Assembly (NCBI GenBank): GCA_016176405.1 | Contig: JACOXG010000028.1 | Coordinates: forward strand, 1 to 53,158 | Source: Candidatus Daviesbacteria bacterium | GTDB taxonomy: Bacteria; Patescibacteriota; Microgenomatia; Daviesbacterales; UBA10151 | DNA: 53,158 nucleotides | Direction of reading: 5' to 3' | Shown: positions 1 to 53,158 of the stretch, piece after piece | Numbering within the stretch: the first letter of the stretch is position 1 | Layout of the letters: each line of letters opens with the position of its first letter | Notes under the pieces: generated by a model | The model's input: the letters and a program-made list of their open reading frames with translations, nothing else | Told to the model about the DNA's origin: nothing | Database searches by the model: none | Translations under genes and position numbers: made by a program

Positions 1-70
1 AAATTAATACTTTCCCAAAAGCAAACTAAACCTCAAATTTCCCAAGAAGCTCCTTTAGTAAGCTAATAAC

Positions 71-568
71 ATGCCCCTTTTAGAGATTAAAAAGTGGCCA
101 GGTCATGATTTGAGGCAACCTAGTTTGCCAATTCCTCCCTCAGTTATTGGAACAGGAGAAGTACAAGATCTTATTGAAGATATGAAAAGTTATGTTGATA
201 GAAATAGATATCAAATTGGGGGATTAGCAGCCAACCAATTAGGTTTTGATTATAAAATAGCTGTTGTAAATTTGGATCTTGATCTGCAAGAGATGATAAA
301 TCCAAGGTATGTAAAGTTATCAGAGCAAAAATTTTGGGGTTTCGAAGCTTGCTTAAGTTTTCCTCGTTTCTTTAGCTTTCCAGTTAGAAGAAGTAGAACA
401 ATTACCTTAAGGGCTTTCAATCGCTTCGGAAAAGAGATAGAACTTTCTTTTAATGGTAGAAGAGCTATTCGTGTACAACATGAAATGGATCATTTAAATG
501 GAATTTCTATCATAGATATAAGGAGGAGGGCAAGATTTTTAAGGGAAAATCAGGCAGCAATAATTTAG
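71..568 (+). CDS. def: Peptide deformylase, divergent copy
   Basis: Motifs GGLAANQ, EACLS and QHEMDHLNG match the three deformylase motifs with small deviations. Confidence 0.85.
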   Translation: MPLLEIKKWPGHDLRQPSLPIPPSVIGTGEVQDLIEDMKSYVDRNRYQIGGLAANQLGFDYKIAVVNLDLDLQEMINPRYVKLSEQKFWGFEACLSFPRFFSFPVRRSRTITLRAFNRFGKEIELSFNGRRAIRVQHEMDHLNGISIIDIRRRARFLRENQAAII

Positions 569-1956
569 GAAGTATACTTTTTATCAAAATCTTCGTGATT
601 TAGTATTTCTCTAACAATTACAGTATGAGGATAGACCTTTCTATCCAGATAGAAAACAACTCTTAAGTGAGGTGATGCCTCATGTTGAAAAGAAATTCTT
701 TGATCAGCTCTGTAGCGTCTGAGTGGCAATTTTCTCTGACCGTCTTCAGAAGTTATTTCCATAGCTGTCAGTTTGCCGATACCGAACCCAAAAGGGTCTC
801 TAATTAAACTATCCAAGATTTCGGTTATATCCTCTTTCATTCTTTGATCATGATTGGCAATCTGATGAACGGTTCTCTCAATGTAGGCTTGCTTTTCCTC
901 CTCTCCCAGCACGCCCCGACCATCTAATGCCAACTGATATGGAACTCTTTCCATCACCTGTAGTTCTCCTTTAAATTTTGGATCTGGAGTTAGGGTTGTT
1001 TCTCTTACGCCTTGGCCCCCCTTTTTCTTTGTTGTTTGCTTAAAGCGCAGTTCCACACTGGGGGGTGGGACGGCTCTATAATCAGTTAATAAATTATGCA
1101 CCCGGGTCACCTCAGTAGCTAAAGGTCTTCTCAAAAAGTCAGTGAATAATTTTTTTAAATCAGCGGGAAAACTACCAGATCCTCGAATCCTTTGCATAAT
1201 TGTTTCAGGATCTAAGTCGCCACTTGGATAAGATAGGACTTGAAGCCATTGTAGCAACACTTCAGTAGAGTTTCTACTTTGTCTATTTTCTTGTAAATTC
1301 ATGATAAATCTTTGAAAGAGTTGATCGGGCGGATCAGAAGATTGTAGCGTGACAATATCTCTTGCAGTTTCCTCTAATAAATTAGGACCTTTTCCGTGCA
1401 GTACCTGCAGGAATGGTTGATGTTCCTCCCTCAATGGTTTAAAATCATCCATCGATAAGAAATCTCCAAAATCCCAAAAAGAGTTGTAGTCACCGCCCAT
1501 AAAAGTCCTCCAAACTCCTATTGCTGTATTTGTTACATCCTGACGTTGACTAGTTAGATGTCTAACAGCTTTTCGATATTCGGATCTATGTTCAGAAAGT
1601 TTCTTAAACACTTCTAACAAAGGTGGACGCAGTGTGGGCGGTACCCCATTTAACATCTGTTTAGCAAAGTTTTCACTCGTGTCAGGATTTACAGTGTCAG
1701 CATAAAGGCTGTGTCTGAATTGGTTCCTAAATAGTTCCCGTTCTTGTGGATAAAAAGGTCTTTCAGCAAACTTGCTATCTTCTATCACACCACAATATCC
1801 ATCTACAAAATGATCAGTAGCTCCTGAGCTTTGCCACTCCAATCTTTCTGTTTCTATCTCAGCTTCTAAATCATTAAGTTGTCCAAGCTCGCCTCTAGCT
1901 TGATATAGAAACTCGGTAGCAAATCTATTAGTAGTTGGTACTTCTGCTTTTGCCAT
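565..1956 (-). CDS. Hypothetical helical protein with a possible C-terminal RelE/ParE/HigB-fold domain
   Basis: Long ORF, probable start MAKAEV at 1956; C-terminus LRVVFYLD...VIVREILNHEDFDK resembles RelE/HigB-family ends; visibly more GC-rich than neighbours. Confidence 0.55.
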   Translation of the reverse strand: MAKAEVPTTNRFATEFLYQARGELGQLNDLEAEIETERLEWQSSGATDHFVDGYCGVIEDSKFAERPFYPQERELFRNQFRHSLYADTVNPDTSENFAKQMLNGVPPTLRPPLLEVFKKLSEHRSEYRKAVRHLTSQRQDVTNTAIGVWRTFMGGDYNSFWDFGDFLSMDDFKPLREEHQPFLQVLHGKGPNLLEETARDIVTLQSSDPPDQLFQRFIMNLQENRQSRNSTEVLLQWLQVLSYPSGDLDPETIMQRIRGSGSFPADLKKLFTDFLRRPLATEVTRVHNLLTDYRAVPPPSVELRFKQTTKKKGGQGVRETTLTPDPKFKGELQVMERVPYQLALDGRGVLGEEEKQAYIERTVHQIANHDQRMKEDITEILDSLIRDPFGFGIGKLTAMEITSEDGQRKLPLRRYRADQRISFQHEASPHLRVVFYLDRKVYPHTVIVREILNHEDFDKKYTS

Positions 1957-1987
1957 TGGTATTTTATACTTCAAAAAGCATATACAG

Positions 1988-2812
1988 TCAAATGATTTTG
2001 GGAAATTCAGGGTAACCATTTAGGAAGTCTTTTAAGGATAAAGGTCTTTTGCCCTCCATTTGAAGGAAATAATGAGATTCTTCGCTGCGCTCAGAATGAC
2101 GAGGGGAGGGTAAAAACTTGACAATTTTTCCCTTCCATTTAGTCCAAACTCCTGGCCAAGGATAGTAGGCCCTGATCATTCTATCCAATTTTTCAAAAGA
2201 TGGGGGATTGCTAATATCGAAATAGCCATCTTTTTTAGAAAATCTTTTAGTATGGGTAGCTTTTGAATGATCCTGCTGTCTAGGTTTTGTAGAGCCCTCT
2301 AAGTACCCCTTAATCACTTCAACTAAAAGCTGTCCTCCAATTTCATTTAATTTAGTAAGCAGGGAATCACTAGTTTCATCTGGGGTAAGTTTATATTCTT
2401 TTTGAGCTAATATATCCCCAGCATCAACTTCCTCCGTCATTCTAATAATAGTGACTCCAGAAATTTTTTCTCCAGCCAAAATAGCGGATGGAGCAGGGGA
2501 AGGGCCTCGATATTTTGGTAAAAGGGAATGATGGATATTTAGAGCAGCATATTTTGGTAAATCCAAAATTTCTTGAGGCAGGATGAAACCATAGTCTTCT
2601 ACGATCAAAAAATCCGGTTTTAGACTAGCTACTTCCTCAATTACCTTTTCATCCAATCTATTTGTTTCTAAGACATCAATTTTTAGCTGGTTGGCTAAAT
2701 GTTCCACTGGAGAGCCTGGAATAGTTACAAATAACGAAATAGGATAGGCCTTATTGATAATCTTTGCTCCAATTATTGAATACTTTGTGTTTCCAAAAAA
2801 AACTATGGTCAT
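1988..2812 (-). CDS. fmt: Methionyl-tRNA formyltransferase
   Basis: IVFFG, NIHHSLLPKYRGPSP, DAGDIL and IRAYYPWPG motifs; follows def. Confidence 0.95.
   Translation of the reverse strand: MTIVFFGNTKYSIIGAKIINKAYPISLFVTIPGSPVEHLANQLKIDVLETNRLDEKVIEEVASLKPDFLIVEDYGFILPQEILDLPKYAALNIHHSLLPKYRGPSPAPSAILAGEKISGVTIIRMTEEVDAGDILAQKEYKLTPDETSDSLLTKLNEIGGQLLVEVIKGYLEGSTKPRQQDHSKATHTKRFSKKDGYFDISNPPSFEKLDRMIRAYYPWPGVWTKWKGKIVKFLPSPRHSERSEESHYFLQMEGKRPLSLKDFLNGYPEFPKII
2074..2100. repeat. REP-like hairpin inserted in frame in fmt (peptide RHSERSEESH)
   Basis: GAGATTCTTCGCTGCGCTCAGAATGAC; same family as 22318, 43063, 50537 and 50744. Confidence 0.8.
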
Positions 2813-3280
2813 GGCAGGGTGATTTCTTCAAAAATGTCTGCTCCGGCTTTATCTTTACCAGTAAATTTATAAAATTTGCCTTTTTGTTCTAAAACTCTGT
2901 CTTGAAATAGAGTACCATTTAAATGATCAATTTCATGCTGAAAAATCCAGGCAGGGATGCCTCTTAGGGTGGCGGTGATAGTTTTTCCCTCTTTGTCCCG
3001 ATAGGAAACCTTAATTGTGGTATACCTTTTGACTTCACCCCAAATATTAGGTGTTGACAGACAGCCTTCAAAATATCTTTTGGTCCGTTTACCAAATGAT
3101 AAGATTTTCGGATTAATCACCTTAATAAATCTCCCTCCATCTTTGGCCACAAAAAATGCTTCATCCAAACCTATTCAGCTTAATCATTTGCTGTAATGTT
3201 TGCAATAAAGCAGGGTTAATTTTTTTGACTTGTTTAGTTTGAATCCTCAGTCTAGGATCCGGAGCCTTAATGACTTCCAT
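2809..3280 (-). pseudogene. def: Peptide deformylase, frameshifted by an internal deletion (possibly assembly artefact)
   Basis: N-terminus MEVIKAPDPRLR from ATG 3280 is out of frame with EGCLS/QHEIDHLNG; motif 1 (GxGLAxxQ) is missing at the junction near 3175. Confidence 0.8.
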
Positions 3281-3297
3281 GAGGAGATTGTAGCAGA

Positions 3298-3561
3298 TTA
3301 CGGGGCCTTTCGCAGCTCAGTTAGCTTCCACATGAAGATCTTGGCTTTGGATTTGGCTCCATAGTAACCTTTAGTAAAGTTTAAAGCTTCTTCCAAAATT
3401 TTTCTATCCAAGTTTTTGGCCAACTTAATATAAAGTCCGTAATGTTTGGTATCATTTAGACTTTCCGCCAAATAAACTCCGTACATTTGAAATTCATGAG
3501 CAATATTTTTGGGTCTATCTTTAAATTTGGTTTCAGCAATGACTTTGGATATAGATTTCAC
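3298..3561 (-). CDS. Small basic hypothetical protein
   Basis: 87-aa ORF co-oriented and closely spaced with its neighbours. Confidence 0.7.
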   Translation of the reverse strand: MKSISKVIAETKFKDRPKNIAHEFQMYGVYLAESLNDTKHYGLYIKLAKNLDRKILEEALNFTKGYYGAKSKAKIFMWKLTELRKAP

Positions 3562-3572
3562 TTTTTTAGTCC

Positions 3573-5606
3573 TTATGGTTTGGCTGAAGTAGTGGCTTCT
3601 TGTAATGCTGTAATAGCCTCCAGATAATTGGGCTTAAGCTCTAAAGTTTTTTGTAAAAACTGGATAGACTCTTGCTTTTTATTAATAGAATCCAAAATTA
3701 AGGCCTTATTATAGTACAATTTTGGATCAGTGGGAGCCAGGGAAATGGCTTTATCCAAAGCGTTGATTGTCTTATCAGTATATTGCTGATCAATACCAGA
3801 TAATTCAAAATAAACTCTAATGGCAGTTCGCCAAAAAGAGACATTGTTAGGGCTACTTCGTAAAACTTTCTCAATTTCAAAAACAGCCTCATCTTTTAAA
3901 GAAGCAGACAAACTGGCATCAGTTTCCTGTAAAGCAGAGGCAGCTGCCGCAGCAGCCAAGCTTAGCTCTGATCTATAAAAAGGTTCACCTTGATTTAGCT
4001 GAGAGGCCAATGTTAAAGAATCGTAAGCTGTTCCAGCATTACCGCTATCCAGGGCATTTTGGCCCTTGGCAAAAATGGTATCAGCATACCAAAGCTTGAA
4101 GATGGAAAATAGTAAGTAGAGAGTAAGAAAAATGACTAAACCTTTGGCGATTTTGGTGTAAAGAGGTCGGCGGTAGATGATGGAAGTGAGAAGTGAGAAG
4201 TGAGAAGTGAGATTTTTGAAGTGAGAAGTGAGAGGTTTAGCAGAATCTGTGGCCACAAACGCCAAGGCTGGAAAGAGGTAGAAAAAGACGGCAATGATAA
4301 CTACTGAGAAAAGGAAGAAGTTATAAATAAGGAAGGAAAGGTAGGATGCAAGAGTGACTAGAGTCAAGAGTCTAGAATCTGGAAGCCCACTTGACTCTAG
4401 ACTCTTGCGACTAGACTCTATTATTTTTTTAATACTCCAAACTAAGAATGTTCCAATTACCAACATGTATGTCCCAAAGCCTAAAATTCCTGTTGTTGCT
4501 AAATAATTTAAATACTCATTGTGGGCCTTGTTATACAAAAAGTCCCATTCGGAAGTGAGATTATGCTCAGTGGGTCTAAATTGATAATAAGAATAGGCAA
4601 AAGTTTCTACTCCTGAGCCAAAAAGTGGGTAATGTTTAAAAATATCTAAGGCTCCTTGCCAAACAATCAGTCTAATTTGTCCTGATTCAGTACCCCCTTG
4701 CTCAAGTTGAGTTTGGGAAGTTAGGGAAATAGCTGGCCTAGGAGGAGGAGCAAATTGGGTGATTAATCTAAAAGAAGTTAAAGCAGAACCAAAAAGAAGA
4801 TTCATTGATAAGAAAGAAGCAACTAGTAGAACGATCAAACGCTGCTTGTACCCATGCCAGGTATGGGTTGAATAGACATACAGGGATAAAAATACTATTA
4901 AGCCACCAATCAATCCCAGTGTTGGTCCTCGGGAGTAGGTAAAAGTGAAAGCTAAGTAGTATACGATAAGTAATAGGTAATATGTGATACGTTGTCTTTG
5001 CTCAGTTGCTTTGAGGTAAAAATATAAAGCAGGAAAGATTAACATGGCCAAATATGCTGCTAGCCAGTTAGGTTGGCCCAAGGTAGCAAATACTCTAGCT
5101 TGAACATCTTGTACCCAACAGGAAGCATTAAAATCCCCTCTTAAAAGTACACAAGATAAGGAAACTCCAAAATGCTCAAAAATTGCCCAAACAGAAATTA
5201 TGGCCCCAGATATTAGTCCAACCTTTAAAGTAGTAAAGACCCTCTCCTTATCCATGTTTGAAACAAAGGCCCAATATAATAATAGGTAGGAAATAATAGA
5301 AAGTAGTCCCCCGTTAGAGCGGGAGTAATATCCCCAGATAGAGGTATGGGTATCTATAGAAAATATTGTGGAAAGTATATTAGCTGCCAGGAATAATAAT
5401 AGTGGGATGTCTAGAGGAGTGCGATTAAAAATCAATGATTTATGATTTATGATTTTTAGAAGCCATGCGCCCACAATAACAGTGGTAAATCCATAAGTTA
5501 AAATCATCTTGTTATATTCAAATAGTTCAAAATTTAAAGAGGTCCAAAAAAGAGACACCAGTAAAAAGAGCAGGTAGAAGGAATAAGTGATTATCCTATC
5601 AAGCAT
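3573..5606 (-). CDS. O-antigen ligase/polymerase (Wzy_C-like) membrane protein with C-terminal TPR repeats
   Basis: Multiple TM helices, TLGQPNWLA, TYSRG, GSGVETF and KAHNEYL motifs, TPR-like tail; probable start MLDRII. Confidence 0.85.
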   Translation of the reverse strand: MLDRIITYSFYLLFLLVSLFWTSLNFELFEYNKMILTYGFTTVIVGAWLLKIINHKSLIFNRTPLDIPLLLFLAANILSTIFSIDTHTSIWGYYSRSNGGLLSIISYLLLYWAFVSNMDKERVFTTLKVGLISGAIISVWAIFEHFGVSLSCVLLRGDFNASCWVQDVQARVFATLGQPNWLAAYLAMLIFPALYFYLKATEQRQRITYYLLLIVYYLAFTFTYSRGPTLGLIGGLIVFLSLYVYSTHTWHGYKQRLIVLLVASFLSMNLLFGSALTSFRLITQFAPPPRPAISLTSQTQLEQGGTESGQIRLIVWQGALDIFKHYPLFGSGVETFAYSYYQFRPTEHNLTSEWDFLYNKAHNEYLNYLATTGILGFGTYMLVIGTFLVWSIKKIIESSRKSLESSGLPDSRLLTLVTLASYLSFLIYNFFLFSVVIIAVFFYLFPALAFVATDSAKPLTSHFKNLTSHFSLLTSIIYRRPLYTKIAKGLVIFLTLYLLFSIFKLWYADTIFAKGQNALDSGNAGTAYDSLTLASQLNQGEPFYRSELSLAAAAAASALQETDASLSASLKDEAVFEIEKVLRSSPNNVSFWRTAIRVYFELSGIDQQYTDKTINALDKAISLAPTDPKLYYNKALILDSINKKQESIQFLQKTLELKPNYLEAITALQEATTSAKP
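4181..4233. repeat. 7-bp tandem array (GTGAGAA)n inside the O-antigen ligase gene
   Basis: ggaagtgagaagtgagaagtgagaagtgaga-tttttg-aagtgagaagtgaga; encodes LTSHFKNLTSHFSLLTS. Confidence 0.85.
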
Positions 5607-5665
5607 ACAGCAATCATACATAAAACTATTGTTTGGGAGCAATAGCATATGTTACACTCCTTTCC

Positions 5666-6730
5666 ATGTTTGATAAGATCTGGCAACTATTTGCTCATGA
5701 TGTGGGGATTGATTTGGGCACTGTCAATACCCTAGTTTTAGTCAAAGGTAAAGGGATTTTAATCAGAGAACCAACTGTGGTGGCTTTGCATAAAAAAACC
5801 CGCCAAATTTTGGCCATAGGATCTGAGGCCAAAAGAATGGTGGGTAGAACCCCGGCTGCTATAGAGGCAGTCCGCCCTTTACGAGATGGAGTTATTTCTG
5901 ATTTTGATACCTGCGAAGCCATGCTGCGTTATTTTATTCACAAAGTACATCAGACTCCTTCCAAGGGTAGCTTTTCCATGCCTAAAATTCCCAAACCCAG
6001 GGTGGTGGTGGGAATTCCCTCTGGTGTCACTGAAGTGGAGAGAAGGGCAGTTCAGGATGCTTGTTTGTCTGCCGGAGCCAGGGAGGCCTTTTTAATCGAA
6101 GAACCAATGGCTGCTGCAATTGGCTCAAAATTGCCAATTGAAAATCCGGAAGGGGTGATGATTGTGGATATTGGCGGAGGGACTACTGAGATTGCGGTAA
6201 TATCTTTAGGTGGGATGGTGATTTCTAAATCTTTAAGGATTGCCGGAGACGAGCTGGATGAGGATATTATCTCTTACATGAGGACCAGATATGGTCTGTT
6301 GATTGGGGAAAAAACAGCTGAGGATGTAAAAATTGAGATTGGTTCAGCTTTCCCCATTACTGATAAGGAAGAGATCTTTTCAGTCATTCGAGGCCGAGAC
6401 TTAGCCACTGGTTTACCAAAATCTATAAAAGTTGGTGCAGCAGAGATTAGAGAGGCCTTATCTCCCACCATTACTCAAATCATTCAAGCCATTCAGGAGG
6501 TGTTGGAAGAAACACCACCAGAACTTTTAACAGATATAGTGGAAAGGGGCATTTATTTGGCAGGTGGAGGAGCACTTCTTGGGGGTTTAGATAAAAGAAT
6601 TGCAGAGGAGACCAAAATACCTGTGTATGTTTCAGATGATCCGCTAACTACTGTAGTTAGAGGTTGCGGAGAAGTATTAAATAATCTGGATTTACTTGCT
6701 AAAGTTAGGGTAACTGGTGGGTTAAGGTAA
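5666..6730 (+). CDS. mreB: Rod shape-determining protein MreB
   Basis: GIDLGTVNT, RPLRDGVISDF, VDIGGGTTE and GGGALL motifs; probable start MFDKIW. Confidence 0.97.
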   Translation: MFDKIWQLFAHDVGIDLGTVNTLVLVKGKGILIREPTVVALHKKTRQILAIGSEAKRMVGRTPAAIEAVRPLRDGVISDFDTCEAMLRYFIHKVHQTPSKGSFSMPKIPKPRVVVGIPSGVTEVERRAVQDACLSAGAREAFLIEEPMAAAIGSKLPIENPEGVMIVDIGGGTTEIAVISLGGMVISKSLRIAGDELDEDIISYMRTRYGLLIGEKTAEDVKIEIGSAFPITDKEEIFSVIRGRDLATGLPKSIKVGAAEIREALSPTITQIIQAIQEVLEETPPELLTDIVERGIYLAGGGALLGGLDKRIAEETKIPVYVSDDPLTTVVRGCGEVLNNLDLLAKVRVTGGLR

Positions 6731-6750
6731 GTAGTGTTAGAATACTCCTA

Positions 6751-7887
6751 ATGCTTAAGACTCCTTTTTTAGAGCGAAGCTCGCAAAAAGGTTCGACTTC
6801 TGGAGAACCTTTTTATGATCCATTAAAATCTTATGAGGAGAATTATAAAGATGGTCCGTTTGGAGCCTTTGCAGATGGAGTTGATTTAAGAGTAAATGAA
6901 ACTCCAAAAATTAATTTTTTAGGATTTAAAATTAATACTCCTTTTGGAATCCCCTCTGGTCCGCTTTTAAATTCTAAATTCTGTAAGGCAGCTTTTGAAA
7001 AAGGATTTGATGTAATTCATTATAAAACCAGAAGGTCTGTTGCTTTTCCAACTAATGATTGGCCAAACGTTTTATCTGTAGAAATTGATGGGGATTTAAC
7101 TTTGGAAAGAGCAAAGAAGCCTTTGGTTGGAAGTACAAATTTTGATAAAGATCCTAAAAAACTAAGTATTACCAACTCATTTGGCAATCCTTCTCCAGAG
7201 CCACCATCAATTTGGCAAGAAGATATGAAAAAGGCTGCTGTAATAGCTGGGAGTGGACAGCTTTTAATTGCTTCAGTTGTAGGGACAATACAAAAAGGGT
7301 TCTCAGAAGAAGATTATTATGAGGATTTTGCAAAGGCCGCTCAGATGGCAAAGGATACAGGTGTAAAAGTTATTGAAGTTAACCTTTCTTGTCCCAATGT
7401 AGCAAGTGAGGGAATAGTTTGTTATTCAAAAAATGCTGTTTTGAGTATTTGTAAAAAAACAAAAGAGAAACTTGGTAAGACTCCTTTACTTATTAAATTA
7501 GGTTATTTTTCCTTAGATCAACAAGATCTATTAGAAGATATTATAAAAAATGTTCTCCCATATATTAATGGAATCTCCGCTATCAATACTCTGCCAGCAC
7601 CTGTTGTAGATAAAGAGGGTAAGCAAGTTCTTCCTGGACAAGGAAGATTAATTGCTGGAATTTGTGGAGCTTCTATTAAATGGGCAGGATTGGATATGGT
7701 AAAAAGATTAAAACAAATTAGAGAAAAGTTGGGAAAAGATTTTGCTATTTTAGGAGTGGGTGGAGTAATGACTCCTTATGATTTCTTTGAATATAGAAAC
7801 GCTGGAGCAGATGTTGTGCAATCATCCACAGGATCAATGTGGAATCCTAACTTAGCTTACGAAATAAAACAAAAGTTAACTGGATAA
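6751..7887 (+). CDS. pyrD: Dihydroorotate dehydrogenase-family flavoprotein
   Basis: EVNLSCPN, SAINT and GVGGV motifs; adjacent to pyrE and pyrF. Confidence 0.8.
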   Translation: MLKTPFLERSSQKGSTSGEPFYDPLKSYEENYKDGPFGAFADGVDLRVNETPKINFLGFKINTPFGIPSGPLLNSKFCKAAFEKGFDVIHYKTRRSVAFPTNDWPNVLSVEIDGDLTLERAKKPLVGSTNFDKDPKKLSITNSFGNPSPEPPSIWQEDMKKAAVIAGSGQLLIASVVGTIQKGFSEEDYYEDFAKAAQMAKDTGVKVIEVNLSCPNVASEGIVCYSKNAVLSICKKTKEKLGKTPLLIKLGYFSLDQQDLLEDIIKNVLPYINGISAINTLPAPVVDKEGKQVLPGQGRLIAGICGASIKWAGLDMVKRLKQIREKLGKDFAILGVGGVMTPYDFFEYRNAGADVVQSSTGSMWNPNLAYEIKQKLTG

Positions 7888-8598
7888 AGATAAATATTCC
7901 ATGGTTTGTTCATATTGGTTTTTGTTAATCTTCCCACTATCTAAGTAATATTTTAAAGTTGGTTTAAGCTGCATGGCGCTATAAACTTTATAACCTAATT
8001 TTTCTAACTCCTCAACTCCACCTTCTTGTCTATCAAATAAAACTAAAAGTGCTATTACTTTATAACCTAATTTCTCAGCAATTTTGAATGCCTCTATTTT
8101 AGAATTTCCTTTTGTAATTAAATCATCAATGATTAAAAGTTTTTTACCTTCTCCTTTGGGAGCATTTTTATTTTGGATAACAGATCTTTTTGCTTCGCCA
8201 TCTTCTTTGTCAAAAATTTCTACTTGGGGAATTTTAGTAATTTTGGAATAGGCTTCAGCAATAGGTAGTGCAGCCTTTGGTATTCCACTCAATACAGCTG
8301 GAGTTGGTTCAATTTTTATGCTGGCTAAAATTTTGGCAATAGCATCAACTAACTTCTGTGGTAAATTCCGAAGGTTAATATACATGGGAGAAAGGGGAGC
8401 AGCTGGATTTTTTTCATGATGTTTAAAAACAAACTCACCTGGATCTATCCGAAAATCAATTGGCCGGGTATTTCTTACGACAAGATAAAAAACAAAACTG
8501 CCATCTGAAAGTTGCTTTCTTCTCCTAACCTTGGCTTTTATTTTAGTATTCCAAAGTAAATCAGCCAATTTTTTTTGTGGCTCTGTTAAATCAGACAT
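7876..8598 (-). CDS. pyrE: Orotate phosphoribosyltransferase with N-terminal extension
   Basis: SPMYINLR, PRPP motif LIIDDLITKG, LFDRQEGG. Confidence 0.85.
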   Translation of the reverse strand: MSDLTEPQKKLADLLWNTKIKAKVRRRKQLSDGSFVFYLVVRNTRPIDFRIDPGEFVFKHHEKNPAAPLSPMYINLRNLPQKLVDAIAKILASIKIEPTPAVLSGIPKAALPIAEAYSKITKIPQVEIFDKEDGEAKRSVIQNKNAPKGEGKKLLIIDDLITKGNSKIEAFKIAEKLGYKVIALLVLFDRQEGGVEELEKLGYKVYSAMQLKPTLKYYLDSGKINKNQYEQTMEYLSLSS

Positions 8599-9355
8599 TT
8601 TTCAAAACTTCCTCAATTTCTTGATGCATTTTTAAAGTGGCTGCTCTGGGATCCTCAGAGAAGATGATGTCTCTTGAAGAGGAGATAATAATTCCTTGAC
8701 CGTGACTGTTTAAACCAGCTTGAATTGTGGATTTTACATTTCCACCTTGAGCTCCCACACCAGGAATTAAAATTGGCATATCTCCCACAATTTCTCTCAC
8801 CTTTTTTAACTGATCAGGATATGTTGCTCCTACTACCACCCCCAAATTATTATGAGAATTCCAACTGACCACATGTTCAGCAATTACTTGATACAGTGGT
8901 TTACCGCCAACTTCCAAGTCCTGAAACTCTCCTGCACCTGGATTGGATGTTTTTACTATGACAAAAATTCCTTTATCAGATCTTTCCAAAAATGGTTGCA
9001 GACTTTGTTGACCAAGATATGGAGATACAGTTACACCGTCAGCACCCAATTTATCAAATACCGCTTTGGCATATAAAGAATTAGTATTTTCAATATCTCC
9101 TCTTTTGGCATCCAAAATAATGAGAATATCTGGATATTTTTCCTTTATGTAAGTTATGGTTTTTTCTAAATCACTCCAACCATTTGTACCCGCCTCTTCA
9201 TAAAAGGCCGAATTTAATTTATAAGCGCAAACTAAATCAGCGGTTTGATCAATAATATTTTTATCAAATTCAAAATTACCTTTATCTAAACCAACACAGA
9301 CAAATTTTCCCTCAGACCATTTTCTTCCAATTTTATCCAAAAAAGAATTCATCAA
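8591..9355 (-). CDS. pyrF: Orotidine-5'-phosphate decarboxylase
   Basis: VCVGLD, LDAKRGDIENT, VVGATYP and PGVGAQGG motifs. Confidence 0.95.
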   Translation of the reverse strand: MMNSFLDKIGRKWSEGKFVCVGLDKGNFEFDKNIIDQTADLVCAYKLNSAFYEEAGTNGWSDLEKTITYIKEKYPDILIILDAKRGDIENTNSLYAKAVFDKLGADGVTVSPYLGQQSLQPFLERSDKGIFVIVKTSNPGAGEFQDLEVGGKPLYQVIAEHVVSWNSHNNLGVVVGATYPDQLKKVREIVGDMPILIPGVGAQGGNVKSTIQAGLNSHGQGIIISSSRDIIFSEDPRAATLKMHQEIEEVLKNV

Positions 9356-9396
9356 GTATTAAGATTCTACCAAAGTTATGGTATATTGGTCCAGCG

Positions 9397-10185
9397 ATGA
9401 TTAAGGCTATTCCCAATCTTCAACTTTTTCTACTGCTTATTTTTATCAGTTTGTTTACGTTAGCCTTAGATAAATTTGAATTTTTAAGCTTACCCAAAAG
9501 ATCCCTGCTTTATCTGACCAATCCAATTTCCTTTGGAATTTATCGAACCTATCAGGATATTTATTCCCAATTTTATTTTGTTTTTGCATCCAGAAAAGCC
9601 GGACAAGAGAATAAAGCTTTAAAAGAGCAATTGGGTCAACTAATGTCGGAAAATGCCACTTTAAGAAAAAGATTGGCGGAGACTGAAAGTCTGGTAGATC
9701 AACAAGATTACTTAGACCCAGCCACCTATAATTTAATCGCTGCCCGACCGGTTGGTATTCAAAGATATTTAAGAATTGATAAAGGCTCAGATGATGGGAT
9801 AAAAGTGGATCAAGCGGTAGTTTTTAAAGACAACTTCATAGGTAAGATTGTGGAGGTAACCCCTCAATCCGCCAATGTCTTGCTTTTGCATGACCCTGAT
9901 TCCAAAGTGGCCGCCTTTTCTCAAGGGCTGGAAGGAAGAAGCAGAGGAGTATTGATTGGACAATTTGGCACAGAAACTTTAATGGATAAGATTTTACATG
10001 AGGAAAAAATTGAAGTGGGGGATTTAGTTTACTCTGAGGGAACAGAAGGTTTTTTACCAAGAGGATTAGTACTTGGTAGGGTGATCCAAGTTTTGGAGAG
10101 ACAAAATGAAGTATTTAAACAGGCCAAGGTGAAAGAGGTTTTTGATATCAGAGATTTAGAAGTGATATTTGTCATAGTGGAGTAA
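9397..10185 (+). CDS. mreC: Rod shape-determining protein MreC
   Basis: N-terminal TM, coiled coil, IDKGSDDGI and PRGLVLGRV motifs. Confidence 0.92.
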   Translation: MIKAIPNLQLFLLLIFISLFTLALDKFEFLSLPKRSLLYLTNPISFGIYRTYQDIYSQFYFVFASRKAGQENKALKEQLGQLMSENATLRKRLAETESLVDQQDYLDPATYNLIAARPVGIQRYLRIDKGSDDGIKVDQAVVFKDNFIGKIVEVTPQSANVLLLHDPDSKVAAFSQGLEGRSRGVLIGQFGTETLMDKILHEEKIEVGDLVYSEGTEGFLPRGLVLGRVIQVLERQNEVFKQAKVKEVFDIRDLEVIFVIVE

Positions 10186-10632
10186 ATGAAAACTCTCATA
10201 ATTATTCTAAATATTGCTGCTTTTTTACAAACCACTATTTTGCCTCTCAATTTGGTGGCAATTATTTTAATTTGCAGAAGCTATATCAGATCTGATAGAA
10301 CAAATCTCTTTTTGGCTTTCTTCTTTGGACTTTTGACCTCTCATTTGTCCCTCAGACCCTTGGGCTTTGATAGTTTAATTTATCTTTTAATTATTTTAAT
10401 TGTTCAACTAGTTGCCACAAGTAGACTTTCACAACACCCTTTTTGGATTTTACCAATCTCCTTTTCAGCACTCTTTCTAAACCTGATAGCTTTTCAATTA
10501 GTCAGTCATCAATCTATTCAACTTTTTCCACAAATTTTAATTGAGACCGTTCTTTCTATTCCCATTTTTTATGTTATTAAAATTTGGGAAGAGAGATTTA
10601 TAGTCAGAAAAGATATTAAATTAAGAATCTAA
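10186..10632 (+). CDS. mreD: MreD-like membrane protein
   Basis: Hydrophobic 148-aa ORF between mreC and mrdA; AFFFGLL. Confidence 0.7.
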   Translation: MKTLIIILNIAAFLQTTILPLNLVAIILICRSYIRSDRTNLFLAFFFGLLTSHLSLRPLGFDSLIYLLIILIVQLVATSRLSQHPFWILPISFSALFLNLIAFQLVSHQSIQLFPQILIETVLSIPIFYVIKIWEERFIVRKDIKLRI

Positions 10633-10635
10633 AAA

Positions 10636-12507
10636 ATGGTTATTAAAAAACGCTCTTTGGGAATTGGATTTGCAGACGAGGTATCTAAAGTAACTCTTAA
10701 AAGCAGCCAGTTTAAGAGGGGTGAGGGAGGGAATTGGACAGACACTCTGATTCCCAATTTTCAAAAATTTTTTGAGAAGGAAAAACCTCAAAGTTTATGG
10801 TTGATTGCCTTCTTTTCTGCAATTTGTCTAGTGGCCACTTTTTTGATTTTTTTGAGACTTTTTCATCTTCAAATTGTGGCAGGATCAACGAATAGAGAAT
10901 TGGCAGATGGCAACAGAATTCAAATTAAAATTATTCATGCTCCCAGAGGTGTAATTTATGACCGAGATGGTACAGTTTTAGCTGCCAACTCACCAGCTTT
11001 TAGATTGGTGGATCCTAAGACCCAAAAGGTAAGATTAATCAGCCGCGAGGAGGCTTTGGCCATGGAGGTAAAAAATGATCCGGTAGTGGCGGATTTGGAA
11101 ATAGATAATGTGCGCACTTATCCTTTAGGTAAGAACTTGGCCCATGTAGTTGGATTTGTAGGTGAGATCTCAGAGGAACAAATAAAAAGCGAGCAGTTTA
11201 AAAGTTATAAGTTAGGAGATATGATTGGTCAATTGGGTGTGGAGGCTCAATATGAAGAAATCCTTAGAGGGAAAGACGGAGGAGAAATTATTGAGGTTGA
11301 TTCCCAGGGCCAAAGAGTGAGGACCTTAAGACGTAATGCCCCCATTCCGGGCAAAGATATTTATCTGACCATTGAGGGTGATTTACAAACTAAAATTGCC
11401 GCAATTGCTAAAGAAACGCTCAAGAAAGTGAGTTCTTGTTGCGGAGCTATTGTAGTGATGGATCCTCAAAACGGAGGAGTGTTAGCTTTGCTGTCCTTTC
11501 CTTCGTTTGACCCTAATTTGATTACCCAAAAACAGGATGAGGCAGCCATCCAGCAAATTTTTGCTGATACTACCTCCCCCATGTTGAATAGAGCAATTGG
11601 TGGAACTTATCCGCCTGGATCTACTTTTAAAATAGTCTCATCTTTGGCAGCTCTTGCTTCCGGAAAAATTAGTCCACAAACCACTTTTCAAGACAATGGA
11701 GTAGTTTATATTGATATCTTTAAATTTACCAATTGGTATTTTAATCAGTACGGCAGGACAGAAGGTCCGGTTAATCTAGTCAAAGCCATCAAGAGATCTA
11801 ATGATACTTATTTTTATGAGGCGGCCAAAATTTTGGGAGAAGGTCCTTTAATTGATTGGTCAAGAAAGTTACTTCTGGGATCGAAATTAGGCATTGATTT
11901 ACCAGGGGAGGAGCAGGGATTGGTGCCTGATGATCAGTGGAAGAGGAAAACTTTTAATGAGGTTTGGTTTCCAGGGGACACTTTGCATATGGCCATCGGT
12001 CAGGGGTTTGTTTTAACCACGCCCTTACAAATTTTGGGAGTAACCTCATATATTGCAGCTGATGGTGTTTTATACCAACCTCAACTTCTCAGTAAAGTCG
12101 CTGAAGGAGATAAGATAGTTTCCGAGTTTTCCTCAAAACTACTACTTTCCAATCTGGCCAATCAAGATCATATTAAAATTATCAAACAAGGATTGGTTGA
12201 GGCAGCCAGCAGTGGCGGAACCGCCTGGCCCATGTTTATTTTCCCCATTGAGACGGCTGGTAAAACTGGTACTGCCGAATATGGGGATCCCAAAAATCGG
12301 ACTCATGCTTGGTATACTGGATATGCTCCATCTGTTGATCCAAAAATTGTCATGACAGTATTAATAGAAGGTGGAGGAGAGGGATCATCGGTGGCTGCCC
12401 CGATTGTTAAAGAGACTTTCCGTTGGTATTTATCAGAGGATAAAAATAAATTAATTAAAGATATATACAATGTGGCAACAGAATCAGCCAGAACTTTGGG
12501 AGAATGA
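10636..12507 (+). CDS. mrdA: Penicillin-binding protein 2
   Basis: APRGVIYDRDG, PPGSTFK (SxxK), SND and KTGTAE motifs. Confidence 0.95.
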   Translation: MVIKKRSLGIGFADEVSKVTLKSSQFKRGEGGNWTDTLIPNFQKFFEKEKPQSLWLIAFFSAICLVATFLIFLRLFHLQIVAGSTNRELADGNRIQIKIIHAPRGVIYDRDGTVLAANSPAFRLVDPKTQKVRLISREEALAMEVKNDPVVADLEIDNVRTYPLGKNLAHVVGFVGEISEEQIKSEQFKSYKLGDMIGQLGVEAQYEEILRGKDGGEIIEVDSQGQRVRTLRRNAPIPGKDIYLTIEGDLQTKIAAIAKETLKKVSSCCGAIVVMDPQNGGVLALLSFPSFDPNLITQKQDEAAIQQIFADTTSPMLNRAIGGTYPPGSTFKIVSSLAALASGKISPQTTFQDNGVVYIDIFKFTNWYFNQYGRTEGPVNLVKAIKRSNDTYFYEAAKILGEGPLIDWSRKLLLGSKLGIDLPGEEQGLVPDDQWKRKTFNEVWFPGDTLHMAIGQGFVLTTPLQILGVTSYIAADGVLYQPQLLSKVAEGDKIVSEFSSKLLLSNLANQDHIKIIKQGLVEAASSGGTAWPMFIFPIETAGKTGTAEYGDPKNRTHAWYTGYAPSVDPKIVMTVLIEGGGEGSSVAAPIVKETFRWYLSEDKNKLIKDIYNVATESARTLGE

Positions 12508-12508
12508 T

Positions 12509-13597
12509 ATGAACAACATACCGTATCTTTTAGCGCTACATTCTATAGATGGTTTAGGGCCGATTAGACTAAAAGCTCTTATTGAATATTTTAAAGATCC
12601 CAAGTTGGCTTGGGAGGCTGATTTAAAACAGATCAGGGAGATTGGTATACCACAATCAACAGTTGAACTTTTGGTAGAGACGAGAAAAAAGTTGGATCCT
12701 GAAAAATATGCCCAATCAATTAGCAATTCCGGTATCAAATGGTTGACCATTTTTGATGAAGAATATCCCAAACTGCTTAAGGAAATTTATGATCCACCAA
12801 TTGTCTTGTACTATAAGGGAGAAATCTTACCTAAAGACGACAAGGCCATTGCCATTGTGGGGACCAGAAAAATGACTGGTTATGGTAAAGCTGTGACAGA
12901 ACAGTTTACTCAAGGTCTGGTGGATGGTGGATTAACCATTGTTTCGGGACTGGCCAGGGGGGTTGATAGCTTGGCTCATCAAACAGTTTTAAAAGAGGAT
13001 GGCCGGACCATAGCTGTATTAGGTGGAGGATTAAATTATATTTTTCCTCCGGAGAATACTGAGTTGGCCAATAAGATCTCTCAAGGTTTTGGGGCCATCA
13101 TCAGCGAATTCCCTCCCAACTATCCATCTTTGGCTGGTAATTTCCCTGCCAGAAATAGGATTATTTCCGGATTGTCTTTGGCAGTTTTGGTGACAGAGGC
13201 AGCAGAGGATTCCGGCTCTTTAATTACAGCCAGATTGGCATTAGAACAAGGCAGGGAAGTGTTTGCTGTTCCTGGACCGATTACCTCAACTTTATCCAAA
13301 GGACCAATTGATTTAATTAAAGAGGGGGCCAAAGTGGTGACAGATCCACAGGAAATTTTGGATGATTTGGGAATAAGTCAAGGGGTAAGGGTAAAGGTTA
13401 AAGGGGAAAGTGAGCTTGAGTTATCTGATGATGAGAAAAAGATTTTGGATTATTTGGAAAATGAAACTAGACATATTGATGAGGTTTGTCGGAGTTTAAA
13501 TTTGTCAGCCGCACAAGTGTCTGCCAGTTTAGTCAAAATGGAAATTAAAGGTATAGTTAGAAATTTAGGTAATGGAATTTATACTGAAGCTTCCTAG
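12509..13597 (+). CDS. dprA: DNA processing protein DprA
   Basis: AIVGTR, VSGLARGVD, FPARNRIISGLS and SGSLITA motifs; probable start MNNIPY. Confidence 0.96.
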   Translation: MNNIPYLLALHSIDGLGPIRLKALIEYFKDPKLAWEADLKQIREIGIPQSTVELLVETRKKLDPEKYAQSISNSGIKWLTIFDEEYPKLLKEIYDPPIVLYYKGEILPKDDKAIAIVGTRKMTGYGKAVTEQFTQGLVDGGLTIVSGLARGVDSLAHQTVLKEDGRTIAVLGGGLNYIFPPENTELANKISQGFGAIISEFPPNYPSLAGNFPARNRIISGLSLAVLVTEAAEDSGSLITARLALEQGREVFAVPGPITSTLSKGPIDLIKEGAKVVTDPQEILDDLGISQGVRVKVKGESELELSDDEKKILDYLENETRHIDEVCRSLNLSAAQVSASLVKMEIKGIVRNLGNGIYTEAS

Positions 13598-13633
13598 TGT
13601 ATTACAAAACATCCTTTATGAGATAATAGACTC

Positions 13634-13978
13634 ATGCCTAAACAGATGCTTTTAATACTGGCCTTGGCTGTGATTACTGCCTCGGCTATTATTGCTTTGT
13701 CCCAGACTAATCCAGCTCCTGTCAAAAAAAGTCAGATTGATACAGCTGTTAATCAGGCCAAACTTCTCTACAATTCGGAAAAACAAAGGGGTAGAGATTT
13801 TTCAAATGGGCCATGTCTGTCCAATGCCTTAATGCCCGGCTGGGTGGTGGATATTGCACACAATCCCAGACAGGAGATTGATAATTTGGTGGAAAATCAG
13901 TGTGCCGCCTTTGTGGAAGGGTCGGCCCAACATTTTGTCGAATTGGATATTAATGGGAATTTAATTAGAGCAAAGTGA
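13634..13978 (+). CDS. Exported hypothetical protein
   Basis: Signal-peptide-like N-terminus, two Cys (GPCLS, NQC). Confidence 0.75.
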   Translation: MPKQMLLILALAVITASAIIALSQTNPAPVKKSQIDTAVNQAKLLYNSEKQRGRDFSNGPCLSNALMPGWVVDIAHNPRQEIDNLVENQCAAFVEGSAQHFVELDINGNLIRAK

Positions 13979-16434
13979 CAAATAAAATGCAAAAATATCT
14001 GTCCTTACCAATACAACTGATTTATTTTTGGTATCCCGCGGGATTGAATTTCTTTTTAAAGCTGTGGAAAAATTTAATTCTTTATTTGGAAGAAGACTTG
14101 GCAGTGGGACTCATGATCAAGCTTATCTTTGTCCCCTTATTTCATGACTCATCAATTGTAGGTAGAATTTTAAGCTTTTTATTTAGAAGTTTTAGAATTT
14201 TAGTGGGACTTTTTGCTTTTACCTTGGCTACCCTATTAGTTTTGGCTTTAGCTGTCTATTGGTTTGCTCTGCCGGCCTTGGCTATTTTAGATAAACCACT
14301 TTTTTTAAGCCAGGCCATTCTTTTAGCAGGCTTAGGAATTTTTATTTTGGAAATTATTTTAAATCCCCACAAAAAAGTTTGGCAAATTAAAAATGGAAAT
14401 CCTTGGCTCTCATCACTAATTAAAAGAGAAGATCTATCTGCAAAAAAATTGCTACAAAGTAGAGAGGTTGTAAGTTTGCTGGAAAATTTGGAAATTGCCG
14501 CAAGTCAAATACCCAATTTTGAAATCTCTGATATCGATAGTCTAGGTCAAAATGCATATGAAATGGCCAAAAAAAATGGCGCCCCATATATCACTGCTGC
14601 TCATTTTTTTGTGACCACTTTAAAAGAGTTGCCCAATATCGATCAATATTTGCTCAAATTTGAATTGACCATGGAAGATTTTGAGAAAACATTGACTTTT
14701 TTGGATTTAAAAAGAGACAGTTGGAGAAAGGTGTGGATTTGGGAGGAAGATTTTACGATACATCACTTAAAAGGAGTCAACCGCGGCTGGCTAGGGGTGC
14801 CTACCCCCAGTTTGGATTTGATTTCCCAAGATTTAACTAAAGAAGCTGCCAGCAAAGGTTTTGCTGATTTTATCAGGAACAATAATGTGGTGTCGGAAAT
14901 TATCAATATTTTGTCGCAAAAAACTGGTAGAAATGTGGTGATTGTCGGACCGGCTGGTTCTGGTAAGAGCGCCTTGGTTAAACATCTGGCTAAACAGATT
15001 GTCAAAGGTGATGCCCCTGCTGCCATGGCTACTAAAAGATTGGTCCTTTTGGATTTGGTCAAACTTTTATCGGGCATTAACTCTCAGGGAGAGCTGGCAG
15101 ACAGAGTTAAAAATATTTTTGATGAAGTTTCATTTGCGGAAAATGTCATAATCGTGATTGAGGAAATCCATGAACTGGGTTTGGGAGAAGCGGGAGCCCA
15201 GTATAACCTTTATTCTTTAATGGAACCATACTTGGAATCAGATGCTTTTCAGTTTATGGCCACAACAGAAGTAGAAAATTACTCTAGAATTTTGGAGAAA
15301 AATTCCTCCTTTGCCAGACTGTTTATTAAGGTGGAACTTCCTCCTGCCACAGAAGATGATAGCTTAAAGATTTTGCAAGACCGGGCTATCATTACAGAAA
15401 GAAAAGAAAAAATTAAAATAACCTACCTAGCTTTAAAAACAGCAGTTAATTTGGCAGCTCGTTTTATCCATGATCGGGTTTTGCCAGATTCTGCCATCTC
15501 TGTCGTTAAGGAAGCTCAAACTCAGGCCATGGCAGGTTGGGTCAAAAAGGATACTATCAGACGGGTGATTGAGCAAAGAAGCAAAATACCGATGGTGGAG
15601 GTGGGAAATGTGGATAAAGGCAGACTGTTGAATTTGGAGTCGGAGATACATAATATCTTTATTGGCCAAGAGCAGGCGGTCAAACTGGTTTCAGATACCT
15701 TAAGAAGATCAGTGACTGGGCTTCGGGAAGGGAATAGACCAATTGGCTCATTTCTTTTTGTAGGGCCAACCGGGGTGGGAAAAACAGAGCTGGCTAAAAC
15801 TTTGGCCAAAGTTTACTTTAAAAACGAAGGGGCCTTTATCAGATTTGACATGTCAGAATATCAATCAGCAGAATCAGTGAGTCGGTTGATCGGTGGGTCA
15901 GAGACAGAAGGACAGCTGACAGAGGCTGTCCGGAATAGACCATATGCCTTGTTACTTTTAGATGAGTTTGAAAAGGCAGATCCAAAGATTTTAACTTTGT
16001 TTTTACAGGTTTTGGAAGATGGTCGGTTAACTGATAGTGCTGGTAGAACAGTTGATTTTACCAACACCATTATTATTGCTACCTCTAATGCAGCATCCTT
16101 AACAATTGCTAAAGGATTGGAATCTGGTCAGACTTTGGAACAATTAGACAAGCCGGTTAATGATGAGTTATTACAAATTTTTAAACCAGAGCTGATCAAC
16201 AGGTTTGATGATGTGGTGTTGTTTAGGCCTTTAAATCAACAAGAGTTACAATTAGTAGAATTTGATGATCAGCTAGTTAGTGAATTAGCAAGGAGGGGCT
16301 ATGACCCAGTTTTAGGAGCAAGACCTTTAAGAAGACTAATTCAAGATACCCTAGAGGCCAACCTTTCCAGAATGATTTTGGAAAATAAATTAAATAAAGG
16401 ACAAACTTTTAATGCAGGGGTAGATCTTCTATGA
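13975..16434 (+). CDS. ClpA/ClpB-family AAA+ ATPase with N-terminal transmembrane region
   Basis: GPAGSGKS and GPTGVGKT Walker A motifs, RFDMSEY, LLDEFEKA, LGARPLRR; hydrophobic N-terminus. Confidence 0.9.
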   Translation: MTNKMQKYLSLPIQLIYFWYPAGLNFFLKLWKNLILYLEEDLAVGLMIKLIFVPLFHDSSIVGRILSFLFRSFRILVGLFAFTLATLLVLALAVYWFALPALAILDKPLFLSQAILLAGLGIFILEIILNPHKKVWQIKNGNPWLSSLIKREDLSAKKLLQSREVVSLLENLEIAASQIPNFEISDIDSLGQNAYEMAKKNGAPYITAAHFFVTTLKELPNIDQYLLKFELTMEDFEKTLTFLDLKRDSWRKVWIWEEDFTIHHLKGVNRGWLGVPTPSLDLISQDLTKEAASKGFADFIRNNNVVSEIINILSQKTGRNVVIVGPAGSGKSALVKHLAKQIVKGDAPAAMATKRLVLLDLVKLLSGINSQGELADRVKNIFDEVSFAENVIIVIEEIHELGLGEAGAQYNLYSLMEPYLESDAFQFMATTEVENYSRILEKNSSFARLFIKVELPPATEDDSLKILQDRAIITERKEKIKITYLALKTAVNLAARFIHDRVLPDSAISVVKEAQTQAMAGWVKKDTIRRVIEQRSKIPMVEVGNVDKGRLLNLESEIHNIFIGQEQAVKLVSDTLRRSVTGLREGNRPIGSFLFVGPTGVGKTELAKTLAKVYFKNEGAFIRFDMSEYQSAESVSRLIGGSETEGQLTEAVRNRPYALLLLDEFEKADPKILTLFLQVLEDGRLTDSAGRTVDFTNTIIIATSNAASLTIAKGLESGQTLEQLDKPVNDELLQIFKPELINRFDDVVLFRPLNQQELQLVEFDDQLVSELARRGYDPVLGARPLRRLIQDTLEANLSRMILENKLNKGQTFNAGVDLL

Positions 16435-16773
16435 AAAAGGGTTACAGTTTTTTATTATTTTTACTGTTCACTGTAACCTGTACCCTGTCCACTGTCTATG
16501 CATCTAGTCTATATGATATAAATCAGAAAGTCTGCACAAGATTTGAGGAGGATGTTTCAAGACTTGCTGCTATTATGGAAGAGTTAAGAAGAAGAAAAGG
16601 AATACAAGAAACCAGGGTGGCTTTTGGGAATGTGGATTTATGCAGCAGAGGCAATTGCCTATCAGCGGGCTAAAGATTTTTCCTCAGCAGGAACACTTAG
16701 GTCAAATTTGGAAAATTTAAAGGGGAAAGTTTTAAAGGCAAAGGGAGAGGTGAAAAAAGCACTGAATGAATAA
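16431..16773 (+). pseudogene. Exported hypothetical protein, frameshifted near 16636
   Basis: Signal-like N-terminus; an alternate frame continues YAAEAIAYQRAK...KKALNE* to 16773. Confidence 0.55.
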
Positions 16774-17026
16774 GAAGATTCTATTACTGGTTACCTTCCT
16801 TATAATAATAGTAGGAATATGGTGGTTTTTGATGGGACAAGGTGATAAGACAAAGGGTTTGGTTAGTCCCCAACTTCCCAAAATTTTTAATAAATCAACC
16901 CCTATCCCGGAGCCAACAGCAGTTCCGCCAAATGCTCCCAAAACTTTTCAATTTGATGAATCAACTGATTTAGAAGCAGAGTTAGAAAAAATTAATCCTC
17001 AAGTTTTAGATAGTGATTTTGAGTGA
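16766..17026 (+). CDS. Small membrane-anchored Pro-rich hypothetical protein
   Basis: N-terminal TM, PTAVPP linker. Confidence 0.75.
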   Translation: MNKKILLLVTFLIIIVGIWWFLMGQGDKTKGLVSPQLPKIFNKSTPIPEPTAVPPNAPKTFQFDESTDLEAELEKINPQVLDSDFE

Positions 17027-17075
17027 TAAGTATTGACAACTCTTATACAATTACCCCACAGTAATATTTAATAAC

Positions 17076-19190
17076 ATGCAAAATTTAGTTATTGTTGAAT
17101 CACCTACTAAAGCCAGGACTCTCCAAAAGTATTTGGGAGATCAATATCAAATTGAGGCCTCTATGGGGCATGTTCGAGATTTGCCAAAATCTGATTTTGG
17201 GGTGGATGTAGAGCATGATTTTGAGCCGCAATATGTCATTCCCAGAGATAAAAGGAAAATGGTTAATCAGTTAAAAAAGGTGGCAGAATTAGCTAAGAAT
17301 TTGTGGCTTGCTACAGATCCTGATAGAGAAGGAGAGGCAATTGCTTGGCATTTAGGAAAAGTGATAAGTGAAAAGGGAGGGATGGGTCAGGAAATTAAAC
17401 GTGTTATTTTTCATGAAATTACAGAGGATGCAATTAAAGAGGCTTTTAAAAATCCCAGACAAATAAATCTTAAATTGGTTGATGCTCAACAAGCCAGAAG
17501 AGTTTTGGATAGATTGGTGGGTTATAAACTTTCCCCCTTACTATGGCAAAAAGTTAAAAAGGGTTTATCTGCAGGGAGAGTACAATCAGTGGCTTTAAGA
17601 TTAATTGTGGAAAGAGAAAGAGAGATCTCTGCTTTTAAAGCAGTGGAATACTGGGTTATTGAGGCAGAACTTAGCAAACACCTCCGAGGTGAGACTGGAG
17701 TTGCACCTAGTGCGCACCTCGGAGGTGAAGTCAAGGAGGCGTTTATTGCCACTTTGATTGAACAAAATGGTAAAAAACTGGCTATTAAAAATGAGCAAAG
17801 CTCTTACGAAAAAAATCAGAGATTTTTTATTCGTAATAAAGAAGAAGCAGACGGACATGTTGCCAATTTAGCAAAGGCTAGTTATGTTGTGTCCAAAATT
17901 ACTCAAAAAGAAGTCAGAAGATATCCCTACCCTCCTTTTACTACCTCCACCATGCAACAGGGAGCTGCTAATAGATTAGGATTTTCTGCTAAAAAAACTA
18001 TGATGCTGGCACAGGCCTTATATGAAAGGGGACTGATTACTTATATGAGAACAGATTCATTTAATTTGGCCCCCTCAGCCATTGTTTCTGCCAGAAATTA
18101 CATTGGGCAAAAATTTGGTAAAGCCTATTTGCCCTCTGCTCCTAGATTGTATAAATCCAAATCTAAAAATGTGCAGGAAGCTCATGAGGCCATCAGAGTA
18201 ACGGATGTCAAACGTCAGAGTTCAGATATCAGACAACAGGGGGGTTTAAACAGAGATCATGTTAGATTATATGATTTGATTTGGAAGCGCTTTTTGGCTT
18301 GTCAGATGAGTGAGGCAGTTTTGGATCAGACCACAGTGGATGTCCAAGCTCACCTCCGAGGTGAGCCAAAGGTTTCGTCAGGCGCACACCTCGGAGGTGT
18401 AACCTATCTTTTAAGGGCAACTGGCTCTGTAATTAAATTCGAGGGATGGTTGAAATTATATGGCAAGGAAGCAGAAGAAAATGAAGATGAGAAAAAACAA
18501 CTACTCCCATCTCTTTCGGAAAATCAACCACTTAATCTTATTCAACTACTCCCATCTCAGCACTTCACAGAACCGCCTCCCAGATATACAGAAGCAACTT
18601 TGATTAAAAAGCTGGAAGAATTGGGTATTGGTCGGCCTTCCACTTATGCTCCGATTTTATCTACCATTCAAGATAGATTTTATGTGGAAAAACAGGAGAG
18701 AAAATTCGTGCCCACCTCCTTAGGTTTTGCAGTGACAGATTTTGTGGTCAAATATTTTCCTGATATTGTTGATTATTCATTTACTGCTCAGTTAGAAGAT
18801 GAGCTGGATGAAATAGCCAGAGGAGAAAGAGAATGGAGACCAACCATTAGAGAATTTTATACTCCTTTTGAAAAAAAGCTTGAGGAAACTGCTCAAGATG
18901 CTGAGAAAGTAAAAATGGTGGTGGAATATGCGGGGAAGAAATGCCCCGAGTGTGGAAAAGAATTAATAGTAAGAATAGGGAAATTTGGCAAATTCTTAGC
19001 ATGTTCAGGTTTCCCGGATTGTCGCCATACTGAGAGTATTGAAGAAACAATTAATATTAAATGTCCCGAAGATGGTGGAGAAATAGTGGTTAGAAAAACC
19101 AGAAGAGGAAAAACTTTTTATGGCTGTAAAAACTGGCCAGTCTGCAAATTTGCTTCCTGGACCAAACCAAAGGCAAGTAAGCAATCTTGA
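17076..19190 (+). CDS. topA: DNA topoisomerase I
   Basis: VIVESPTK, ATDPDREGE, SAGRVQS, ITYMRTDS and C-terminal Zn ribbons. Confidence 0.98.
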   Translation: MQNLVIVESPTKARTLQKYLGDQYQIEASMGHVRDLPKSDFGVDVEHDFEPQYVIPRDKRKMVNQLKKVAELAKNLWLATDPDREGEAIAWHLGKVISEKGGMGQEIKRVIFHEITEDAIKEAFKNPRQINLKLVDAQQARRVLDRLVGYKLSPLLWQKVKKGLSAGRVQSVALRLIVEREREISAFKAVEYWVIEAELSKHLRGETGVAPSAHLGGEVKEAFIATLIEQNGKKLAIKNEQSSYEKNQRFFIRNKEEADGHVANLAKASYVVSKITQKEVRRYPYPPFTTSTMQQGAANRLGFSAKKTMMLAQALYERGLITYMRTDSFNLAPSAIVSARNYIGQKFGKAYLPSAPRLYKSKSKNVQEAHEAIRVTDVKRQSSDIRQQGGLNRDHVRLYDLIWKRFLACQMSEAVLDQTTVDVQAHLRGEPKVSSGAHLGGVTYLLRATGSVIKFEGWLKLYGKEAEENEDEKKQLLPSLSENQPLNLIQLLPSQHFTEPPPRYTEATLIKKLEELGIGRPSTYAPILSTIQDRFYVEKQERKFVPTSLGFAVTDFVVKYFPDIVDYSFTAQLEDELDEIARGEREWRPTIREFYTPFEKKLEETAQDAEKVKMVVEYAGKKCPECGKELIVRIGKFGKFLACSGFPDCRHTESIEETINIKCPEDGGEIVVRKTRRGKTFYGCKNWPVCKFASWTKPKASKQS
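17679..17727. repeat. 49-bp double-palindrome element, copy 1 (in topA)
   Basis: CACCTCCGAGGTG-N23-CACCTCGGAGGTG. Confidence 0.9.
18351..18399. repeat. 49-bp double-palindrome element, copy 2 (in topA)
   Basis: CACCTCCGAGGTG-N23-CACCTCGGAGGTG. Confidence 0.9.
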
Positions 19191-19335
19191 AAGTCGCTCG
19201 TCACATCAAAAAGCACCGTTCGACTAGAAGTTCTGAATCATTAAATAGATTTTCTAGTCTCACTATGGGAAAGTTTTATGACGAGCATCTGCACATAAAA
19301 GTTTCTAATTGCTTTTATGATTGTGACTTTGCTCC
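19191..19335. repeat. ~145-bp structured intergenic repeat, copy 1
   Basis: Aligns with 23571-23718 and 26424-26570; long closing stem plus two hairpins with compensatory changes. Confidence 0.9.
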
Positions 19336-19358
19336 CTCTGCCACAACCTAATCACTTA

Positions 19359-19387
19359 TTGACTTTCAATAACTGATTTAGTAAGAT
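19359..19387 (+). promoter_or_regulatory. Sigma70-type promoter of pyrG
   Basis: TTGACT-17 bp-TAAGAT. Confidence 0.6.
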
Positions 19388-19436
19388 AATGAGGGCCTCA
19401 AAATACTCCATAATAAGAGCGGAACCCCCAAATAAA

Positions 19437-21047
19437 ATGAAATATATTTTTGTATCTGGTGGTGTGATTAGTGGTATTGGTAAGGGCATAGCAACTGCCT
19501 CAATTGGTTTACTCCTAAAATCTGCAGGATATAAAATCTCTCCTTTAAAAATGGATCCTTATTTAAATGTTGATGCAGGTACCATGAATCCGATTGAACA
19601 TGGAGAAGTGTTTGTGTTAGATGATGGAGTAGAAACAGATCAGGATTTAGGTCATTATGAAAGATTCTTAAATGAAAGTTTAACCCGCGCCAATATTGCC
19701 ACTCAAGGAAGTATTTATCTTTCAGTCATACAGCGGGAAAGAAATTTAGAATATGATGGGGCTTTTGTGGATATTACCCATATTACAGAGGAAATTATCA
19801 GAAGAATTAATGAGGCAGGTAAAAGTCGGAATGCAGATATTGTCCTAATCGAAATTGGTGGAACTGCCGGAGAATATCAAAATGTTTTATTTCTTGAGGC
19901 GAACAGGCTGCTAAAACTTAAAAAACATGATGATGTCATTCATGTTCATATCACCTATTTACCAGTGCCGCCTTCAATTGGGGAAATGAAATCCAAACCA
20001 GCTCAGATGTCTATCAGAGATTTAAATGCTGTAGGAATTCAGCCAGACATAATTTTAGCAAGAGGCGAGAAACCAATTGATGAATTTAGAAAGAAAAAGT
20101 TGGCAATTTCCTCCGGCTTGGAATTAGAAGATATTATTTCTGCTCCAGATGTGAATTCTATTTATAAAGTGCCCATTGGTTTTGAAAATCAAAATTTATC
20201 AGAGAGAATTTTGGGAAAATTAAAATTAAAAAGAAAAGATAAAGATTTAAAAGAGTGGAGAGAGTTTGTTTCCAAAATTGATGCTGCTAAAAAGGTAGTT
20301 AAAATTGGGGTGGTTGGTAAATATTTTACTACAGGTGATTATACTTTGGCAGATTCTTATATTTCTGTCATTGAGGCCATCAAACATGCTGCCTGGACTC
20401 AAGGTTTTATTCCCAAGATTGTATGGCTGGACTCTGCCAAGGTTTTGGATGATGTTAGTTTACTGAAAGGTTTTCAGGGAATTATTGTGCCAGGAGGATT
20501 TGGTTCCAGAGATATTGAGGGAAAAATTTTAACCATTAAATATTGTCGGGAAAATAAAATTCCCTATTTTGGTTTATGCTATGGCATGCAACTGGCTTGT
20601 GTGGAATATGCCAGAAATGTTTTACATTTAACAGGAGCTCATACCACTGAAGTTGATCCCCAAACCAAATATCCGGTCATTCATATTATGCCCTCGCAAC
20701 AAAAGAAAATGTTAAATAGGGAATATGGGGGGACTATGAGGTTGGGGGCTTGGGATTGTGTTTTAAAAAAAGGCACTTTGGCTCATAAGCTATATGGGAA
20801 AGATAAAATTTCCGAAAGACATAGACACAGATTTGAGTTTAATAATCAGTTTCTGAAAAAGTTTTTAGGTGGCGGAATGGTGATATCTGGCACTACCCTG
20901 GATAAACAACTGGTGGAAATAATTGAACTAAAAGATCATCCATTTTTCATTGGTACTCAATTTCATCCAGAATTAAAATCCCGCCCCTTAGATCCTCATC
21001 CATTATATCTAGGTTTTATCAAAGCTGCTTCAGAAATAAAGGCGTGA
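19437..21047 (+). CDS. pyrG: CTP synthase
   Basis: MKYIFVSGGVISGIGKG, DPYLNVDAGTMNP, GLCYGMQ and QFHPE motifs. Confidence 0.98.
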   Translation: MKYIFVSGGVISGIGKGIATASIGLLLKSAGYKISPLKMDPYLNVDAGTMNPIEHGEVFVLDDGVETDQDLGHYERFLNESLTRANIATQGSIYLSVIQRERNLEYDGAFVDITHITEEIIRRINEAGKSRNADIVLIEIGGTAGEYQNVLFLEANRLLKLKKHDDVIHVHITYLPVPPSIGEMKSKPAQMSIRDLNAVGIQPDIILARGEKPIDEFRKKKLAISSGLELEDIISAPDVNSIYKVPIGFENQNLSERILGKLKLKRKDKDLKEWREFVSKIDAAKKVVKIGVVGKYFTTGDYTLADSYISVIEAIKHAAWTQGFIPKIVWLDSAKVLDDVSLLKGFQGIIVPGGFGSRDIEGKILTIKYCRENKIPYFGLCYGMQLACVEYARNVLHLTGAHTTEVDPQTKYPVIHIMPSQQKKMLNREYGGTMRLGAWDCVLKKGTLAHKLYGKDKISERHRHRFEFNNQFLKKFLGGGMVISGTTLDKQLVEIIELKDHPFFIGTQFHPELKSRPLDPHPLYLGFIKAASEIKA

Positions 21048-21090
21048 TATACTCACTTGAAATATTTCTCCTATAAGTTAAAGTCAAGTT

Positions 21091-21609
21091 ATGAAAAAGA
21101 AAAATAAGATAGTTTATGCCTTTATTGATAGTCAGAATTTAAACCTTGGAGTACTTTCGCAAGGTTGGCAACTTGATTGGCGTAAATTTAGACAGTATCT
21201 ACGCAATAAATATAACGCTACTGATACCTATCTTTTTATAGGTTACAAACCCGGTAATGAAGCATTGTATGCTAACCTACAGCAAATGGGCTATCTGGTA
21301 ATTCTTAAGCCCACGATGGAGTTACCGGATAAATCGGTAAAGGGTAATGTTGATGCAGAGTTAGTGTTGCATACCATGATTCAATATAAAAATTATGATA
21401 AAGCAATTATTGTTTCAGGCGACGGAGATTTTTTCTGCCTTGTGGAGTATCTTGAAAGTAAAAATAAGCTACTTCATATTTTGGCACCAAATAGAAGGTA
21501 CTCAAAACTTTTTAGCAAATATTCACGCTTGGTTATAAGAGTAGATCAATTGAGGGGTAGTTTAGAATTCAAAAAGAAAACTGGCATCGGCGGTCGGTCG
21601 AAACCTTAG
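21091..21609 (+). CDS. NYN-domain (LabA/DUF88-like, PIN-fold) putative ribonuclease
   Basis: AFIDSQNL, KGNVDAEL and IIVSGDGDF acidic motifs. Confidence 0.9.
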   Translation: MKKKNKIVYAFIDSQNLNLGVLSQGWQLDWRKFRQYLRNKYNATDTYLFIGYKPGNEALYANLQQMGYLVILKPTMELPDKSVKGNVDAELVLHTMIQYKNYDKAIIVSGDGDFFCLVEYLESKNKLLHILAPNRRYSKLFSKYSRLVIRVDQLRGSLEFKKKTGIGGRSKP

Positions 21610-21642
21610 GCCTATCCAGTCATCGTGATACATTTTATTATA
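21571..21642 (-). ncRNA. Candidate ~60-nt antisense small RNA (span includes its -10 box) overlapping the 3' end of the NYN gene
   Basis: Minus-strand TTGCTT-16-TATAAT with TGn extension, then a GC-rich hairpin (ACTGG...CCAGT, inner GGT-TTCG-ACC) and a TTTTCTTTTT tract. Confidence 0.5.
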
Positions 21643-21649
21643 GCACAAT

Positions 21650-22284
21650 ATGGATAAAAAGCAAGGTTTATTAATTGTTATTGATGGTTAAAAAAATATT
21701 TAAAAGAAAAAGATATTAAATTTGAAATAATTAGTTTTCCTCAGTATGGTAAAAATAGTTTTGCTAAAAAAGTTGAAGATTATTTAAAAGGAGAGTTTGG
21801 CAAATTAGATGAAGCAGATCCATATGTGATTGCAAAATTTTACGCTGGAGATAGATTAACTGCTAAGAATTTAATAAATAAATGGTTGCATCAAGGAAAA
21901 CTGGTGATAGCCAACAGATATGTATCATCCTCTAAGGCTCATCTTGGGGCTAACCTGCCCGAAAATAAAAGAGAAAAATTTTTTAAATGGCTGAATCAAT
22001 TGGAATATCAAAAAAATAATCTCCCCAAAGAAGATTTAACTATTCTTTTAATAGTTGATCCGAAAGTGGGCCAGAGAAATGTGATGGAGAAACACCATCT
22101 TGATCTTCATGAAAATGATTTAAATCATTTAAACAATGCCAATAAAATTTATTTAGATCTTTCTAAAAAAGAAAAAAATTGGGAGGTAATAAATTGTATG
22201 AATAAAGGAAAAATGAAATCTAAAGAAGATATTCAAAAGGATATCGTAAAAATACTACTTGAAAAAAAGCTGCCTGCAGAATAA
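21650..22284 (+). pseudogene. tmk: Thymidylate kinase, frameshifted with the P-loop deleted (possibly assembly artefact)
   Basis: MDKKQGLLIVIDG* then out-of-frame ISFPQYG...YAGDR...ANRYVSS; the GSGKxTQ segment is absent. Confidence 0.8.
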
Positions 22285-22298
22285 AGTATTCTAGTTTT

Positions 22299-22979
22299 AT
22301 GACAAAAAGAAATAACAAGATTCCTCGCTACGCTCGGAATGACATGGGGGGTGAAGATATTGTAGGCACCCTTCCTGATTGGGTCATTAAAGAATATATC
22401 AAAAAAGGCATTATAAAAATAAGTCCCTTACCTAAAAATTGGGAAGATAATGTGGATGGGGTGACTATTGATTTTCATTTGGGCAATAAACTGAGAGTTT
22501 TTACTGGGGATGGCTGGGATATTATTGATACCAAACACACTACCAAAGAAGAAATGGAATCGATGATGAAACTGATATTCTTAAAACCTGGCCAACCTTT
22601 TGTTTTATCTGATAAGGATTTTGTGATAGCCACCACCCAAGAAAAATTAACTTTACCAGATAATATTGTAGGACATCTTCATGGAAAATCTTCTTTGGCC
22701 AGACTGGGGATTGCAGTTCACTCAACTGCTGCCAGATTTGACCCGGGTTGGGATGGACATCCGGTTTTAGAATTTGGGACCTTTTTAAAAGGGAAAAGAG
22801 TGGTAATTTATGAGGGTTCCCCCATTTGTGCTTTTTCTTTTGAAAAATTAGCAGCATCAGTTAAAAGGCCTTATCATAAGAGCCCCCAAAATAGGTATGG
22901 AGGCTCTGATTTACCTGAGGTTTCTAATATAATGGGGAGGAAACCGGCTCGTCGCAGTACAAAGCACCGTTCAACTTAA
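22299..22979 (+). CDS. dcd: dCTP deaminase
   Basis: GKSSLARLG, DPGWDGHPVLE and PICAFSF motifs. Confidence 0.9.
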   Translation: MTKRNNKIPRYARNDMGGEDIVGTLPDWVIKEYIKKGIIKISPLPKNWEDNVDGVTIDFHLGNKLRVFTGDGWDIIDTKHTTKEEMESMMKLIFLKPGQPFVLSDKDFVIATTQEKLTLPDNIVGHLHGKSSLARLGIAVHSTAARFDPGWDGHPVLEFGTFLKGKRVVIYEGSPICAFSFEKLAASVKRPYHKSPQNRYGGSDLPEVSNIMGRKPARRSTKHRST

Positions 22980-22984
22980 TTTTT

Positions 22985-23092
22985 AGATGTGAGAAGTTGG
23001 ATGTGTGAAGATAGATAATGATGTGAGAAGTGAGACTATTCACACATCACATTTCAATAATCCATATTCACATTTCGCACTTCCCATTTCAA
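22985..23092. repeat. Intergenic converging 7-bp-period arrays
   Basis: gatgtgagaagttggatgtgtga...gatgtgagaagtgaga followed by inverted cacacatcacatttc...tcacatttcgcacttcccatttc. Confidence 0.75.
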
Positions 23093-23098
23093 AAGTAT

Positions 23099-23570
23099 AT
23101 GTCAGTATTTAAGACTGGGGTCAGTTTATAAAATTGTTAGTGGTGGGGCTTTTATAGAAGGGGATAACGAAAAGGGTTTAGGGAAAAGAAAAGGTGTTAA
23201 AACAGAAATTTTGGCAAAGTTTAAAAAGGGAAAAAGGAAACAGGAATGGGCTACTATAAAACCAGGAGATTATTATCTTGTATCAACTTTAGAAATTATC
23301 AATACCCCAAAAGATCTGATGCCACTTATTTTTCCTCGGACCTCACTATTTAGGGCCGGTCTCTTACTGTTGAATTCAAAAACTGATCCTGGATATAAAG
23401 GTCCTTTAGCAATGGGACTAAAAAATTTGTCAGAATTTGATGTAAAGTTACAAATTGGTGCCAGAATTTGTAACATTGTTTTTTATAAAATTGAAGGGCA
23501 AACAACTCTCTATCGAGGGCAACATCAAGGTGGTAGAATAAGTCCTCATGAAGAAGAACAACAGGTTTAG
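23099..23570 (+). pseudogene. Second dCTP deaminase/dUTPase-family gene with N-terminal deletion/frameshift
   Basis: PRTSLFRAG, DPGYKG and YRGQHQGG motifs; ATG at 23099 is out of frame with LRLGSVYKI. Confidence 0.7.
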
Positions 23571-23718
23571 AAGCCGGCTCGTCTGGTCAAAAAGCACCGT
23601 TCGACTACTATATCTGAAACATTTAGTTTATTCTCTAGTCTCACTATGGGAAAGTTTTGTGACGAGTAGCTGCACACAAAACTTTCTAATTGCTTTTATG
23701 ACTCAGACTTCGCCGCCT
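23571..23718. repeat. ~145-bp structured intergenic repeat, copy 2
   Basis: Nearly identical to copy 3 outside one variable hairpin. Confidence 0.92.
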
Positions 23719-23735
23719 ATTAATAACGTTAAGAA

Positions 23736-24731
23736 ATGAGAAAGCAAAAACATCCTGAATACCAATATTTAGATTTATTAAAAGACATCATGAAAAATGG
23801 TGTAGACAAACCTGTTTTTAATAATCCAGGAGTAACTATAAAATCTGTTTTTGGTAGACAAATTCGATTTGATTTAAAAAAAGGTTTTCCACTTTTAACC
23901 ACCAAAAAAGTTTTTTTAAGGGGAATTATTCATGAATTACTTTGGTTTTTAAAAGGAGATTCTAATATTAAATATTTAATTGATCAAGACGTTCACATCT
24001 GGGATGAATGGGCATATAAGCGCTTCAAAGAAGCGCAAAATTTAAAATTTAAAATTTCAAATTTAAAATTGAAAGGATATTTTAAAACAATAAAAACTCA
24101 AGAACAATTTATTGCAAAAATAAAAGAACTTCCAGCTCATGATAAGTTTGTTAGAGAATGGGGGGATTTGGGAAATGTTTATGGAGTACAATGGAGAAAA
24201 TGGAAAACATCAGATGGAAGAGTAATTGATCAGATGGCCTGGGCCATTGAAAAATTAAGAAAAACTCCTTTAAGAAAACATATTATTATTTCTGCTTGGA
24301 ATCCTGAATTTATTTATGAGATGGCACTCCCTGGAAAATCCATGGCTCTTCCTCCTTGTCACACTTTATTTCAGCTAAATGTCAATGATAAAAATGAATT
24401 ATCACTTCATCTGTTCCAGAGGAGCTCTGATCTTTTTTTGGGTGTGCCATTTAATATTGCCTCCTATGCATTATTAACAATGATGATTGCTCAAGTAACT
24501 AATTTAAAAGTTGGGGAATATGTACATACTTTTGGCGATGTGCATATATATAGTAATCATATGGATCAGGTAAAAGAGCAATTAAAAAGAAAACCAAGGT
24601 CATTTCCTAAAATGAAATTAAATCCTAAAGTTAAAAATATTGATGAGTTTAAATTAGAGGATTTTGAGCTAACAGGTTATAATCCTTATCCTCCTATTAA
24701 AGCTCAAGTTACTGTAGTAGGAGGATTTTAA
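23736..24731 (+). CDS. thyA: Thymidylate synthase
   Basis: FPLLTTKK, ELLWFLKG, ALPPCH and QRSSDLFLGVPFN motifs. Confidence 0.98.
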   Translation: MRKQKHPEYQYLDLLKDIMKNGVDKPVFNNPGVTIKSVFGRQIRFDLKKGFPLLTTKKVFLRGIIHELLWFLKGDSNIKYLIDQDVHIWDEWAYKRFKEAQNLKFKISNLKLKGYFKTIKTQEQFIAKIKELPAHDKFVREWGDLGNVYGVQWRKWKTSDGRVIDQMAWAIEKLRKTPLRKHIIISAWNPEFIYEMALPGKSMALPPCHTLFQLNVNDKNELSLHLFQRSSDLFLGVPFNIASYALLTMMIAQVTNLKVGEYVHTFGDVHIYSNHMDQVKEQLKRKPRSFPKMKLNPKVKNIDEFKLEDFELTGYNPYPPIKAQVTVVGGF

Positions 24732-25225
24732 TGAGTAAAATTAATATTGTGGTCGCAGCTGCTGGAAAAAAAAGAGTCATTGGTCAAAAAGGAAAACTGC
24801 CTTGGTATATCCCAAATGAGCTAAAAAGATTTAAAGAAATTACCATGGGACACCCAATAATTATGGGCAGAAAAACTCATGAATCCATTGGTAGAGTTTT
24901 ACCTGGAAGGACAAACATTGTGATAACTTCTCAAGAAAATTATTCAGCCCCGGGATGTAAAGTTGCTCACAATTTAGATGAAGCCCTTCGACTCGCTACG
25001 CTCGCTCAGGGCAATGACGAAATATTCGTCATTGGTGGAGGGCAAATTTATGAACAAGCAATGCAAGTTACCAATAAATTATATTTAACATATGTGGATA
25101 AAGAAATAGAAGGAGATACCTTTTTCCCAGATTATTCAGAGTTTAAAAAAGTAGTTTCTGAATCAAACTGGCAACATGATAAAGATTTAAGATACAAATT
25201 CTTAGAGCTGGAAAGATATAGATGA
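24731..25225 (+). CDS. folA: Dihydrofolate reductase
   Basis: LPWYIP, IMGRKT, LPGRTNIV, VIGGGQIY and GDTFFP motifs. Confidence 0.97.
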   Translation: MSKINIVVAAAGKKRVIGQKGKLPWYIPNELKRFKEITMGHPIIMGRKTHESIGRVLPGRTNIVITSQENYSAPGCKVAHNLDEALRLATLAQGNDEIFVIGGGQIYEQAMQVTNKLYLTYVDKEIEGDTFFPDYSEFKKVVSESNWQHDKDLRYKFLELERYR

Positions 25226-25238
25226 GAAGTCCGAAAAT

Positions 25239-25448
25239 TTAACCATGTGGAATTTTTAATTCCCGCTCTCCTCCTGTTAGAGGATTATATTCAATCGGTC
25301 TTCTCTCACCATTCTTTATGTTGAAATATCGTATTGTGGGATCCGCCGCAATAGTTATAGGTTCACCACGTTCTCCTTTTAAATTACCCCCAGGGTATGT
25401 TCTACCAACAATAATTTTGCCTTTTTCTACTCCAGTCTCACAAATCAT
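25239..25448 (-). CDS. Small hypothetical protein
   Basis: 69-aa ORF filling the gap between folA and the rpsB promoter. Confidence 0.45.
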   Translation of the reverse strand: MICETGVEKGKIIVGRTYPGGNLKGERGEPITIAADPTIRYFNIKNGERRPIEYNPLTGGERELKIPHG

Positions 25449-25482
25449 TGAGTATAGTGTATCATGTTATGTCAACTGTGAC

Positions 25483-25583
25483 TTGATTTAAGGTGGGTAC
25501 GTTGTTAAAATATGCTCCATTACACATCTATCAGCTTAAGTTTTCCTGAAACTATATTGCTGATAGAGAGGAACAAGGAAAAC
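25483..25583 (+). promoter_or_regulatory. rpsB promoter and structured 5' leader
   Basis: TTGATT-17-TAAAAT; stem TCTATCAGC/GCTGATAGA; internal GTTTTCCT complementary to AGGAAAAC before the ATG. Confidence 0.65.
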
Positions 25584-26423
25584 ATGATTAAGCTCCCAAC
25601 ATTGGAAGAGTTATTAGAAGCAGGTGTTCATTTTGGACATCAGGTGCGTCGTGGCCACCCCAGGATGAAACCATATATTTATGGAGCCAGAGACGGAGTT
25701 CATATTATTGATTTAACCCAATCTGAAAAACTTTTAAAAGAGGCCGGTGAGTTTGTTTATAATTTGGGAATGATGGGCAAGGTATTACTTTTTGTGGGTA
25801 CCAAAAAACAAGCCAGACCAATTGTGGAGGGGGCTTCTAAAAATTTAGAAGCACCATACTTGGTGGAAAGATGGATTGGCGGGTTTTTGACCAATTTTGA
25901 AGAGGTCCAAAAAAATATCAAAAAATTAAAAGAGTTAAGAGATCAAAAGACAAAGGGAGAACTTAAAAAATATACAAAAAAAGAACAACTGCTGCTTGAT
26001 AGAAAAATTGCCAAAATGGATAAAGATTTTGTGGGGGTTTTGAATTTGGAAAATCTACCTGATGCTGTTTTTGTCAGTGATGCTGTGACAGAAAATATTG
26101 CTGTCAGAGAGGCCAACAGAATGGGGATACCTGTGGTGGCTATTGCAGATTCTAATTGTAATCCCACTGAGATTGATTACCCAATTGCTGGTAACGATGA
26201 TGCCATCAAATCTATTAAAATATTAGTAGAAGCTGTGGCCAATGCTTATGGGGAGGGTAAAAAAGAAGCTGGGAAGGCATTAGCCAGAGCAGCTAAAAAG
26301 GCGGAGAAAGAAGCTGCCAAAGGAGAGGAAGAAGTGCCGGAAGTATTAAAGGAGGAGGTGGCAGCAGCGGAGGAGATGGTGGAAAAAAAGGCTATTAAGG
26401 ATGCAGAAAGAGTGGTGGAATAG
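25584..26423 (+). CDS. rpsB: 30S ribosomal protein S2
   Basis: LLEAGVHFGH, FVGTKKQA and PIAGNDDAIKS motifs; start MIKLP. Confidence 0.98.
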   Translation: MIKLPTLEELLEAGVHFGHQVRRGHPRMKPYIYGARDGVHIIDLTQSEKLLKEAGEFVYNLGMMGKVLLFVGTKKQARPIVEGASKNLEAPYLVERWIGGFLTNFEEVQKNIKKLKELRDQKTKGELKKYTKKEQLLLDRKIAKMDKDFVGVLNLENLPDAVFVSDAVTENIAVREANRMGIPVVAIADSNCNPTEIDYPIAGNDDAIKSIKILVEAVANAYGEGKKEAGKALARAAKKAEKEAAKGEEEVPEVLKEEVAAAEEMVEKKAIKDAERVVE

Positions 26424-26570
26424 AGCCAGCTCGTCTGGTCAAAAAGCACCGCTCGACTAGTAATACCGAATCATTAAGGGTATTTTCTAGTCTCACTATG
26501 GGAAAATTTTGTGACGAGTAGCTGCACACAAAACTTTCTAATTGCTTTTATGACTCAGACTTCGCTGTCT
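26424..26570. repeat. ~145-bp structured intergenic repeat, copy 3
   Basis: Between rpsB and tsf; aligns with copies 1 and 2. Confidence 0.92.
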
Positions 26571-26578
26571 TTGAATAT

Positions 26579-27031
26579 ATGAATATAAAAGACATTAAAA
26601 AACTTAGAGAACAGACTGGGGTTGGGATTGCCGACTGCAAGGAGGCCCTGAGCTTGTCGAAGGGCAATCTAGAAAAAGCTAAAGAGTGGTTAAAGAAAAA
26701 GGGTTTGGATAAGGCTGCTAAAAAAGCTGATAGAGAAGTAAGAGCTGGGGTGGTTGATGTTTATTCTCATAATGGTAAAGTGGGAGTATTGGTTGAAGTC
26801 TTATGTGAGACAGATTTTGTGGCGAGAACTGAAGATTTTAAAAATTTGGCACATGAGTTATCTTTACAAATTGCTTCCATGAATCCTTCTTCAGCGGAAG
26901 AGTTACTCTCTCAAGAATATATAAGGGATGCCACCCAAACAGTGGATCAACTAATCAAGGGTGTTTCTGGCAAATTAGGAGAAAATATCCAAGTTGGCAG
27001 ATTTGAAAGAATTGTACTAGGAGAGGGTTAA
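26579..27031 (+). CDS. tsf: Elongation factor Ts, short form
   Basis: IKKLREQTG, CETDFVAR and GENIQVGRF motifs. Confidence 0.95.
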   Translation: MNIKDIKKLREQTGVGIADCKEALSLSKGNLEKAKEWLKKKGLDKAAKKADREVRAGVVDVYSHNGKVGVLVEVLCETDFVARTEDFKNLAHELSLQIASMNPSSAEELLSQEYIRDATQTVDQLIKGVSGKLGENIQVGRFERIVLGEG

Positions 27032-27032
27032 G

Positions 27033-27587
27033 ATGGATCCTATATTAACTGAGCCTAGTCAAAGAATAGAAGATTCCCTGCACCATTTTAAGATGGAGAT
27101 TGCAGGAATTAGGGCAGGGAGAGCAAATCCTGCACTAATAGAAAATATTCCAGTAGATGCATACGGGGGTAAAATGAAACTGATTGAGGTAGGTAATATT
27201 TCTGCTCCCCAACCAACCCTTTTAACAGTGCAAGTTTGGGATGCCTCTATTTTGGATAAGGTTATCAAATCCATTCAAGAAGCCAACATTGGCTTGAATC
27301 CATCAAATGAAGGTACCTTAATTCGTTTGCCTATTCCTCCTTTGACTGAGGAAAGAAGAGTGGAATTTATTAAACTTTTACACCAAAAAATGGAAGAGGG
27401 TAGAGTTTCCATCAGAGGAATCAGACAGGAGTTTAGAAATCTTTGGAAACAATCACAAGAGAGTGGAGAAATTGGAGAGGACGAATTTTTTAGAAGAGAA
27501 AAATTGTTACAAGAGTTAGTAGATAAAAAAATGGCGGAGGTGGAAAATTTGGGAAAAGCTAAGGAAGATGAATTGACTCAGATATAA
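27033..27587 (+). CDS. frr: Ribosome recycling factor
   Basis: IRAGRANP, GLNPSNEG and PPLTEERR motifs. Confidence 0.96.
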   Translation: MDPILTEPSQRIEDSLHHFKMEIAGIRAGRANPALIENIPVDAYGGKMKLIEVGNISAPQPTLLTVQVWDASILDKVIKSIQEANIGLNPSNEGTLIRLPIPPLTEERRVEFIKLLHQKMEEGRVSIRGIRQEFRNLWKQSQESGEIGEDEFFRREKLLQELVDKKMAEVENLGKAKEDELTQI

Positions 27588-28723
27588 TGATTATTTCAAT
27601 CATAATTTTTATAATAACCTTATTAGTCTTAGTCCTCATCCATGAGCTAGGTCATTTCTTACTAGCCAAAAAATTTAATATCAAAGTTTTGGAGTTTGGT
27701 TTTGGTATTCCTCCCCGGGCTTGGGGTAAAAAAATTGGTGAGACAATTTATTCTGTTAACTGGTTACCTCTTGGTGGATTTGTCAGACTTTTAGGAGAAG
27801 ATGAGGTCGATAAAGAAACTTTAGAGGACAAAAGATCTTTCTCGGCTCAAAGTGTTTCAAAAAGAATTCTGGTGGTGGTGGCAGGAGTCAGCATGACTCT
27901 AATTTTTGCCTGGCTACTTTTTTATATAGTTTTAGGATTTGGCGGATTTAAAACTCAAATTCCTCTGATTTTGGAGCATCAATTTACTGGGGTGGTGCAA
28001 AAAGAAGAATCCTTTGTAGTGATTGCTCAAGTTGCCAAAGATTCTCCAGCAGAGGGTGCAGGTATTAAATCAGGCGAAAGAGTTGTTTCCATCAACGAAG
28101 AGATGATTGAGGATGATAGACAATTGGTAGAGAAAACCAAAAGCTTGGCAGGTGCGGAAATTGAACTTAAACTTGCCGATTTACAAAATAAACAGACTCA
28201 CACTATCAGAGTTACACCCAGATTAAATCCACCTGAAGGGGAAGGTCCGTTAGGGATAGCCCTGATGCAATTTGAATTGGCAAATTTGGAATTCCAAACT
28301 CCCTTACAGAAAATTTTTTCTGCACCTATTCATTCTTGGAACTTAGTGGCATATTCATCCAAAATATTTTCCAAACTAATTTCCCAATCTTTAGCTCAAA
28401 AAGATGTGGAACCTCTGTCAAAATCAGTGGCAGGTCCAGTAGGAATAACTTCTTTAGCAAATACCATTCTAACATCCACCGATTCACCCTTTTTGCCATA
28501 TCTTGATTTTGTGGCCATTCTTTCACTTAATTTGGCAGTAATCAATCTTTTGCCAATCCCTGCTTTGGATGGAGGAAGACTGATTTTTTTGATGATTGAG
28601 GCCGTCACTAGAAAAAGAGTTCATGCCAAGGTAGAAAAATGGATTCATACGGTAGGAATGGCTCTACTTTTGACCTTGGCTATTCTGATTACTTTTTCCG
28701 ATATCAAAAAAATACTCTATTAA
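27587..28723 (+). CDS. rseP: RIP metalloprotease RseP (M50, PDZ domain)
   Basis: HELGH, PLGGFV and NLLPIPALDGG motifs. Confidence 0.95.
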   Translation: MIISIIIFIITLLVLVLIHELGHFLLAKKFNIKVLEFGFGIPPRAWGKKIGETIYSVNWLPLGGFVRLLGEDEVDKETLEDKRSFSAQSVSKRILVVVAGVSMTLIFAWLLFYIVLGFGGFKTQIPLILEHQFTGVVQKEESFVVIAQVAKDSPAEGAGIKSGERVVSINEEMIEDDRQLVEKTKSLAGAEIELKLADLQNKQTHTIRVTPRLNPPEGEGPLGIALMQFELANLEFQTPLQKIFSAPIHSWNLVAYSSKIFSKLISQSLAQKDVEPLSKSVAGPVGITSLANTILTSTDSPFLPYLDFVAILSLNLAVINLLPIPALDGGRLIFLMIEAVTRKRVHAKVEKWIHTVGMALLLTLAILITFSDIKKILY

Positions 28724-28742
28724 TTTTTCTGTTATAGTAGAA

Positions 28743-29555
28743 TTGATGATTAGGATTTTGAGTATAGTATTAATTATCTTCTGTATTATTCTCTTCCCAC
28801 CGGCAACATTAGCTTTAATTTCCAATAATGCTGTACCAGGAGATGCTACCTACCCAGTTAAAAGGACTCTAGAGAACGGCATATTTGCTGTCGCTTCATT
28901 AAACTCAGTAACCAAAGCCTGGTTTGCAGCTGCCAGATCTGACAGAAGATTTGAAGAGTTTTCCACACTAATAGCTCGGGGACAAGCTGCCTCAAGTACT
29001 CTAAATGAATTAGTTAATCAAACAGATACAGCTGTAAACGAGATTACCAATTTGGACAGTGGAATCCAAAGGCAACAGTTAGCCAATAAACTTTCTTCTT
29101 CCATAGAAAAATATAAACAAGAGTTAAAACAGATCTCTGAGACAATTCCCCCTCCAGCCGCCACCCCAACTCCAGTACCCACTCATTCAAAAGCTACTGT
29201 CATCCCAACTCCCACACCTTCACCTCAAGTGATATATGTATATGAAGGTTTAACTAGAGAACAAATAGAAGAGATTATTAGACGATGGGAAGAAGATCAA
29301 GAAAAGCTTGAGAAAGTGGGATCAGATACACAGAATGCAGCAACACCTACTCCCAATCCAACTACAACCACCGTACCTACTTCAACATCAACTCCACGCC
29401 ATGAGGCACCCGCAGTACCCACCCCAACTCCCACCCCAACGCCCACGCCCACCCCTACACCTATCTCCACACCGAAATCAAGATATGGAGCACCAACATT
29501 GTCAATTGAGGAAGATAACAATACAGCCACATCTTCTTCCAATTCAGGACCTTGA
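28743..29555 (+). CDS. Exported protein (DUF5667-like) with Pro/Thr-rich linkers
   Basis: N-terminal TM, AVPGDATYPVKRTLE motif, (PT)n tracts. Confidence 0.7.
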   Translation: MMIRILSIVLIIFCIILFPPATLALISNNAVPGDATYPVKRTLENGIFAVASLNSVTKAWFAAARSDRRFEEFSTLIARGQAASSTLNELVNQTDTAVNEITNLDSGIQRQQLANKLSSSIEKYKQELKQISETIPPPAATPTPVPTHSKATVIPTPTPSPQVIYVYEGLTREQIEEIIRRWEEDQEKLEKVGSDTQNAATPTPNPTTTTVPTSTSTPRHEAPAVPTPTPTPTPTPTPTPISTPKSRYGAPTLSIEEDNNTATSSSNSGP

Positions 29556-29608
29556 CCTCTATTGTTGAAAGAAATACCATAGGGGGGGTAAAGTTAAGTA
29601 ACTACCAT

Positions 29609-30886
29609 ATGAAATATTCTCAACTTTTTCCTAAAACATTAAAACAGGCTCCTTCTGGGGCTGAATCTATTAACCATCAACTTCTAGTAAGAGGGGGATT
29701 TATTGATCAACTTTTTGCTGGTTCCTGGACACTTCTGCCTTTAGGACTAAAGGTGGTTACTAAAATTAATCAGATTATCAGAGAAGAACTAAACAGTAGT
29801 GGAGCACAAGAGATGCAAATGCCACTTTTACATCCACGAGAAATTTGGGACCAGACCGGGAGGTGGTCTAATAAAGACGTCCAACAAATTATGTACCAGT
29901 TTAAAGATATTCATGGTAGGGAGTTTGGGCTGTCATTTACTCACGAAGAGATTGTAATGAATCTTTTGGGTAAATTTGTCAAATCTTACAAAGACTTACC
30001 ACTTAAACTTTATCAATTTTCCACTAAATTTAGAAATGAACTGCGGGCAAAGAGTGGAATTTTAAGAGGAAGGGAATTTTTAATGAAGGATTTATATAGT
30101 GCTCATGTTTCTGAGGAGGATATGTATATTTATTATGAAGATGTAAAAAAAGTTTACTTAAAAATTTTTCAAAGAATGGGGTTGGATACAAAAATTGTAG
30201 AGGCCTCAGGTGGAGTGTTTACTGATAAAAATTCTCATGAGTTTCAAGTTTTAACAGAGGTGGGAGAAGATACAATTTATTATTGCACACAGTGTGATTT
30301 TGCTGAGAATAAGGAAATTTATCAGGATAGAGAAGGAAGTAAATGTCCAAGGTGTAGTAATAAAATTGAAGAAGCAAATTCTATTGAGGTAGGAAATATT
30401 TTTCCTTTGGGAACAAAATATTCAAAAGATATGAAAGTTTTTTATACAGATGAGAACGGAAAAGAGCAACTGATTTGGTTTGCCAGTTATGGTATTGGTC
30501 CAACCCGTGTTCTAGGAACACTAGTTGAAATTTATCATGATGAAAGAGGAATTATTTGGCCAGAAAGTGTAGCTCCATATCAAGTTTATTTGGTGGGGCT
30601 GGATTTGGAAGGGGAAAGGGTGAAGGGTGAAGCGGAAAGGGTTTATAAATTACTTCAAGCAGAAGGAGTTGAAGTATTATTTGATGATAGAGTGGGAGTT
30701 TCAGCAGGAGAAAAATTTGCGGATGCCGATTTAATTGGAATTCCATACAGAGTGGTTATTTCTAAAAAGACCCATTCGACAAGCTCAGGGCAAGCTAAAG
30801 ATAAATTGGAGGTTAAGAAAAGAGATGAAAAAAATACGCACTTTGTCTCATTTAAAGGACTAATTTCTCTCTTGAAAGATTCTTAA
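29609..30886 (+). CDS. proS: Proline--tRNA ligase, short form lacking the editing domain
   Basis: KFRNELR, RGREFLMKDLYS, IEVGNIF and GEKFADADLIG motifs; start MKYSQLF. Confidence 0.96.
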   Translation: MKYSQLFPKTLKQAPSGAESINHQLLVRGGFIDQLFAGSWTLLPLGLKVVTKINQIIREELNSSGAQEMQMPLLHPREIWDQTGRWSNKDVQQIMYQFKDIHGREFGLSFTHEEIVMNLLGKFVKSYKDLPLKLYQFSTKFRNELRAKSGILRGREFLMKDLYSAHVSEEDMYIYYEDVKKVYLKIFQRMGLDTKIVEASGGVFTDKNSHEFQVLTEVGEDTIYYCTQCDFAENKEIYQDREGSKCPRCSNKIEEANSIEVGNIFPLGTKYSKDMKVFYTDENGKEQLIWFASYGIGPTRVLGTLVEIYHDERGIIWPESVAPYQVYLVGLDLEGERVKGEAERVYKLLQAEGVEVLFDDRVGVSAGEKFADADLIGIPYRVVISKKTHSTSSGQAKDKLEVKKRDEKNTHFVSFKGLISLLKDS

Positions 30887-30919
30887 CACCCGTCTATAAT
30901 CTGGCAATATTTACTGTCT

Positions 30920-31318
30920 ATGATAGAATTATTAGAAAGAAAATTATCAAAACCATTATATCCTCTAACAGAGCGACCACATCTTGGCACCCGATTTGAA
31001 TATTTTGCACCAACTGAAGAGGTAAGAATGATTAGTCGTTATGGAGCAGGAATAGTCCCTAATCAGCCCCTTCAAACTGTACGTAACACATCTTATGTGG
31101 AAATGATAGATGAAAGCGAAGAGATTATTCACTAACTAAGAGAAGGCGAACTTATGGTGTTATGGGAAAAGACAGGTAGTGAAAAGTTTACTGGTATCAA
31201 TCCGGTGGTGACTCGTGTCGAGAGGACTTACCCTCTGGAAGGAAATCCTGTAAGAGGAGATATTGAAGTCTCGTATGTTCGTAGAGCTGAGCCTCAAGAT
31301 TATTCATCCTCCTGGTAG
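30920..31318 (+). pseudogene. Orphan ORF with one in-frame TAA
   Basis: Frame stays open for 60 more codons after TAA 31133-31135; upstream TTGAAA-17-TATAAT. Confidence 0.5.
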
Positions 31319-31359
31319 ATTGATTTTAAGGCCACTTTCTGTTAAATTACCTAGCAGCA

Positions 31360-32463
31360 ATGATTACCAAAAATATCGTTAAACAGCCAAAGAGTATTGT
31401 TGAGGTGACAGTGACAGTGCCTTGGACGGATTTGGAAAAGGTCTGGAATGAGACCTTACAAAAAATGGCAGCTGATTTAGAATTGCCTGGATTTAGAAAA
31501 GGGGCTGTTCCAATGCCAATGGCGGAACAAAATTTGGGTTCTAAATTACAGGATGAAGTAATGAAGGTGGCCATGCCTAACTTTTTAATTGAGGCTTTGA
31601 AAGGTACTGATATTATCCCAATTGATTATCCAAAATATAATTTAGTTTCTTTTATTAAAGGCCGTGAGCTTCAATTTAAAGCTGCTGTAACTAATAGACC
31701 AGAAGTAAAGGTAGGTAACTATAAAGCAATTAAAGTTACAAAGACCCAACCAAAACCTGTCACTGAGGAAGAAGTTAGTAGAGTAATTGATGATTTATAT
31801 AAAAGATGGAAAGTAAGACAACCAGTGGGACAGTCGTCAGTCACCAGCAATCAGTCGTCAGACAAGACAGGACAAACTGGATCTATTAGTTTCCAACCTG
31901 GACAACAGCAGGCCCCAACTCAACCAACCAATGGGCAAGCAGCTGGACCAGATGATACTTTTGCCAAAGCCATGGGGGCAACCAGTTTGGCTGATTTAAA
32001 AACTAAAGTCAGAAAAGATTTAGAAGCCAATGCTTCTTATAATAACGAGCTTGATTTTGAAGAAGCTATTCTACAAGAGGTAGAGAAAATTACCACGGTT
32101 GAATTACCAGATGTTTTAATTGAAGACGAGCTAAATAGAATGTTGGTTTCTCTTCAGCGAAGAGTGGCAGATATGGGACTTTTACTGGAGGATTATTTAA
32201 AGGGACAGGGGAAAACTTTGGAACAATTAAAAAGTGAATGGAAAATGCAGGCTGAGAAAAATGTCAGAATGGAGTTAGGTCTGGCAGATATTGCAAGACA
32301 GGAAAATGTAAATATTACTGACGCAGAATTACAAGCAGAAGTAGATAAAATTACAGACCTGCGGGTCAAAAAACAGTTTGAAGCACAAGAGCCGAGGCTA
32401 CATTTAAGACATGCCCTAAGACAGACGAGAACTCTGGACTTACTTAAAAAAATGGTAGCATGA
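31360..32463 (+). CDS. tig: Trigger factor, PPIase domain replaced by a low-complexity linker
   Basis: ELPGFRKG ribosome-binding motif; C-terminal domain. Confidence 0.92.
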   Translation: MITKNIVKQPKSIVEVTVTVPWTDLEKVWNETLQKMAADLELPGFRKGAVPMPMAEQNLGSKLQDEVMKVAMPNFLIEALKGTDIIPIDYPKYNLVSFIKGRELQFKAAVTNRPEVKVGNYKAIKVTKTQPKPVTEEEVSRVIDDLYKRWKVRQPVGQSSVTSNQSSDKTGQTGSISFQPGQQQAPTQPTNGQAAGPDDTFAKAMGATSLADLKTKVRKDLEANASYNNELDFEEAILQEVEKITTVELPDVLIEDELNRMLVSLQRRVADMGLLLEDYLKGQGKTLEQLKSEWKMQAEKNVRMELGLADIARQENVNITDAELQAEVDKITDLRVKKQFEAQEPRLHLRHALRQTRTLDLLKKMVA

Positions 32464-32792
32464 ATGATTGTATATTTTGCCGTATTATTAATAAGGAAAT
32501 ACCAAAAGAGTTTGATTTTGAATCAGATTCTTTAGTAGTTTTTCCAGATATCAACCCCTCGGCAGAACTACATTTATTAATTGTTCCTAAAAACCATATT
32601 ATAGGAATGGCTGATTTAACTCGCAATCACGGAGATTTATTGGTTGAGATTTATAATGTGGTAAATAAATTAGTCAAACAAAATAATTTAGAGGAAAACT
32701 TTTATCGAGTGGTGGTGAATGGCGGAAAAGCCCAACATGTACCCCATTTACATTTTCACCTTTTAGGTGGACAATGGAAAAGAATGGTCTAA
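32460..32792 (+). CDS. HIT family nucleotide-binding protein
   Basis: CIFCRII and HLHFH motifs. Confidence 0.95.
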   Translation: MNDCIFCRIINKEIPKEFDFESDSLVVFPDINPSAELHLLIVPKNHIIGMADLTRNHGDLLVEIYNVVNKLVKQNNLEENFYRVVVNGGKAQHVPHLHFHLLGGQWKRMV

Positions 32793-32799
32793 GGTTAAA

Positions 32800-32809
32800 A
32801 AAGGAGGTG
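32800..32809 (+). promoter_or_regulatory. Extended Shine-Dalgarno sequence of rpsU
   Basis: AAAGGAGGTG, 10 nt before the GTG start. Confidence 0.8.
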
Positions 32810-32819
32810 TTTTTATTAA

Positions 32820-33017
32820 GTGTCAATAATTGTTAAAGCTGGTCCCGGTGATAGTACAGACGCAGTCATCAGAAAATTTCAGAAAAAAGTGGTGGCTGAA
32901 GGATTAGTTCAGGAGATTAGAGAAAGGTCAGTTTATAGAAAACCTTCAGAACTTAGAAAAGAATATCTGGCGGAAAGACGTAGAAAAATTATGAGGGCAA
33001 AAAGACTAAATAGTTAA
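32820..33017 (+). CDS. rpsU: 30S ribosomal protein S21
   Basis: IRKFQKKV...YRKPSELR; hit-rpsU-yqeY context. Confidence 0.92.
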   Translation: MSIIVKAGPGDSTDAVIRKFQKKVVAEGLVQEIRERSVYRKPSELRKEYLAERRRKIMRAKRLNS

Positions 33018-33020
33018 GAG

Positions 33021-33461
33021 ATGTCTATTGATCAAATTCAGGAAGATCTGAAAGCTGCACAACTTAATCAAGATCAAATTAAGGTTTCTACCTTAAGATT
33101 ACTTCTTTCGGAAATTCATAATGCAGAAATTGCCAAGGGCAGCCAGCTTTCTGATGAGGATGTGATAGCGATTGTTTCGCGTGAGCTCAAAAAAAGAAAA
33201 GAAGCGGCAGCTGGATTCAGAGCTGGCAACAGAGAAGAGCAGGCGCAAAAAGAAGAAGCAGAGGGGAAGATTTTGGAAGCTTATTTACCTGCCCAGCTAT
33301 CAAATGAGGAGTTGACGAAAATAGTAGAAGATTCTATAAATGAAGTAGGGGCTAAAGGTTTAGCTGATATGGGTAGGGTGATGGGAGTGGTGATGGGTAA
33401 GGTAAAGGGCCAGGCAGATGGAGGAATGGTCAGCTCAATAGTAAAAAAGAAATTAGGATAA
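33021..33461 (+). CDS. yqeY: GatB/YqeY domain protein
   Basis: YLPAQLS and DMGRVMG motifs. Confidence 0.92.
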   Translation: MSIDQIQEDLKAAQLNQDQIKVSTLRLLLSEIHNAEIAKGSQLSDEDVIAIVSRELKKRKEAAAGFRAGNREEQAQKEEAEGKILEAYLPAQLSNEELTKIVEDSINEVGAKGLADMGRVMGVVMGKVKGQADGGMVSSIVKKKLG

Positions 33462-33463
33462 GT

Positions 33464-33877
33464 ATGATCAACATTATAGTTTCATCTGATCCCAGATACC
33501 ATATAAATAGAACTGCTATTAAATTGGCGGTGTTAGAAATTTTACAAAGACACCGCATTAAAGGAAAAGTGGAGTTGGGGATTAATATTGTGGGGGATCG
33601 GAAGATGCATGAGTTAAATAAAAAGTTTAGAGGGATTGATTCCGGTACCGATATTTTATCCTTTGCCTTGGAAGATGCTCAACCAGCCAACTTGCAACAC
33701 ATTCCCAGAGTTGGTTTTATTTCCTCGCCTGATAAGATTTTAAGATTGGGAGATATTGTCATCTCTTACCCACAAGCTTTAGAAGATGCCTCAATGGATG
33801 GGATTGCAGTAGATGAGGAAATTAGGAGTTTGGTTGAACATGGTCTAAATCATCTTTTGGGTACACATCACAATTAA
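33464..33877 (+). CDS. ybeY: Endoribonuclease YbeY
   Basis: TDILSF, LGDIVIS and HGLNHLLGTHH motifs. Confidence 0.93.
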   Translation: MINIIVSSDPRYHINRTAIKLAVLEILQRHRIKGKVELGINIVGDRKMHELNKKFRGIDSGTDILSFALEDAQPANLQHIPRVGFISSPDKILRLGDIVISYPQALEDASMDGIAVDEEIRSLVEHGLNHLLGTHHN

Positions 33878-33889
33878 AGGTGCTACAAA

Positions 33890-35482
33890 ATGGAAATTTT
33901 CTACTTAAAATACCGCCCCAAAAGCCTAGATGATTTAGTAGGCCAGGAGTCTGTTAAAAAAATTCTTCTCTCATCTTTTGAGGCAGGAAAATTATCACAT
34001 GCTTATCTTTTGGTGGGACCCCGAGGGACTGGTAAAACATCAACTGCTAGGATTTTGGCCAAGATGGTCAATTGTGAGGGGAAAGGGGGAAGCGGAAAGG
34101 GTAAAGTACCATGCAATGAATGCTCAATATGTCTGTCCATTACTGATGGATCAAACCTAGACCTGATTGAAATTGATGCAGCTTCAAATCGGGGCATTGA
34201 GGATATTCGCTCTTTACGGGAGAAGATTAAATTAGCTCCCACCTCTGCCAAAAAGAAAGTCTATATTATTGATGAGGTACATATGTTGACCACTGAGGCT
34301 TTTAATGCTCTTTTGAAAACTTTGGAAGAACCCCCTTCTCATGTGATGTTTATTTTGGCAACTACCGATGTTGGTAAAATCCCTCAAACTATAATATCTC
34401 GAGTGCAAAGATTGGATTTTAAACTGGCTTCTTTAGAAGAATTGGCTGAAGCGCTCAAAAGAATTATTAAGCAGGAAAAAATTGATATTGATGACGAGGC
34501 AATTGGTTTAATTGCTAATCTTTCTCATGGTAGTTTTAGAGATGCAGTTAAATTGTTAGATCAAGTTTCGGTAGCCAAGCAAAAAATAGATGCGGATTTA
34601 ATCGCCAAGACTTTCCACGGGACTACTTTGGAAGAGGTATTTGAGATCTTGGACAGTATTGCCAATAAGAATAACCAACAAGCCTTGTTATCCATTTCCA
34701 AACAAATTGAGCAAGGAGTAGAGGTTAAAACTTTGCTAATGGTGTTGATGGAGGAGATGAGGGAGATGATGTTAATTAAACATCAAGTGGGACCTACTTT
34801 GGTGGCGCCCAAATATGTACTTTCAGAATATAAAAAATTAGAAAGTCTGGCTGAACAATTTACTATCTCCAAACTGAATAGTAGTTTGGAGATTTTACAA
34901 GAGGCTTTTGAAAAAATAAAATTTGCCTCAATCCCACAACTACCATTGGAGTTGGCAGTGGTGGAGATATGTGGAGAAAGTGCAAAGGGAAAAGTGCAAA
35001 GTGGAAAGTCAGTAGATGATAAATTGGAAGTGGGAAGTGAGAAGCTAGAAAGTGAAGTGAGGAATGAGAATTCCACTGTCCCACCTCAAGATCCCACCTC
35101 CCACCTCCCACCTCCCACCTCAAATTCTGATTCTGCTGAAGTCTTAAAATTAAAAGAAAAATGGGAGTTTGTTTTGGAAACAATCCGGCCATACAACTTT
35201 TCCTTGGAAGCTTTACTTAGAACCACCAAAATTAATGACTGCAGCGAAACAACCATTATACTGGAGGTACCATATTCCTTCCATCAGCGTATTTTAGAGA
35301 CTCCTAAAAATCGGGATATGTTGGAGGGGATTTTATCAGAGGTAATAGGCAGAGCTATAAAAATTTCCACTATTTTGGGAACGCCGCCTCAAAGAAGAGA
35401 AGATATTGCCAATATTGAGGTAGCAGCAGATGATGAGATAATCAAGATTGCCTCAGAAATTTTTAACTCAGAACCCAACTAA
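33890..35482 (+). CDS. dnaX: DNA polymerase III subunit gamma/tau
   Basis: KYRPK, GPRGTGKT, EIDAASNRG and NALLKTLEEPP motifs. Confidence 0.97.
   Translation: MEIFYLKYRPKSLDDLVGQESVKKILLSSFEAGKLSHAYLLVGPRGTGKTSTARILAKMVNCEGKGGSGKGKVPCNECSICLSITDGSNLDLIEIDAASNRGIEDIRSLREKIKLAPTSAKKKVYIIDEVHMLTTEAFNALLKTLEEPPSHVMFILATTDVGKIPQTIISRVQRLDFKLASLEELAEALKRIIKQEKIDIDDEAIGLIANLSHGSFRDAVKLLDQVSVAKQKIDADLIAKTFHGTTLEEVFEILDSIANKNNQQALLSISKQIEQGVEVKTLLMVLMEEMREMMLIKHQVGPTLVAPKYVLSEYKKLESLAEQFTISKLNSSLEILQEAFEKIKFASIPQLPLELAVVEICGESAKGKVQSGKSVDDKLEVGSEKLESEVRNENSTVPPQDPTSHLPPPTSNSDSAEVLKLKEKWEFVLETIRPYNFSLEALLRTTKINDCSETTIILEVPYSFHQRILETPKNRDMLEGILSEVIGRAIKISTILGTPPQRREDIANIEVAADDEIIKIASEIFNSEPN
34977..35121. 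repeat. Converging 7-bp-period arrays inside the dnaX linker
   Basis: ggaagtgggaagtgagaag...gtgaggaatgagaa followed by (TCCCACC)n. Confidence 0.8.
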
Positions 35483-35524
35483 CCAGTTGCGAGTTAACAG
35501 CCACTAGTTTAAAATCCTCATATT

Positions 35525-36817
35525 ATGACATCTAAAGTTTTTGGATTAATTAAAGAAGAAGCGGATCGTCAAAAGTATGGCTTGGAGATGATCCCTTCGG
35601 AAAATTATGTTTCCAAAGATGTTTTAAAAGCTTTAGGATCAATTTTAACTAATAAATATTCAGAAGGTCATCCCGGTGCCAGGTATTATGGTGGTAATGA
35701 AGTTATCGATAAGATAGAAAGGTATGCCCAAAGTTTGGCCAATAAACTATTTGGTACAGCTCACGCCATAGTTCAACCTCACAGCGGTTCACCAGCCAAT
35801 TTGGCTGTGGCATTGGAACTGGCTGGTCCGGGTGGAACTACCTTAGGCCAAAGTCTAACTGCAGGAGGACATTTAACATTTGGGGCAGCCGCTTCTTGGA
35901 CAGGCAGACTTTTTAATGCTATTCAATATGGAGTTGATCCAAAAACTTGGAAGATAGATTTAGATGAAGTCAGAAGCTTAGCCAAAAAACACAAACCTAA
36001 ATTTATTTGGGTGGGGACCACCGCTTATCCTTTTCAAATAGATTATAAACCCTTTGCTGAAATTGCAGATGAGGTGGGCTGTTTTTTAGTAGCAGACACT
36101 TCTCATATTTCGGGTCTGATTGTGACAGGTTACCATCCTTCACCAGTACCATATGTTCATGTTATTACCACTACCACTCATAAAACTTTGAGAGGTCCCA
36201 GAGGGGCCATGATTTTAATTACCAAAAAGGGATTGGACAAAGATCCGGAATTGGCTAAGAGATTGGAAAAATCTGTCATGCCGGGTCTGCAAGGAGGACC
36301 GCATGATCATCAGACAGCGGCCATTGCTGTGATGTTAGAGGAGGCATTAAGGCCATCCTTTAAAAACTATATTGGACAGGTTGTTAAAAATGCTAAGATG
36401 TTAGCTGAAGAGTTAGGTAGTGTTTCAGAGGTACACTTGGTTTTATTATCTCTTACTCATTTAGGATATGGATTAGGATATCAAACACAGTATGCTTTAG
36501 AAGAAGCAGGCATTACGGTTAATAAAAATACCATTCCAGGTGAACCAGCCTCTGCCTTTTATCCCTCTGGAATAAGATTAGGTTCTCCGGCTTTAACCAC
36601 GAGAGGAATAAAAGAAAAGGATATGGTAAAAATTGCTTCTTGGATAAGAAAAGTCTTAGAGGAAGTTAAGGGACATGATTTACCAAAAGAACAAGAAAAA
36701 AGAAAAGAATTTTTGAAATCTTACAGACAACTGGTACATAACAATAAAACTTTAAAAGATATAAGAGCCGAAGTGGAAAAGTTTGCTGGAAAATTCCCCG
36801 TTCCCGCTGTACAATGA
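35525..36817 (+). CDS. glyA: Serine hydroxymethyltransferase
   Basis: PSENY, TTTHKTLRGPRG and SGIRLGSPALTTRG motifs. Confidence 0.97.
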   Translation: MTSKVFGLIKEEADRQKYGLEMIPSENYVSKDVLKALGSILTNKYSEGHPGARYYGGNEVIDKIERYAQSLANKLFGTAHAIVQPHSGSPANLAVALELAGPGGTTLGQSLTAGGHLTFGAAASWTGRLFNAIQYGVDPKTWKIDLDEVRSLAKKHKPKFIWVGTTAYPFQIDYKPFAEIADEVGCFLVADTSHISGLIVTGYHPSPVPYVHVITTTTHKTLRGPRGAMILITKKGLDKDPELAKRLEKSVMPGLQGGPHDHQTAAIAVMLEEALRPSFKNYIGQVVKNAKMLAEELGSVSEVHLVLLSLTHLGYGLGYQTQYALEEAGITVNKNTIPGEPASAFYPSGIRLGSPALTTRGIKEKDMVKIASWIRKVLEEVKGHDLPKEQEKRKEFLKSYRQLVHNNKTLKDIRAEVEKFAGKFPVPAVQ

Positions 36818-36821
36818 TTCA

Positions 36822-37512
36822 ATGCTAATATCCGGTAAGGCTGTTGCCGAAGAGATTTTAAAAAAACTTAAGAAAGAAATAGATAATAGAAAATTAAAAC
36901 CTGGCTTAGCTATAATTTTGGCTGGAGACAATCCTGCCTCAAGAATTTATGTTAACAATAAGGTTAAGGCAGCAAGTAGAATAGGTATTCAAGCTACTTT
37001 ATATGAATTCTCAGAAAATGAGCAGAGAAAATGTCTCAATGTAATTGATCAATTAAACAATGACTCAAAAGTGGACGGCATTATAATTCAGTACCCTATT
37101 TTTCAAAGTTGGAATTTTGATGAGCTGGTTAAAAAAATAAATCCCACAAAAGATGTAGATGGGTTTTTGGAAAATTCGCCTTTTTCAGGAGCGACTGCTT
37201 TAGGAGTTTGGGAGATGATCAATGCCTTTGCAAAAGAGGAAGGGTTTAAAAAAGGAGAAGAATTTTTAAAAGGAAAAAAAATAATTATTTTGGGAAAGGG
37301 CAAAACTGCGTTCTAATGTAAAAAAAGGCGCTTATGTGATTGGGGTAGGAGTAGGTAAAGAAGAGTTAAAAGGTGAGCAGAAATTTTATGGAGATATAAA
37401 TGAGGAAGAAATTTCTAAAAAGGCCAAATTATATTGCCCAACAATTGGGGGAATTGGCCCTCTCACAATTGCCTGTTTATTGCGTAATGTAGTTGAGGCG
37501 GCTATGTTATAA
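36822..37512 (+). pseudogene. folD: Methylenetetrahydrofolate dehydrogenase/cyclohydrolase with internal deletion/frameshift (possibly assembly artefact)
   Basis: YVNNK, KDVDG and ILGKGKTA, then out-of-frame PTIGGIGPLTIACLLRNV ending at 37512. Confidence 0.85.
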
Positions 37513-37513
37513 T
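37505..37513 (+). promoter_or_regulatory. Extended -10 promoter, probable leaderless ybaB transcript
   Basis: TGTTATAAT, 7 nt before ATG 37521. Confidence 0.65.
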
Positions 37514-37520
37514 ACCTTCC

Positions 37521-37775
37521 ATGGGTTTAATGGATAATTTAAAGCAACTGGGTGATCTGAAAAAGATGAGAGATCAGGCCATGGAAGTGCAAAAAAGATT
37601 GGCCCAGATTAAGATTACCATTGAACATCGAGGGGTGACAGTGGTAATGACCGGTGATCAAAAAGTACAAAAAGTTACAGAGGCTGTTAATGAAGCATTA
37701 AAACAATCTCAAAAAGTAGCAGCAGATGAAATGAAATCTTTAATGGGTGGTGGTATGGGTATGCCAGGAGCATAA
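37521..37775 (+). CDS. ybaB: YbaB/EbfC family nucleoid-associated protein
   Basis: VTVVMTGDQKV...AVNEAL; upstream of recR; appears short at KV|QKV. Confidence 0.8.
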   Translation: MGLMDNLKQLGDLKKMRDQAMEVQKRLAQIKITIEHRGVTVVMTGDQKVQKVTEAVNEALKQSQKVAADEMKSLMGGGMGMPGA

Positions 37776-38113
37776 TGGTCGAAACAAAAGATATTGGTAG
37801 ATTTAACGTGATAGTTCCAGACAGCAGTATTGGGAAGGTTATGGATTTAGTCTTAGCTCAAGTAGGACTATCCTTTTATAGACTTAGTGGTGTCGACATA
37901 GGGTTTTTCTATACAGAACCTCATTACTTAACATTATTTAAAGCACATGGGAAACATAGCCATGGATCATCCAAATTTAAACCATATGAATTTTTAAGGG
38001 TAACCAGCCCTTAAGAGGATCGGTATGAAGTTATGATAATGGGAGGAAAACCTACAAGATTAGGCTGGAAGATCAAACAAGGCTTTATAGAATCATCTTA
38101 TAGGGTTGAATGA
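37775..38113 (+). pseudogene. Orphan ORF with one in-frame TAA, between ybaB and recR
   Basis: Frame continues 32 codons past TAA 38012-38014. Confidence 0.4.
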
Positions 38114-38164
38114 TGATATCCTTCCTCGCTTTAACAGCCGCATAATGTTAAAATTAGCTTCATT

Positions 38165-38809
38165 ATGGCAAAGGTTCCAAAGAGTGTACAAGATTTGATA
38201 GAGGCATTTGAGAGACTGCCTGGCATCGGGCCAAAAACGGCAGAAAGATTAACTTATTATTTACTGCATGCTCCAAGAGAAGAAGCCGAGGCCTTGGCAA
38301 ATTCGGCGCTGAATATGAAGGATAAAACCAGAATTTGCTCTATTTGCTTTAATATTACAGAAGTTGACCCTTGTGATATTTGCTCCGATTCAAATCGTGA
38401 TCAATCCACTATCATGATTGTGGAAAATCCTTTAGATGTTTTGGCATTAGAAAAGGCAAATTATAAAGGGCTTTACCATGTCTTACATGGAGTGATCGCC
38501 CCTTTGGAAAATATTGGACCAGATGATATTCATATTAGGCAACTTTTGCCAAGATTAAAGCGGACCTCCTCCGCCCCCGCTTCGCCAAAGCTTCGCGGGG
38601 CGAGCAAGGCTTCGGAGGTCAAGGAAATAATTTTGGCCACTAACCCCACCATGGAAGGTGAGGCCACTGCCATGTATATTCAAAGATTAATTTCTCCTTT
38701 GGGAATAAAAGTGACTAGAATTGCCAGAGGTTTACCAGTGGGGTCTGATTTGGAATATGCTGATGAAACTACTTTGTCTAGAGCTTTGGAGGGGCGTAAG
38801 GAATACTAA
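38165..38809 (+). CDS. recR: Recombination protein RecR
   Basis: LPGIGPKTAER, C4 Zn finger, ATNPTMEGEATA and LEYADETTL motifs. Confidence 0.97.
   Translation: MAKVPKSVQDLIEAFERLPGIGPKTAERLTYYLLHAPREEAEALANSALNMKDKTRICSICFNITEVDPCDICSDSNRDQSTIMIVENPLDVLALEKANYKGLYHVLHGVIAPLENIGPDDIHIRQLLPRLKRTSSAPASPKLRGASKASEVKEIILATNPTMEGEATAMYIQRLISPLGIKVTRIARGLPVGSDLEYADETTLSRALEGRKEY
38563..38620. repeat. Nested palindromic insertion in recR
   Basis: GACCTCC...GGAGGTC encloses CCCCGC-ttcgccaaagcttc-GCGGGG. Confidence 0.8.
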
Positions 38810-38829
38810 TAGTGTGCTAGAATGTATCC

Positions 38830-39231
38830 ATGGCTGATTCGGCAAGCGGAATAAAACAGATTGGTGAAGAGGTAGTGGAAACTACCGAGGAGGTTGTCAA
38901 AGATACTAAAGATCAAGTGGGCCAAGCCATTGAACAGGGAGTACAATCAGTTGTGGGGATCCAACTGACTCCACAACAAATACAACAAAGACAGCTGGAT
39001 GAGCAAAAAAAATTAGCCAAAGTCAGAAGAGATATTCAATGGTATAAAGATATTCAGGTAGCTCAAAAAGCTATCCGGGAAAAAGAAAAACAAAAAAAAT
39101 TACAAAAAGATCAACAAATTCAGGATGAGAAAAAATTCAAACAGATGGAAATTATTCAAAAGAAAAAGGAGCTGCCAATTGCCATTAAAGCCCTAGGTAA
39201 GGCAGAGATAAAACGCGGCATAGGGGGATAG
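38830..39231 (+). CDS. Gln/Lys-rich coiled-coil hypothetical protein
   Basis: 133-aa ORF with its own TGCTAGAAT -10 box. Confidence 0.75.
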   Translation: MADSASGIKQIGEEVVETTEEVVKDTKDQVGQAIEQGVQSVVGIQLTPQQIQQRQLDEQKKLAKVRRDIQWYKDIQVAQKAIREKEKQKKLQKDQQIQDEKKFKQMEIIQKKKELPIAIKALGKAEIKRGIGG

Positions 39232-39236
39232 CAATA

Positions 39237-40577
39237 TTGAGACTTTATAATTTCCTCACCCGTCAAATTGAAGAATTTAACCCCCTAAATCCTCCTGAAG
39301 TGGGGATGTATACTTGTGGACCTACCACCTATGATTTTGCTCACATTGGCAATTTAAGAACTTTTATTTTTGAAGACATTTTACAAAGAGTTTTAGAAGT
39401 TAATGGCTATCAAGTTAAAAGGGTGATGAATATTACTGATATTGATGACAAGATAATAAAGGGAGCAAGGGAAAAGGGGGAAGGGATAAGTGAGTTTTCA
39501 GCGCCTTTTGAAAAAGCTTTTTTTGAGGATTTAGAAAAACTCAATATTAAATCAGCCAACTTTTATCCCAAAGCAACAGAGCATATTGGGCAGATGATTA
39601 AATATATTGAGGAGTTGATAAAAAGGGGGTTAGCTTATCAAGAAAAAGATGGTTCAGTATATTTTGATATTTCAAAATTTGAAACTTATGGAAAATTATC
39701 TCAACTTAATAAACAGCAGTTGAAACATGGAACCAGAATTTTATCTGATGAATATTCAAAAGATGATGTGCAAGACTTTGCTCTTTGGAAAGCAGTTGAG
39801 GAAGATGAAGTAGGGTATGATTCGCCATGGGGCAAAGGCAGACCTGGTTGGCATATTGAGTGTTCGGTGATGAGTCAGCAATATTTGGGAGATACTTTTG
39901 ATATCCATGCAGGTGGAGTGGATTTACTTTTTCCCCATCATGAAAATGAGATTGCTCAGTCCGAGGGGAAAACAGGTAAAAAATTTGTAAATTCTTTTGT
40001 GGAGGGGGAGCATCTGTTGGTTGATGGACAAAAAATGGCCAAATCAGCTGGCAATTTTTATAAACTGAAAGATTTGGAGGATAGAGGATTTGACCCGCTG
40101 TCTTTTCGTTATCTTGTTTTAACTTCTCACTATCGTGATAAGCTCAATTTCACCTGGAAGTCTTTAGAGGCTGCTCAGAATGCCTTAAATAATTTAAGAG
40201 ATGAGATTAGAGCGTGGGAACAACCTAAAGGTGATGTCGGACAATTTTGGCAGGAATTCTTGGAAGCTGCTAATAATGACTTAAATATACCACAAGCTGT
40301 TGGGGTGTTTTGGCAGATGGTCAACTCAGACAATACAATATCTAGTAAGGCCACAACAATTTTAGAGATGGATAAAATTTTAGGACTGGGACTGGAAGAA
40401 TATTTAGGTAAACCATTAGCAATTCCTACTAATGTTATGAAATTAATAAGTCAAAGAGAAGAGATGAGAAAATCCGGAGATTTTGCAAAATCAGATCAAT
40501 TAAGAGAGAAAATAAAAAAATTAGGCTTTGAAATAGAAGATACAAACTCTGGCCCAAAGATTAAAAAACAACATTGA
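39237..40577 (+). CDS. cysS: Cysteine--tRNA ligase
   Basis: CGPT, HIGN, PGWHIECS and KMAKS motifs. Confidence 0.97.
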   Translation: MRLYNFLTRQIEEFNPLNPPEVGMYTCGPTTYDFAHIGNLRTFIFEDILQRVLEVNGYQVKRVMNITDIDDKIIKGAREKGEGISEFSAPFEKAFFEDLEKLNIKSANFYPKATEHIGQMIKYIEELIKRGLAYQEKDGSVYFDISKFETYGKLSQLNKQQLKHGTRILSDEYSKDDVQDFALWKAVEEDEVGYDSPWGKGRPGWHIECSVMSQQYLGDTFDIHAGGVDLLFPHHENEIAQSEGKTGKKFVNSFVEGEHLLVDGQKMAKSAGNFYKLKDLEDRGFDPLSFRYLVLTSHYRDKLNFTWKSLEAAQNALNNLRDEIRAWEQPKGDVGQFWQEFLEAANNDLNIPQAVGVFWQMVNSDNTISSKATTILEMDKILGLGLEEYLGKPLAIPTNVMKLISQREEMRKSGDFAKSDQLREKIKKLGFEIEDTNSGPKIKKQH

Positions 40578-40601
40578 AGTTTGTGGTAAACTATTAGGTT
40601 A

Positions 40602-41267
40602 ATGAGAGAGGATATTATAACTATAGATGGTCCAACCTCATCCGGCAAAAACTCTGTCGGATTTTTGTTATCTCAAAAATTAGGTTATCAATATATTGAT
40701 TCCGGCTCGATCTATAGAGCCGGTTGTATTTTCATTTTCAGAAATAAAATTGATTTAAATGACGTTCCCTCTATTGTAAATATTTATCAAAATTTAACAA
40801 TTGAAATAAAGACGACAGATCATCAGCAAAAATTTTTTGCCAATAATGAAGATGTGACCGATGTTTTACACAGTCCGGAAGTCACTCAACTGGTCTCGCC
40901 TGTTTCTGCCATAAAAGAAGTTAGATCAGCAGTAAAAGTGATCCAAAAAAAATTAGCTTCTCAAAAAACAGTCATGACCGGAAGGGATATTGGCTCGGAA
41001 ATTTTTCCTGATGCCCGCTTTAAATTTTTTTTAACTGCCTCAGTTGAAGTGAGAGCTCAAAGACGATTCAAGCAACTTGTTACCAAACATCCCTCCGTTA
41101 AATATGAAGATGTTTTAAATGCCATGATGGAAAGAGATAAAAGAGATTCTGAAAGAGAGGCATCGCCAATGAGAGTCCCCGAAGATGCTTTGGTAATTGA
41201 TAATTCTAACCTTACGGTTGAAGAGACTGTGTCAAAAATGTTAGATTACATCCATCAAGCGCATTAA
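40602..41267 (+). CDS. cmk: Cytidylate kinase
   Basis: ITIDGPTSSGK, DSGSIYR, GRDIG and RDKRDSER motifs. Confidence 0.95.
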   Translation: MREDIITIDGPTSSGKNSVGFLLSQKLGYQYIDSGSIYRAGCIFIFRNKIDLNDVPSIVNIYQNLTIEIKTTDHQQKFFANNEDVTDVLHSPEVTQLVSPVSAIKEVRSAVKVIQKKLASQKTVMTGRDIGSEIFPDARFKFFLTASVEVRAQRRFKQLVTKHPSVKYEDVLNAMMERDKRDSEREASPMRVPEDALVIDNSNLTVEETVSKMLDYIHQAH

Positions 41268-41275
41268 CTACTCCT

Positions 41276-42541
41276 ATGCATCAAATTAACACCCTAAAAA
41301 ATGGCTTAACTTTAATTACTGTTAATTTGCCTCATCTTGATTCTGTGACCACACTGGTGGCAGTTGGAGCCGGATCAAGATATGAGACCAAAAAAATTAA
41401 TGGCATTTCTCACTTTTTAGAACACATGTTTTTTAAGGGGAGTAGGAAATATCCAACTGCTGAACAAATTGCCACTTTGGTGGATGGAATTGGAGCAGTT
41501 AATAATGCTGCTACGGATAAAGAAGTAACCTATTATTGGATTAAATCCTCCAGCAAACATATCGAACTTTCTTCAGATATTTTATCCTCCATGATTAAAG
41601 AATCTCTATTGGCAGAAGAGGAAATTGGGCGAGAGAAAGGGGTGATTGTGGAAGAATTAAGGATGTATCGAGATAATCCTGCCAGATATGTCTGGGAGTT
41701 GTATGAAAGATTGCAATTCGGTAATCAACCTTTAGGTTGGGATATTGGTGGAGATGAGCAGACAGTTACTACTTTGGTACGGGATGACTTTATAACTTAC
41801 ATGGATTCATTATATTCTCCGAAGAATATGGCTCTAGTTTTTGTGGGAAATTTACCAAAAGATATTGAAAAAGTGGCCCAAGATAATTTTTTGGATTTAC
41901 CGAAAAGATCACAGTATTCTTTCAAGCCTTTTAGAAAATTAAAGCAGGTTAAACCTAAGGTAAATGTTTTTTATAAACAAACTGATCAGGCAAATTTAGT
42001 ATTAGGGGTGGAGGGTTTTGATCGTTATGATAAAAAGCGACGGTATAGTGCTAGAGTTTTGTCAGTTATCTTGGGAGAAGGTATGTCATCAAGGCTTTTT
42101 ATACAAGTGAGAGAACGCAGAGGTTTCGCTTATCATGTTGGTGCGAGTCACGGAAGTTATAAAGATACCGGAGCATTTACAGTTTATGCAGGATTAAAAT
42201 TGGAAAAGGTTTATGAAGGACTAGAGGTAATCAGAGCAGAGCTTGAAAGAATTATTGCAGAAAAAATTACAGAAGACGAATTGAAAAAAGCCAAAGAGAT
42301 AATCAGAGGCAGAATTGCCCTCCAATCAGAATCCACCAATTTTTTGGCAGAATATTTTGGTACCAATTTTGTACTGGATAGAGAGATCGAGACATTTGAT
42401 GATTATTTAAAAAAAATTGATGCTGTGACGATAGCAGAGGTGCAAAATGTGGCCAAAGAACTTTTTCAAAAACAAAAATATAATTTACAAGTGATTGGAC
42501 CCTTTAAAGATAAACTGAAGTTCGAAAAAATTTTAGAATAA
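41276..42541 (+). CDS. M16 family zinc peptidase
   Basis: HFLEH motif; GMSSRLFIQVRERRG. Confidence 0.95.
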   Translation: MHQINTLKNGLTLITVNLPHLDSVTTLVAVGAGSRYETKKINGISHFLEHMFFKGSRKYPTAEQIATLVDGIGAVNNAATDKEVTYYWIKSSSKHIELSSDILSSMIKESLLAEEEIGREKGVIVEELRMYRDNPARYVWELYERLQFGNQPLGWDIGGDEQTVTTLVRDDFITYMDSLYSPKNMALVFVGNLPKDIEKVAQDNFLDLPKRSQYSFKPFRKLKQVKPKVNVFYKQTDQANLVLGVEGFDRYDKKRRYSARVLSVILGEGMSSRLFIQVRERRGFAYHVGASHGSYKDTGAFTVYAGLKLEKVYEGLEVIRAELERIIAEKITEDELKKAKEIIRGRIALQSESTNFLAEYFGTNFVLDREIETFDDYLKKIDAVTIAEVQNVAKELFQKQKYNLQVIGPFKDKLKFEKILE

Positions 42542-43057
42542 TTTGGCTCTTAAAAGAGCGGCAATTTTCTTTGCTGTAACTGCTGAAACAAACCCCACTA
42601 AAATTCCTCCTAAAATATCAGAAGGATAATGAACTCCCACATAAATTCTGGATATACCCACCCAAATAGTCAAAAAGATGAGAAGAGTCGCCCATTTTGA
42701 TTTTAAAAATATGTAAGGAAATGTCAAGGCAGACATGATGGAGGCATGTCTGGACGGGAAAGATGCATCTGCTTGGTGAGTAATGAGAGGAGAAATATTC
42801 GAATCAATAAAAGGCCGTGGTTCTACATAAAAAAGATGGATCAATTTAATAATTATTACCACCAATGGCAAAGATAAAAGTGCCAATATTAGACTCTTTC
42901 TCTCAATCAAACCTCCTCTGAATGCTATGATAAATATCAAGATTAAAGCTAAATAAATGACATATTCTGCTCCTAAAATCATCAAGAAATCTAAAAAATT
43001 ATTTTTATTACTTAGTCCAAATATAAGATAAAAAAGACTTAGGTTATCTAGAATCAT
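42533..43057 (-). CDS. PAP2-family undecaprenyl-diphosphatase (BcrC-like)
   Basis: PRPF, SFPSRH and SRIYVGVHYPSD motifs. Confidence 0.9.
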   Translation of the reverse strand: MILDNLSLFYLIFGLSNKNNFLDFLMILGAEYVIYLALILIFIIAFRGGLIERKSLILALLSLPLVVIIIKLIHLFYVEPRPFIDSNISPLITHQADASFPSRHASIMSALTFPYIFLKSKWATLLIFLTIWVGISRIYVGVHYPSDILGGILVGFVSAVTAKKIAALLRAKLF

Positions 43058-43062
43058 TAGTT

Positions 43063-43096
43063 AGATCCTTCGCTCGTTTCACTCGCTCAGGATGAC
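43063..43096. repeat. Intergenic REP-like hairpin
   Basis: AGATCCTTCGCTCGTTTCACTCGCTCAGGATGAC. Confidence 0.8.
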
Positions 43097-43118
43097 AAGT
43101 TGAGTTAAGAGATTGTAC

Positions 43119-43478
43119 TCAACTTGTCAAATAAGGCCAAAAGATGAAAATTCCTGCAATGGCGGCAGTGATGGCAGCAATTAAAACAGCCCCCGCTGAA
43201 ATATCTTTGGCCAACTTTGCCCCTGGATGCTCCGCCTCTGTAAAAGCATCAACCACAGTCTCAACGGCAGTGTTGGTTAATTCTACTGAAAAAACTATCC
43301 CAATCAGAAGAATTACATTAATCCAGTCCTGCTTAGAGATGTTCAAAAAGAAGGAAAGAGCTATTGCTAAAATTGCAGCTATAATATGAAACTTTAGATT
43401 TGGCTCCTGTTTTAATGCTTGCACCAAACCTTCAAAAGCATACTTAAAAGAAAGTACATGAAAATTTTTGATAGGCAT
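43119..43478 (-). CDS. dgkA: Diacylglycerol/undecaprenol kinase
   Basis: SFKYAFEG, ELTNTAVETVVD and AKDISAGAV motifs. Confidence 0.93.
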   Translation of the reverse strand: MPIKNFHVLSFKYAFEGLVQALKQEPNLKFHIIAAILAIALSFFLNISKQDWINVILLIGIVFSVELTNTAVETVVDAFTEAEHPGAKLAKDISAGAVLIAAITAAIAGIFIFWPYLTS

Positions 43479-43538
43479 ATTTTTAGTATACCACGAGGTC
43501 CTTCGACTTCGCTCAGGATAATCCGCTGCGCGGATTAC

Positions 43539-43567
43539 TTGACTTAAAACTTAGATTGAGTTATATT
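43539..43567 (+). promoter_or_regulatory. Promoter of the pur operon, probably leaderless
   Basis: TTGACT-17-TATATT, 5 nt before the purF ATG. Confidence 0.65.
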
Positions 43568-43572
43568 AAGCT

Positions 43573-44905
43573 ATGAGAACACAACTTGCAGAAAAGTGTG
43601 GAATATTTGGTATTTTAGGGAAGGGTTTTGAAGCGGCCCGCTTAGTTCACCCAGGTCTTTGGGCCCTACAACACAGAGGCCAAGAATCTTCAGGAATTGC
43701 TTCATCAGATGGTAAAAAGATTTATATCCACAAAGGTATAGGATTAGTGGCTCACGTTTTTTCAGAAGAAGATTTAAAGAAATTAAAAGGGTATTTAGCA
43801 ATTGGTCATAACCGCTATTCTACATCTGGTGATGCTTGGGATAAACATGCCCAACCTATTGTGGTTAATGTTAAGGGAGGACAAATTGCCGTTGTTCATA
43901 ATGGTAATCTTCCCTCCACTCAAAAATTAGAGAAGTTTTTACTAGATAAAAAAATTTCCATAGAGGGTTTAAATGATTCAGAAATGATTGCTCAGGCCAT
44001 AGGTTTTTATGTTTCATCTGGACAATTTTTAGAGCAAGCTATTAAATCTGCTTATATATTGTTTACTGGGGTGTTTTGTTTACTGGTGATGGATGAAAAA
44101 AAGATTATCGCGGTCAGAGATGGTTTTGGTATCAGACCTTTATGTCTAGGTAAATTGAATGGTGGGACTGTAGTGGCTTCTGAAACTTGTGCTATTAAAA
44201 AGTATCCAGATAGAAAAGGGCAATCAAAAGTTGGATGCATTTGAATATGTTTATTTTGCCAGGCCAGATAGTTATCTCATGGGAAAAAGTGTTGATCAAG
44301 TTAGGCAAAATTTGGGAGAAGAACTGGCAAAAGAATATAAAATAGATGCTGATATTGTTATTCCTGTTCCTGATTCTGCTATTCCTGCAGCAATTGGTTA
44401 CTCAAGAAAATCAGGCATCCCTTTTGAAATGGGACTGATTAAAAACAGATATATTCATAGAACTTTTATTTCTCCTGAGGAACATACCAGACACAGAATT
44501 GTTCAGCTAAAACTTAATCCCATGCCACATATACTAAAGGGTAAAAAAGTGATTGTAATTGATGATTCCATTGTCAGGGGGACTACCTCAAAACAAATTA
44601 TTAAAATGATTAGAGATGCTGGGGCAAAAGAAGTTCATCTTTTAATTTCTTCTCCTCCAGTTAAGTTTCCTGATTTTTATGGAATAAATACGCCTGATCA
44701 AAAAGAGTTAATTGCCGCTGTCAAAAAGATTCCAGAAATAGCAAAAGAATTAGGGGTGGATTCTATTCACTATCTCTCTTTGAAAGGTTTAATCAGAGCA
44801 ATTGGTTTACCAGAAGATGTACTTTGTACGTCTTGCTTTACAGGAAATTATCCAGTAGATATTGGTGAGAGAGCAAAAGAAGTAGACTTTTCTCTCAGAT
44901 CATGA
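43573..44905 (+). pseudogene. purF: Amidophosphoribosyltransferase, split by deletion/frameshift near 44195 (possibly assembly artefact)
   Basis: CGIFG, QHRGQE and GHNRYST in ORF1; FEYVYFARPDS and DDSIVRGTT in ORF2. Confidence 0.9.
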
Positions 44906-45531
44906 AAAGGATTGTAGTTTTAATTTCTAATAAAGGATCTGGGACAAATCTTCAAGCAATCATCGATGGGGTAAATTCCAAAAAAATTAATGCAAAAATT
45001 ATATCTGTAATATCTGATACAGAAGAGGCACTTGGGTTAACAAAAGCAAGAAAAAATAAGCTATCAATTAAAATAGTTCCCAAAAAAGAAAAACTTTTAA
45101 GTGTTTTAAAAAAATTGAATCCAGATTATATTTGTTTAGCTGGATGGAAACAAATAATTGTTCCGGAGGTAATAGATGCATTCCCCAATAGAATTCTCAA
45201 TACACATCCCGGTTTAATTCCTGACACAATTGATGGGGCTGTTAAAAATCCAGATGGTACAAAGGCAATATGGAATAAGGGAAAAATGACTGACAAAGCC
45301 ATGCAAAATTTCTTGGATAATAAGGCCACCTACGCTGGCTGTACCAACCACTTTTTATCCCATGAGTTTGATTTTGGACCAGTATTGGGTAGATGTTTTG
45401 AGAAGGTTAAAAAGGGAGATTCAATTGATTCACTTTATACAAGATTGAAAGTTAAAGAAAACAGACTATATGTAGAAGTATTAGCTCAGTTAACTAACAA
45501 TGAATCATTTAAAATGATTCAAATCATTTAA
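44902..45531 (+). CDS. purN: Phosphoribosylglycinamide formyltransferase
   Basis: GSGTNLQAI, LAGW, NTHPGL and DFGP motifs. Confidence 0.9.
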   Translation: MKRIVVLISNKGSGTNLQAIIDGVNSKKINAKIISVISDTEEALGLTKARKNKLSIKIVPKKEKLLSVLKKLNPDYICLAGWKQIIVPEVIDAFPNRILNTHPGLIPDTIDGAVKNPDGTKAIWNKGKMTDKAMQNFLDNKATYAGCTNHFLSHEFDFGPVLGRCFEKVKKGDSIDSLYTRLKVKENRLYVEVLAQLTNNESFKMIQII

Positions 45532-45540
45532 ACAATATAT

Positions 45541-46839
45541 ATGAATATTTTAGTTATTGGACAAAATGGAAGAGAGCATGCATTAGCAGTTGCCTATGCT
45601 AAATCTAAAAAGGTCAGCAAGGTTATTATGACACCAGGTAATGGTCTGACTGATTTTCAAAATATTAAAATTAAAAACTATCCTAAAGCGGGCATGACGG
45701 ACTTTAAAGGAATTGTCAAAGTTTGTAAAAAAGAAAAAATAGATTTGGTAGATGTGGCTCAAGATGATGTGATTGCAGCAGGTTACGTGGATAGATTAGA
45801 GGAGTTGGGCATAGCAGCCTTTGGCCCAACTAAGTTGGCTTCACAGTTGGAGTGGGATAAAGAGTGGGCCAGAAACTTTATGCTCAAATATAATTTACCT
45901 ATTCCCCGTTTCCAAGTCTTTAATAATCAGAAAAAAGCCATCTCTTATATCAACTCCCTCCCAGAACAAGTTCTTTTTGTTAAAGCTTCAGGTTTGGCAT
46001 TGGGTAAAGGGGTAATTCGGGCAGAGAATAAAAAAGAGGCAATTGAGGCAGTCAAGGCCATGAAAAATTTTGGTGGTAGCGGAGAAACTTTTTTAATTGA
46101 GGAAGCTTTAGTGGGAGAAGAATTTTCACTGTTTGCCATCTGCGATGGAGAAAATTTCCAAGTAACAAAAGCGGCTCAAGATCACAAAAGAATCTACGAT
46201 GGAGATAAGGGTCCAAACACTGGCGGGGTGGGAAGTATTGCACCGACAGGAGCTGTTAGTTCAGCAATAATTAGAGAAATAGAATCCAAGATTATCAAAC
46301 CAACACTTTTGGGAATGAAAAATGAGGGAAGAGTCTACAAAGGAATCTTATATCTGGGAGGAATAATAACTTCCAATGGAGTAAAAGTTATTGAATTTAA
46401 CTGTAGGTGGGGAGATCCTGAAGCAGAGGTGATAGTACCAAGCATACAAACTGATTATTTAAGCTTGGTAGATTCAGTCAGGGTTGGAAGACTATCAAAA
46501 TCAAAAATCCAATTTGATGAAAAGATCAGACTTTCTGTGGCTGGTTGTTCTAAAGGATATCCGCAGAATTACTCATCTGTAATAGATAAAGAAATTTTTG
46601 GATTAACTGACGCTATGAAATTACCAGATATTACAATTTTCGGTGCAGGAATTAAAAGATCAGGAAAGAGATTTTTTGCAAATGGAGGGAGAGTATTTCA
46701 TGTTGTAGGGGAAGGCAAAAATGTCATTGAAACAATGGAGAATGCCTATAAGGCTATTTCGATGATCACCATTGAAGGGAATAATTTATACTATAGAACT
46801 GATATTGGTTGGAGAGATTTAGGAAGGTTAAAAAAATGA
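45541..46839 (+). CDS. purD: Phosphoribosylamine--glycine ligase
   Basis: GREHAL, QDHKR, GPNTGG and EFNCRWGDPE motifs. Confidence 0.97.
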   Translation: MNILVIGQNGREHALAVAYAKSKKVSKVIMTPGNGLTDFQNIKIKNYPKAGMTDFKGIVKVCKKEKIDLVDVAQDDVIAAGYVDRLEELGIAAFGPTKLASQLEWDKEWARNFMLKYNLPIPRFQVFNNQKKAISYINSLPEQVLFVKASGLALGKGVIRAENKKEAIEAVKAMKNFGGSGETFLIEEALVGEEFSLFAICDGENFQVTKAAQDHKRIYDGDKGPNTGGVGSIAPTGAVSSAIIREIESKIIKPTLLGMKNEGRVYKGILYLGGIITSNGVKVIEFNCRWGDPEAEVIVPSIQTDYLSLVDSVRVGRLSKSKIQFDEKIRLSVAGCSKGYPQNYSSVIDKEIFGLTDAMKLPDITIFGAGIKRSGKRFFANGGRVFHVVGEGKNVIETMENAYKAISMITIEGNNLYYRTDIGWRDLGRLKK

Positions 46840-46857
46840 TTCAAGTGATAAGGACCA

Positions 46858-46899
46858 TGATGTTCTCGCAGTTTGAAATATTATACTGCTCGAACATCA
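46858..46899. repeat. Intergenic imperfect palindrome between purD and purL
   Basis: TGATGTTC-tc-GCAGT-N12-ACTGC-tc-GAACATCA. Confidence 0.7.
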
Positions 46900-46924
46900 G
46901 AACCTGTTAATTTGTAAAAAGTCT

Positions 46925-49777
46925 ATGATACAAATTATTAGAGTTAAAAATGTAGGTAAAGATTTATTGGGAGAGGGAATTCTTCATGATATCCATAATA
47001 CTTTGGGTAACAGAAATGTTACAAAAGTTGAATCTGCCAAAGTTTATAGATTAGAAGGTGTTTTTGAGGAGGAAGCCAAAATAATGGCAGAAACTGTTTT
47101 TTGTGAAAGTATTTATCAGACATATACATTGAATGAATCAATTCTAGGAATACACCTCCGAGGTGTGAGCAAGACGACTGCCAAGGCTCACCTCGGAGGT
47201 GAACAATTAGTGGTTTTAGAGGTTGCATATAAACCTGGGGTGATGAATCCTGAGGTGGGGTCAATTCTTAAGACCGCAGCTGACTTAAAAATTAAATTGA
47301 TTGCTGCTGATTCATCACACGAGTATGGTTTTTGGGGAGAAGTGACTACCAAAGAGGTGGAAGAAATTGCCAGAAAACTACATCTTCTAAATGAGATGAT
47401 TGAGTATTTTGTAAGAGAGGAACCAAAGACACTGATTATTAAGGAAGCTCCTGGAAAAACTAAAATCATCTGGCTACGTGGAATGAATGATAAACAATTA
47501 ATGAATCTTTCCCAAGGTAAACTTTTCCTTAATTTAGAAGAAATGAAAGTTATTCAAAGATATTTTCAAAAAATAAAAAGGGATTCGACTGATTTGGAAC
47601 TGGAGACTTTGGCTCAAACTTGGAGTGAACATTGTGCCCATAAAATTTTTAAAGCCAAAATAATTTTAGATGGCAAAGAAAAAGAACCCTTATTTACAAG
47701 ATTAAAAAAGGAAGCTTTAAAACATAATAAAAATATTGTTTCAGCATTTGTGGATAATGCAGGAGCAATGGATTTTTATGAAGGTTGGGCTATTAATGGA
47801 AAAGCAGAAACACACAATGCCCCCTCCGCTATAGAACCATATGGTGGAGCTATGACTGGCTCTGGTGGAGTTTTTAGGGATGTAGTAGCCACAGGCCAGG
47901 GTGCCAAAGCAGTTGTATCAACAGATATATTTTGTCTGGCTCCACCTGATATGGATAAGAGCCAACTGCCCGAGGGAACATTACCTCCTGACTATATGTT
48001 AAAAAGGGTAGTGGCTGCTGTTAGGGATTATGGCAATAGAGTGGGAATTCCCACTAACAATGGGTCATTTCATTTTCATGAAGATTTTCGGGCCAAACCA
48101 ATTGTTTTGGTTGGGGCTTATGGAATTTTGCCTAAAGAAAAAGCTAAAAAGGGATCTCCCAAAATTGGAGATATAGGGGTGGTGATTGGGGGAAGAACCG
48201 GGAGGGATGGAATTCATGGGGCTACATTTTCTTCTGGAATAATGTCAGAAAAAACAGCTACTATAAATGCTACAGCAGTGCAGATTGGGAATGCTATTGA
48301 AGAAAAAAGAATTTTTGATGCCATACTTGAGGCCCGAGATAAAAATTTAATCAGGGCTGTCCAAGATTTGGGAGCTGGAGGATTTTCATCTGCCATTGGT
48401 GAGATGGGAGTAGAAACTGGAGTTAAAGTTCATTTAGAAAAAGCACCACTTAAGTATCAAGGTTTGGCTCCCTGGGAAATTTTCCTAGCAGAATCTCAAG
48501 AGAGAATGTTAGTTGTTCTTTCTAAAAAGAATCTGAAAAAGTTTTTGAAAATTTGTCAAAAATATAATGTGGAAGCAACTAGTTTAGCAGAGTTTGATGG
48601 AAGCAGGAAATTACAAGTTTATTTTGAAAAGCAAAAAATTGGGGATTTAGAAATGAGTTTTCTCCATGGAGGATTACCCCAGAGAGTAATGAAAGCAACT
48701 CATGTCAAGGTCGCACCTTCGTCAAGGTCGCACCTCAACAAGATGCCGGGGACGGAAAAGGCGTGGGTTAATACTCTAAAGAGGGTCTTGGCAGATGGAA
48801 ATATAAATTCTAAAGAACCAATACTTCGAATGTATGATCATAATGTACAAGGGACAAATGCCTTGCATCCTTTTGCAGGTGAAGGGATGGATGGGCCAAA
48901 TGATGCAGTTGTTGTAAAGCCTTTACTTGATAAGCCCTACGGTATGGTGGTGGCCCATGGACTAAACCCAGAGTTCACAATGGTAGATCCATATTGGGGC
49001 AGTATTTGGGCAGCCACTGAAGCAATTTCAAATTATGTAGCAGTAGGAGGAGATTACAAAGAAGCCTGCTTAATAAATAATTACATTTGGCCATTCCCTG
49101 ATGAAGAGTGGTTGGGGAAATTAGATAGATGTGTGGATGCAGTTTGTGATTTTATGAAGGCTTTAAAGATTCCTGTAATTTCTGGAAAAGATAGTTTATC
49201 AGCAACTTACCGTGGGTCTAATGGAGTAGTAATACATAGCCCGCCTACACTTTGCATATCAGTTTTTGGAAAAATTCCTGATGTTACAAAAACAGTTTCT
49301 TCTGATTTTAAGAAAATTGGGTCAACAATTGTACTTGTTGGTCAAACAGCTCACCCCCGGGGTGAAGCTAAGGATTCACCAAGATCACACCCCGGGGGTG
49401 TGCCTAGAGTTGATTTACAACTGTTGCCAAAAGTCTTGGATAAAATTCATCAAGCAATTATAAGTGGAAAAGTTTTAGCTTGTCATGATGTTTCAGAAGG
49501 AGGTTTAATAACCTCAATTTTTGAAATGTGTGTGGGCGGGAATTGTGGAGCAACTTTGAAAGTTGATGGGAACCAAATACTTAATGAAACAGCTGGATGT
49601 TTTATTATAGAGATGGAAAATGAGGTGATTGCCAAAACTTTATTCAAAGGGATTCCATTTCAGATATTGGGAAAAACTACTGAAGAGGAAAAAATAAAAG
49701 TAGATGGATTAGTTACAGTAGATGTAAAGGAGCTTAAAGAAACATGGCAAAAACCAATGAAGGAGATATTTCCATGA
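46925..49777 (+). CDS. purL: FGAM synthase subunit PurL with N-terminal PurS-like region
   Basis: QTWSEHC, ETHNAPSAIEP, DLGAGG, ESQERM, SGKDS and HDVSEGG motifs. Confidence 0.95.
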   Translation: MIQIIRVKNVGKDLLGEGILHDIHNTLGNRNVTKVESAKVYRLEGVFEEEAKIMAETVFCESIYQTYTLNESILGIHLRGVSKTTAKAHLGGEQLVVLEVAYKPGVMNPEVGSILKTAADLKIKLIAADSSHEYGFWGEVTTKEVEEIARKLHLLNEMIEYFVREEPKTLIIKEAPGKTKIIWLRGMNDKQLMNLSQGKLFLNLEEMKVIQRYFQKIKRDSTDLELETLAQTWSEHCAHKIFKAKIILDGKEKEPLFTRLKKEALKHNKNIVSAFVDNAGAMDFYEGWAINGKAETHNAPSAIEPYGGAMTGSGGVFRDVVATGQGAKAVVSTDIFCLAPPDMDKSQLPEGTLPPDYMLKRVVAAVRDYGNRVGIPTNNGSFHFHEDFRAKPIVLVGAYGILPKEKAKKGSPKIGDIGVVIGGRTGRDGIHGATFSSGIMSEKTATINATAVQIGNAIEEKRIFDAILEARDKNLIRAVQDLGAGGFSSAIGEMGVETGVKVHLEKAPLKYQGLAPWEIFLAESQERMLVVLSKKNLKKFLKICQKYNVEATSLAEFDGSRKLQVYFEKQKIGDLEMSFLHGGLPQRVMKATHVKVAPSSRSHLNKMPGTEKAWVNTLKRVLADGNINSKEPILRMYDHNVQGTNALHPFAGEGMDGPNDAVVVKPLLDKPYGMVVAHGLNPEFTMVDPYWGSIWAATEAISNYVAVGGDYKEACLINNYIWPFPDEEWLGKLDRCVDAVCDFMKALKIPVISGKDSLSATYRGSNGVVIHSPPTLCISVFGKIPDVTKTVSSDFKKIGSTIVLVGQTAHPRGEAKDSPRSHPGGVPRVDLQLLPKVLDKIHQAIISGKVLACHDVSEGGLITSIFEMCVGGNCGATLKVDGNQILNETAGCFIIEMENEVIAKTLFKGIPFQILGKTTEEEKIKVDGLVTVDVKELKETWQKPMKEIFP
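47153..47201. repeat. 49-bp double-palindrome element, copy 3 (in purL)
   Basis: CACCTCCGAGGTG-N23-CACCTCGGAGGTG. Confidence 0.9.
48704..48736. repeat. Tandem pair of AAGGT-CGC-ACCT mini-hairpins in purL
   Basis: GTCAAGGTCGCACCTTC GTCAAGGTCGCACCTC, 17-bp period. Confidence 0.75.
49352..49400. repeat. 49-bp double-palindrome element, copy 4 (variant, in purL)
   Basis: CACCCCCGGGGTG-N23-CACCCCGGGGGTG. Confidence 0.9.
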
Positions 49778-50534
49778 AGAAAGTGAGAGTTTGTATTTTA
49801 CAATCTGATGGGACTAATTGTGATAATGAACTTTTTTATGCATTTAAAAAGTTTGGGGGAAGCCCACAGCTTGTTCATGTAAATGAGTTAAGGAATAATT
49901 CTAAAAGTTTAAAAGATTTTCAGATTTTAGCTCTACCTGGAGGATTTTCTTATGGGGATGATGTAGCATCTGGAAAAATTTGGGCAGTGGAGCTAATTTC
50001 TTTTTTAAGGGAGGAGATTGAAAATTTTAGAAAAAAAGGAGGACTTATTATAGGAATTTGTAATGGATTTCAAGTTTTAGTTAGAACTGGGTTATTACCT
50101 TTTGGAAATTTAGGAATAGTGGACATTTTGAATGTAGATGGGTCAGCTTAAAAGTGGTAAAAAGTAAGTGTGTATTTTTAAAAGAAAACAGTAGTGTTGG
50201 TTGGTTTGCAGTTAATCATGGTGAAGGAAAATTCCTTGGAACCGCGGAGACACTGAAGAAGGTAGAAGCGCAGAGTCTAGTAGTACTTAGATATGTTGAT
50301 GAAAATGGACATCCAACACAAAAATATCCAGAAAATCCTAATGGGGCACTAAATGCCATTGCAGGAGTGACAGATCCAACTGGCACAGTTTTAGGCCTGA
50401 TGCCGCATCCTGAGAAGTTTGTGGATATTACTCAGTATCCAAACTGGAGAAGAGAATCCGCCAGCTGGCGGATCAAGCCTCATGGAGCTTTTATCTTTGA
50501 AGATATGATAAAGTTTGTAAAGGAGGGCAAATAA
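49774..50534 (+). pseudogene. purQ: FGAM synthase glutaminase subunit PurQ, split by deletion/frameshift near 50117 (possibly assembly artefact)
   Basis: GTNCD, PGGFSYGD and GICNGFQ, then out-of-frame SGHFECRWV...NHGEG...NPNG...GLMPHPE. Confidence 0.9.
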
Positions 50535-50536
50535 AC

Positions 50537-50618
50537 TGTCATTCCGAGCGATCAGCGAGGAATCTCTAGACTTGTTCTAGAATAAATCTAGAGATCCTTC
50601 GTTTCACTCAGGATGACA
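50537..50618. repeat. REPIN-like inverted pair of REP-like units
   Basis: TGTCATTCCGAGCGATCAGCGAGGAATCTCTAGA...TCTAGAGATCCTTCGTTTCACTCAGGATGACA. Confidence 0.85.
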
Positions 50619-50629
50619 AAAGCAAATAT

Positions 50630-52186
50630 ATGATAATCCTGGTTGATTTTGGATCACAAACAGCACATTTAATTTCAAGAAGAATTAAAGAGCTTGGGGT
50701 GGAATGTCAAATTGTAACTCCAGATGAAGCTTTAGAAAAAATCAGATCCTTCGGGCTTCGCCCTCAGGATGACAGGGGGGTAGATGGAATAATTTTTTCT
50801 GGAGGACCAGCTTCTGTTTACGAGGAAGATTCTCCAACCATAAGTAAAGAAATTTTTAGTTTGGGAATTCCCATTTTAGGAATTTGTTATGGACAACAAT
50901 TAATGTGTCAGCTTTTAGGTGGACAGGTGAAACCTGGATTTAAAAAAGAGTATGGACCAGCAGAATTAGTGATAAGGGATAAGGGGAAAGGGGGAAGTCT
51001 AATGGAAGGAGTGCCAAGTGGAATTACGGTTTGGATGAGTCATGGAGATGAGGTTATTAAAATACCTGAAGGATTTAAAACATATGGGGTAACTAAAACA
51101 ATTCCCTATGCTGTTATTGAAAATGAAGATAAGAAAATCTATGGAATTCAATTTCATCCGGAAGTAATTCATACAGAATTTGGGGAAGAGATTTTAGCAA
51201 ACTTTATAAAGATTTGTGGATTAAAAATTAAAAAAAGAGTTATTGATAAATCATTTGTAGAAAATATTATAAAAGATATTAAAGATTCGGTAGGTAATGA
51301 AAAAGCAATCTGTGCTTTATCTGGTGGAGTAGATTCATCAGTGGCTGCTTTGTTAGTTCATCAGGCAATAGGAGATAACTTAGAATCACTTTATATTGAC
51401 TCAGGTCTAATGAGAGATGGGGAAACCCAAAACTTAAAAAAAGTATTTAAAAATAAATTCCAAATGAAAATTAGAATAGTGAATGCTCAGAAATTATTTT
51501 TAGAAAATTTAGTGGGGGTAGTTGAACCGGAAAATAAAAGACATGTGATTGGAAAAACTTTTATTAAAGTTTTTGAAAAAGAAGCCAAAAAGTCTGGTGC
51601 CAAATTTTTAGTTCAAGGAACAATTTATCCTGATGTGATTGAATCAGCAGGATCTAAGCATGCTCAAGTTATTAAATCTCATCATAATGTGGGGGCCTTG
51701 CCTGAAAAAATGAATTTATCTTTAATAGAACCTTTAAGAAATTTCTATAAAGATGAGGTCAGAAAAATTGGCAAAATTTTGGGACTACCTGATGAAATAA
51801 TAAACAGACAACCATTTCCAGGGCCAGGATTGGCAGTGAGAATTATTGGTAATGTAACTCAGGAAAAATTAGAAATTTTAAGAAAGGCAGATAAAATTGT
51901 GCAGGAGGAAATTGATAAAACAGATTTTCCAGGGGAGCTTTGGCAGGCCTTTGCAGTTTTAACTGGAATAAAAACAACAGGGGTAAGAGGTGATGAGAGA
52001 GCTTATGGGGAGACCATAGCCATCAGAGCAATTGAGGCTCAAGATGCAATGTCTGCAAATTTTGCCAAATTACCATATGAACTTTTAGAAAAAATTTCTA
52101 CTAGAATTGTAAATGAAGTACCGGAAGTGAACCGTGTGGTCTATGACATCACCAACAAACCCCCAGCTACTATGGAATGGGAGTAG
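50630..52186 (+). CDS. guaA: GMP synthase (glutamine-hydrolysing)
   Basis: DFGSQ, GICYGQQ, QFHPEV, SGGVDS and KPPATMEWE motifs. Confidence 0.98.
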   Translation: MIILVDFGSQTAHLISRRIKELGVECQIVTPDEALEKIRSFGLRPQDDRGVDGIIFSGGPASVYEEDSPTISKEIFSLGIPILGICYGQQLMCQLLGGQVKPGFKKEYGPAELVIRDKGKGGSLMEGVPSGITVWMSHGDEVIKIPEGFKTYGVTKTIPYAVIENEDKKIYGIQFHPEVIHTEFGEEILANFIKICGLKIKKRVIDKSFVENIIKDIKDSVGNEKAICALSGGVDSSVAALLVHQAIGDNLESLYIDSGLMRDGETQNLKKVFKNKFQMKIRIVNAQKLFLENLVGVVEPENKRHVIGKTFIKVFEKEAKKSGAKFLVQGTIYPDVIESAGSKHAQVIKSHHNVGALPEKMNLSLIEPLRNFYKDEVRKIGKILGLPDEIINRQPFPGPGLAVRIIGNVTQEKLEILRKADKIVQEEIDKTDFPGELWQAFAVLTGIKTTGVRGDERAYGETIAIRAIEAQDAMSANFAKLPYELLEKISTRIVNEVPEVNRVVYDITNKPPATMEWE

Positions 52187-53158
52187 TTAAAGCTCAATAT
52201 ATTCTTCTCTTGAGGGACCTATGGAAATTAGTTTAATTTTAATTCCTAAAAATTCTTCTATAAATTTCAAATATGCTTGACAATTTTTGGGAAGGTCTTT
52301 AAAGGATTTTATTTTTCTTAAATCTTCATCCCATCCTGGAAAAGTTTTGTAAACTGAAGTAAGTTTTGAAAGTTCATTATATCCACAAGAAGAATAGGGA
52401 ATGGATCTCCTATTTAATTTGTATCCTACACAAACTTTAATTTCTTTTAGTCCTGAGATGATATCAATTTTGGTGATGGCAATATCAGTAATACCAGAAA
52501 CTTGACAGCTAAATTTAACAGCTTCTAAATCTAACCACCCAATTCTTCTTGGCCTACCAGTAGTAGTCCCAAACTCTGCTCCATTATTCCTAATTTTATT
52601 AGCCAACTCTCCTTCAATTTCTGTAGGAAGTGGTCCTTCCCCAACTCTGGAGGTATAAGCTTTAACTACTCCCCAAACTTGAGAAATTTTTTGAGGAGGT
52701 ATTCCTGCTCCAGTATTGACAGCTCCAGTTATCACATTTGATCCTGTAGAATAAGGATAAGGTGAGAAATCAATATCTAGCATGACTCCATGAGCCCCTT
52801 CCATTAAAATAGATTTTTTCTCATTTATGGCTTTTTGTAAAATCTGAAAAGTATCGGAAACAAAGGGAAGAATTTCATCTCTAAGCTTAGAAAGTTCTGC
52901 TAATTCTTTCTTAATATCAATTTCTTTAACCCCAAATGTTTTTAAGATTTTGTTTTTAATATTAGTTTGAAAGCTAAATTTTTCAACAAATAATTCCCAA
53001 TCAATTAGTTCATAAATTCTGATACCGTTATAACTGACTTTATCTGCCAGAGCTGGACCGATACCCCGGCCAGTGGTGCCCAATTTATTTTTGCCCCGGG
53101 TATTTTCATAAGCTAAATCCAAAACCTTATGGTAGGGAAGGACAAGATGGCATCGATC
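52187..53158 (-). CDS. purA: Adenylosuccinate synthetase, 5' end outside the window
   Basis: GTTGRGIGP, EGAHG, KAYTSRVGEGP and EFGTTTGRPRRIGWLD motifs. Confidence 0.96.
   Translation of the reverse strand, partial: DRCHLVLPYHKVLDLAYENTRGKNKLGTTGRGIGPALADKVSYNGIRIYELIDWELFVEKFSFQTNIKNKILKTFGVKEIDIKKELAELSKLRDEILPFVSDTFQILQKAINEKKSILMEGAHGVMLDIDFSPYPYSTGSNVITGAVNTGAGIPPQKISQVWGVVKAYTSRVGEGPLPTEIEGELANKIRNNGAEFGTTTGRPRRIGWLDLEAVKFSCQVSGITDIAITKIDIISGLKEIKVCVGYKLNRRSIPYSSCGYNELSKLTSVYKTFPGWDEDLRKIKSFKDLPKNCQAYLKFIEEFLGIKIKLISIGPSREEYIEL

What the first reader, a model, noticed from the sequence alone, without database searches (positions are those of the whole stretch)
17679..49400. 49-bp 13-23-13 double-palindrome element inserted in frame in topA (twice) and purL (twice)
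Four copies (17679, 18351, 47153, 49352) have identical geometry: a 13-bp arm, exactly 23 bp of variable spacer, then the exact reverse complement of the arm. Each arm is itself a palindrome around one central base (CACCTC-C-GAGGTG). Copy 4 changes T>C and A>G in all four half-arms, preserving both symmetries. All are read in the same frame as H-L/P-R-G-x8-H-L/P-G-G with small flexible residues. Fixed spacing, free spacer and covarying arms suggest a paired protein-recognition or recombination site, or a non-autonomous mobile element that colonises coding DNA.
Basis: seen in the sequence. Interest (0 to 1): 0.82.

Follow-up and report, generated by a model that had tools for sequence, protein, structure and literature searches.

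The report
REPIN-like hairpin repeats inside genes
A 49-base hairpin-forming repeat of the REP/REPIN type, probably spread by a small tyrosine (HUH) transposase, sits in frame inside topA, purL and 15 other housekeeping genes of a tiny groundwater bacterium and adds about 16 amino acids each time.

Summary
All four 13-23-13 copies lie at the stated coordinates, where 0 are expected by chance. They are read through in frame in topA (twice) and purL (twice).

The whole 0.95-Mb genome holds 20 such doublets. All 20 lie inside long ORFs of 17 housekeeping genes, including UvrA, UvrB, UvrD, a DinB-like polymerase and TopA. Orthologous sites in related genera are empty, so the doublets are insertions.

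The geometry matches a REPIN: two inverted copies of a small palindromic REP unit, separated by a less conserved spacer. The genome encodes four Y1/HUH transposases that resemble RAYTs. One of them is flanked on both sides by hairpins whose core matches 12 of the 13 arm bases. In relatives, arm sequences change together with the hairpins beside their own Y1 genes. In one relative the same kind of doublet is intergenic and brackets the Y1 gene.

The element is therefore a new variant of a known kind. It is miniature, intragenic and translated, and the host is a Microgenomates (CPR) bacterium. Intragenic REP dimers in uvr genes are already in print for other phyla.

Mobilisation by the Y1 protein is inferred, not shown. 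Invariant arms at one orthologous site in six genomes remain only partly explained.

The parts
17679..17727 (+). Element copy 1 in topA. Arms at 17679-17691 and 17715-17727, with a 23-nt spacer. Sense orientation, read as HLRGETGVAPSAHLGG.
   Evidence: The RNA fold has a 13-bp stem at -32 kcal/mol, z -6.3. The site is empty in 24 of 24 orthologs aligned, two of which carry other long inserts there.
18351..18399 (+). Element copy 2 in topA. Arms at 18351-18363 and 18387-18399. Sense orientation, read as HLRGEPKVSSGAHLGG.
   Evidence: The fold is -29 kcal/mol, z -6.0. The sister genome G015 has an empty site. G019 has a 23-nt copy at the same position with a different spacer.
47153..47201 (-). 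Element copy 3 in purL. Arms at 47153-47165 and 47189-47201. The spacer is antisense to the gene, read as HLRGVSKTTAKAHLGG.
   Evidence: The site is empty in 5 of 6 purL orthologs. G009 has an arm-like singlet there.
49352..49400 (+). Element copy 4 in purL, with variant arms (T>C and A>G in all four half-arms). Sense orientation, read as HPRGEAKDSPRSHPGG.
   Evidence: One search gives 20 of 23 as the highest spacer identity among the 16 copies. By my own reading of the spacers printed, that pair is copy 4 and the tsaD copy at C30:33518. The site is empty in G015, G006 and G014.
17076..19190 (+). Host gene topA (704 aa). It stays intact through both inserts.
46925..49777 (+). Host gene purL (FGAM synthase, 950 aa). 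It stays intact through both inserts.

Best explanation
Each 49-bp unit is a miniature REPIN-like element. It consists of two inverted copies of a 13-base palindromic REP unit (CACCTC-C/G-GAGGTG) separated by a less conserved spacer.

As a single strand it can fold in two ways. It can form one long hairpin with a 13-bp stem, or a 'clover' in which each arm folds on itself.

I infer that a RAYT-like Y1/HUH tyrosine transposase copies it in trans through single-stranded DNA. The gene for that protein, on another contig of the same genome, is bracketed by the same hairpin core. This genome has little intergenic DNA. The copies that survive are those that fell into tolerant, length-variable loops of proteins and keep the reading frame. 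They are translated as about 16 extra residues.

Shown here: the anatomy, copy number, intragenic in-frame position, insertion status, association with Y1 genes, and covariation of arms with Y1-flank hairpins. Inferred: that the Y1 protein binds, cuts and moves the element, the ssDNA route, and the target choice (bases GCT before the element and TA after it).
For: 1. Family size and position. The genome has 20 doublets with perfect arms. All 20 of 20 lie in open frames of at least 150 aa with at least 10 aa on each side. Only 2.8 of 6 frames on average are open through an element, so 0.47^20 is about 3e-7.

2. Insertion status. TopA site 1 lacks the element in 24 of 24 orthologs. TopA site 2 is empty in the closest genomes. 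Both purL sites are empty in most of the 6 orthologs. All four sites lie at positions where orthologs differ in length.

3. Partner gene. PF01797 finds 4 genes over its cut-off in this genome. Their best NCBIfam family is the REP-associated tyrosine transposase. Their best PDB match is E. coli TnpA-REP, 4ER8. The motifs PNHxH and YxHxN are invariant in the 5 proteins aligned. The C5 gene has, just upstream and just downstream, hairpins with a core equal to 12 of 13 arm bases. The other three genes each have a different hairpin.

4. The same rule holds elsewhere. In all 18 loci printed I read, by eye, a short GC-rich hairpin of the same style on both sides of the Y1 gene. The core ACCTCCGAGGT flanks Y1 genes on both sides in G001 (2 genes), G014 and G021. 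In G027, 8 of 8 doublets with other arms are intergenic, and 2 of them bracket a Y1 gene. G008 and G019 have doublets whose variant arms match the hairpin beside one of their own Y1 paralogs.

5. Phyletic pattern. Matches to the general doublet pattern occur in 13 of 31 genomes with a Y1 match and in 0 of 10 without (Fisher p = 0.017; related genomes are not independent).

6. Recurrent use of one site. On a TopA tree, G000 pairs with G015 (support 96/93), which has an empty site. G019, which has a filled site, pairs with G014 (90/95), which is empty. The G000 and G019 spacers differ at 12 of 23 positions by my own comparison of the spacers.

7. Fit to the published REPIN description. Passages read in PMC3116915 describe invariant inverted ends, a less conserved spacer, compensatory changes and two alternative folds.
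Against: No transposition or excision event was seen.

In G005, G008, G009, G011, G018 and G019, which hold exact or near-exact CACCTCCGAGGTG doublets, none of the Y1 paralogs I fetched is flanked by that exact core. One search left 21 matches unlisted, and these genomes are 92-99% complete. A cognate partner for this arm type beside its doublets is therefore shown only in G000.

The Y1 proteins score 41-62 bits against an NCBIfam cut-off of 80, and only E = 0.03 against 4ER8.

There are four diverged paralogs (37-53% identity), not one single-copy RAYT.

There is no GTAG or CGTC tag. The flanks read GCT before the element and TA after it.

A purely selfish, decaying repeat does not predict two further facts. 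A profile search finds only the 20 intact copies and no decayed one at E up to 0.1. At one uvrD site occupied in six genomes, 0 of 26 arm columns vary against 111 of 276 flank columns, and 0 of 8 against 67 of 92 at third codon positions.
Confidence: 0.72

Rival explanations
1. The hairpins are kept by the host for a function of their own. Possible roles are an mRNA or ssDNA structure that slows translation, sets mRNA stability, or binds a domesticated Y1 protein as a regulator of repair and topology genes. Mobility would be ancient or irrelevant.
For: At the uvrD site occupied in six genomes, the arms are invariant while 73% of flanking third positions vary. No decayed copies exist in the genome. 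Five of 17 host genes are UvrA, UvrB, UvrD, a DinB-like polymerase and TopA. Passages of PMC3733652 describe the same bias for other phyla. The arms contain the exact 16S 3'-end heptamer and its complement, and the 16S tail was found on C26.
Against: G015, the sister genome on the TopA tree, is 100% complete and has 0 doublets of the general form, with empty sites in topA and purL. The hairpins are therefore dispensable. Arm sequences differ between genomes and follow the hairpins next to Y1 genes. Copies occur in unrelated genes, in both orientations and in two reading phases. Y1-flank hairpins of other genomes do not keep the Shine-Dalgarno complement.
Confidence: 0.12
2. The Y1 genes are ordinary autonomous IS200/IS605-type insertion sequences. 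The doublets are their internally deleted derivatives (palindrome-associated MITEs), not a RAYT/REPIN system in the strict sense.
For: Relatives carry 1 to 13 Y1 genes per genome. Each gene has a hairpin at both ends and a promoter-like box just inside the upstream one. That layout resembles IS200 as I recall it.
Against: The paralogs within this genome are only 37-53% identical, and each has a different hairpin. That does not look like recent copies of one IS. The best family and the best solved structure are RAYT, not IS200 TnpA. The doublets contain nothing of the gene, only two hairpin units.
Confidence: 0.1
3. The element is not translated. Either it is removed from the mRNA or the ribosome bypasses it, as in the T4 gene 60 gap or the mitochondrial 'byp' elements (both recalled).
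For: The hairpin is very stable, at -27 to -32 kcal/mol as RNA with z from -4.5 to -6.3. Its length of about 50 nt is like the gene 60 gap (recalled).
Against: All 20 of 20 copies are open in the host frame, though fewer than half of all frames are open through them. Spacer lengths are congruent to 2 mod 3 in 85 of 102 copies. Reading phase 1 is used by 1 of 86 copies in long ORFs. All of this indicates selection on the encoded peptide.
Confidence: 0.03
4. The repeat is a selected protein motif (two His-Leu-Gly turns), or a chance convergence that arose in place.
For: The peptide is small, hydrophilic and repeated.
Against: Nucleotides are conserved, not amino acids. The same DNA is read as HLRG..HLGG in 15 copies and as TSEV..TSEV in 5 in this genome, and on either strand. 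Synonymous positions of the arms never vary.
Confidence: 0.01

Closest known systems
REPINs (REP doublets forming hairpins) with their RAYT transposases; Bertels & Rainey 2011, PMC3116915 (abstract and passages read)
   Same: Both have two inverted, highly conserved palindromic REP units and a less conserved spacer whose length matters. Both show compensatory changes and two alternative folds (long hairpin or clover). In both, a Y1/HUH gene is flanked by the same REP.
   Different: This element is 49 bp, whereas the paper gives 71 bp between the two invariant 16-mers of one REPIN type. Here 20 of 20 copies are intragenic and translated rather than extragenic. The host is a Microgenomates/CPR bacterium. 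There are four diverged Y1 paralogs rather than one per family. The Y1 proteins score below the NCBIfam RAYT cut-off.
Intragenic GTAG/CGTC REPs; Di Nocera et al. 2013, PMC3733652 (abstract and passages read; its Additional file 3 listing the cases could not be seen)
   Same: Single REPs and dimers lie inside ORFs and encode 20-30 residues, sometimes twice in one gene. Many are in uvrA, uvrB, uvrD/rep, polymerase and tRNA synthetase genes. The authors consider them neutral loop decorations.
   Different: That paper reports most REPs as intergenic, with intragenic ones a minority, and the units carry GTAG or CGTC tags. Here every copy in the genome is intragenic, the flanks read GCT and TA, and the unit is shorter.
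Rickettsia palindromic elements (RPE), as cited in passages of PMC3733652; details otherwise recalled
   Same: Palindromic repeats inserted in frame into functional genes of a small genome.
   Different: By recall, RPEs are roughly 100-150 bp, and no dedicated transposase is established for them. Here the unit is 49 bp and a candidate Y1 partner is present.
IS200/IS605 ends and their miniature derivatives (recalled; background in PMC6006769, passages read)
   Same: Subterminal hairpins are recognised on single-stranded DNA by a Y1 HUH enzyme. Orientation is strongly biased (32 sense and 4 antisense here).
   Different: No full-length multi-copy IS with these ends is seen in this genome. The cleavage and target tetranucleotide is not defined.

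Membership tests
REPIN / REP-RAYT system | The REP unit is a short GC-rich palindrome able to form a hairpin. | tested here: met
   Each arm is a 6+1+6 palindrome. Elements are 61.5% GC in a 37.7% GC genome.
REPIN / REP-RAYT system | Two REPs in inverted orientation with a less conserved spacer, folding into a hairpin. | tested here: met
   There are 20 doublets. Among the 16 copies of the 23-nt class, 4 of 26 arm columns vary against 20 of 23 spacer columns. A 13-bp stem is predicted in RNA and in DNA for all 4 window copies.
REPIN / REP-RAYT system | A Y1/HUH transposase gene is flanked by the same REP sequence. | tested here: met
   The G000 C5 gene has a core equal to 12 of 13 arm bases on both sides. 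In G027, doublets lie on both sides of the gene. No such gene was found for this arm type in G008, G009, G011, G018 or G019.
REPIN / REP-RAYT system | HUH motif and catalytic tyrosine in the protein. | tested here: met
   PNHxH and YxHxN are invariant in the 5 proteins aligned. They align to the corresponding motifs of 4ER8.
REPIN / REP-RAYT system | The protein reaches the curated RAYT family score (NF047646, 80 bits). | tested here: not met
   Scores are 41.5-62.3 bits for the four proteins. It is still the best family for each. Pfam Y1_Tnp is over its cut-off.
REPIN / REP-RAYT system | Extragenic location. | tested here: not met
   In G000, 20 of 20 copies are in ORFs of at least 150 aa. 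In other Microgenomates, 66 of 82 are. In G027, 8 of 8 are intergenic.
REPIN / REP-RAYT system | RAYT is single copy per family and vertically inherited. | tested here: inconclusive
   There are four paralogs of 37-53% identity, each with its own hairpin type. Relatives have 1-13 copies. No phylogeny of the proteins was made.
REPIN / REP-RAYT system | Evidence of excision or new insertion. | tested here: inconclusive
   Only assembled contigs of 4 runs could be laid. The polyphyletic filled state at one topA site is indirect evidence for repeated insertion.
GTAG / CGTC REP superfamilies (Di Nocera 2013) | A GTAG or CGTC tetranucleotide at one end of the stem-loop. | tested here: not met
   Among 40 oriented copies, the flank consensus is G (21), C (24), T (26) before the element and T (27), A (27) after it.
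Rickettsia palindromic elements | In-frame insertion in functional genes. | tested here: met
Rickettsia palindromic elements | Sequence relationship to an RPE family. | not tested
   No RPE sequence was on hand. Rfam gave no match on the window.
DDE-type MITE | Terminal inverted repeats plus a target-site duplication, and a related DDE transposase. | tested here: inconclusive
   Inverted ends are present. TA lies on both sides in 8 of 8 G027 copies. Since TA is self-complementary, it may simply extend the palindrome. No DDE transposase was searched for.

The most novel reading that the evidence does not exclude
The intragenic doublets are not just tolerated passengers. In Microgenomates they would be long-lived sites, maintained at the nucleotide level, that a family of RAYT-like ssDNA/hairpin-binding proteins uses to act on DNA-repair and topology genes (uvrA, uvrB, uvrD, dinB-like, topA). 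The proteins might exchange or invert the spacer between the arms, or tune expression through a hairpin that hides a perfect Shine-Dalgarno/anti-Shine-Dalgarno pair. That would make REP-in-repair-gene, also seen in Opitutus, Rickettsia and Thauera, a general and functional arrangement.
Probability: 0.15. Interest if true: 0.8.

Novelty: new variant of a known kind. Interest (0 to 1): 0.55.

Why it matters
The finding extends REP/REPIN-RAYT biology to the Candidate Phyla Radiation. Four literature searches returned no paper that links the two.

It shows what happens to such repeats in a genome with almost no intergenic space: they live inside essential genes as translated loops. These copies mark permissive loop sites in TopA, PurL, UvrABD and other enzymes. 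They can mislead annotation and alignments, and they break metagenome assemblies at repeats.

Copy 4 changes all four half-arms together, and one genome has a flipped spacer at an orthologous site. Both give unusually clean natural evidence that both folds of a REPIN matter.

The repeated preference for DNA-repair genes across distant phyla remains unexplained and can now be tested in a second, very different lineage.

Tried and rejected
Protein motif: rejected, because the same DNA is read in two phases and on both strands.

Known RNA family: Rfam at gathering thresholds gave 0 matches on the whole window.

Restriction or other known DNA-binding sites: considered from recall only. No match came to mind and nothing was tested.

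Shine-Dalgarno idea: the arms contain the 16S 3'-end heptamer and its complement. Y1-flank hairpins in other genomes do not keep this. I treat it as probably incidental and did not test it.

Sequencing runs: four groundwater runs of one study, possibly the source, and one run of another study hold the stretch. No RNA holder was listed. Only assembled contigs could be laid, on contig C19 with its four copies. The listed joints include none that skips just an element. Several contigs start or end inside elements, and loose ends at 8500/8543 and 9812/9864 show the same repeat in other contexts. More than 500 joints were not shown. This says nothing for or against empty alleles.

Metagenome scan for an empty topA site 2: 0 matches. 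Near-identical genomes may be left out of that collection, so the result is uninformative. The second scan was not used.

Decayed copies: none were found with up to 3 mismatches per arm beyond chance or with a profile search. A 49-nt profile has limited reach.

Exact ends of the inserted unit: they could not be fixed. The net gain at topA site 2 against G015 is 48 nt, but the closest empty sites come from other genera. Some of those sites carry arm-like half sites. These could be targets or footprints.

Literature: PMC3116915, PMC3733652 and PMC6006769 were read as abstracts and searched passages only. All other papers were seen only in search listings.

Full report
THE OBSERVATION

Each has a 13-base arm, 23 bases of spacer, and the reverse complement of the arm. 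Each arm is itself a palindrome around one central base. A search allowing 3 mismatches finds only these 4, all with 0 mismatches, against 0 in 100 shuffles. The 8 single arms compare with an expectation of 0.03.

Copy 4 differs at the same two positions of all four half-arms, so both symmetries are kept. All four copies are read through in the host frame as H-L/P-R-G-x8-H-L/P-G-G. The hosts are a 704-aa topoisomerase I and a 950-aa FGAM synthase.

THE FAMILY IN THE GENOME

The window is the whole of contig C11 of a 952,738-base assembly in 33 contigs, with 37.7% G+C. The assembly holds 20 doublets with perfect arms. The spacer is 23 nt in 16 of them, and 8, 15, 20 and 24 nt in one each.

All 20 of 20 lie in open frames of at least 150 aa with at least 10 aa on each side. 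On average only 2.8 of the six frames are open through an element, so chance openness in all 20 host frames is about 3e-7. ORFs of at least 120 aa cover about 85% of the genome, so 20 of 20 in coding DNA is only mildly surprising in itself (0.035). The in-frame state is the striking part.

The 17 host genes are housekeeping genes:
- uvrD/pcrA, uvrB, uvrA, a DinB-like polymerase, and topA (two copies);
- purL (two copies), tsaD (two copies), and a class II aminoacyl-tRNA synthetase;
- ATP synthase gamma, a succinyl-CoA-synthetase-like ATP-grasp protein, and a glycosyltransferase;
- DUF763 and a large MerR-HTH protein;
- four genes of a mevalonate cluster on C19.

Reading phase is 0 in 15 copies and 2 in 5, never 1.

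The 23-nt spacers are not random. They share a loose consensus, with mean pairwise identity 0.56, and hence an orientation. Over all genomes examined, orientation is sense to the gene in 32 copies, antisense in 4 and ambiguous in 2 (binomial p = 2e-6).

No decayed copy was found. Apart from the compensated copy 4, arms with up to 2 mismatches do not pair up. A profile search returns only the 20 known copies at E up to 0.1.

THEY ARE INSERTIONS

TopA orthologs were found in 25 of 25 genomes searched. At site 1, none of the 24 other proteins has the element. At site 2 the closest relatives have two residues where G000 has eighteen, a net gain of 48 nt against G015. Both purL sites are likewise empty in most of the 6 orthologs recovered. 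All four sites fall where orthologs differ in length, and some relatives carry other GC-rich palindromic inserts at the same places.

WHAT IT IS

The geometry is that of a REPIN. The passages I read in Bertels & Rainey 2011 describe the same features:
- two invariant inverted REP-bearing ends;
- a less conserved spacer whose length and hairpin capacity matter;
- frequent compensatory changes;
- a stable long hairpin as well as a 'clover' in which each REP folds alone.

This accounts for the 'double palindrome'. All four window copies fold into the 13-bp stem, at -27 to -32 kcal/mol as RNA and -15.5 to -18.4 as DNA, with z from -4.5 to -6.3.

The expected partner is present. Pfam Y1_Tnp finds four genes of about 225 aa in this genome. 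The REP-associated tyrosine transposase family is the best NCBIfam match for each, though at 41-62 bits it is below the 80-bit cut-off. E. coli TnpA-REP (4ER8) is the only meaningful solved relative, at E = 0.03. The motifs PNHxH and YxHxN are invariant.

The gene on C5 is bracketed by hairpins whose core equals 12 of the 13 arm bases. One lies just upstream, next to a promoter-like box, and one lies just after the stop codon. The other three genes each carry a different hairpin.

THE RULE HOLDS BEYOND THIS GENOME

Related Y1 genes occur in 31 of 41 genomes, with up to 13 per genome. In all 18 loci printed I could see, by eye, a hairpin of the same style on both sides of the gene. The exact core flanks Y1 genes on both sides in G001 (two genes), G014 and G021.

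A general doublet pattern matches 13 of 41 genomes, with 0 control matches. All 13 are among the 31 genomes with a Y1 match, and none is among the 10 without (Fisher p = 0.017; related genomes are not independent, so this overstates the case).

Arms covary between genomes while the short spacer stays the same (G008, G006). In G008 and G019 a variant arm matches the hairpin beside one of their own Y1 paralogs. In G027, from another family of the class, 8 of 8 doublets with yet other arms are intergenic, and two of them bracket a Y1 gene. That is the classical REPtron picture. The intragenic habit is therefore a feature of this lineage, not of the element type.

DISTRIBUTION

Exact arms occur in 7 of 41 relatives, all in the same family. 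By record titles, most are Daviesbacteria, Curtissbacteria, Roizmanbacteria, Beckwithbacteria, Woesebacteria, Levybacteria and other Microgenomates.

In the 82 copies outside G000, spacers fall into length classes of 11, 14, 17, 23 and 26 nt. Counting all 102 copies, 85 spacers are congruent to 2 mod 3, and 66 of the 82 lie in ORFs of at least 150 aa.

DYNAMICS

On a TopA tree, G000 is sister to G015 (support 96/93). G015 has empty sites, no doublet of the general form and no Y1 match. G019 carries a 23-nt copy at the very same topA position as window copy 2, but its spacer differs at 12 of 23 positions by my own comparison of the spacers printed. G019 groups with G014 (90/95), which is empty. 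Repeated insertion at one position is thus more parsimonious than one gain with many exact losses.

Oriented copies show GCT before the element and TA after it. The empty G015 sites carry arm-like half sites. These could be targets or footprints.

Because each arm is self-palindromic, the two arms are direct repeats of each other as well as inverted repeats. They lie 36 nt apart, which is a multiple of three. By inference, slippage between them would make in-frame singlets and arrays. Singlets are seen at the same sites in G003 and G009, and a three-arm array is seen in L112.

WHAT A SIMPLE SELFISH-REPEAT MODEL DOES NOT EXPLAIN

One uvrD site is occupied in six genomes. None of the 26 arm columns varies, against 111 of 276 flank columns (p = 6e-6). 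At third codon positions the counts are 0 of 8 against 67 of 92. At that site G000 has the 23-nt class and the other five have the 14-nt class. In one of the five the spacer is the exact reverse complement.

One search gives 20 of 23 as the highest spacer identity among the 16 copies. By my own reading of the spacers printed, that pair is copy 4 and a tsaD copy. Yet copy 4's arms differ at four mutually symmetric positions. Some process must keep or restore the arms and swap or flip what lies between them. Candidates are Y1-mediated cutting and rejoining at the arms, templated repair within the folded DNA, or host-level selection. I cannot tell which.

COMPARISON WITH WHAT IS KNOWN

Intragenic REPs are in print. 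Di Nocera et al. 2013 (abstract and passages) report single and dimeric REPs inside ORFs that encode 20-30 residues, sometimes twice per gene. Many are in uvrA, uvrB, uvrD/rep, polymerase and tRNA-synthetase genes of Opitutus, Rickettsia (RPE-4 and RPE-6), Thauera and others. The host-gene list here is strikingly similar.

Several features are new here:
- the phylum: no paper linking RAYT or REPIN with Patescibacteria, Microgenomates or CPR turned up;
- the miniature size;
- the absence of GTAG or CGTC tags;
- several diverged Y1 paralogs per genome;
- every copy in the genome being intragenic and in frame.

VERDICT

The element is a new variant of a known kind. I put 0.72 on the REPIN-like, Y1-mobilised reading. 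Mobilisation itself is untested, and the nucleotide-level persistence of the arms is left open.

Noticed in passing
window 50456-50473: A perfect 18-base palindrome of another kind lies between purL and the next long ORF. A longer 34-base version is on contig C32 at 1284-1317, inside a 408-aa open frame.
   Followed up: partly
G000 contigs C5:30348, C12:9674, C17:24137, C30:44378 (outside the window): A second GC-rich palindrome family (18-22 bases, 4 copies) exists. At least three copies lie inside open frames of 177-310 aa and are read through. In-frame palindromes in this genome are therefore not limited to one family.
   Followed up: partly
all arms, e.g. window 17679-17691 and 17715-17727; 16S 3' end on G000 C26 (minus strand, near 14237): Arm 1 begins with the same heptamer as the 3' end of this organism's 16S rRNA (the anti-Shine-Dalgarno). 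Arm 2 ends with its perfect complement. The hairpin therefore hides a perfect internal Shine-Dalgarno site.
   Followed up: partly
L008 (G000 contig C19) 2798-9863: Four copies sit within 7 kb in a mevalonate-pathway cluster: polyprenyl synthase, two GHMP kinases and diphosphomevalonate decarboxylase. One has a palindromic 8-nt spacer and one belongs to the short 15-nt class.
   Followed up: partly
L017 (G003 topA site 1) and L010 (G011 topA site 1): Other genera carry different, longer GC-rich palindromic inserts at the same topA loop. The one in G003 has 11-base inverted ends of an unrelated sequence.
   Followed up: no
G011:C1:24061-24121: A short-class doublet whose loop holds a further small GC-rich hairpin, that is, an element nested within an element.
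   Followed up: no
L112 1691-1760: Three arms in a row, with spacers of 20 and 11 nt, inside a 763-aa open frame of a Beckwithbacteria record. This array is the kind expected from slippage between arms.
   Followed up: no
L148 (G000 C20) 1475-1499: A 25-base perfect palindrome of the C20 hairpin type lies inside the stop-to-stop frame of that Y1 gene itself, just after the Y1 domain.
   Followed up: no
loci L042-L044, L049, L052 and others: Many records with typical Microgenomates-style copies bear titles such as 'uncultured Gammaproteobacteria' or 'Pseudomonadales'. The titles look like placeholders rather than true taxonomy. This was not checked.
   Followed up: no

What the first reader, a model, noticed from the sequence alone, without database searches (positions are those of the whole stretch)
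19191..26570. ~145-nt three-way-junction element with covariation, placed exactly after stop codons
Three co-oriented copies start at the first base after the stops of topA, the second dcd and rpsB. The closing stem GTCTG-GTCA-AAAAGCA/TGCTTTT-a-TGAC-t-CAGAC becomes GTCAC-ATCA/TGAT-t-GTGAC in copy 1, and the outer CGGC/GCCG becomes CAGC/GCTG in copy 3. Hairpin 2 TTTTGTG/CACAAAA becomes TTTTATG/CATAAAA, while hairpin 1 GACTA...TAGTC has a variable interior. Junction strands (CCGTTC, TCACTATGG) are near-invariant. The 5' CTCGTC is complementary to GACGAG at the hairpin 2 loop (8 bp in copy 1), a possible pseudoknot or alternative fold. On the minus strand the internal loops read GAA/GA and AGTGA/GAAC, suited to G-A pairs. 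I do not recognise it as a known family; it is a candidate new structured RNA or ssDNA mobile element targeting gene ends.
Basis: seen in the sequence. Interest (0 to 1): 0.85.

Follow-up and report, generated by a model that had tools for sequence, protein, structure and literature searches.

The report
Structured 150-nt mobile repeat in Daviesbacteria
A 150-base repeat that folds into a three-armed hairpin sits just behind the stop codons of housekeeping genes in one family of tiny groundwater bacteria; it behaves like a small jumping element, yet between same-direction genes it always lies in the direction in which they are read, so it probably matters as RNA too.

Summary
Three co-oriented ~150-nt copies lie in the window at 19190-19339, 23571-23720 and 26423-26572. 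Each abuts the stop codon of topA, dcd2 or rpsB. A fourth, hybrid copy lies at 22946-23095.

- **Spread:** the genome holds 8 copies. A covariance model finds the family in 35 of 96 genomes of the same family (Ca. Daviesbacteria by record titles) and in 0 of 40 genomes of other families.
- **Known families:** Rfam, phage and viral searches gave nothing.
- **Fold:** the three-way junction is strongly supported. 42 of 45 pairs show double changes and 92% of cells are paired. The proposed pseudoknot is not conserved.
- **Mobility:** it is a DNA-level insertion. Orthologous rpsB-tsf junctions are mostly overlapping stop/start codons. One species carries the element in frame inside topA where 11 congeners have 20-68 nt. 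Copies also lie inside rplA.
- **Variants:** a second family shares the same conserved base but has another interior.
- **Orientation:** between co-directional genes it is sense in 46 of 46 cases. Replication bias cannot explain this.

Best reading: a new RPE/MITE-like structured repeat whose sense RNA fold is under constraint. The mobilising enzyme and the RNA role are unknown.

The parts
19190..19339 (+). Copy 1 (subfamily B: GTCAC/GTGAC closing stem), between topA and pyrG
   Evidence: R1 164 bits. topA by Pfam. CTP synthase lies downstream.
19188..19190 (+). TGA stop of topA; its last base is the first base of copy 1
   Evidence: The ORF 17076-19190 ends here.
23571..23720 (+). Copy 2 (subfamily A), between dcd2 and thyA (thyA start at 23736)
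   Evidence: R1 173 bits. Pfam DCD and Thymidylat_synt. The TAG stop is at 23568-23570.
23571..23578 (+). Copy 2, 5' strand of the variable outer stem; pairs with 23712-23719
   Evidence: Fold. Helix 1 has 7 of 8 pairs with double changes.
23579..23596 (+). Copy 2, conserved base: TC loop plus the 5' strand of the 16-bp closing stem. It pairs with 23691-23708; the opposite TTC loop is at 23709-23711.
   Evidence: The same GCTCGTCAC...GTGACTTCGC base occurs in family 2.
23599..23644 (+). Copy 2, hairpin 1 with a 2-bp covarying extension, a TC/TC loop and a variable interior
   Evidence: helix 5: 8 of 8 pairs with double changes.
23649..23687 (+). Copy 2, hairpin 2 (13 bp)
   Evidence: helix 6: 13 of 13 pairs with double changes.
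26423..26572 (+). Copy 3 (subfamily A), between rpsB (TAG at 26421-26423) and tsf (ATG at 26579)
   Evidence: R1 172 bits. Pfam Ribosomal_S2 and EF_TS. The spacer is 155 nt here against -8 to +17 nt in 20 of 27 relatives.
22946..23095 (+). Fourth, hybrid or decayed copy at the dcd1-dcd2 junction. It joins the family-1 5' arm to a family-2 interior and has no 3' base motif. The dcd1 ORF ends inside it (TAA at 22977-22979).
   Evidence: Sequence. Alignment with family 2. ORF 22299-22979.

Best explanation
This is a lineage-specific family of non-autonomous palindromic repeats, comparable to MITEs and to Rickettsia palindromic elements. It occurs in Candidatus Daviesbacteria (CPR, Microgenomates).

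Shown:
- It is inserted into DNA at places that tolerate 150 extra bases. These are mainly the junction between a stop codon and the next start codon in compact operons. Now and then it lands in frame in disordered loops or linkers of proteins.
- Copies are gained and lost between related species.
- Nearly every copy keeps a three-way-junction fold through compensatory changes.
- A conserved base module is shared with a second family that has a different interior. The module is a variable outer stem, a G-C/C-G clamp, a TC/TTC internal loop, and a GTCAC/GTGAC stem.
- Copies lying between genes that run the same way are always sense to those genes.

Inferred:
- The conserved base is the part recognised by the still unknown machinery that copies the element. 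The fold is needed in a single-stranded intermediate.
- The sense-only orientation follows transcription rather than replication. So either only sense copies survive because of what the fold does in the mRNA, or insertion itself is coupled to transcription.
- In the mRNA, the stable structure begins at the stop codon. Its base helix pairs the region next to the upstream stop with the region just before the next start. This could insulate or couple translation, or protect the 3' end.
For: Multiplicity and range:
- 8 copies in the 0.95-Mb genome.
- Hits in 35 of 96 genomes and 23 of 63 genera of the family, and in 0 of 40 genomes of other families.
- Relatives are titled Ca. Daviesbacteria.

Fold:
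- 92.4% of 2880 cells are paired, against 71.5% in shuffles and 37-46% when partners are slid.
- 42 of 45 pairs have double changes, and 0 of 500 shuffles reach any of the five measures.
- Between nearest-neighbour copies, 308 pairs differ. Of these, 171 are double and compensated, 55 are single and still paired, and 82 are broken.

Insertion and absence:
- The rpsB-tsf spacer is 155 nt here. It is -8 to +17 nt in 20 of 27 relatives with a callable spacer.
- It is 20 nt or less in 51 of 73 callable metagenome loci. 4 of the 80 loci scanned carry the element in that spacer, and one locus (L136) keeps only its last ~25 nt.
- In one genus, G051 carries the element in frame inside topA (50 codons, no stop). 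11 congeners have 20-68 nt there. G127, whose flanks are 92-93% identical, has an unrelated ~125-nt palindromic insert.
- Copies lie in frame, antisense, in the N-terminal linker of L1 in two genera.

Family structure:
- Copies group mostly by genome or subfamily rather than by locus.
- A second family (6 copies) plus one hybrid shares the base motif.
- A 49-nt mini-copy with the interior deleted lies at C18:9123-9171.
- At ogt-tpiA, this genome's family-2 copy and G019's family-1 copy share the same outer stem, AGTCTGGC/GCCATCCTT.

Orientation and position:
- 46 copies lie between two sense genes and 0 between two antisense genes.
- At most 75% of long ORFs in this genome lie on the majority strand of their contig. 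An orientation tied to replication would therefore give 0 of 46 with P of about 2e-6 (0.75^46, my arithmetic).
- In 38 of 68 copies a sense ORF of 100 codons or more stops -15 to +4 nt from the element start. In 10 more it runs 13-55 nt into the element.
Against: - No target-site duplication and no conserved flanking motif were found.
- No autonomous partner or transposase carries the same ends. All 20 RAYT-like Y1 genes examined are flanked by other short palindromes.
- No two copies in any genome are more than 94% identical, so recent bursts are not seen.
- Copies at the same locus in different genera are 76-84% identical in 6 of 7 pairs, while four-fold sites of the flanking genes are 26-57% identical. 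This fits selection on resident copies at least as well as repeated insertion from conserved masters.
- The strand that folds is not settled. G-U (110) exceeds A-C (40), but much of the excess comes from a terminal pair and from bulge placement.
- All internal loops are TC/TC or TC/TTC on the + strand, which reads GA/GA or GAA/GA on the - strand. The - strand is the more stable one in 50 of 65 copies.
- No RNA data exist for this organism in the runs served.
Confidence: 0.55

Rival explanations
1. It is a resident, host-beneficial cis-acting RNA module of operons. The 3' or intercistronic structure would act in translation insulation or coupling, in RNase processing, or in mRNA stabilisation. 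On this view it has been duplicated to several loci and is kept by purifying selection. Mobility would be only its origin.
For: - Sense orientation in 46 of 46 co-directional contexts, not explained by replication bias.
- The element starts at the stop codon in most copies.
- Near-perfect helices in almost every copy; helices 2-4 are 98-100% paired.
- 76-84% identity at the same loci across genera, where four-fold sites are near saturation.
- No near-identical copies in any genome.
- The internal loops are conserved and are never 'corrected' to perfect palindromes.
- Stable structures just after stop codons are reported to govern re-initiation in bacteria (PMC7518266, abstract only).
Against: - Only 35 of 96 family genomes have it, and most orthologous junctions lack it.
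- It also lies inside coding sequence, in both orientations.
- It was gained in topA within one genus.
- Some copies in G056 lie upstream of promoter-like sequences in divergent regions.
- There is no common function among the flanking genes beyond housekeeping.
- A T-run of 4 or more follows only 23 of 68 copies, so it is not a general terminator.
Confidence: 0.25
2. It is a single-stranded-DNA transposon of the IS200/IS605 or REPIN kind. One of the RAYT-like Y1 (HUH) enzymes that are abundant in these genomes would mobilise it in trans, recognising the conserved base hairpin.
For: - No target duplication.
- A fold conserved as if needed in a single strand.
- Y1_Tnp ORFs occur in 50 of 61 relatives, with 4 in this genome.
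- Each such ORF has REP-like flanks, so hairpin-recognising HUH systems are present.
- A CGTC tetranucleotide sits at the foot of the 5' arm, as in the 'CGTC-tagged' REPs for which no dedicated transposase is known (PMC3733652, passages).
Against: - None of the 20 Y1 genes examined is flanked by the element's base motif.
- Y1 presence (32 of 36 family genomes) does not track element presence (35 of 96).
- No conserved tetranucleotide lies 5' of the insertions.
- Orientation follows the genes, not the replication strand expected for IS200/IS605.
- The two hairpins are unlike each other, unlike the LE and RE hairpins of IS608 (recalled).
Confidence: 0.15
3. It is a trans-acting small RNA or a self-cleaving ribozyme gene family.
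For: It has a three-way junction with conserved nucleotides and strong covariation.
Against: - There is no room for its own promoter or terminator, because the copies fill the stop-to-start gaps.
- The junction strands vary between copies. The conserved positions are the internal loops in the stems, not a catalytic-core-like junction.
- No Rfam ribozyme or sRNA family matches.
- In-frame copies are translated.
Confidence: 0.03

Closest known systems
Rickettsia palindromic elements (RPE)
   Same: - A 100-150-nt palindromic repeat in a small genome.
- Found between genes and, in frame, inside essential genes, where it is read as a peptide in a tolerant loop.
- No known transposase.
- A CGTC tetranucleotide at one end is reported for R. 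conorii RPEs (PMC3733652, passages) and is also present here in GCTCGTC.
   Different: - Another phylum; sequence likeness to RPEs was not tested because no RPE sequence was at hand.
- A three-way junction rather than a simple hairpin.
- Sense-only orientation between genes.
- Most copies (63 of 68) are intergenic.
REP / REPIN elements with RAYT transposases
   Same: - Dispersed palindromic repeats that keep their hairpin by compensatory change, mostly at gene ends.
- RAYT-like genes with REP-like flanks exist in the same genomes.
   Different: - 150 nt with two internal hairpins, against 20-40 nt (REP) or about 100-nt doublets (REPIN).
- Not found flanking any of the 20 RAYT-like genes examined.
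- No clusters of identical copies.
MITEs such as Correia (Neisseria), ERIC, BOX, RUP
   Same: - Non-autonomous and 100-200 nt, with complementary ends.
- Co-transcribed with neighbouring genes.
- Presence/absence differences between relatives.
   Different: - No target-site duplication and no parent insertion sequence with the same ends.
- The outermost stem varies from copy to copy yet stays complementary.
Ribosome termination structure (RTS) and phage T7 intercistronic RNase III sites
   Same: - A stable mRNA structure placed directly after stop codons or between cistrons.
- RTS: PMC7518266, abstract only. T7 sites: recalled.
   Different: - Those are not a repeated, sequence-conserved family that spreads to new loci.
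- No effect on translation or processing has been shown here.

Membership tests
Any Rfam 15 family | Score at or above the family's gathering threshold | tested here: not met
   0 matches in the whole window at gathering thresholds. In E-value mode only miRNA or snoRNA models scored, far below threshold, on copy 2 and on family 2, the mini-copy and divergent copies.
MITE | Terminal inverted repeats | tested here: met
   The 5' and 3' ends pair over 8 + 16 bp. However, the outermost 8 bp differ between copies.
MITE | Target-site duplication flanking the copies | tested here: not met
   No direct repeat was seen at the flanks of the 68 copies listed, nor at the recent topA insertion.
MITE | A parent insertion sequence with the same ends | tested here: not met
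   In this genome the two end motifs occur only about 130 nt apart or alone, at about the count expected by chance (expectation by my arithmetic). The assembly is 94% complete, so a partner could be missing.
MITE / mobile repeat in general | Occupied and empty orthologous sites among relatives | tested here: met
   rpsB-tsf junction. topA loop within one genus.
REP/REPIN-RAYT | Repeats flank the cognate RAYT gene | tested here: not met
   4 RAYT-like genes of this genome and 16 of five other element-bearing genomes are flanked by other short palindromes.
REP/REPIN-RAYT | Short (20-40 nt) hairpin with a GTAG or CGTC tag at its foot | tested here: inconclusive
   CGTC lies within the conserved GCTCGTC motif, but GTC is base-paired and the element is 150 nt long. 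The definition is taken from PMC3733652 (passages).
IS200/IS605-type element (PATE) | Insertion 3' of a fixed tetra- or pentanucleotide, with orientation tied to the replication strand | tested here: not met
   The flanks are variable. Orientation follows the genes 46:0, while 25% or more of long ORFs lie on the minority strand of their contig.
Rickettsia palindromic elements | Palindromic repeat found in frame inside protein-coding genes | tested here: met
   Sense in G051 topA. Antisense in the L1 linker of G057 and G018. This shows it behaves like an RPE. Homology to RPEs was not tested.
Integron attC site | R''/R' core sites (RYYYAAC ... GTTRRRY; recalled) in cassette arrays | tested here: not met
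   The ends read GCTCGTC ... GACTTCGC. The copies are dispersed in housekeeping operons.
Intrinsic terminator | Stem directly followed by a T-run | tested here: not met
   A T-run of 4 or more occurs in 23 of 68 copies, and the T fraction is 0.36. The consensus scan reported no terminator-like site at any copy.
Ribosome termination structure | Stable structure immediately downstream of the stop codon | tested here: met
   Stop-codon positions and fold energies. The functional part of the definition, an effect on re-initiation, cannot be tested with these tools.

The most novel reading that the evidence does not exclude
The element is a self-spreading operon module that works in the sense mRNA. 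Its base helix ties the stop-codon region of the upstream gene to the region just before the next start, so a 150-nt insertion into a formerly overlapping stop/start junction (ATGA) still allows coupled or deliberately insulated translation. Alternatively, or in addition, insertion is coupled to transcription: the element enters the exposed non-template strand just behind the stop codon, where ribosomes leave the transcript. That would explain both the 46:0 sense orientation and the position at stop codons.
Probability: 0.2. Interest if true: 0.8.

Novelty: new variant of a known kind. Interest (0 to 1): 0.6.

Why it matters
CPR bacteria have very small, densely packed genomes and are usually thought to be poor in repeats. 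My literature searches found no description of dispersed structured repeats in them.

This family is conserved across at least 23 genera and has an unusually well-supported fold. It enters essential operons and even essential proteins. It also obeys a strict orientation rule that points to a role, or at least a strong constraint, at the RNA level.

It offers a tractable case for three questions:
- How translational coupling survives insertions.
- How palindromic elements are mobilised without a recognisable transposase.
- How proteins of streamlined genomes acquire new loops.

The covariance model can also be used to annotate these genomes and to avoid miscalled ORFs at gene ends.

Tried and rejected
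Pseudoknot (CTCGTC with the GACGAG loop of hairpin 2): rejected, because it is not conserved.

Intrinsic terminator: rejected as a general role.

Insertion into a pre-existing hairpin, with the outer stem as the old target: no empty GCTC-TTCGC hairpins were found in this genome. Outer stems are no more alike at the same locus than within a genome (mean identity 0.42 against 0.48). One locus (ogt-tpiA) does share its outer stem between genera and between families.

Spliced intron: disfavoured. All 5 copies that lie in reading frames are open, which is unlikely by chance; I estimate about 0.04 per copy.

Strand tests: the G-U against A-C count and the plus-against-minus folding energies point in opposite directions and were not decisive.

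Autonomous partner:
- Split halves of the element were not found.
- RAYT-like genes are not flanked by the element.
- An 11-mer shared between family 2 and the flank of one RAYT-like gene occurs 7 times in the genome, so I judged it not informative.

Phage or viral carriage:
- No blastn match in 50,697 phage records.
- The end-motif pattern hit 119 or more viral stretches. 0 of the 80 loci returned matched the covariance model, so these are chance matches.

Expression: the look-up of sequencing runs listed 4 DNA holders from one study and no RNA holder.

Read laying on those contigs (min_likeness 90):
- It showed joins from 19171 to 19376 with 27 other letters in 2 runs, and from 23505 to 23747 in 3 runs. 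These may be relatives lacking copies 1 and 2.
- Such joins are unreliable at this setting, so I give them no weight.

A more sensitive model built from the 68-copy alignment could not be made. Counts of genomes with the element are therefore lower bounds.

Supplementary files of papers were not consulted.

Full report
**What is there.** The repeat finder reports one 154-nt family with three co-oriented copies in the window, at 78%, 100% and 89% identity. They align without gaps over about 150 nt. The upstream ORFs end at 19190, 23570 and 26423. By Pfam these ORFs are topoisomerase I, a dCTP-deaminase-like protein and ribosomal protein S2. The downstream genes are CTP synthase, thymidylate synthase and EF-Ts. 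Each copy therefore starts at, or one base into, a stop codon and fills most or all of the gap to the next start codon. Single-sequence folds give a long irregular hairpin that opens into two hairpins. The energies lie 3.6-4.5 standard deviations below shuffles on either strand.

**Extent.** BLAST and a covariance model (R1) built from seven copies find 8 copies in the 0.95-Mb genome, plus a 49-nt mini-copy that keeps only the base and closing stem. R1 finds the family in 22 of 101 relatives. All 22 belong to the window's own family (21 of 60 other genomes there), and none of 40 genomes from other families has it. In the whole family it is in 35 of 96 genomes and 23 of 63 genera, with 1-9 copies each. 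These are lower bounds, because an exact-pattern search found copies in G031, G003 and G051 that R1's filters missed. Record titles of the closest EF-Ts relatives name Candidatus Daviesbacteria, of the Microgenomates group. Rfam 15 gives nothing at gathering thresholds and only sub-threshold miRNA-like noise otherwise. Phage records and viral contigs gave nothing real.

**The fold is real.** On 68 distinct copies from 22 genomes aligned to R1:
- 92.4% of 2880 cells form standard pairs. Column shuffles give 71.5%, and sliding the 3' partners gives 37-46%.
- 42 of 45 pairs show changes on both sides. None of 500 shuffles reaches any of the five measures.
- The closing helices are 98-100% paired, although their sequences change freely.
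- The alignment was fitted to the model, which favours the structure. The slid controls and the many pair types per column (for example CG 29, GC 21, GU 6, UA 6, AU 3 at one pair) make an artefact unlikely.
- Between nearest-neighbour copies, 308 pairs differ. Of these, 171 are compensated double changes, 55 are single changes that keep pairing, and 82 are broken.

The proposed pseudoknot is not conserved. 8 of 67 copies have 5 nt or more of complementarity, against a shuffled mean of 4.3.

The most conserved part is the base. It consists of a variable but complementary outer stem, GC, an internal loop TC opposite TTC, and then GTCAC/GTGAC. A second TC/TC loop sits in hairpin 1.

**It is inserted DNA.**
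1. The rpsB-tsf junction is 155 nt here. It is -8 to +17 nt, often an overlapping ATGA, in 20 of 27 relatives with a callable spacer. It is 20 nt or less in 51 of 73 callable metagenome loci. 4 of the 80 metagenome loci scanned carry the element in that spacer, 2 carry it just after tsf, and one keeps only the element's last ~25 nt.
2. In G051 the element lies in frame inside topA, as 50 codons with no stop. Within that genus, 11 other species have only 20-68 nt at this surface loop. G127, whose flanks are 92-93% identical to G051, has a different ~125-nt palindromic insert there. That topA copy was therefore gained after the two species split.
3. In G057 and G018 a diverged, G+C-richer copy lies in frame, antisense, in the variable N-terminal linker of ribosomal protein L1. 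Ten other family members have other linker sequences there. Similar antisense copies lie in open frames ahead of nusG and rplL.
4. Copies group mainly by genome or subfamily, not by locus.
5. This genome has a second family of 6 copies. It has the same base and about 12 nt (5') and 25 nt (3') of shared ends, but an unrelated interior. The window also holds a hybrid of the two families at 22946-23095. At ogt-tpiA this genome's family-2 copy and G019's family-1 copy have the same outer stem, so interiors can be exchanged at a site.

**What argues that the copies are not mere junk.**
- No genome has two copies more than 94% alike, and the best pair between genera reaches 87%.
- Copies at the same locus in different genera are 76-84% identical in 6 of 7 pairs. 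Four-fold degenerate sites of the flanking genes are only 26-57% identical.
- The internal loops are never 'corrected' to perfect palindromes.

Either resident copies are under purifying selection, or they are replaced often from conserved master copies at a small set of tolerated sites. The topA loop has been hit by three different palindromic families in three genomes, which shows that site re-use does happen.

**Orientation and position.** I classified the 68 copies with a simple ORF rule:

| Context of the copy | Copies |
|---|---|
| Between two genes on the element's strand | 46 |
| Between two genes on the opposite strand | 0 |
| Convergent genes | 3 |
| Divergent genes | 2 |
| One or both neighbours unknown | 12 |
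| Inside an ORF, antisense | 4 |
| Inside an ORF, sense | 1 |

In this genome at most 75% of 736 long ORFs lie on the majority strand of their contig. An orientation tied to the replication fork, as in IS200/IS605, would therefore leave about a quarter of copies antisense. The chance of 0 of 46 is about 2e-6 (my arithmetic, using this genome as a proxy for the rest). Orientation thus follows transcription.

In 38 of 68 copies a sense ORF of 100 codons or more stops between -15 and +4 of the element's first base. In 10 more the ORF runs 13-55 nt into the element and ends at a stop in hairpin 1. A sense ORF of 80 codons or more starts within -27 to +61 nt of the 3' end in 47 of 68 copies (my count).

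The flanking genes are housekeeping: dcd-dcd-thyA, rpsB-tsf, two subunits of a succinyl-CoA-ligase-like enzyme, topA-pyrG, polA, ogt-tpiA, ruvX-yceG, ftsZ and recO. From their N-terminal sequences alone (recalled, not tested by Pfam) I also read secA, uvrB and glyS.

**Which strand folds is open.** G-U pairs outnumber A-C mismatches 110 to 40 on the + strand. However, 28 of the G-U pairs are one terminal pair and about 16 come from bulge placement. Without these and the outer stem the ratio is 46 to 32 (my arithmetic). Non-pairs are mostly pyrimidine-pyrimidine on the + strand (157 against 23 purine-purine). So on the - strand the loops read as tandem G-A, and the - strand is the more stable one in 50 of 65 copies.

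**Mechanism.** No target duplication or fixed flanking motif was seen. No split copy flanks a gene. RAYT-like Y1 genes are common, occurring in 50 of 61 relatives. But all 20 examined are flanked by their own short palindromes, not by this element. The element is not a general terminator.

I therefore read it as a non-autonomous palindromic repeat of the RPE/MITE kind whose mobilising enzyme is unknown. I infer that the conserved base is the recognised part. I also infer that the sense-only rule reflects either selection on what the fold does in the mRNA or transcription-coupled insertion. In the mRNA the stable structure begins at the stop codon, and its base helix pairs the stop region with the region before the next start. 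Stable structures placed right after stop codons are reported to control re-initiation (PMC7518266, abstract only). None of this was or could be tested here, since no RNA run holds the organism.

**Novelty.** Searches of the paper library for CPR, Patescibacteria, Daviesbacteria or Microgenomates together with structured RNA, palindromic, MITE, REP, RAYT or transposable element returned nothing on such repeats. The closest described things are RPEs and the GTAG/CGTC-tagged REPs (PMC3733652, passages read). The kind of element is known. The three-way-junction architecture, the strict sense orientation and the host lineage are new.

Noticed in passing
window 17679-17727, 18351-18399 (both in topA), 47153-47201, 49352-49400 (FGAM-synthase-like ORF); 20 copies genome-wide: A 49-nt hairpin family (a 13-nt palindromic arm, 23 nt, then the arm again) lies inside long ORFs in all 20 copies. 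It is in frame and reads as HLRGE-x8-9-HLGGV, or as HTSEV...HTSEV in the other reading. The same arm motif flanks one RAYT-like gene on both sides (C5:57873 and C5:58609). This looks like a REP/RAYT system whose REP doublets sit in frame inside essential genes.
   Followed up: partly
G000 C1:2877-3016, C1:6409-6547, C19:14717-14851(-), C19:15499-15639(-), C9:~21690-21840, C19:~17000-17139(-): A second ~145-nt element family has the same base motif as the finding but a different, purine-rich/pyrimidine-rich long-hairpin interior. One copy (C1:2877) is antisense to its neighbouring genes. There is no Rfam match.
   Followed up: partly
G000 C17:53003-53677, C20:10882-11592(-), C5 (match 58135-58368, -), C28:10881-11555; also 16 genes in G019, G031, G049, G051, G056: ORFs of 215-260 aa with a partial Y1_Tnp (IS200/RAYT-like) domain. 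Each is bracketed by its own short palindromes. They occur in 50 of 61 relatives at 1-13 copies.
   Followed up: partly
L432 (G127 topA loop); rpsB-tsf spacers of L120, L146, L157: A third palindromic element family has ends GTCATCC...GGAATGAC. It sits in frame in the topA loop of G127 and in rpsB-tsf spacers of metagenome relatives. Other unrelated palindromic inserts fill that spacer in L121, L129, L144 and L175.
   Followed up: no
G000 C5:30349, C12:9682, C17:24136, C30:44379: Four copies of a perfect 20-nt palindrome (GCTCGCTTCG/CGAAGCGAGC), flanked by G/A-rich sequence.
   Followed up: no
L294-L305 (rplA of 12 relatives); G000 C23:44-664: Ribosomal protein L1 of this family carries an N-terminal extension: MGKTKTKIIDDS, then a variable 60-90-aa K/E/S-rich linker. 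In G000 the gene is cut by the contig start just where other genomes have the linker.
   Followed up: partly
window 23548-23739: A 63-codon ORF spans copy 2. Such ORFs, and the C-terminal extensions of upstream genes that run into the element, are likely to be miscalled by gene finders.
   Followed up: no
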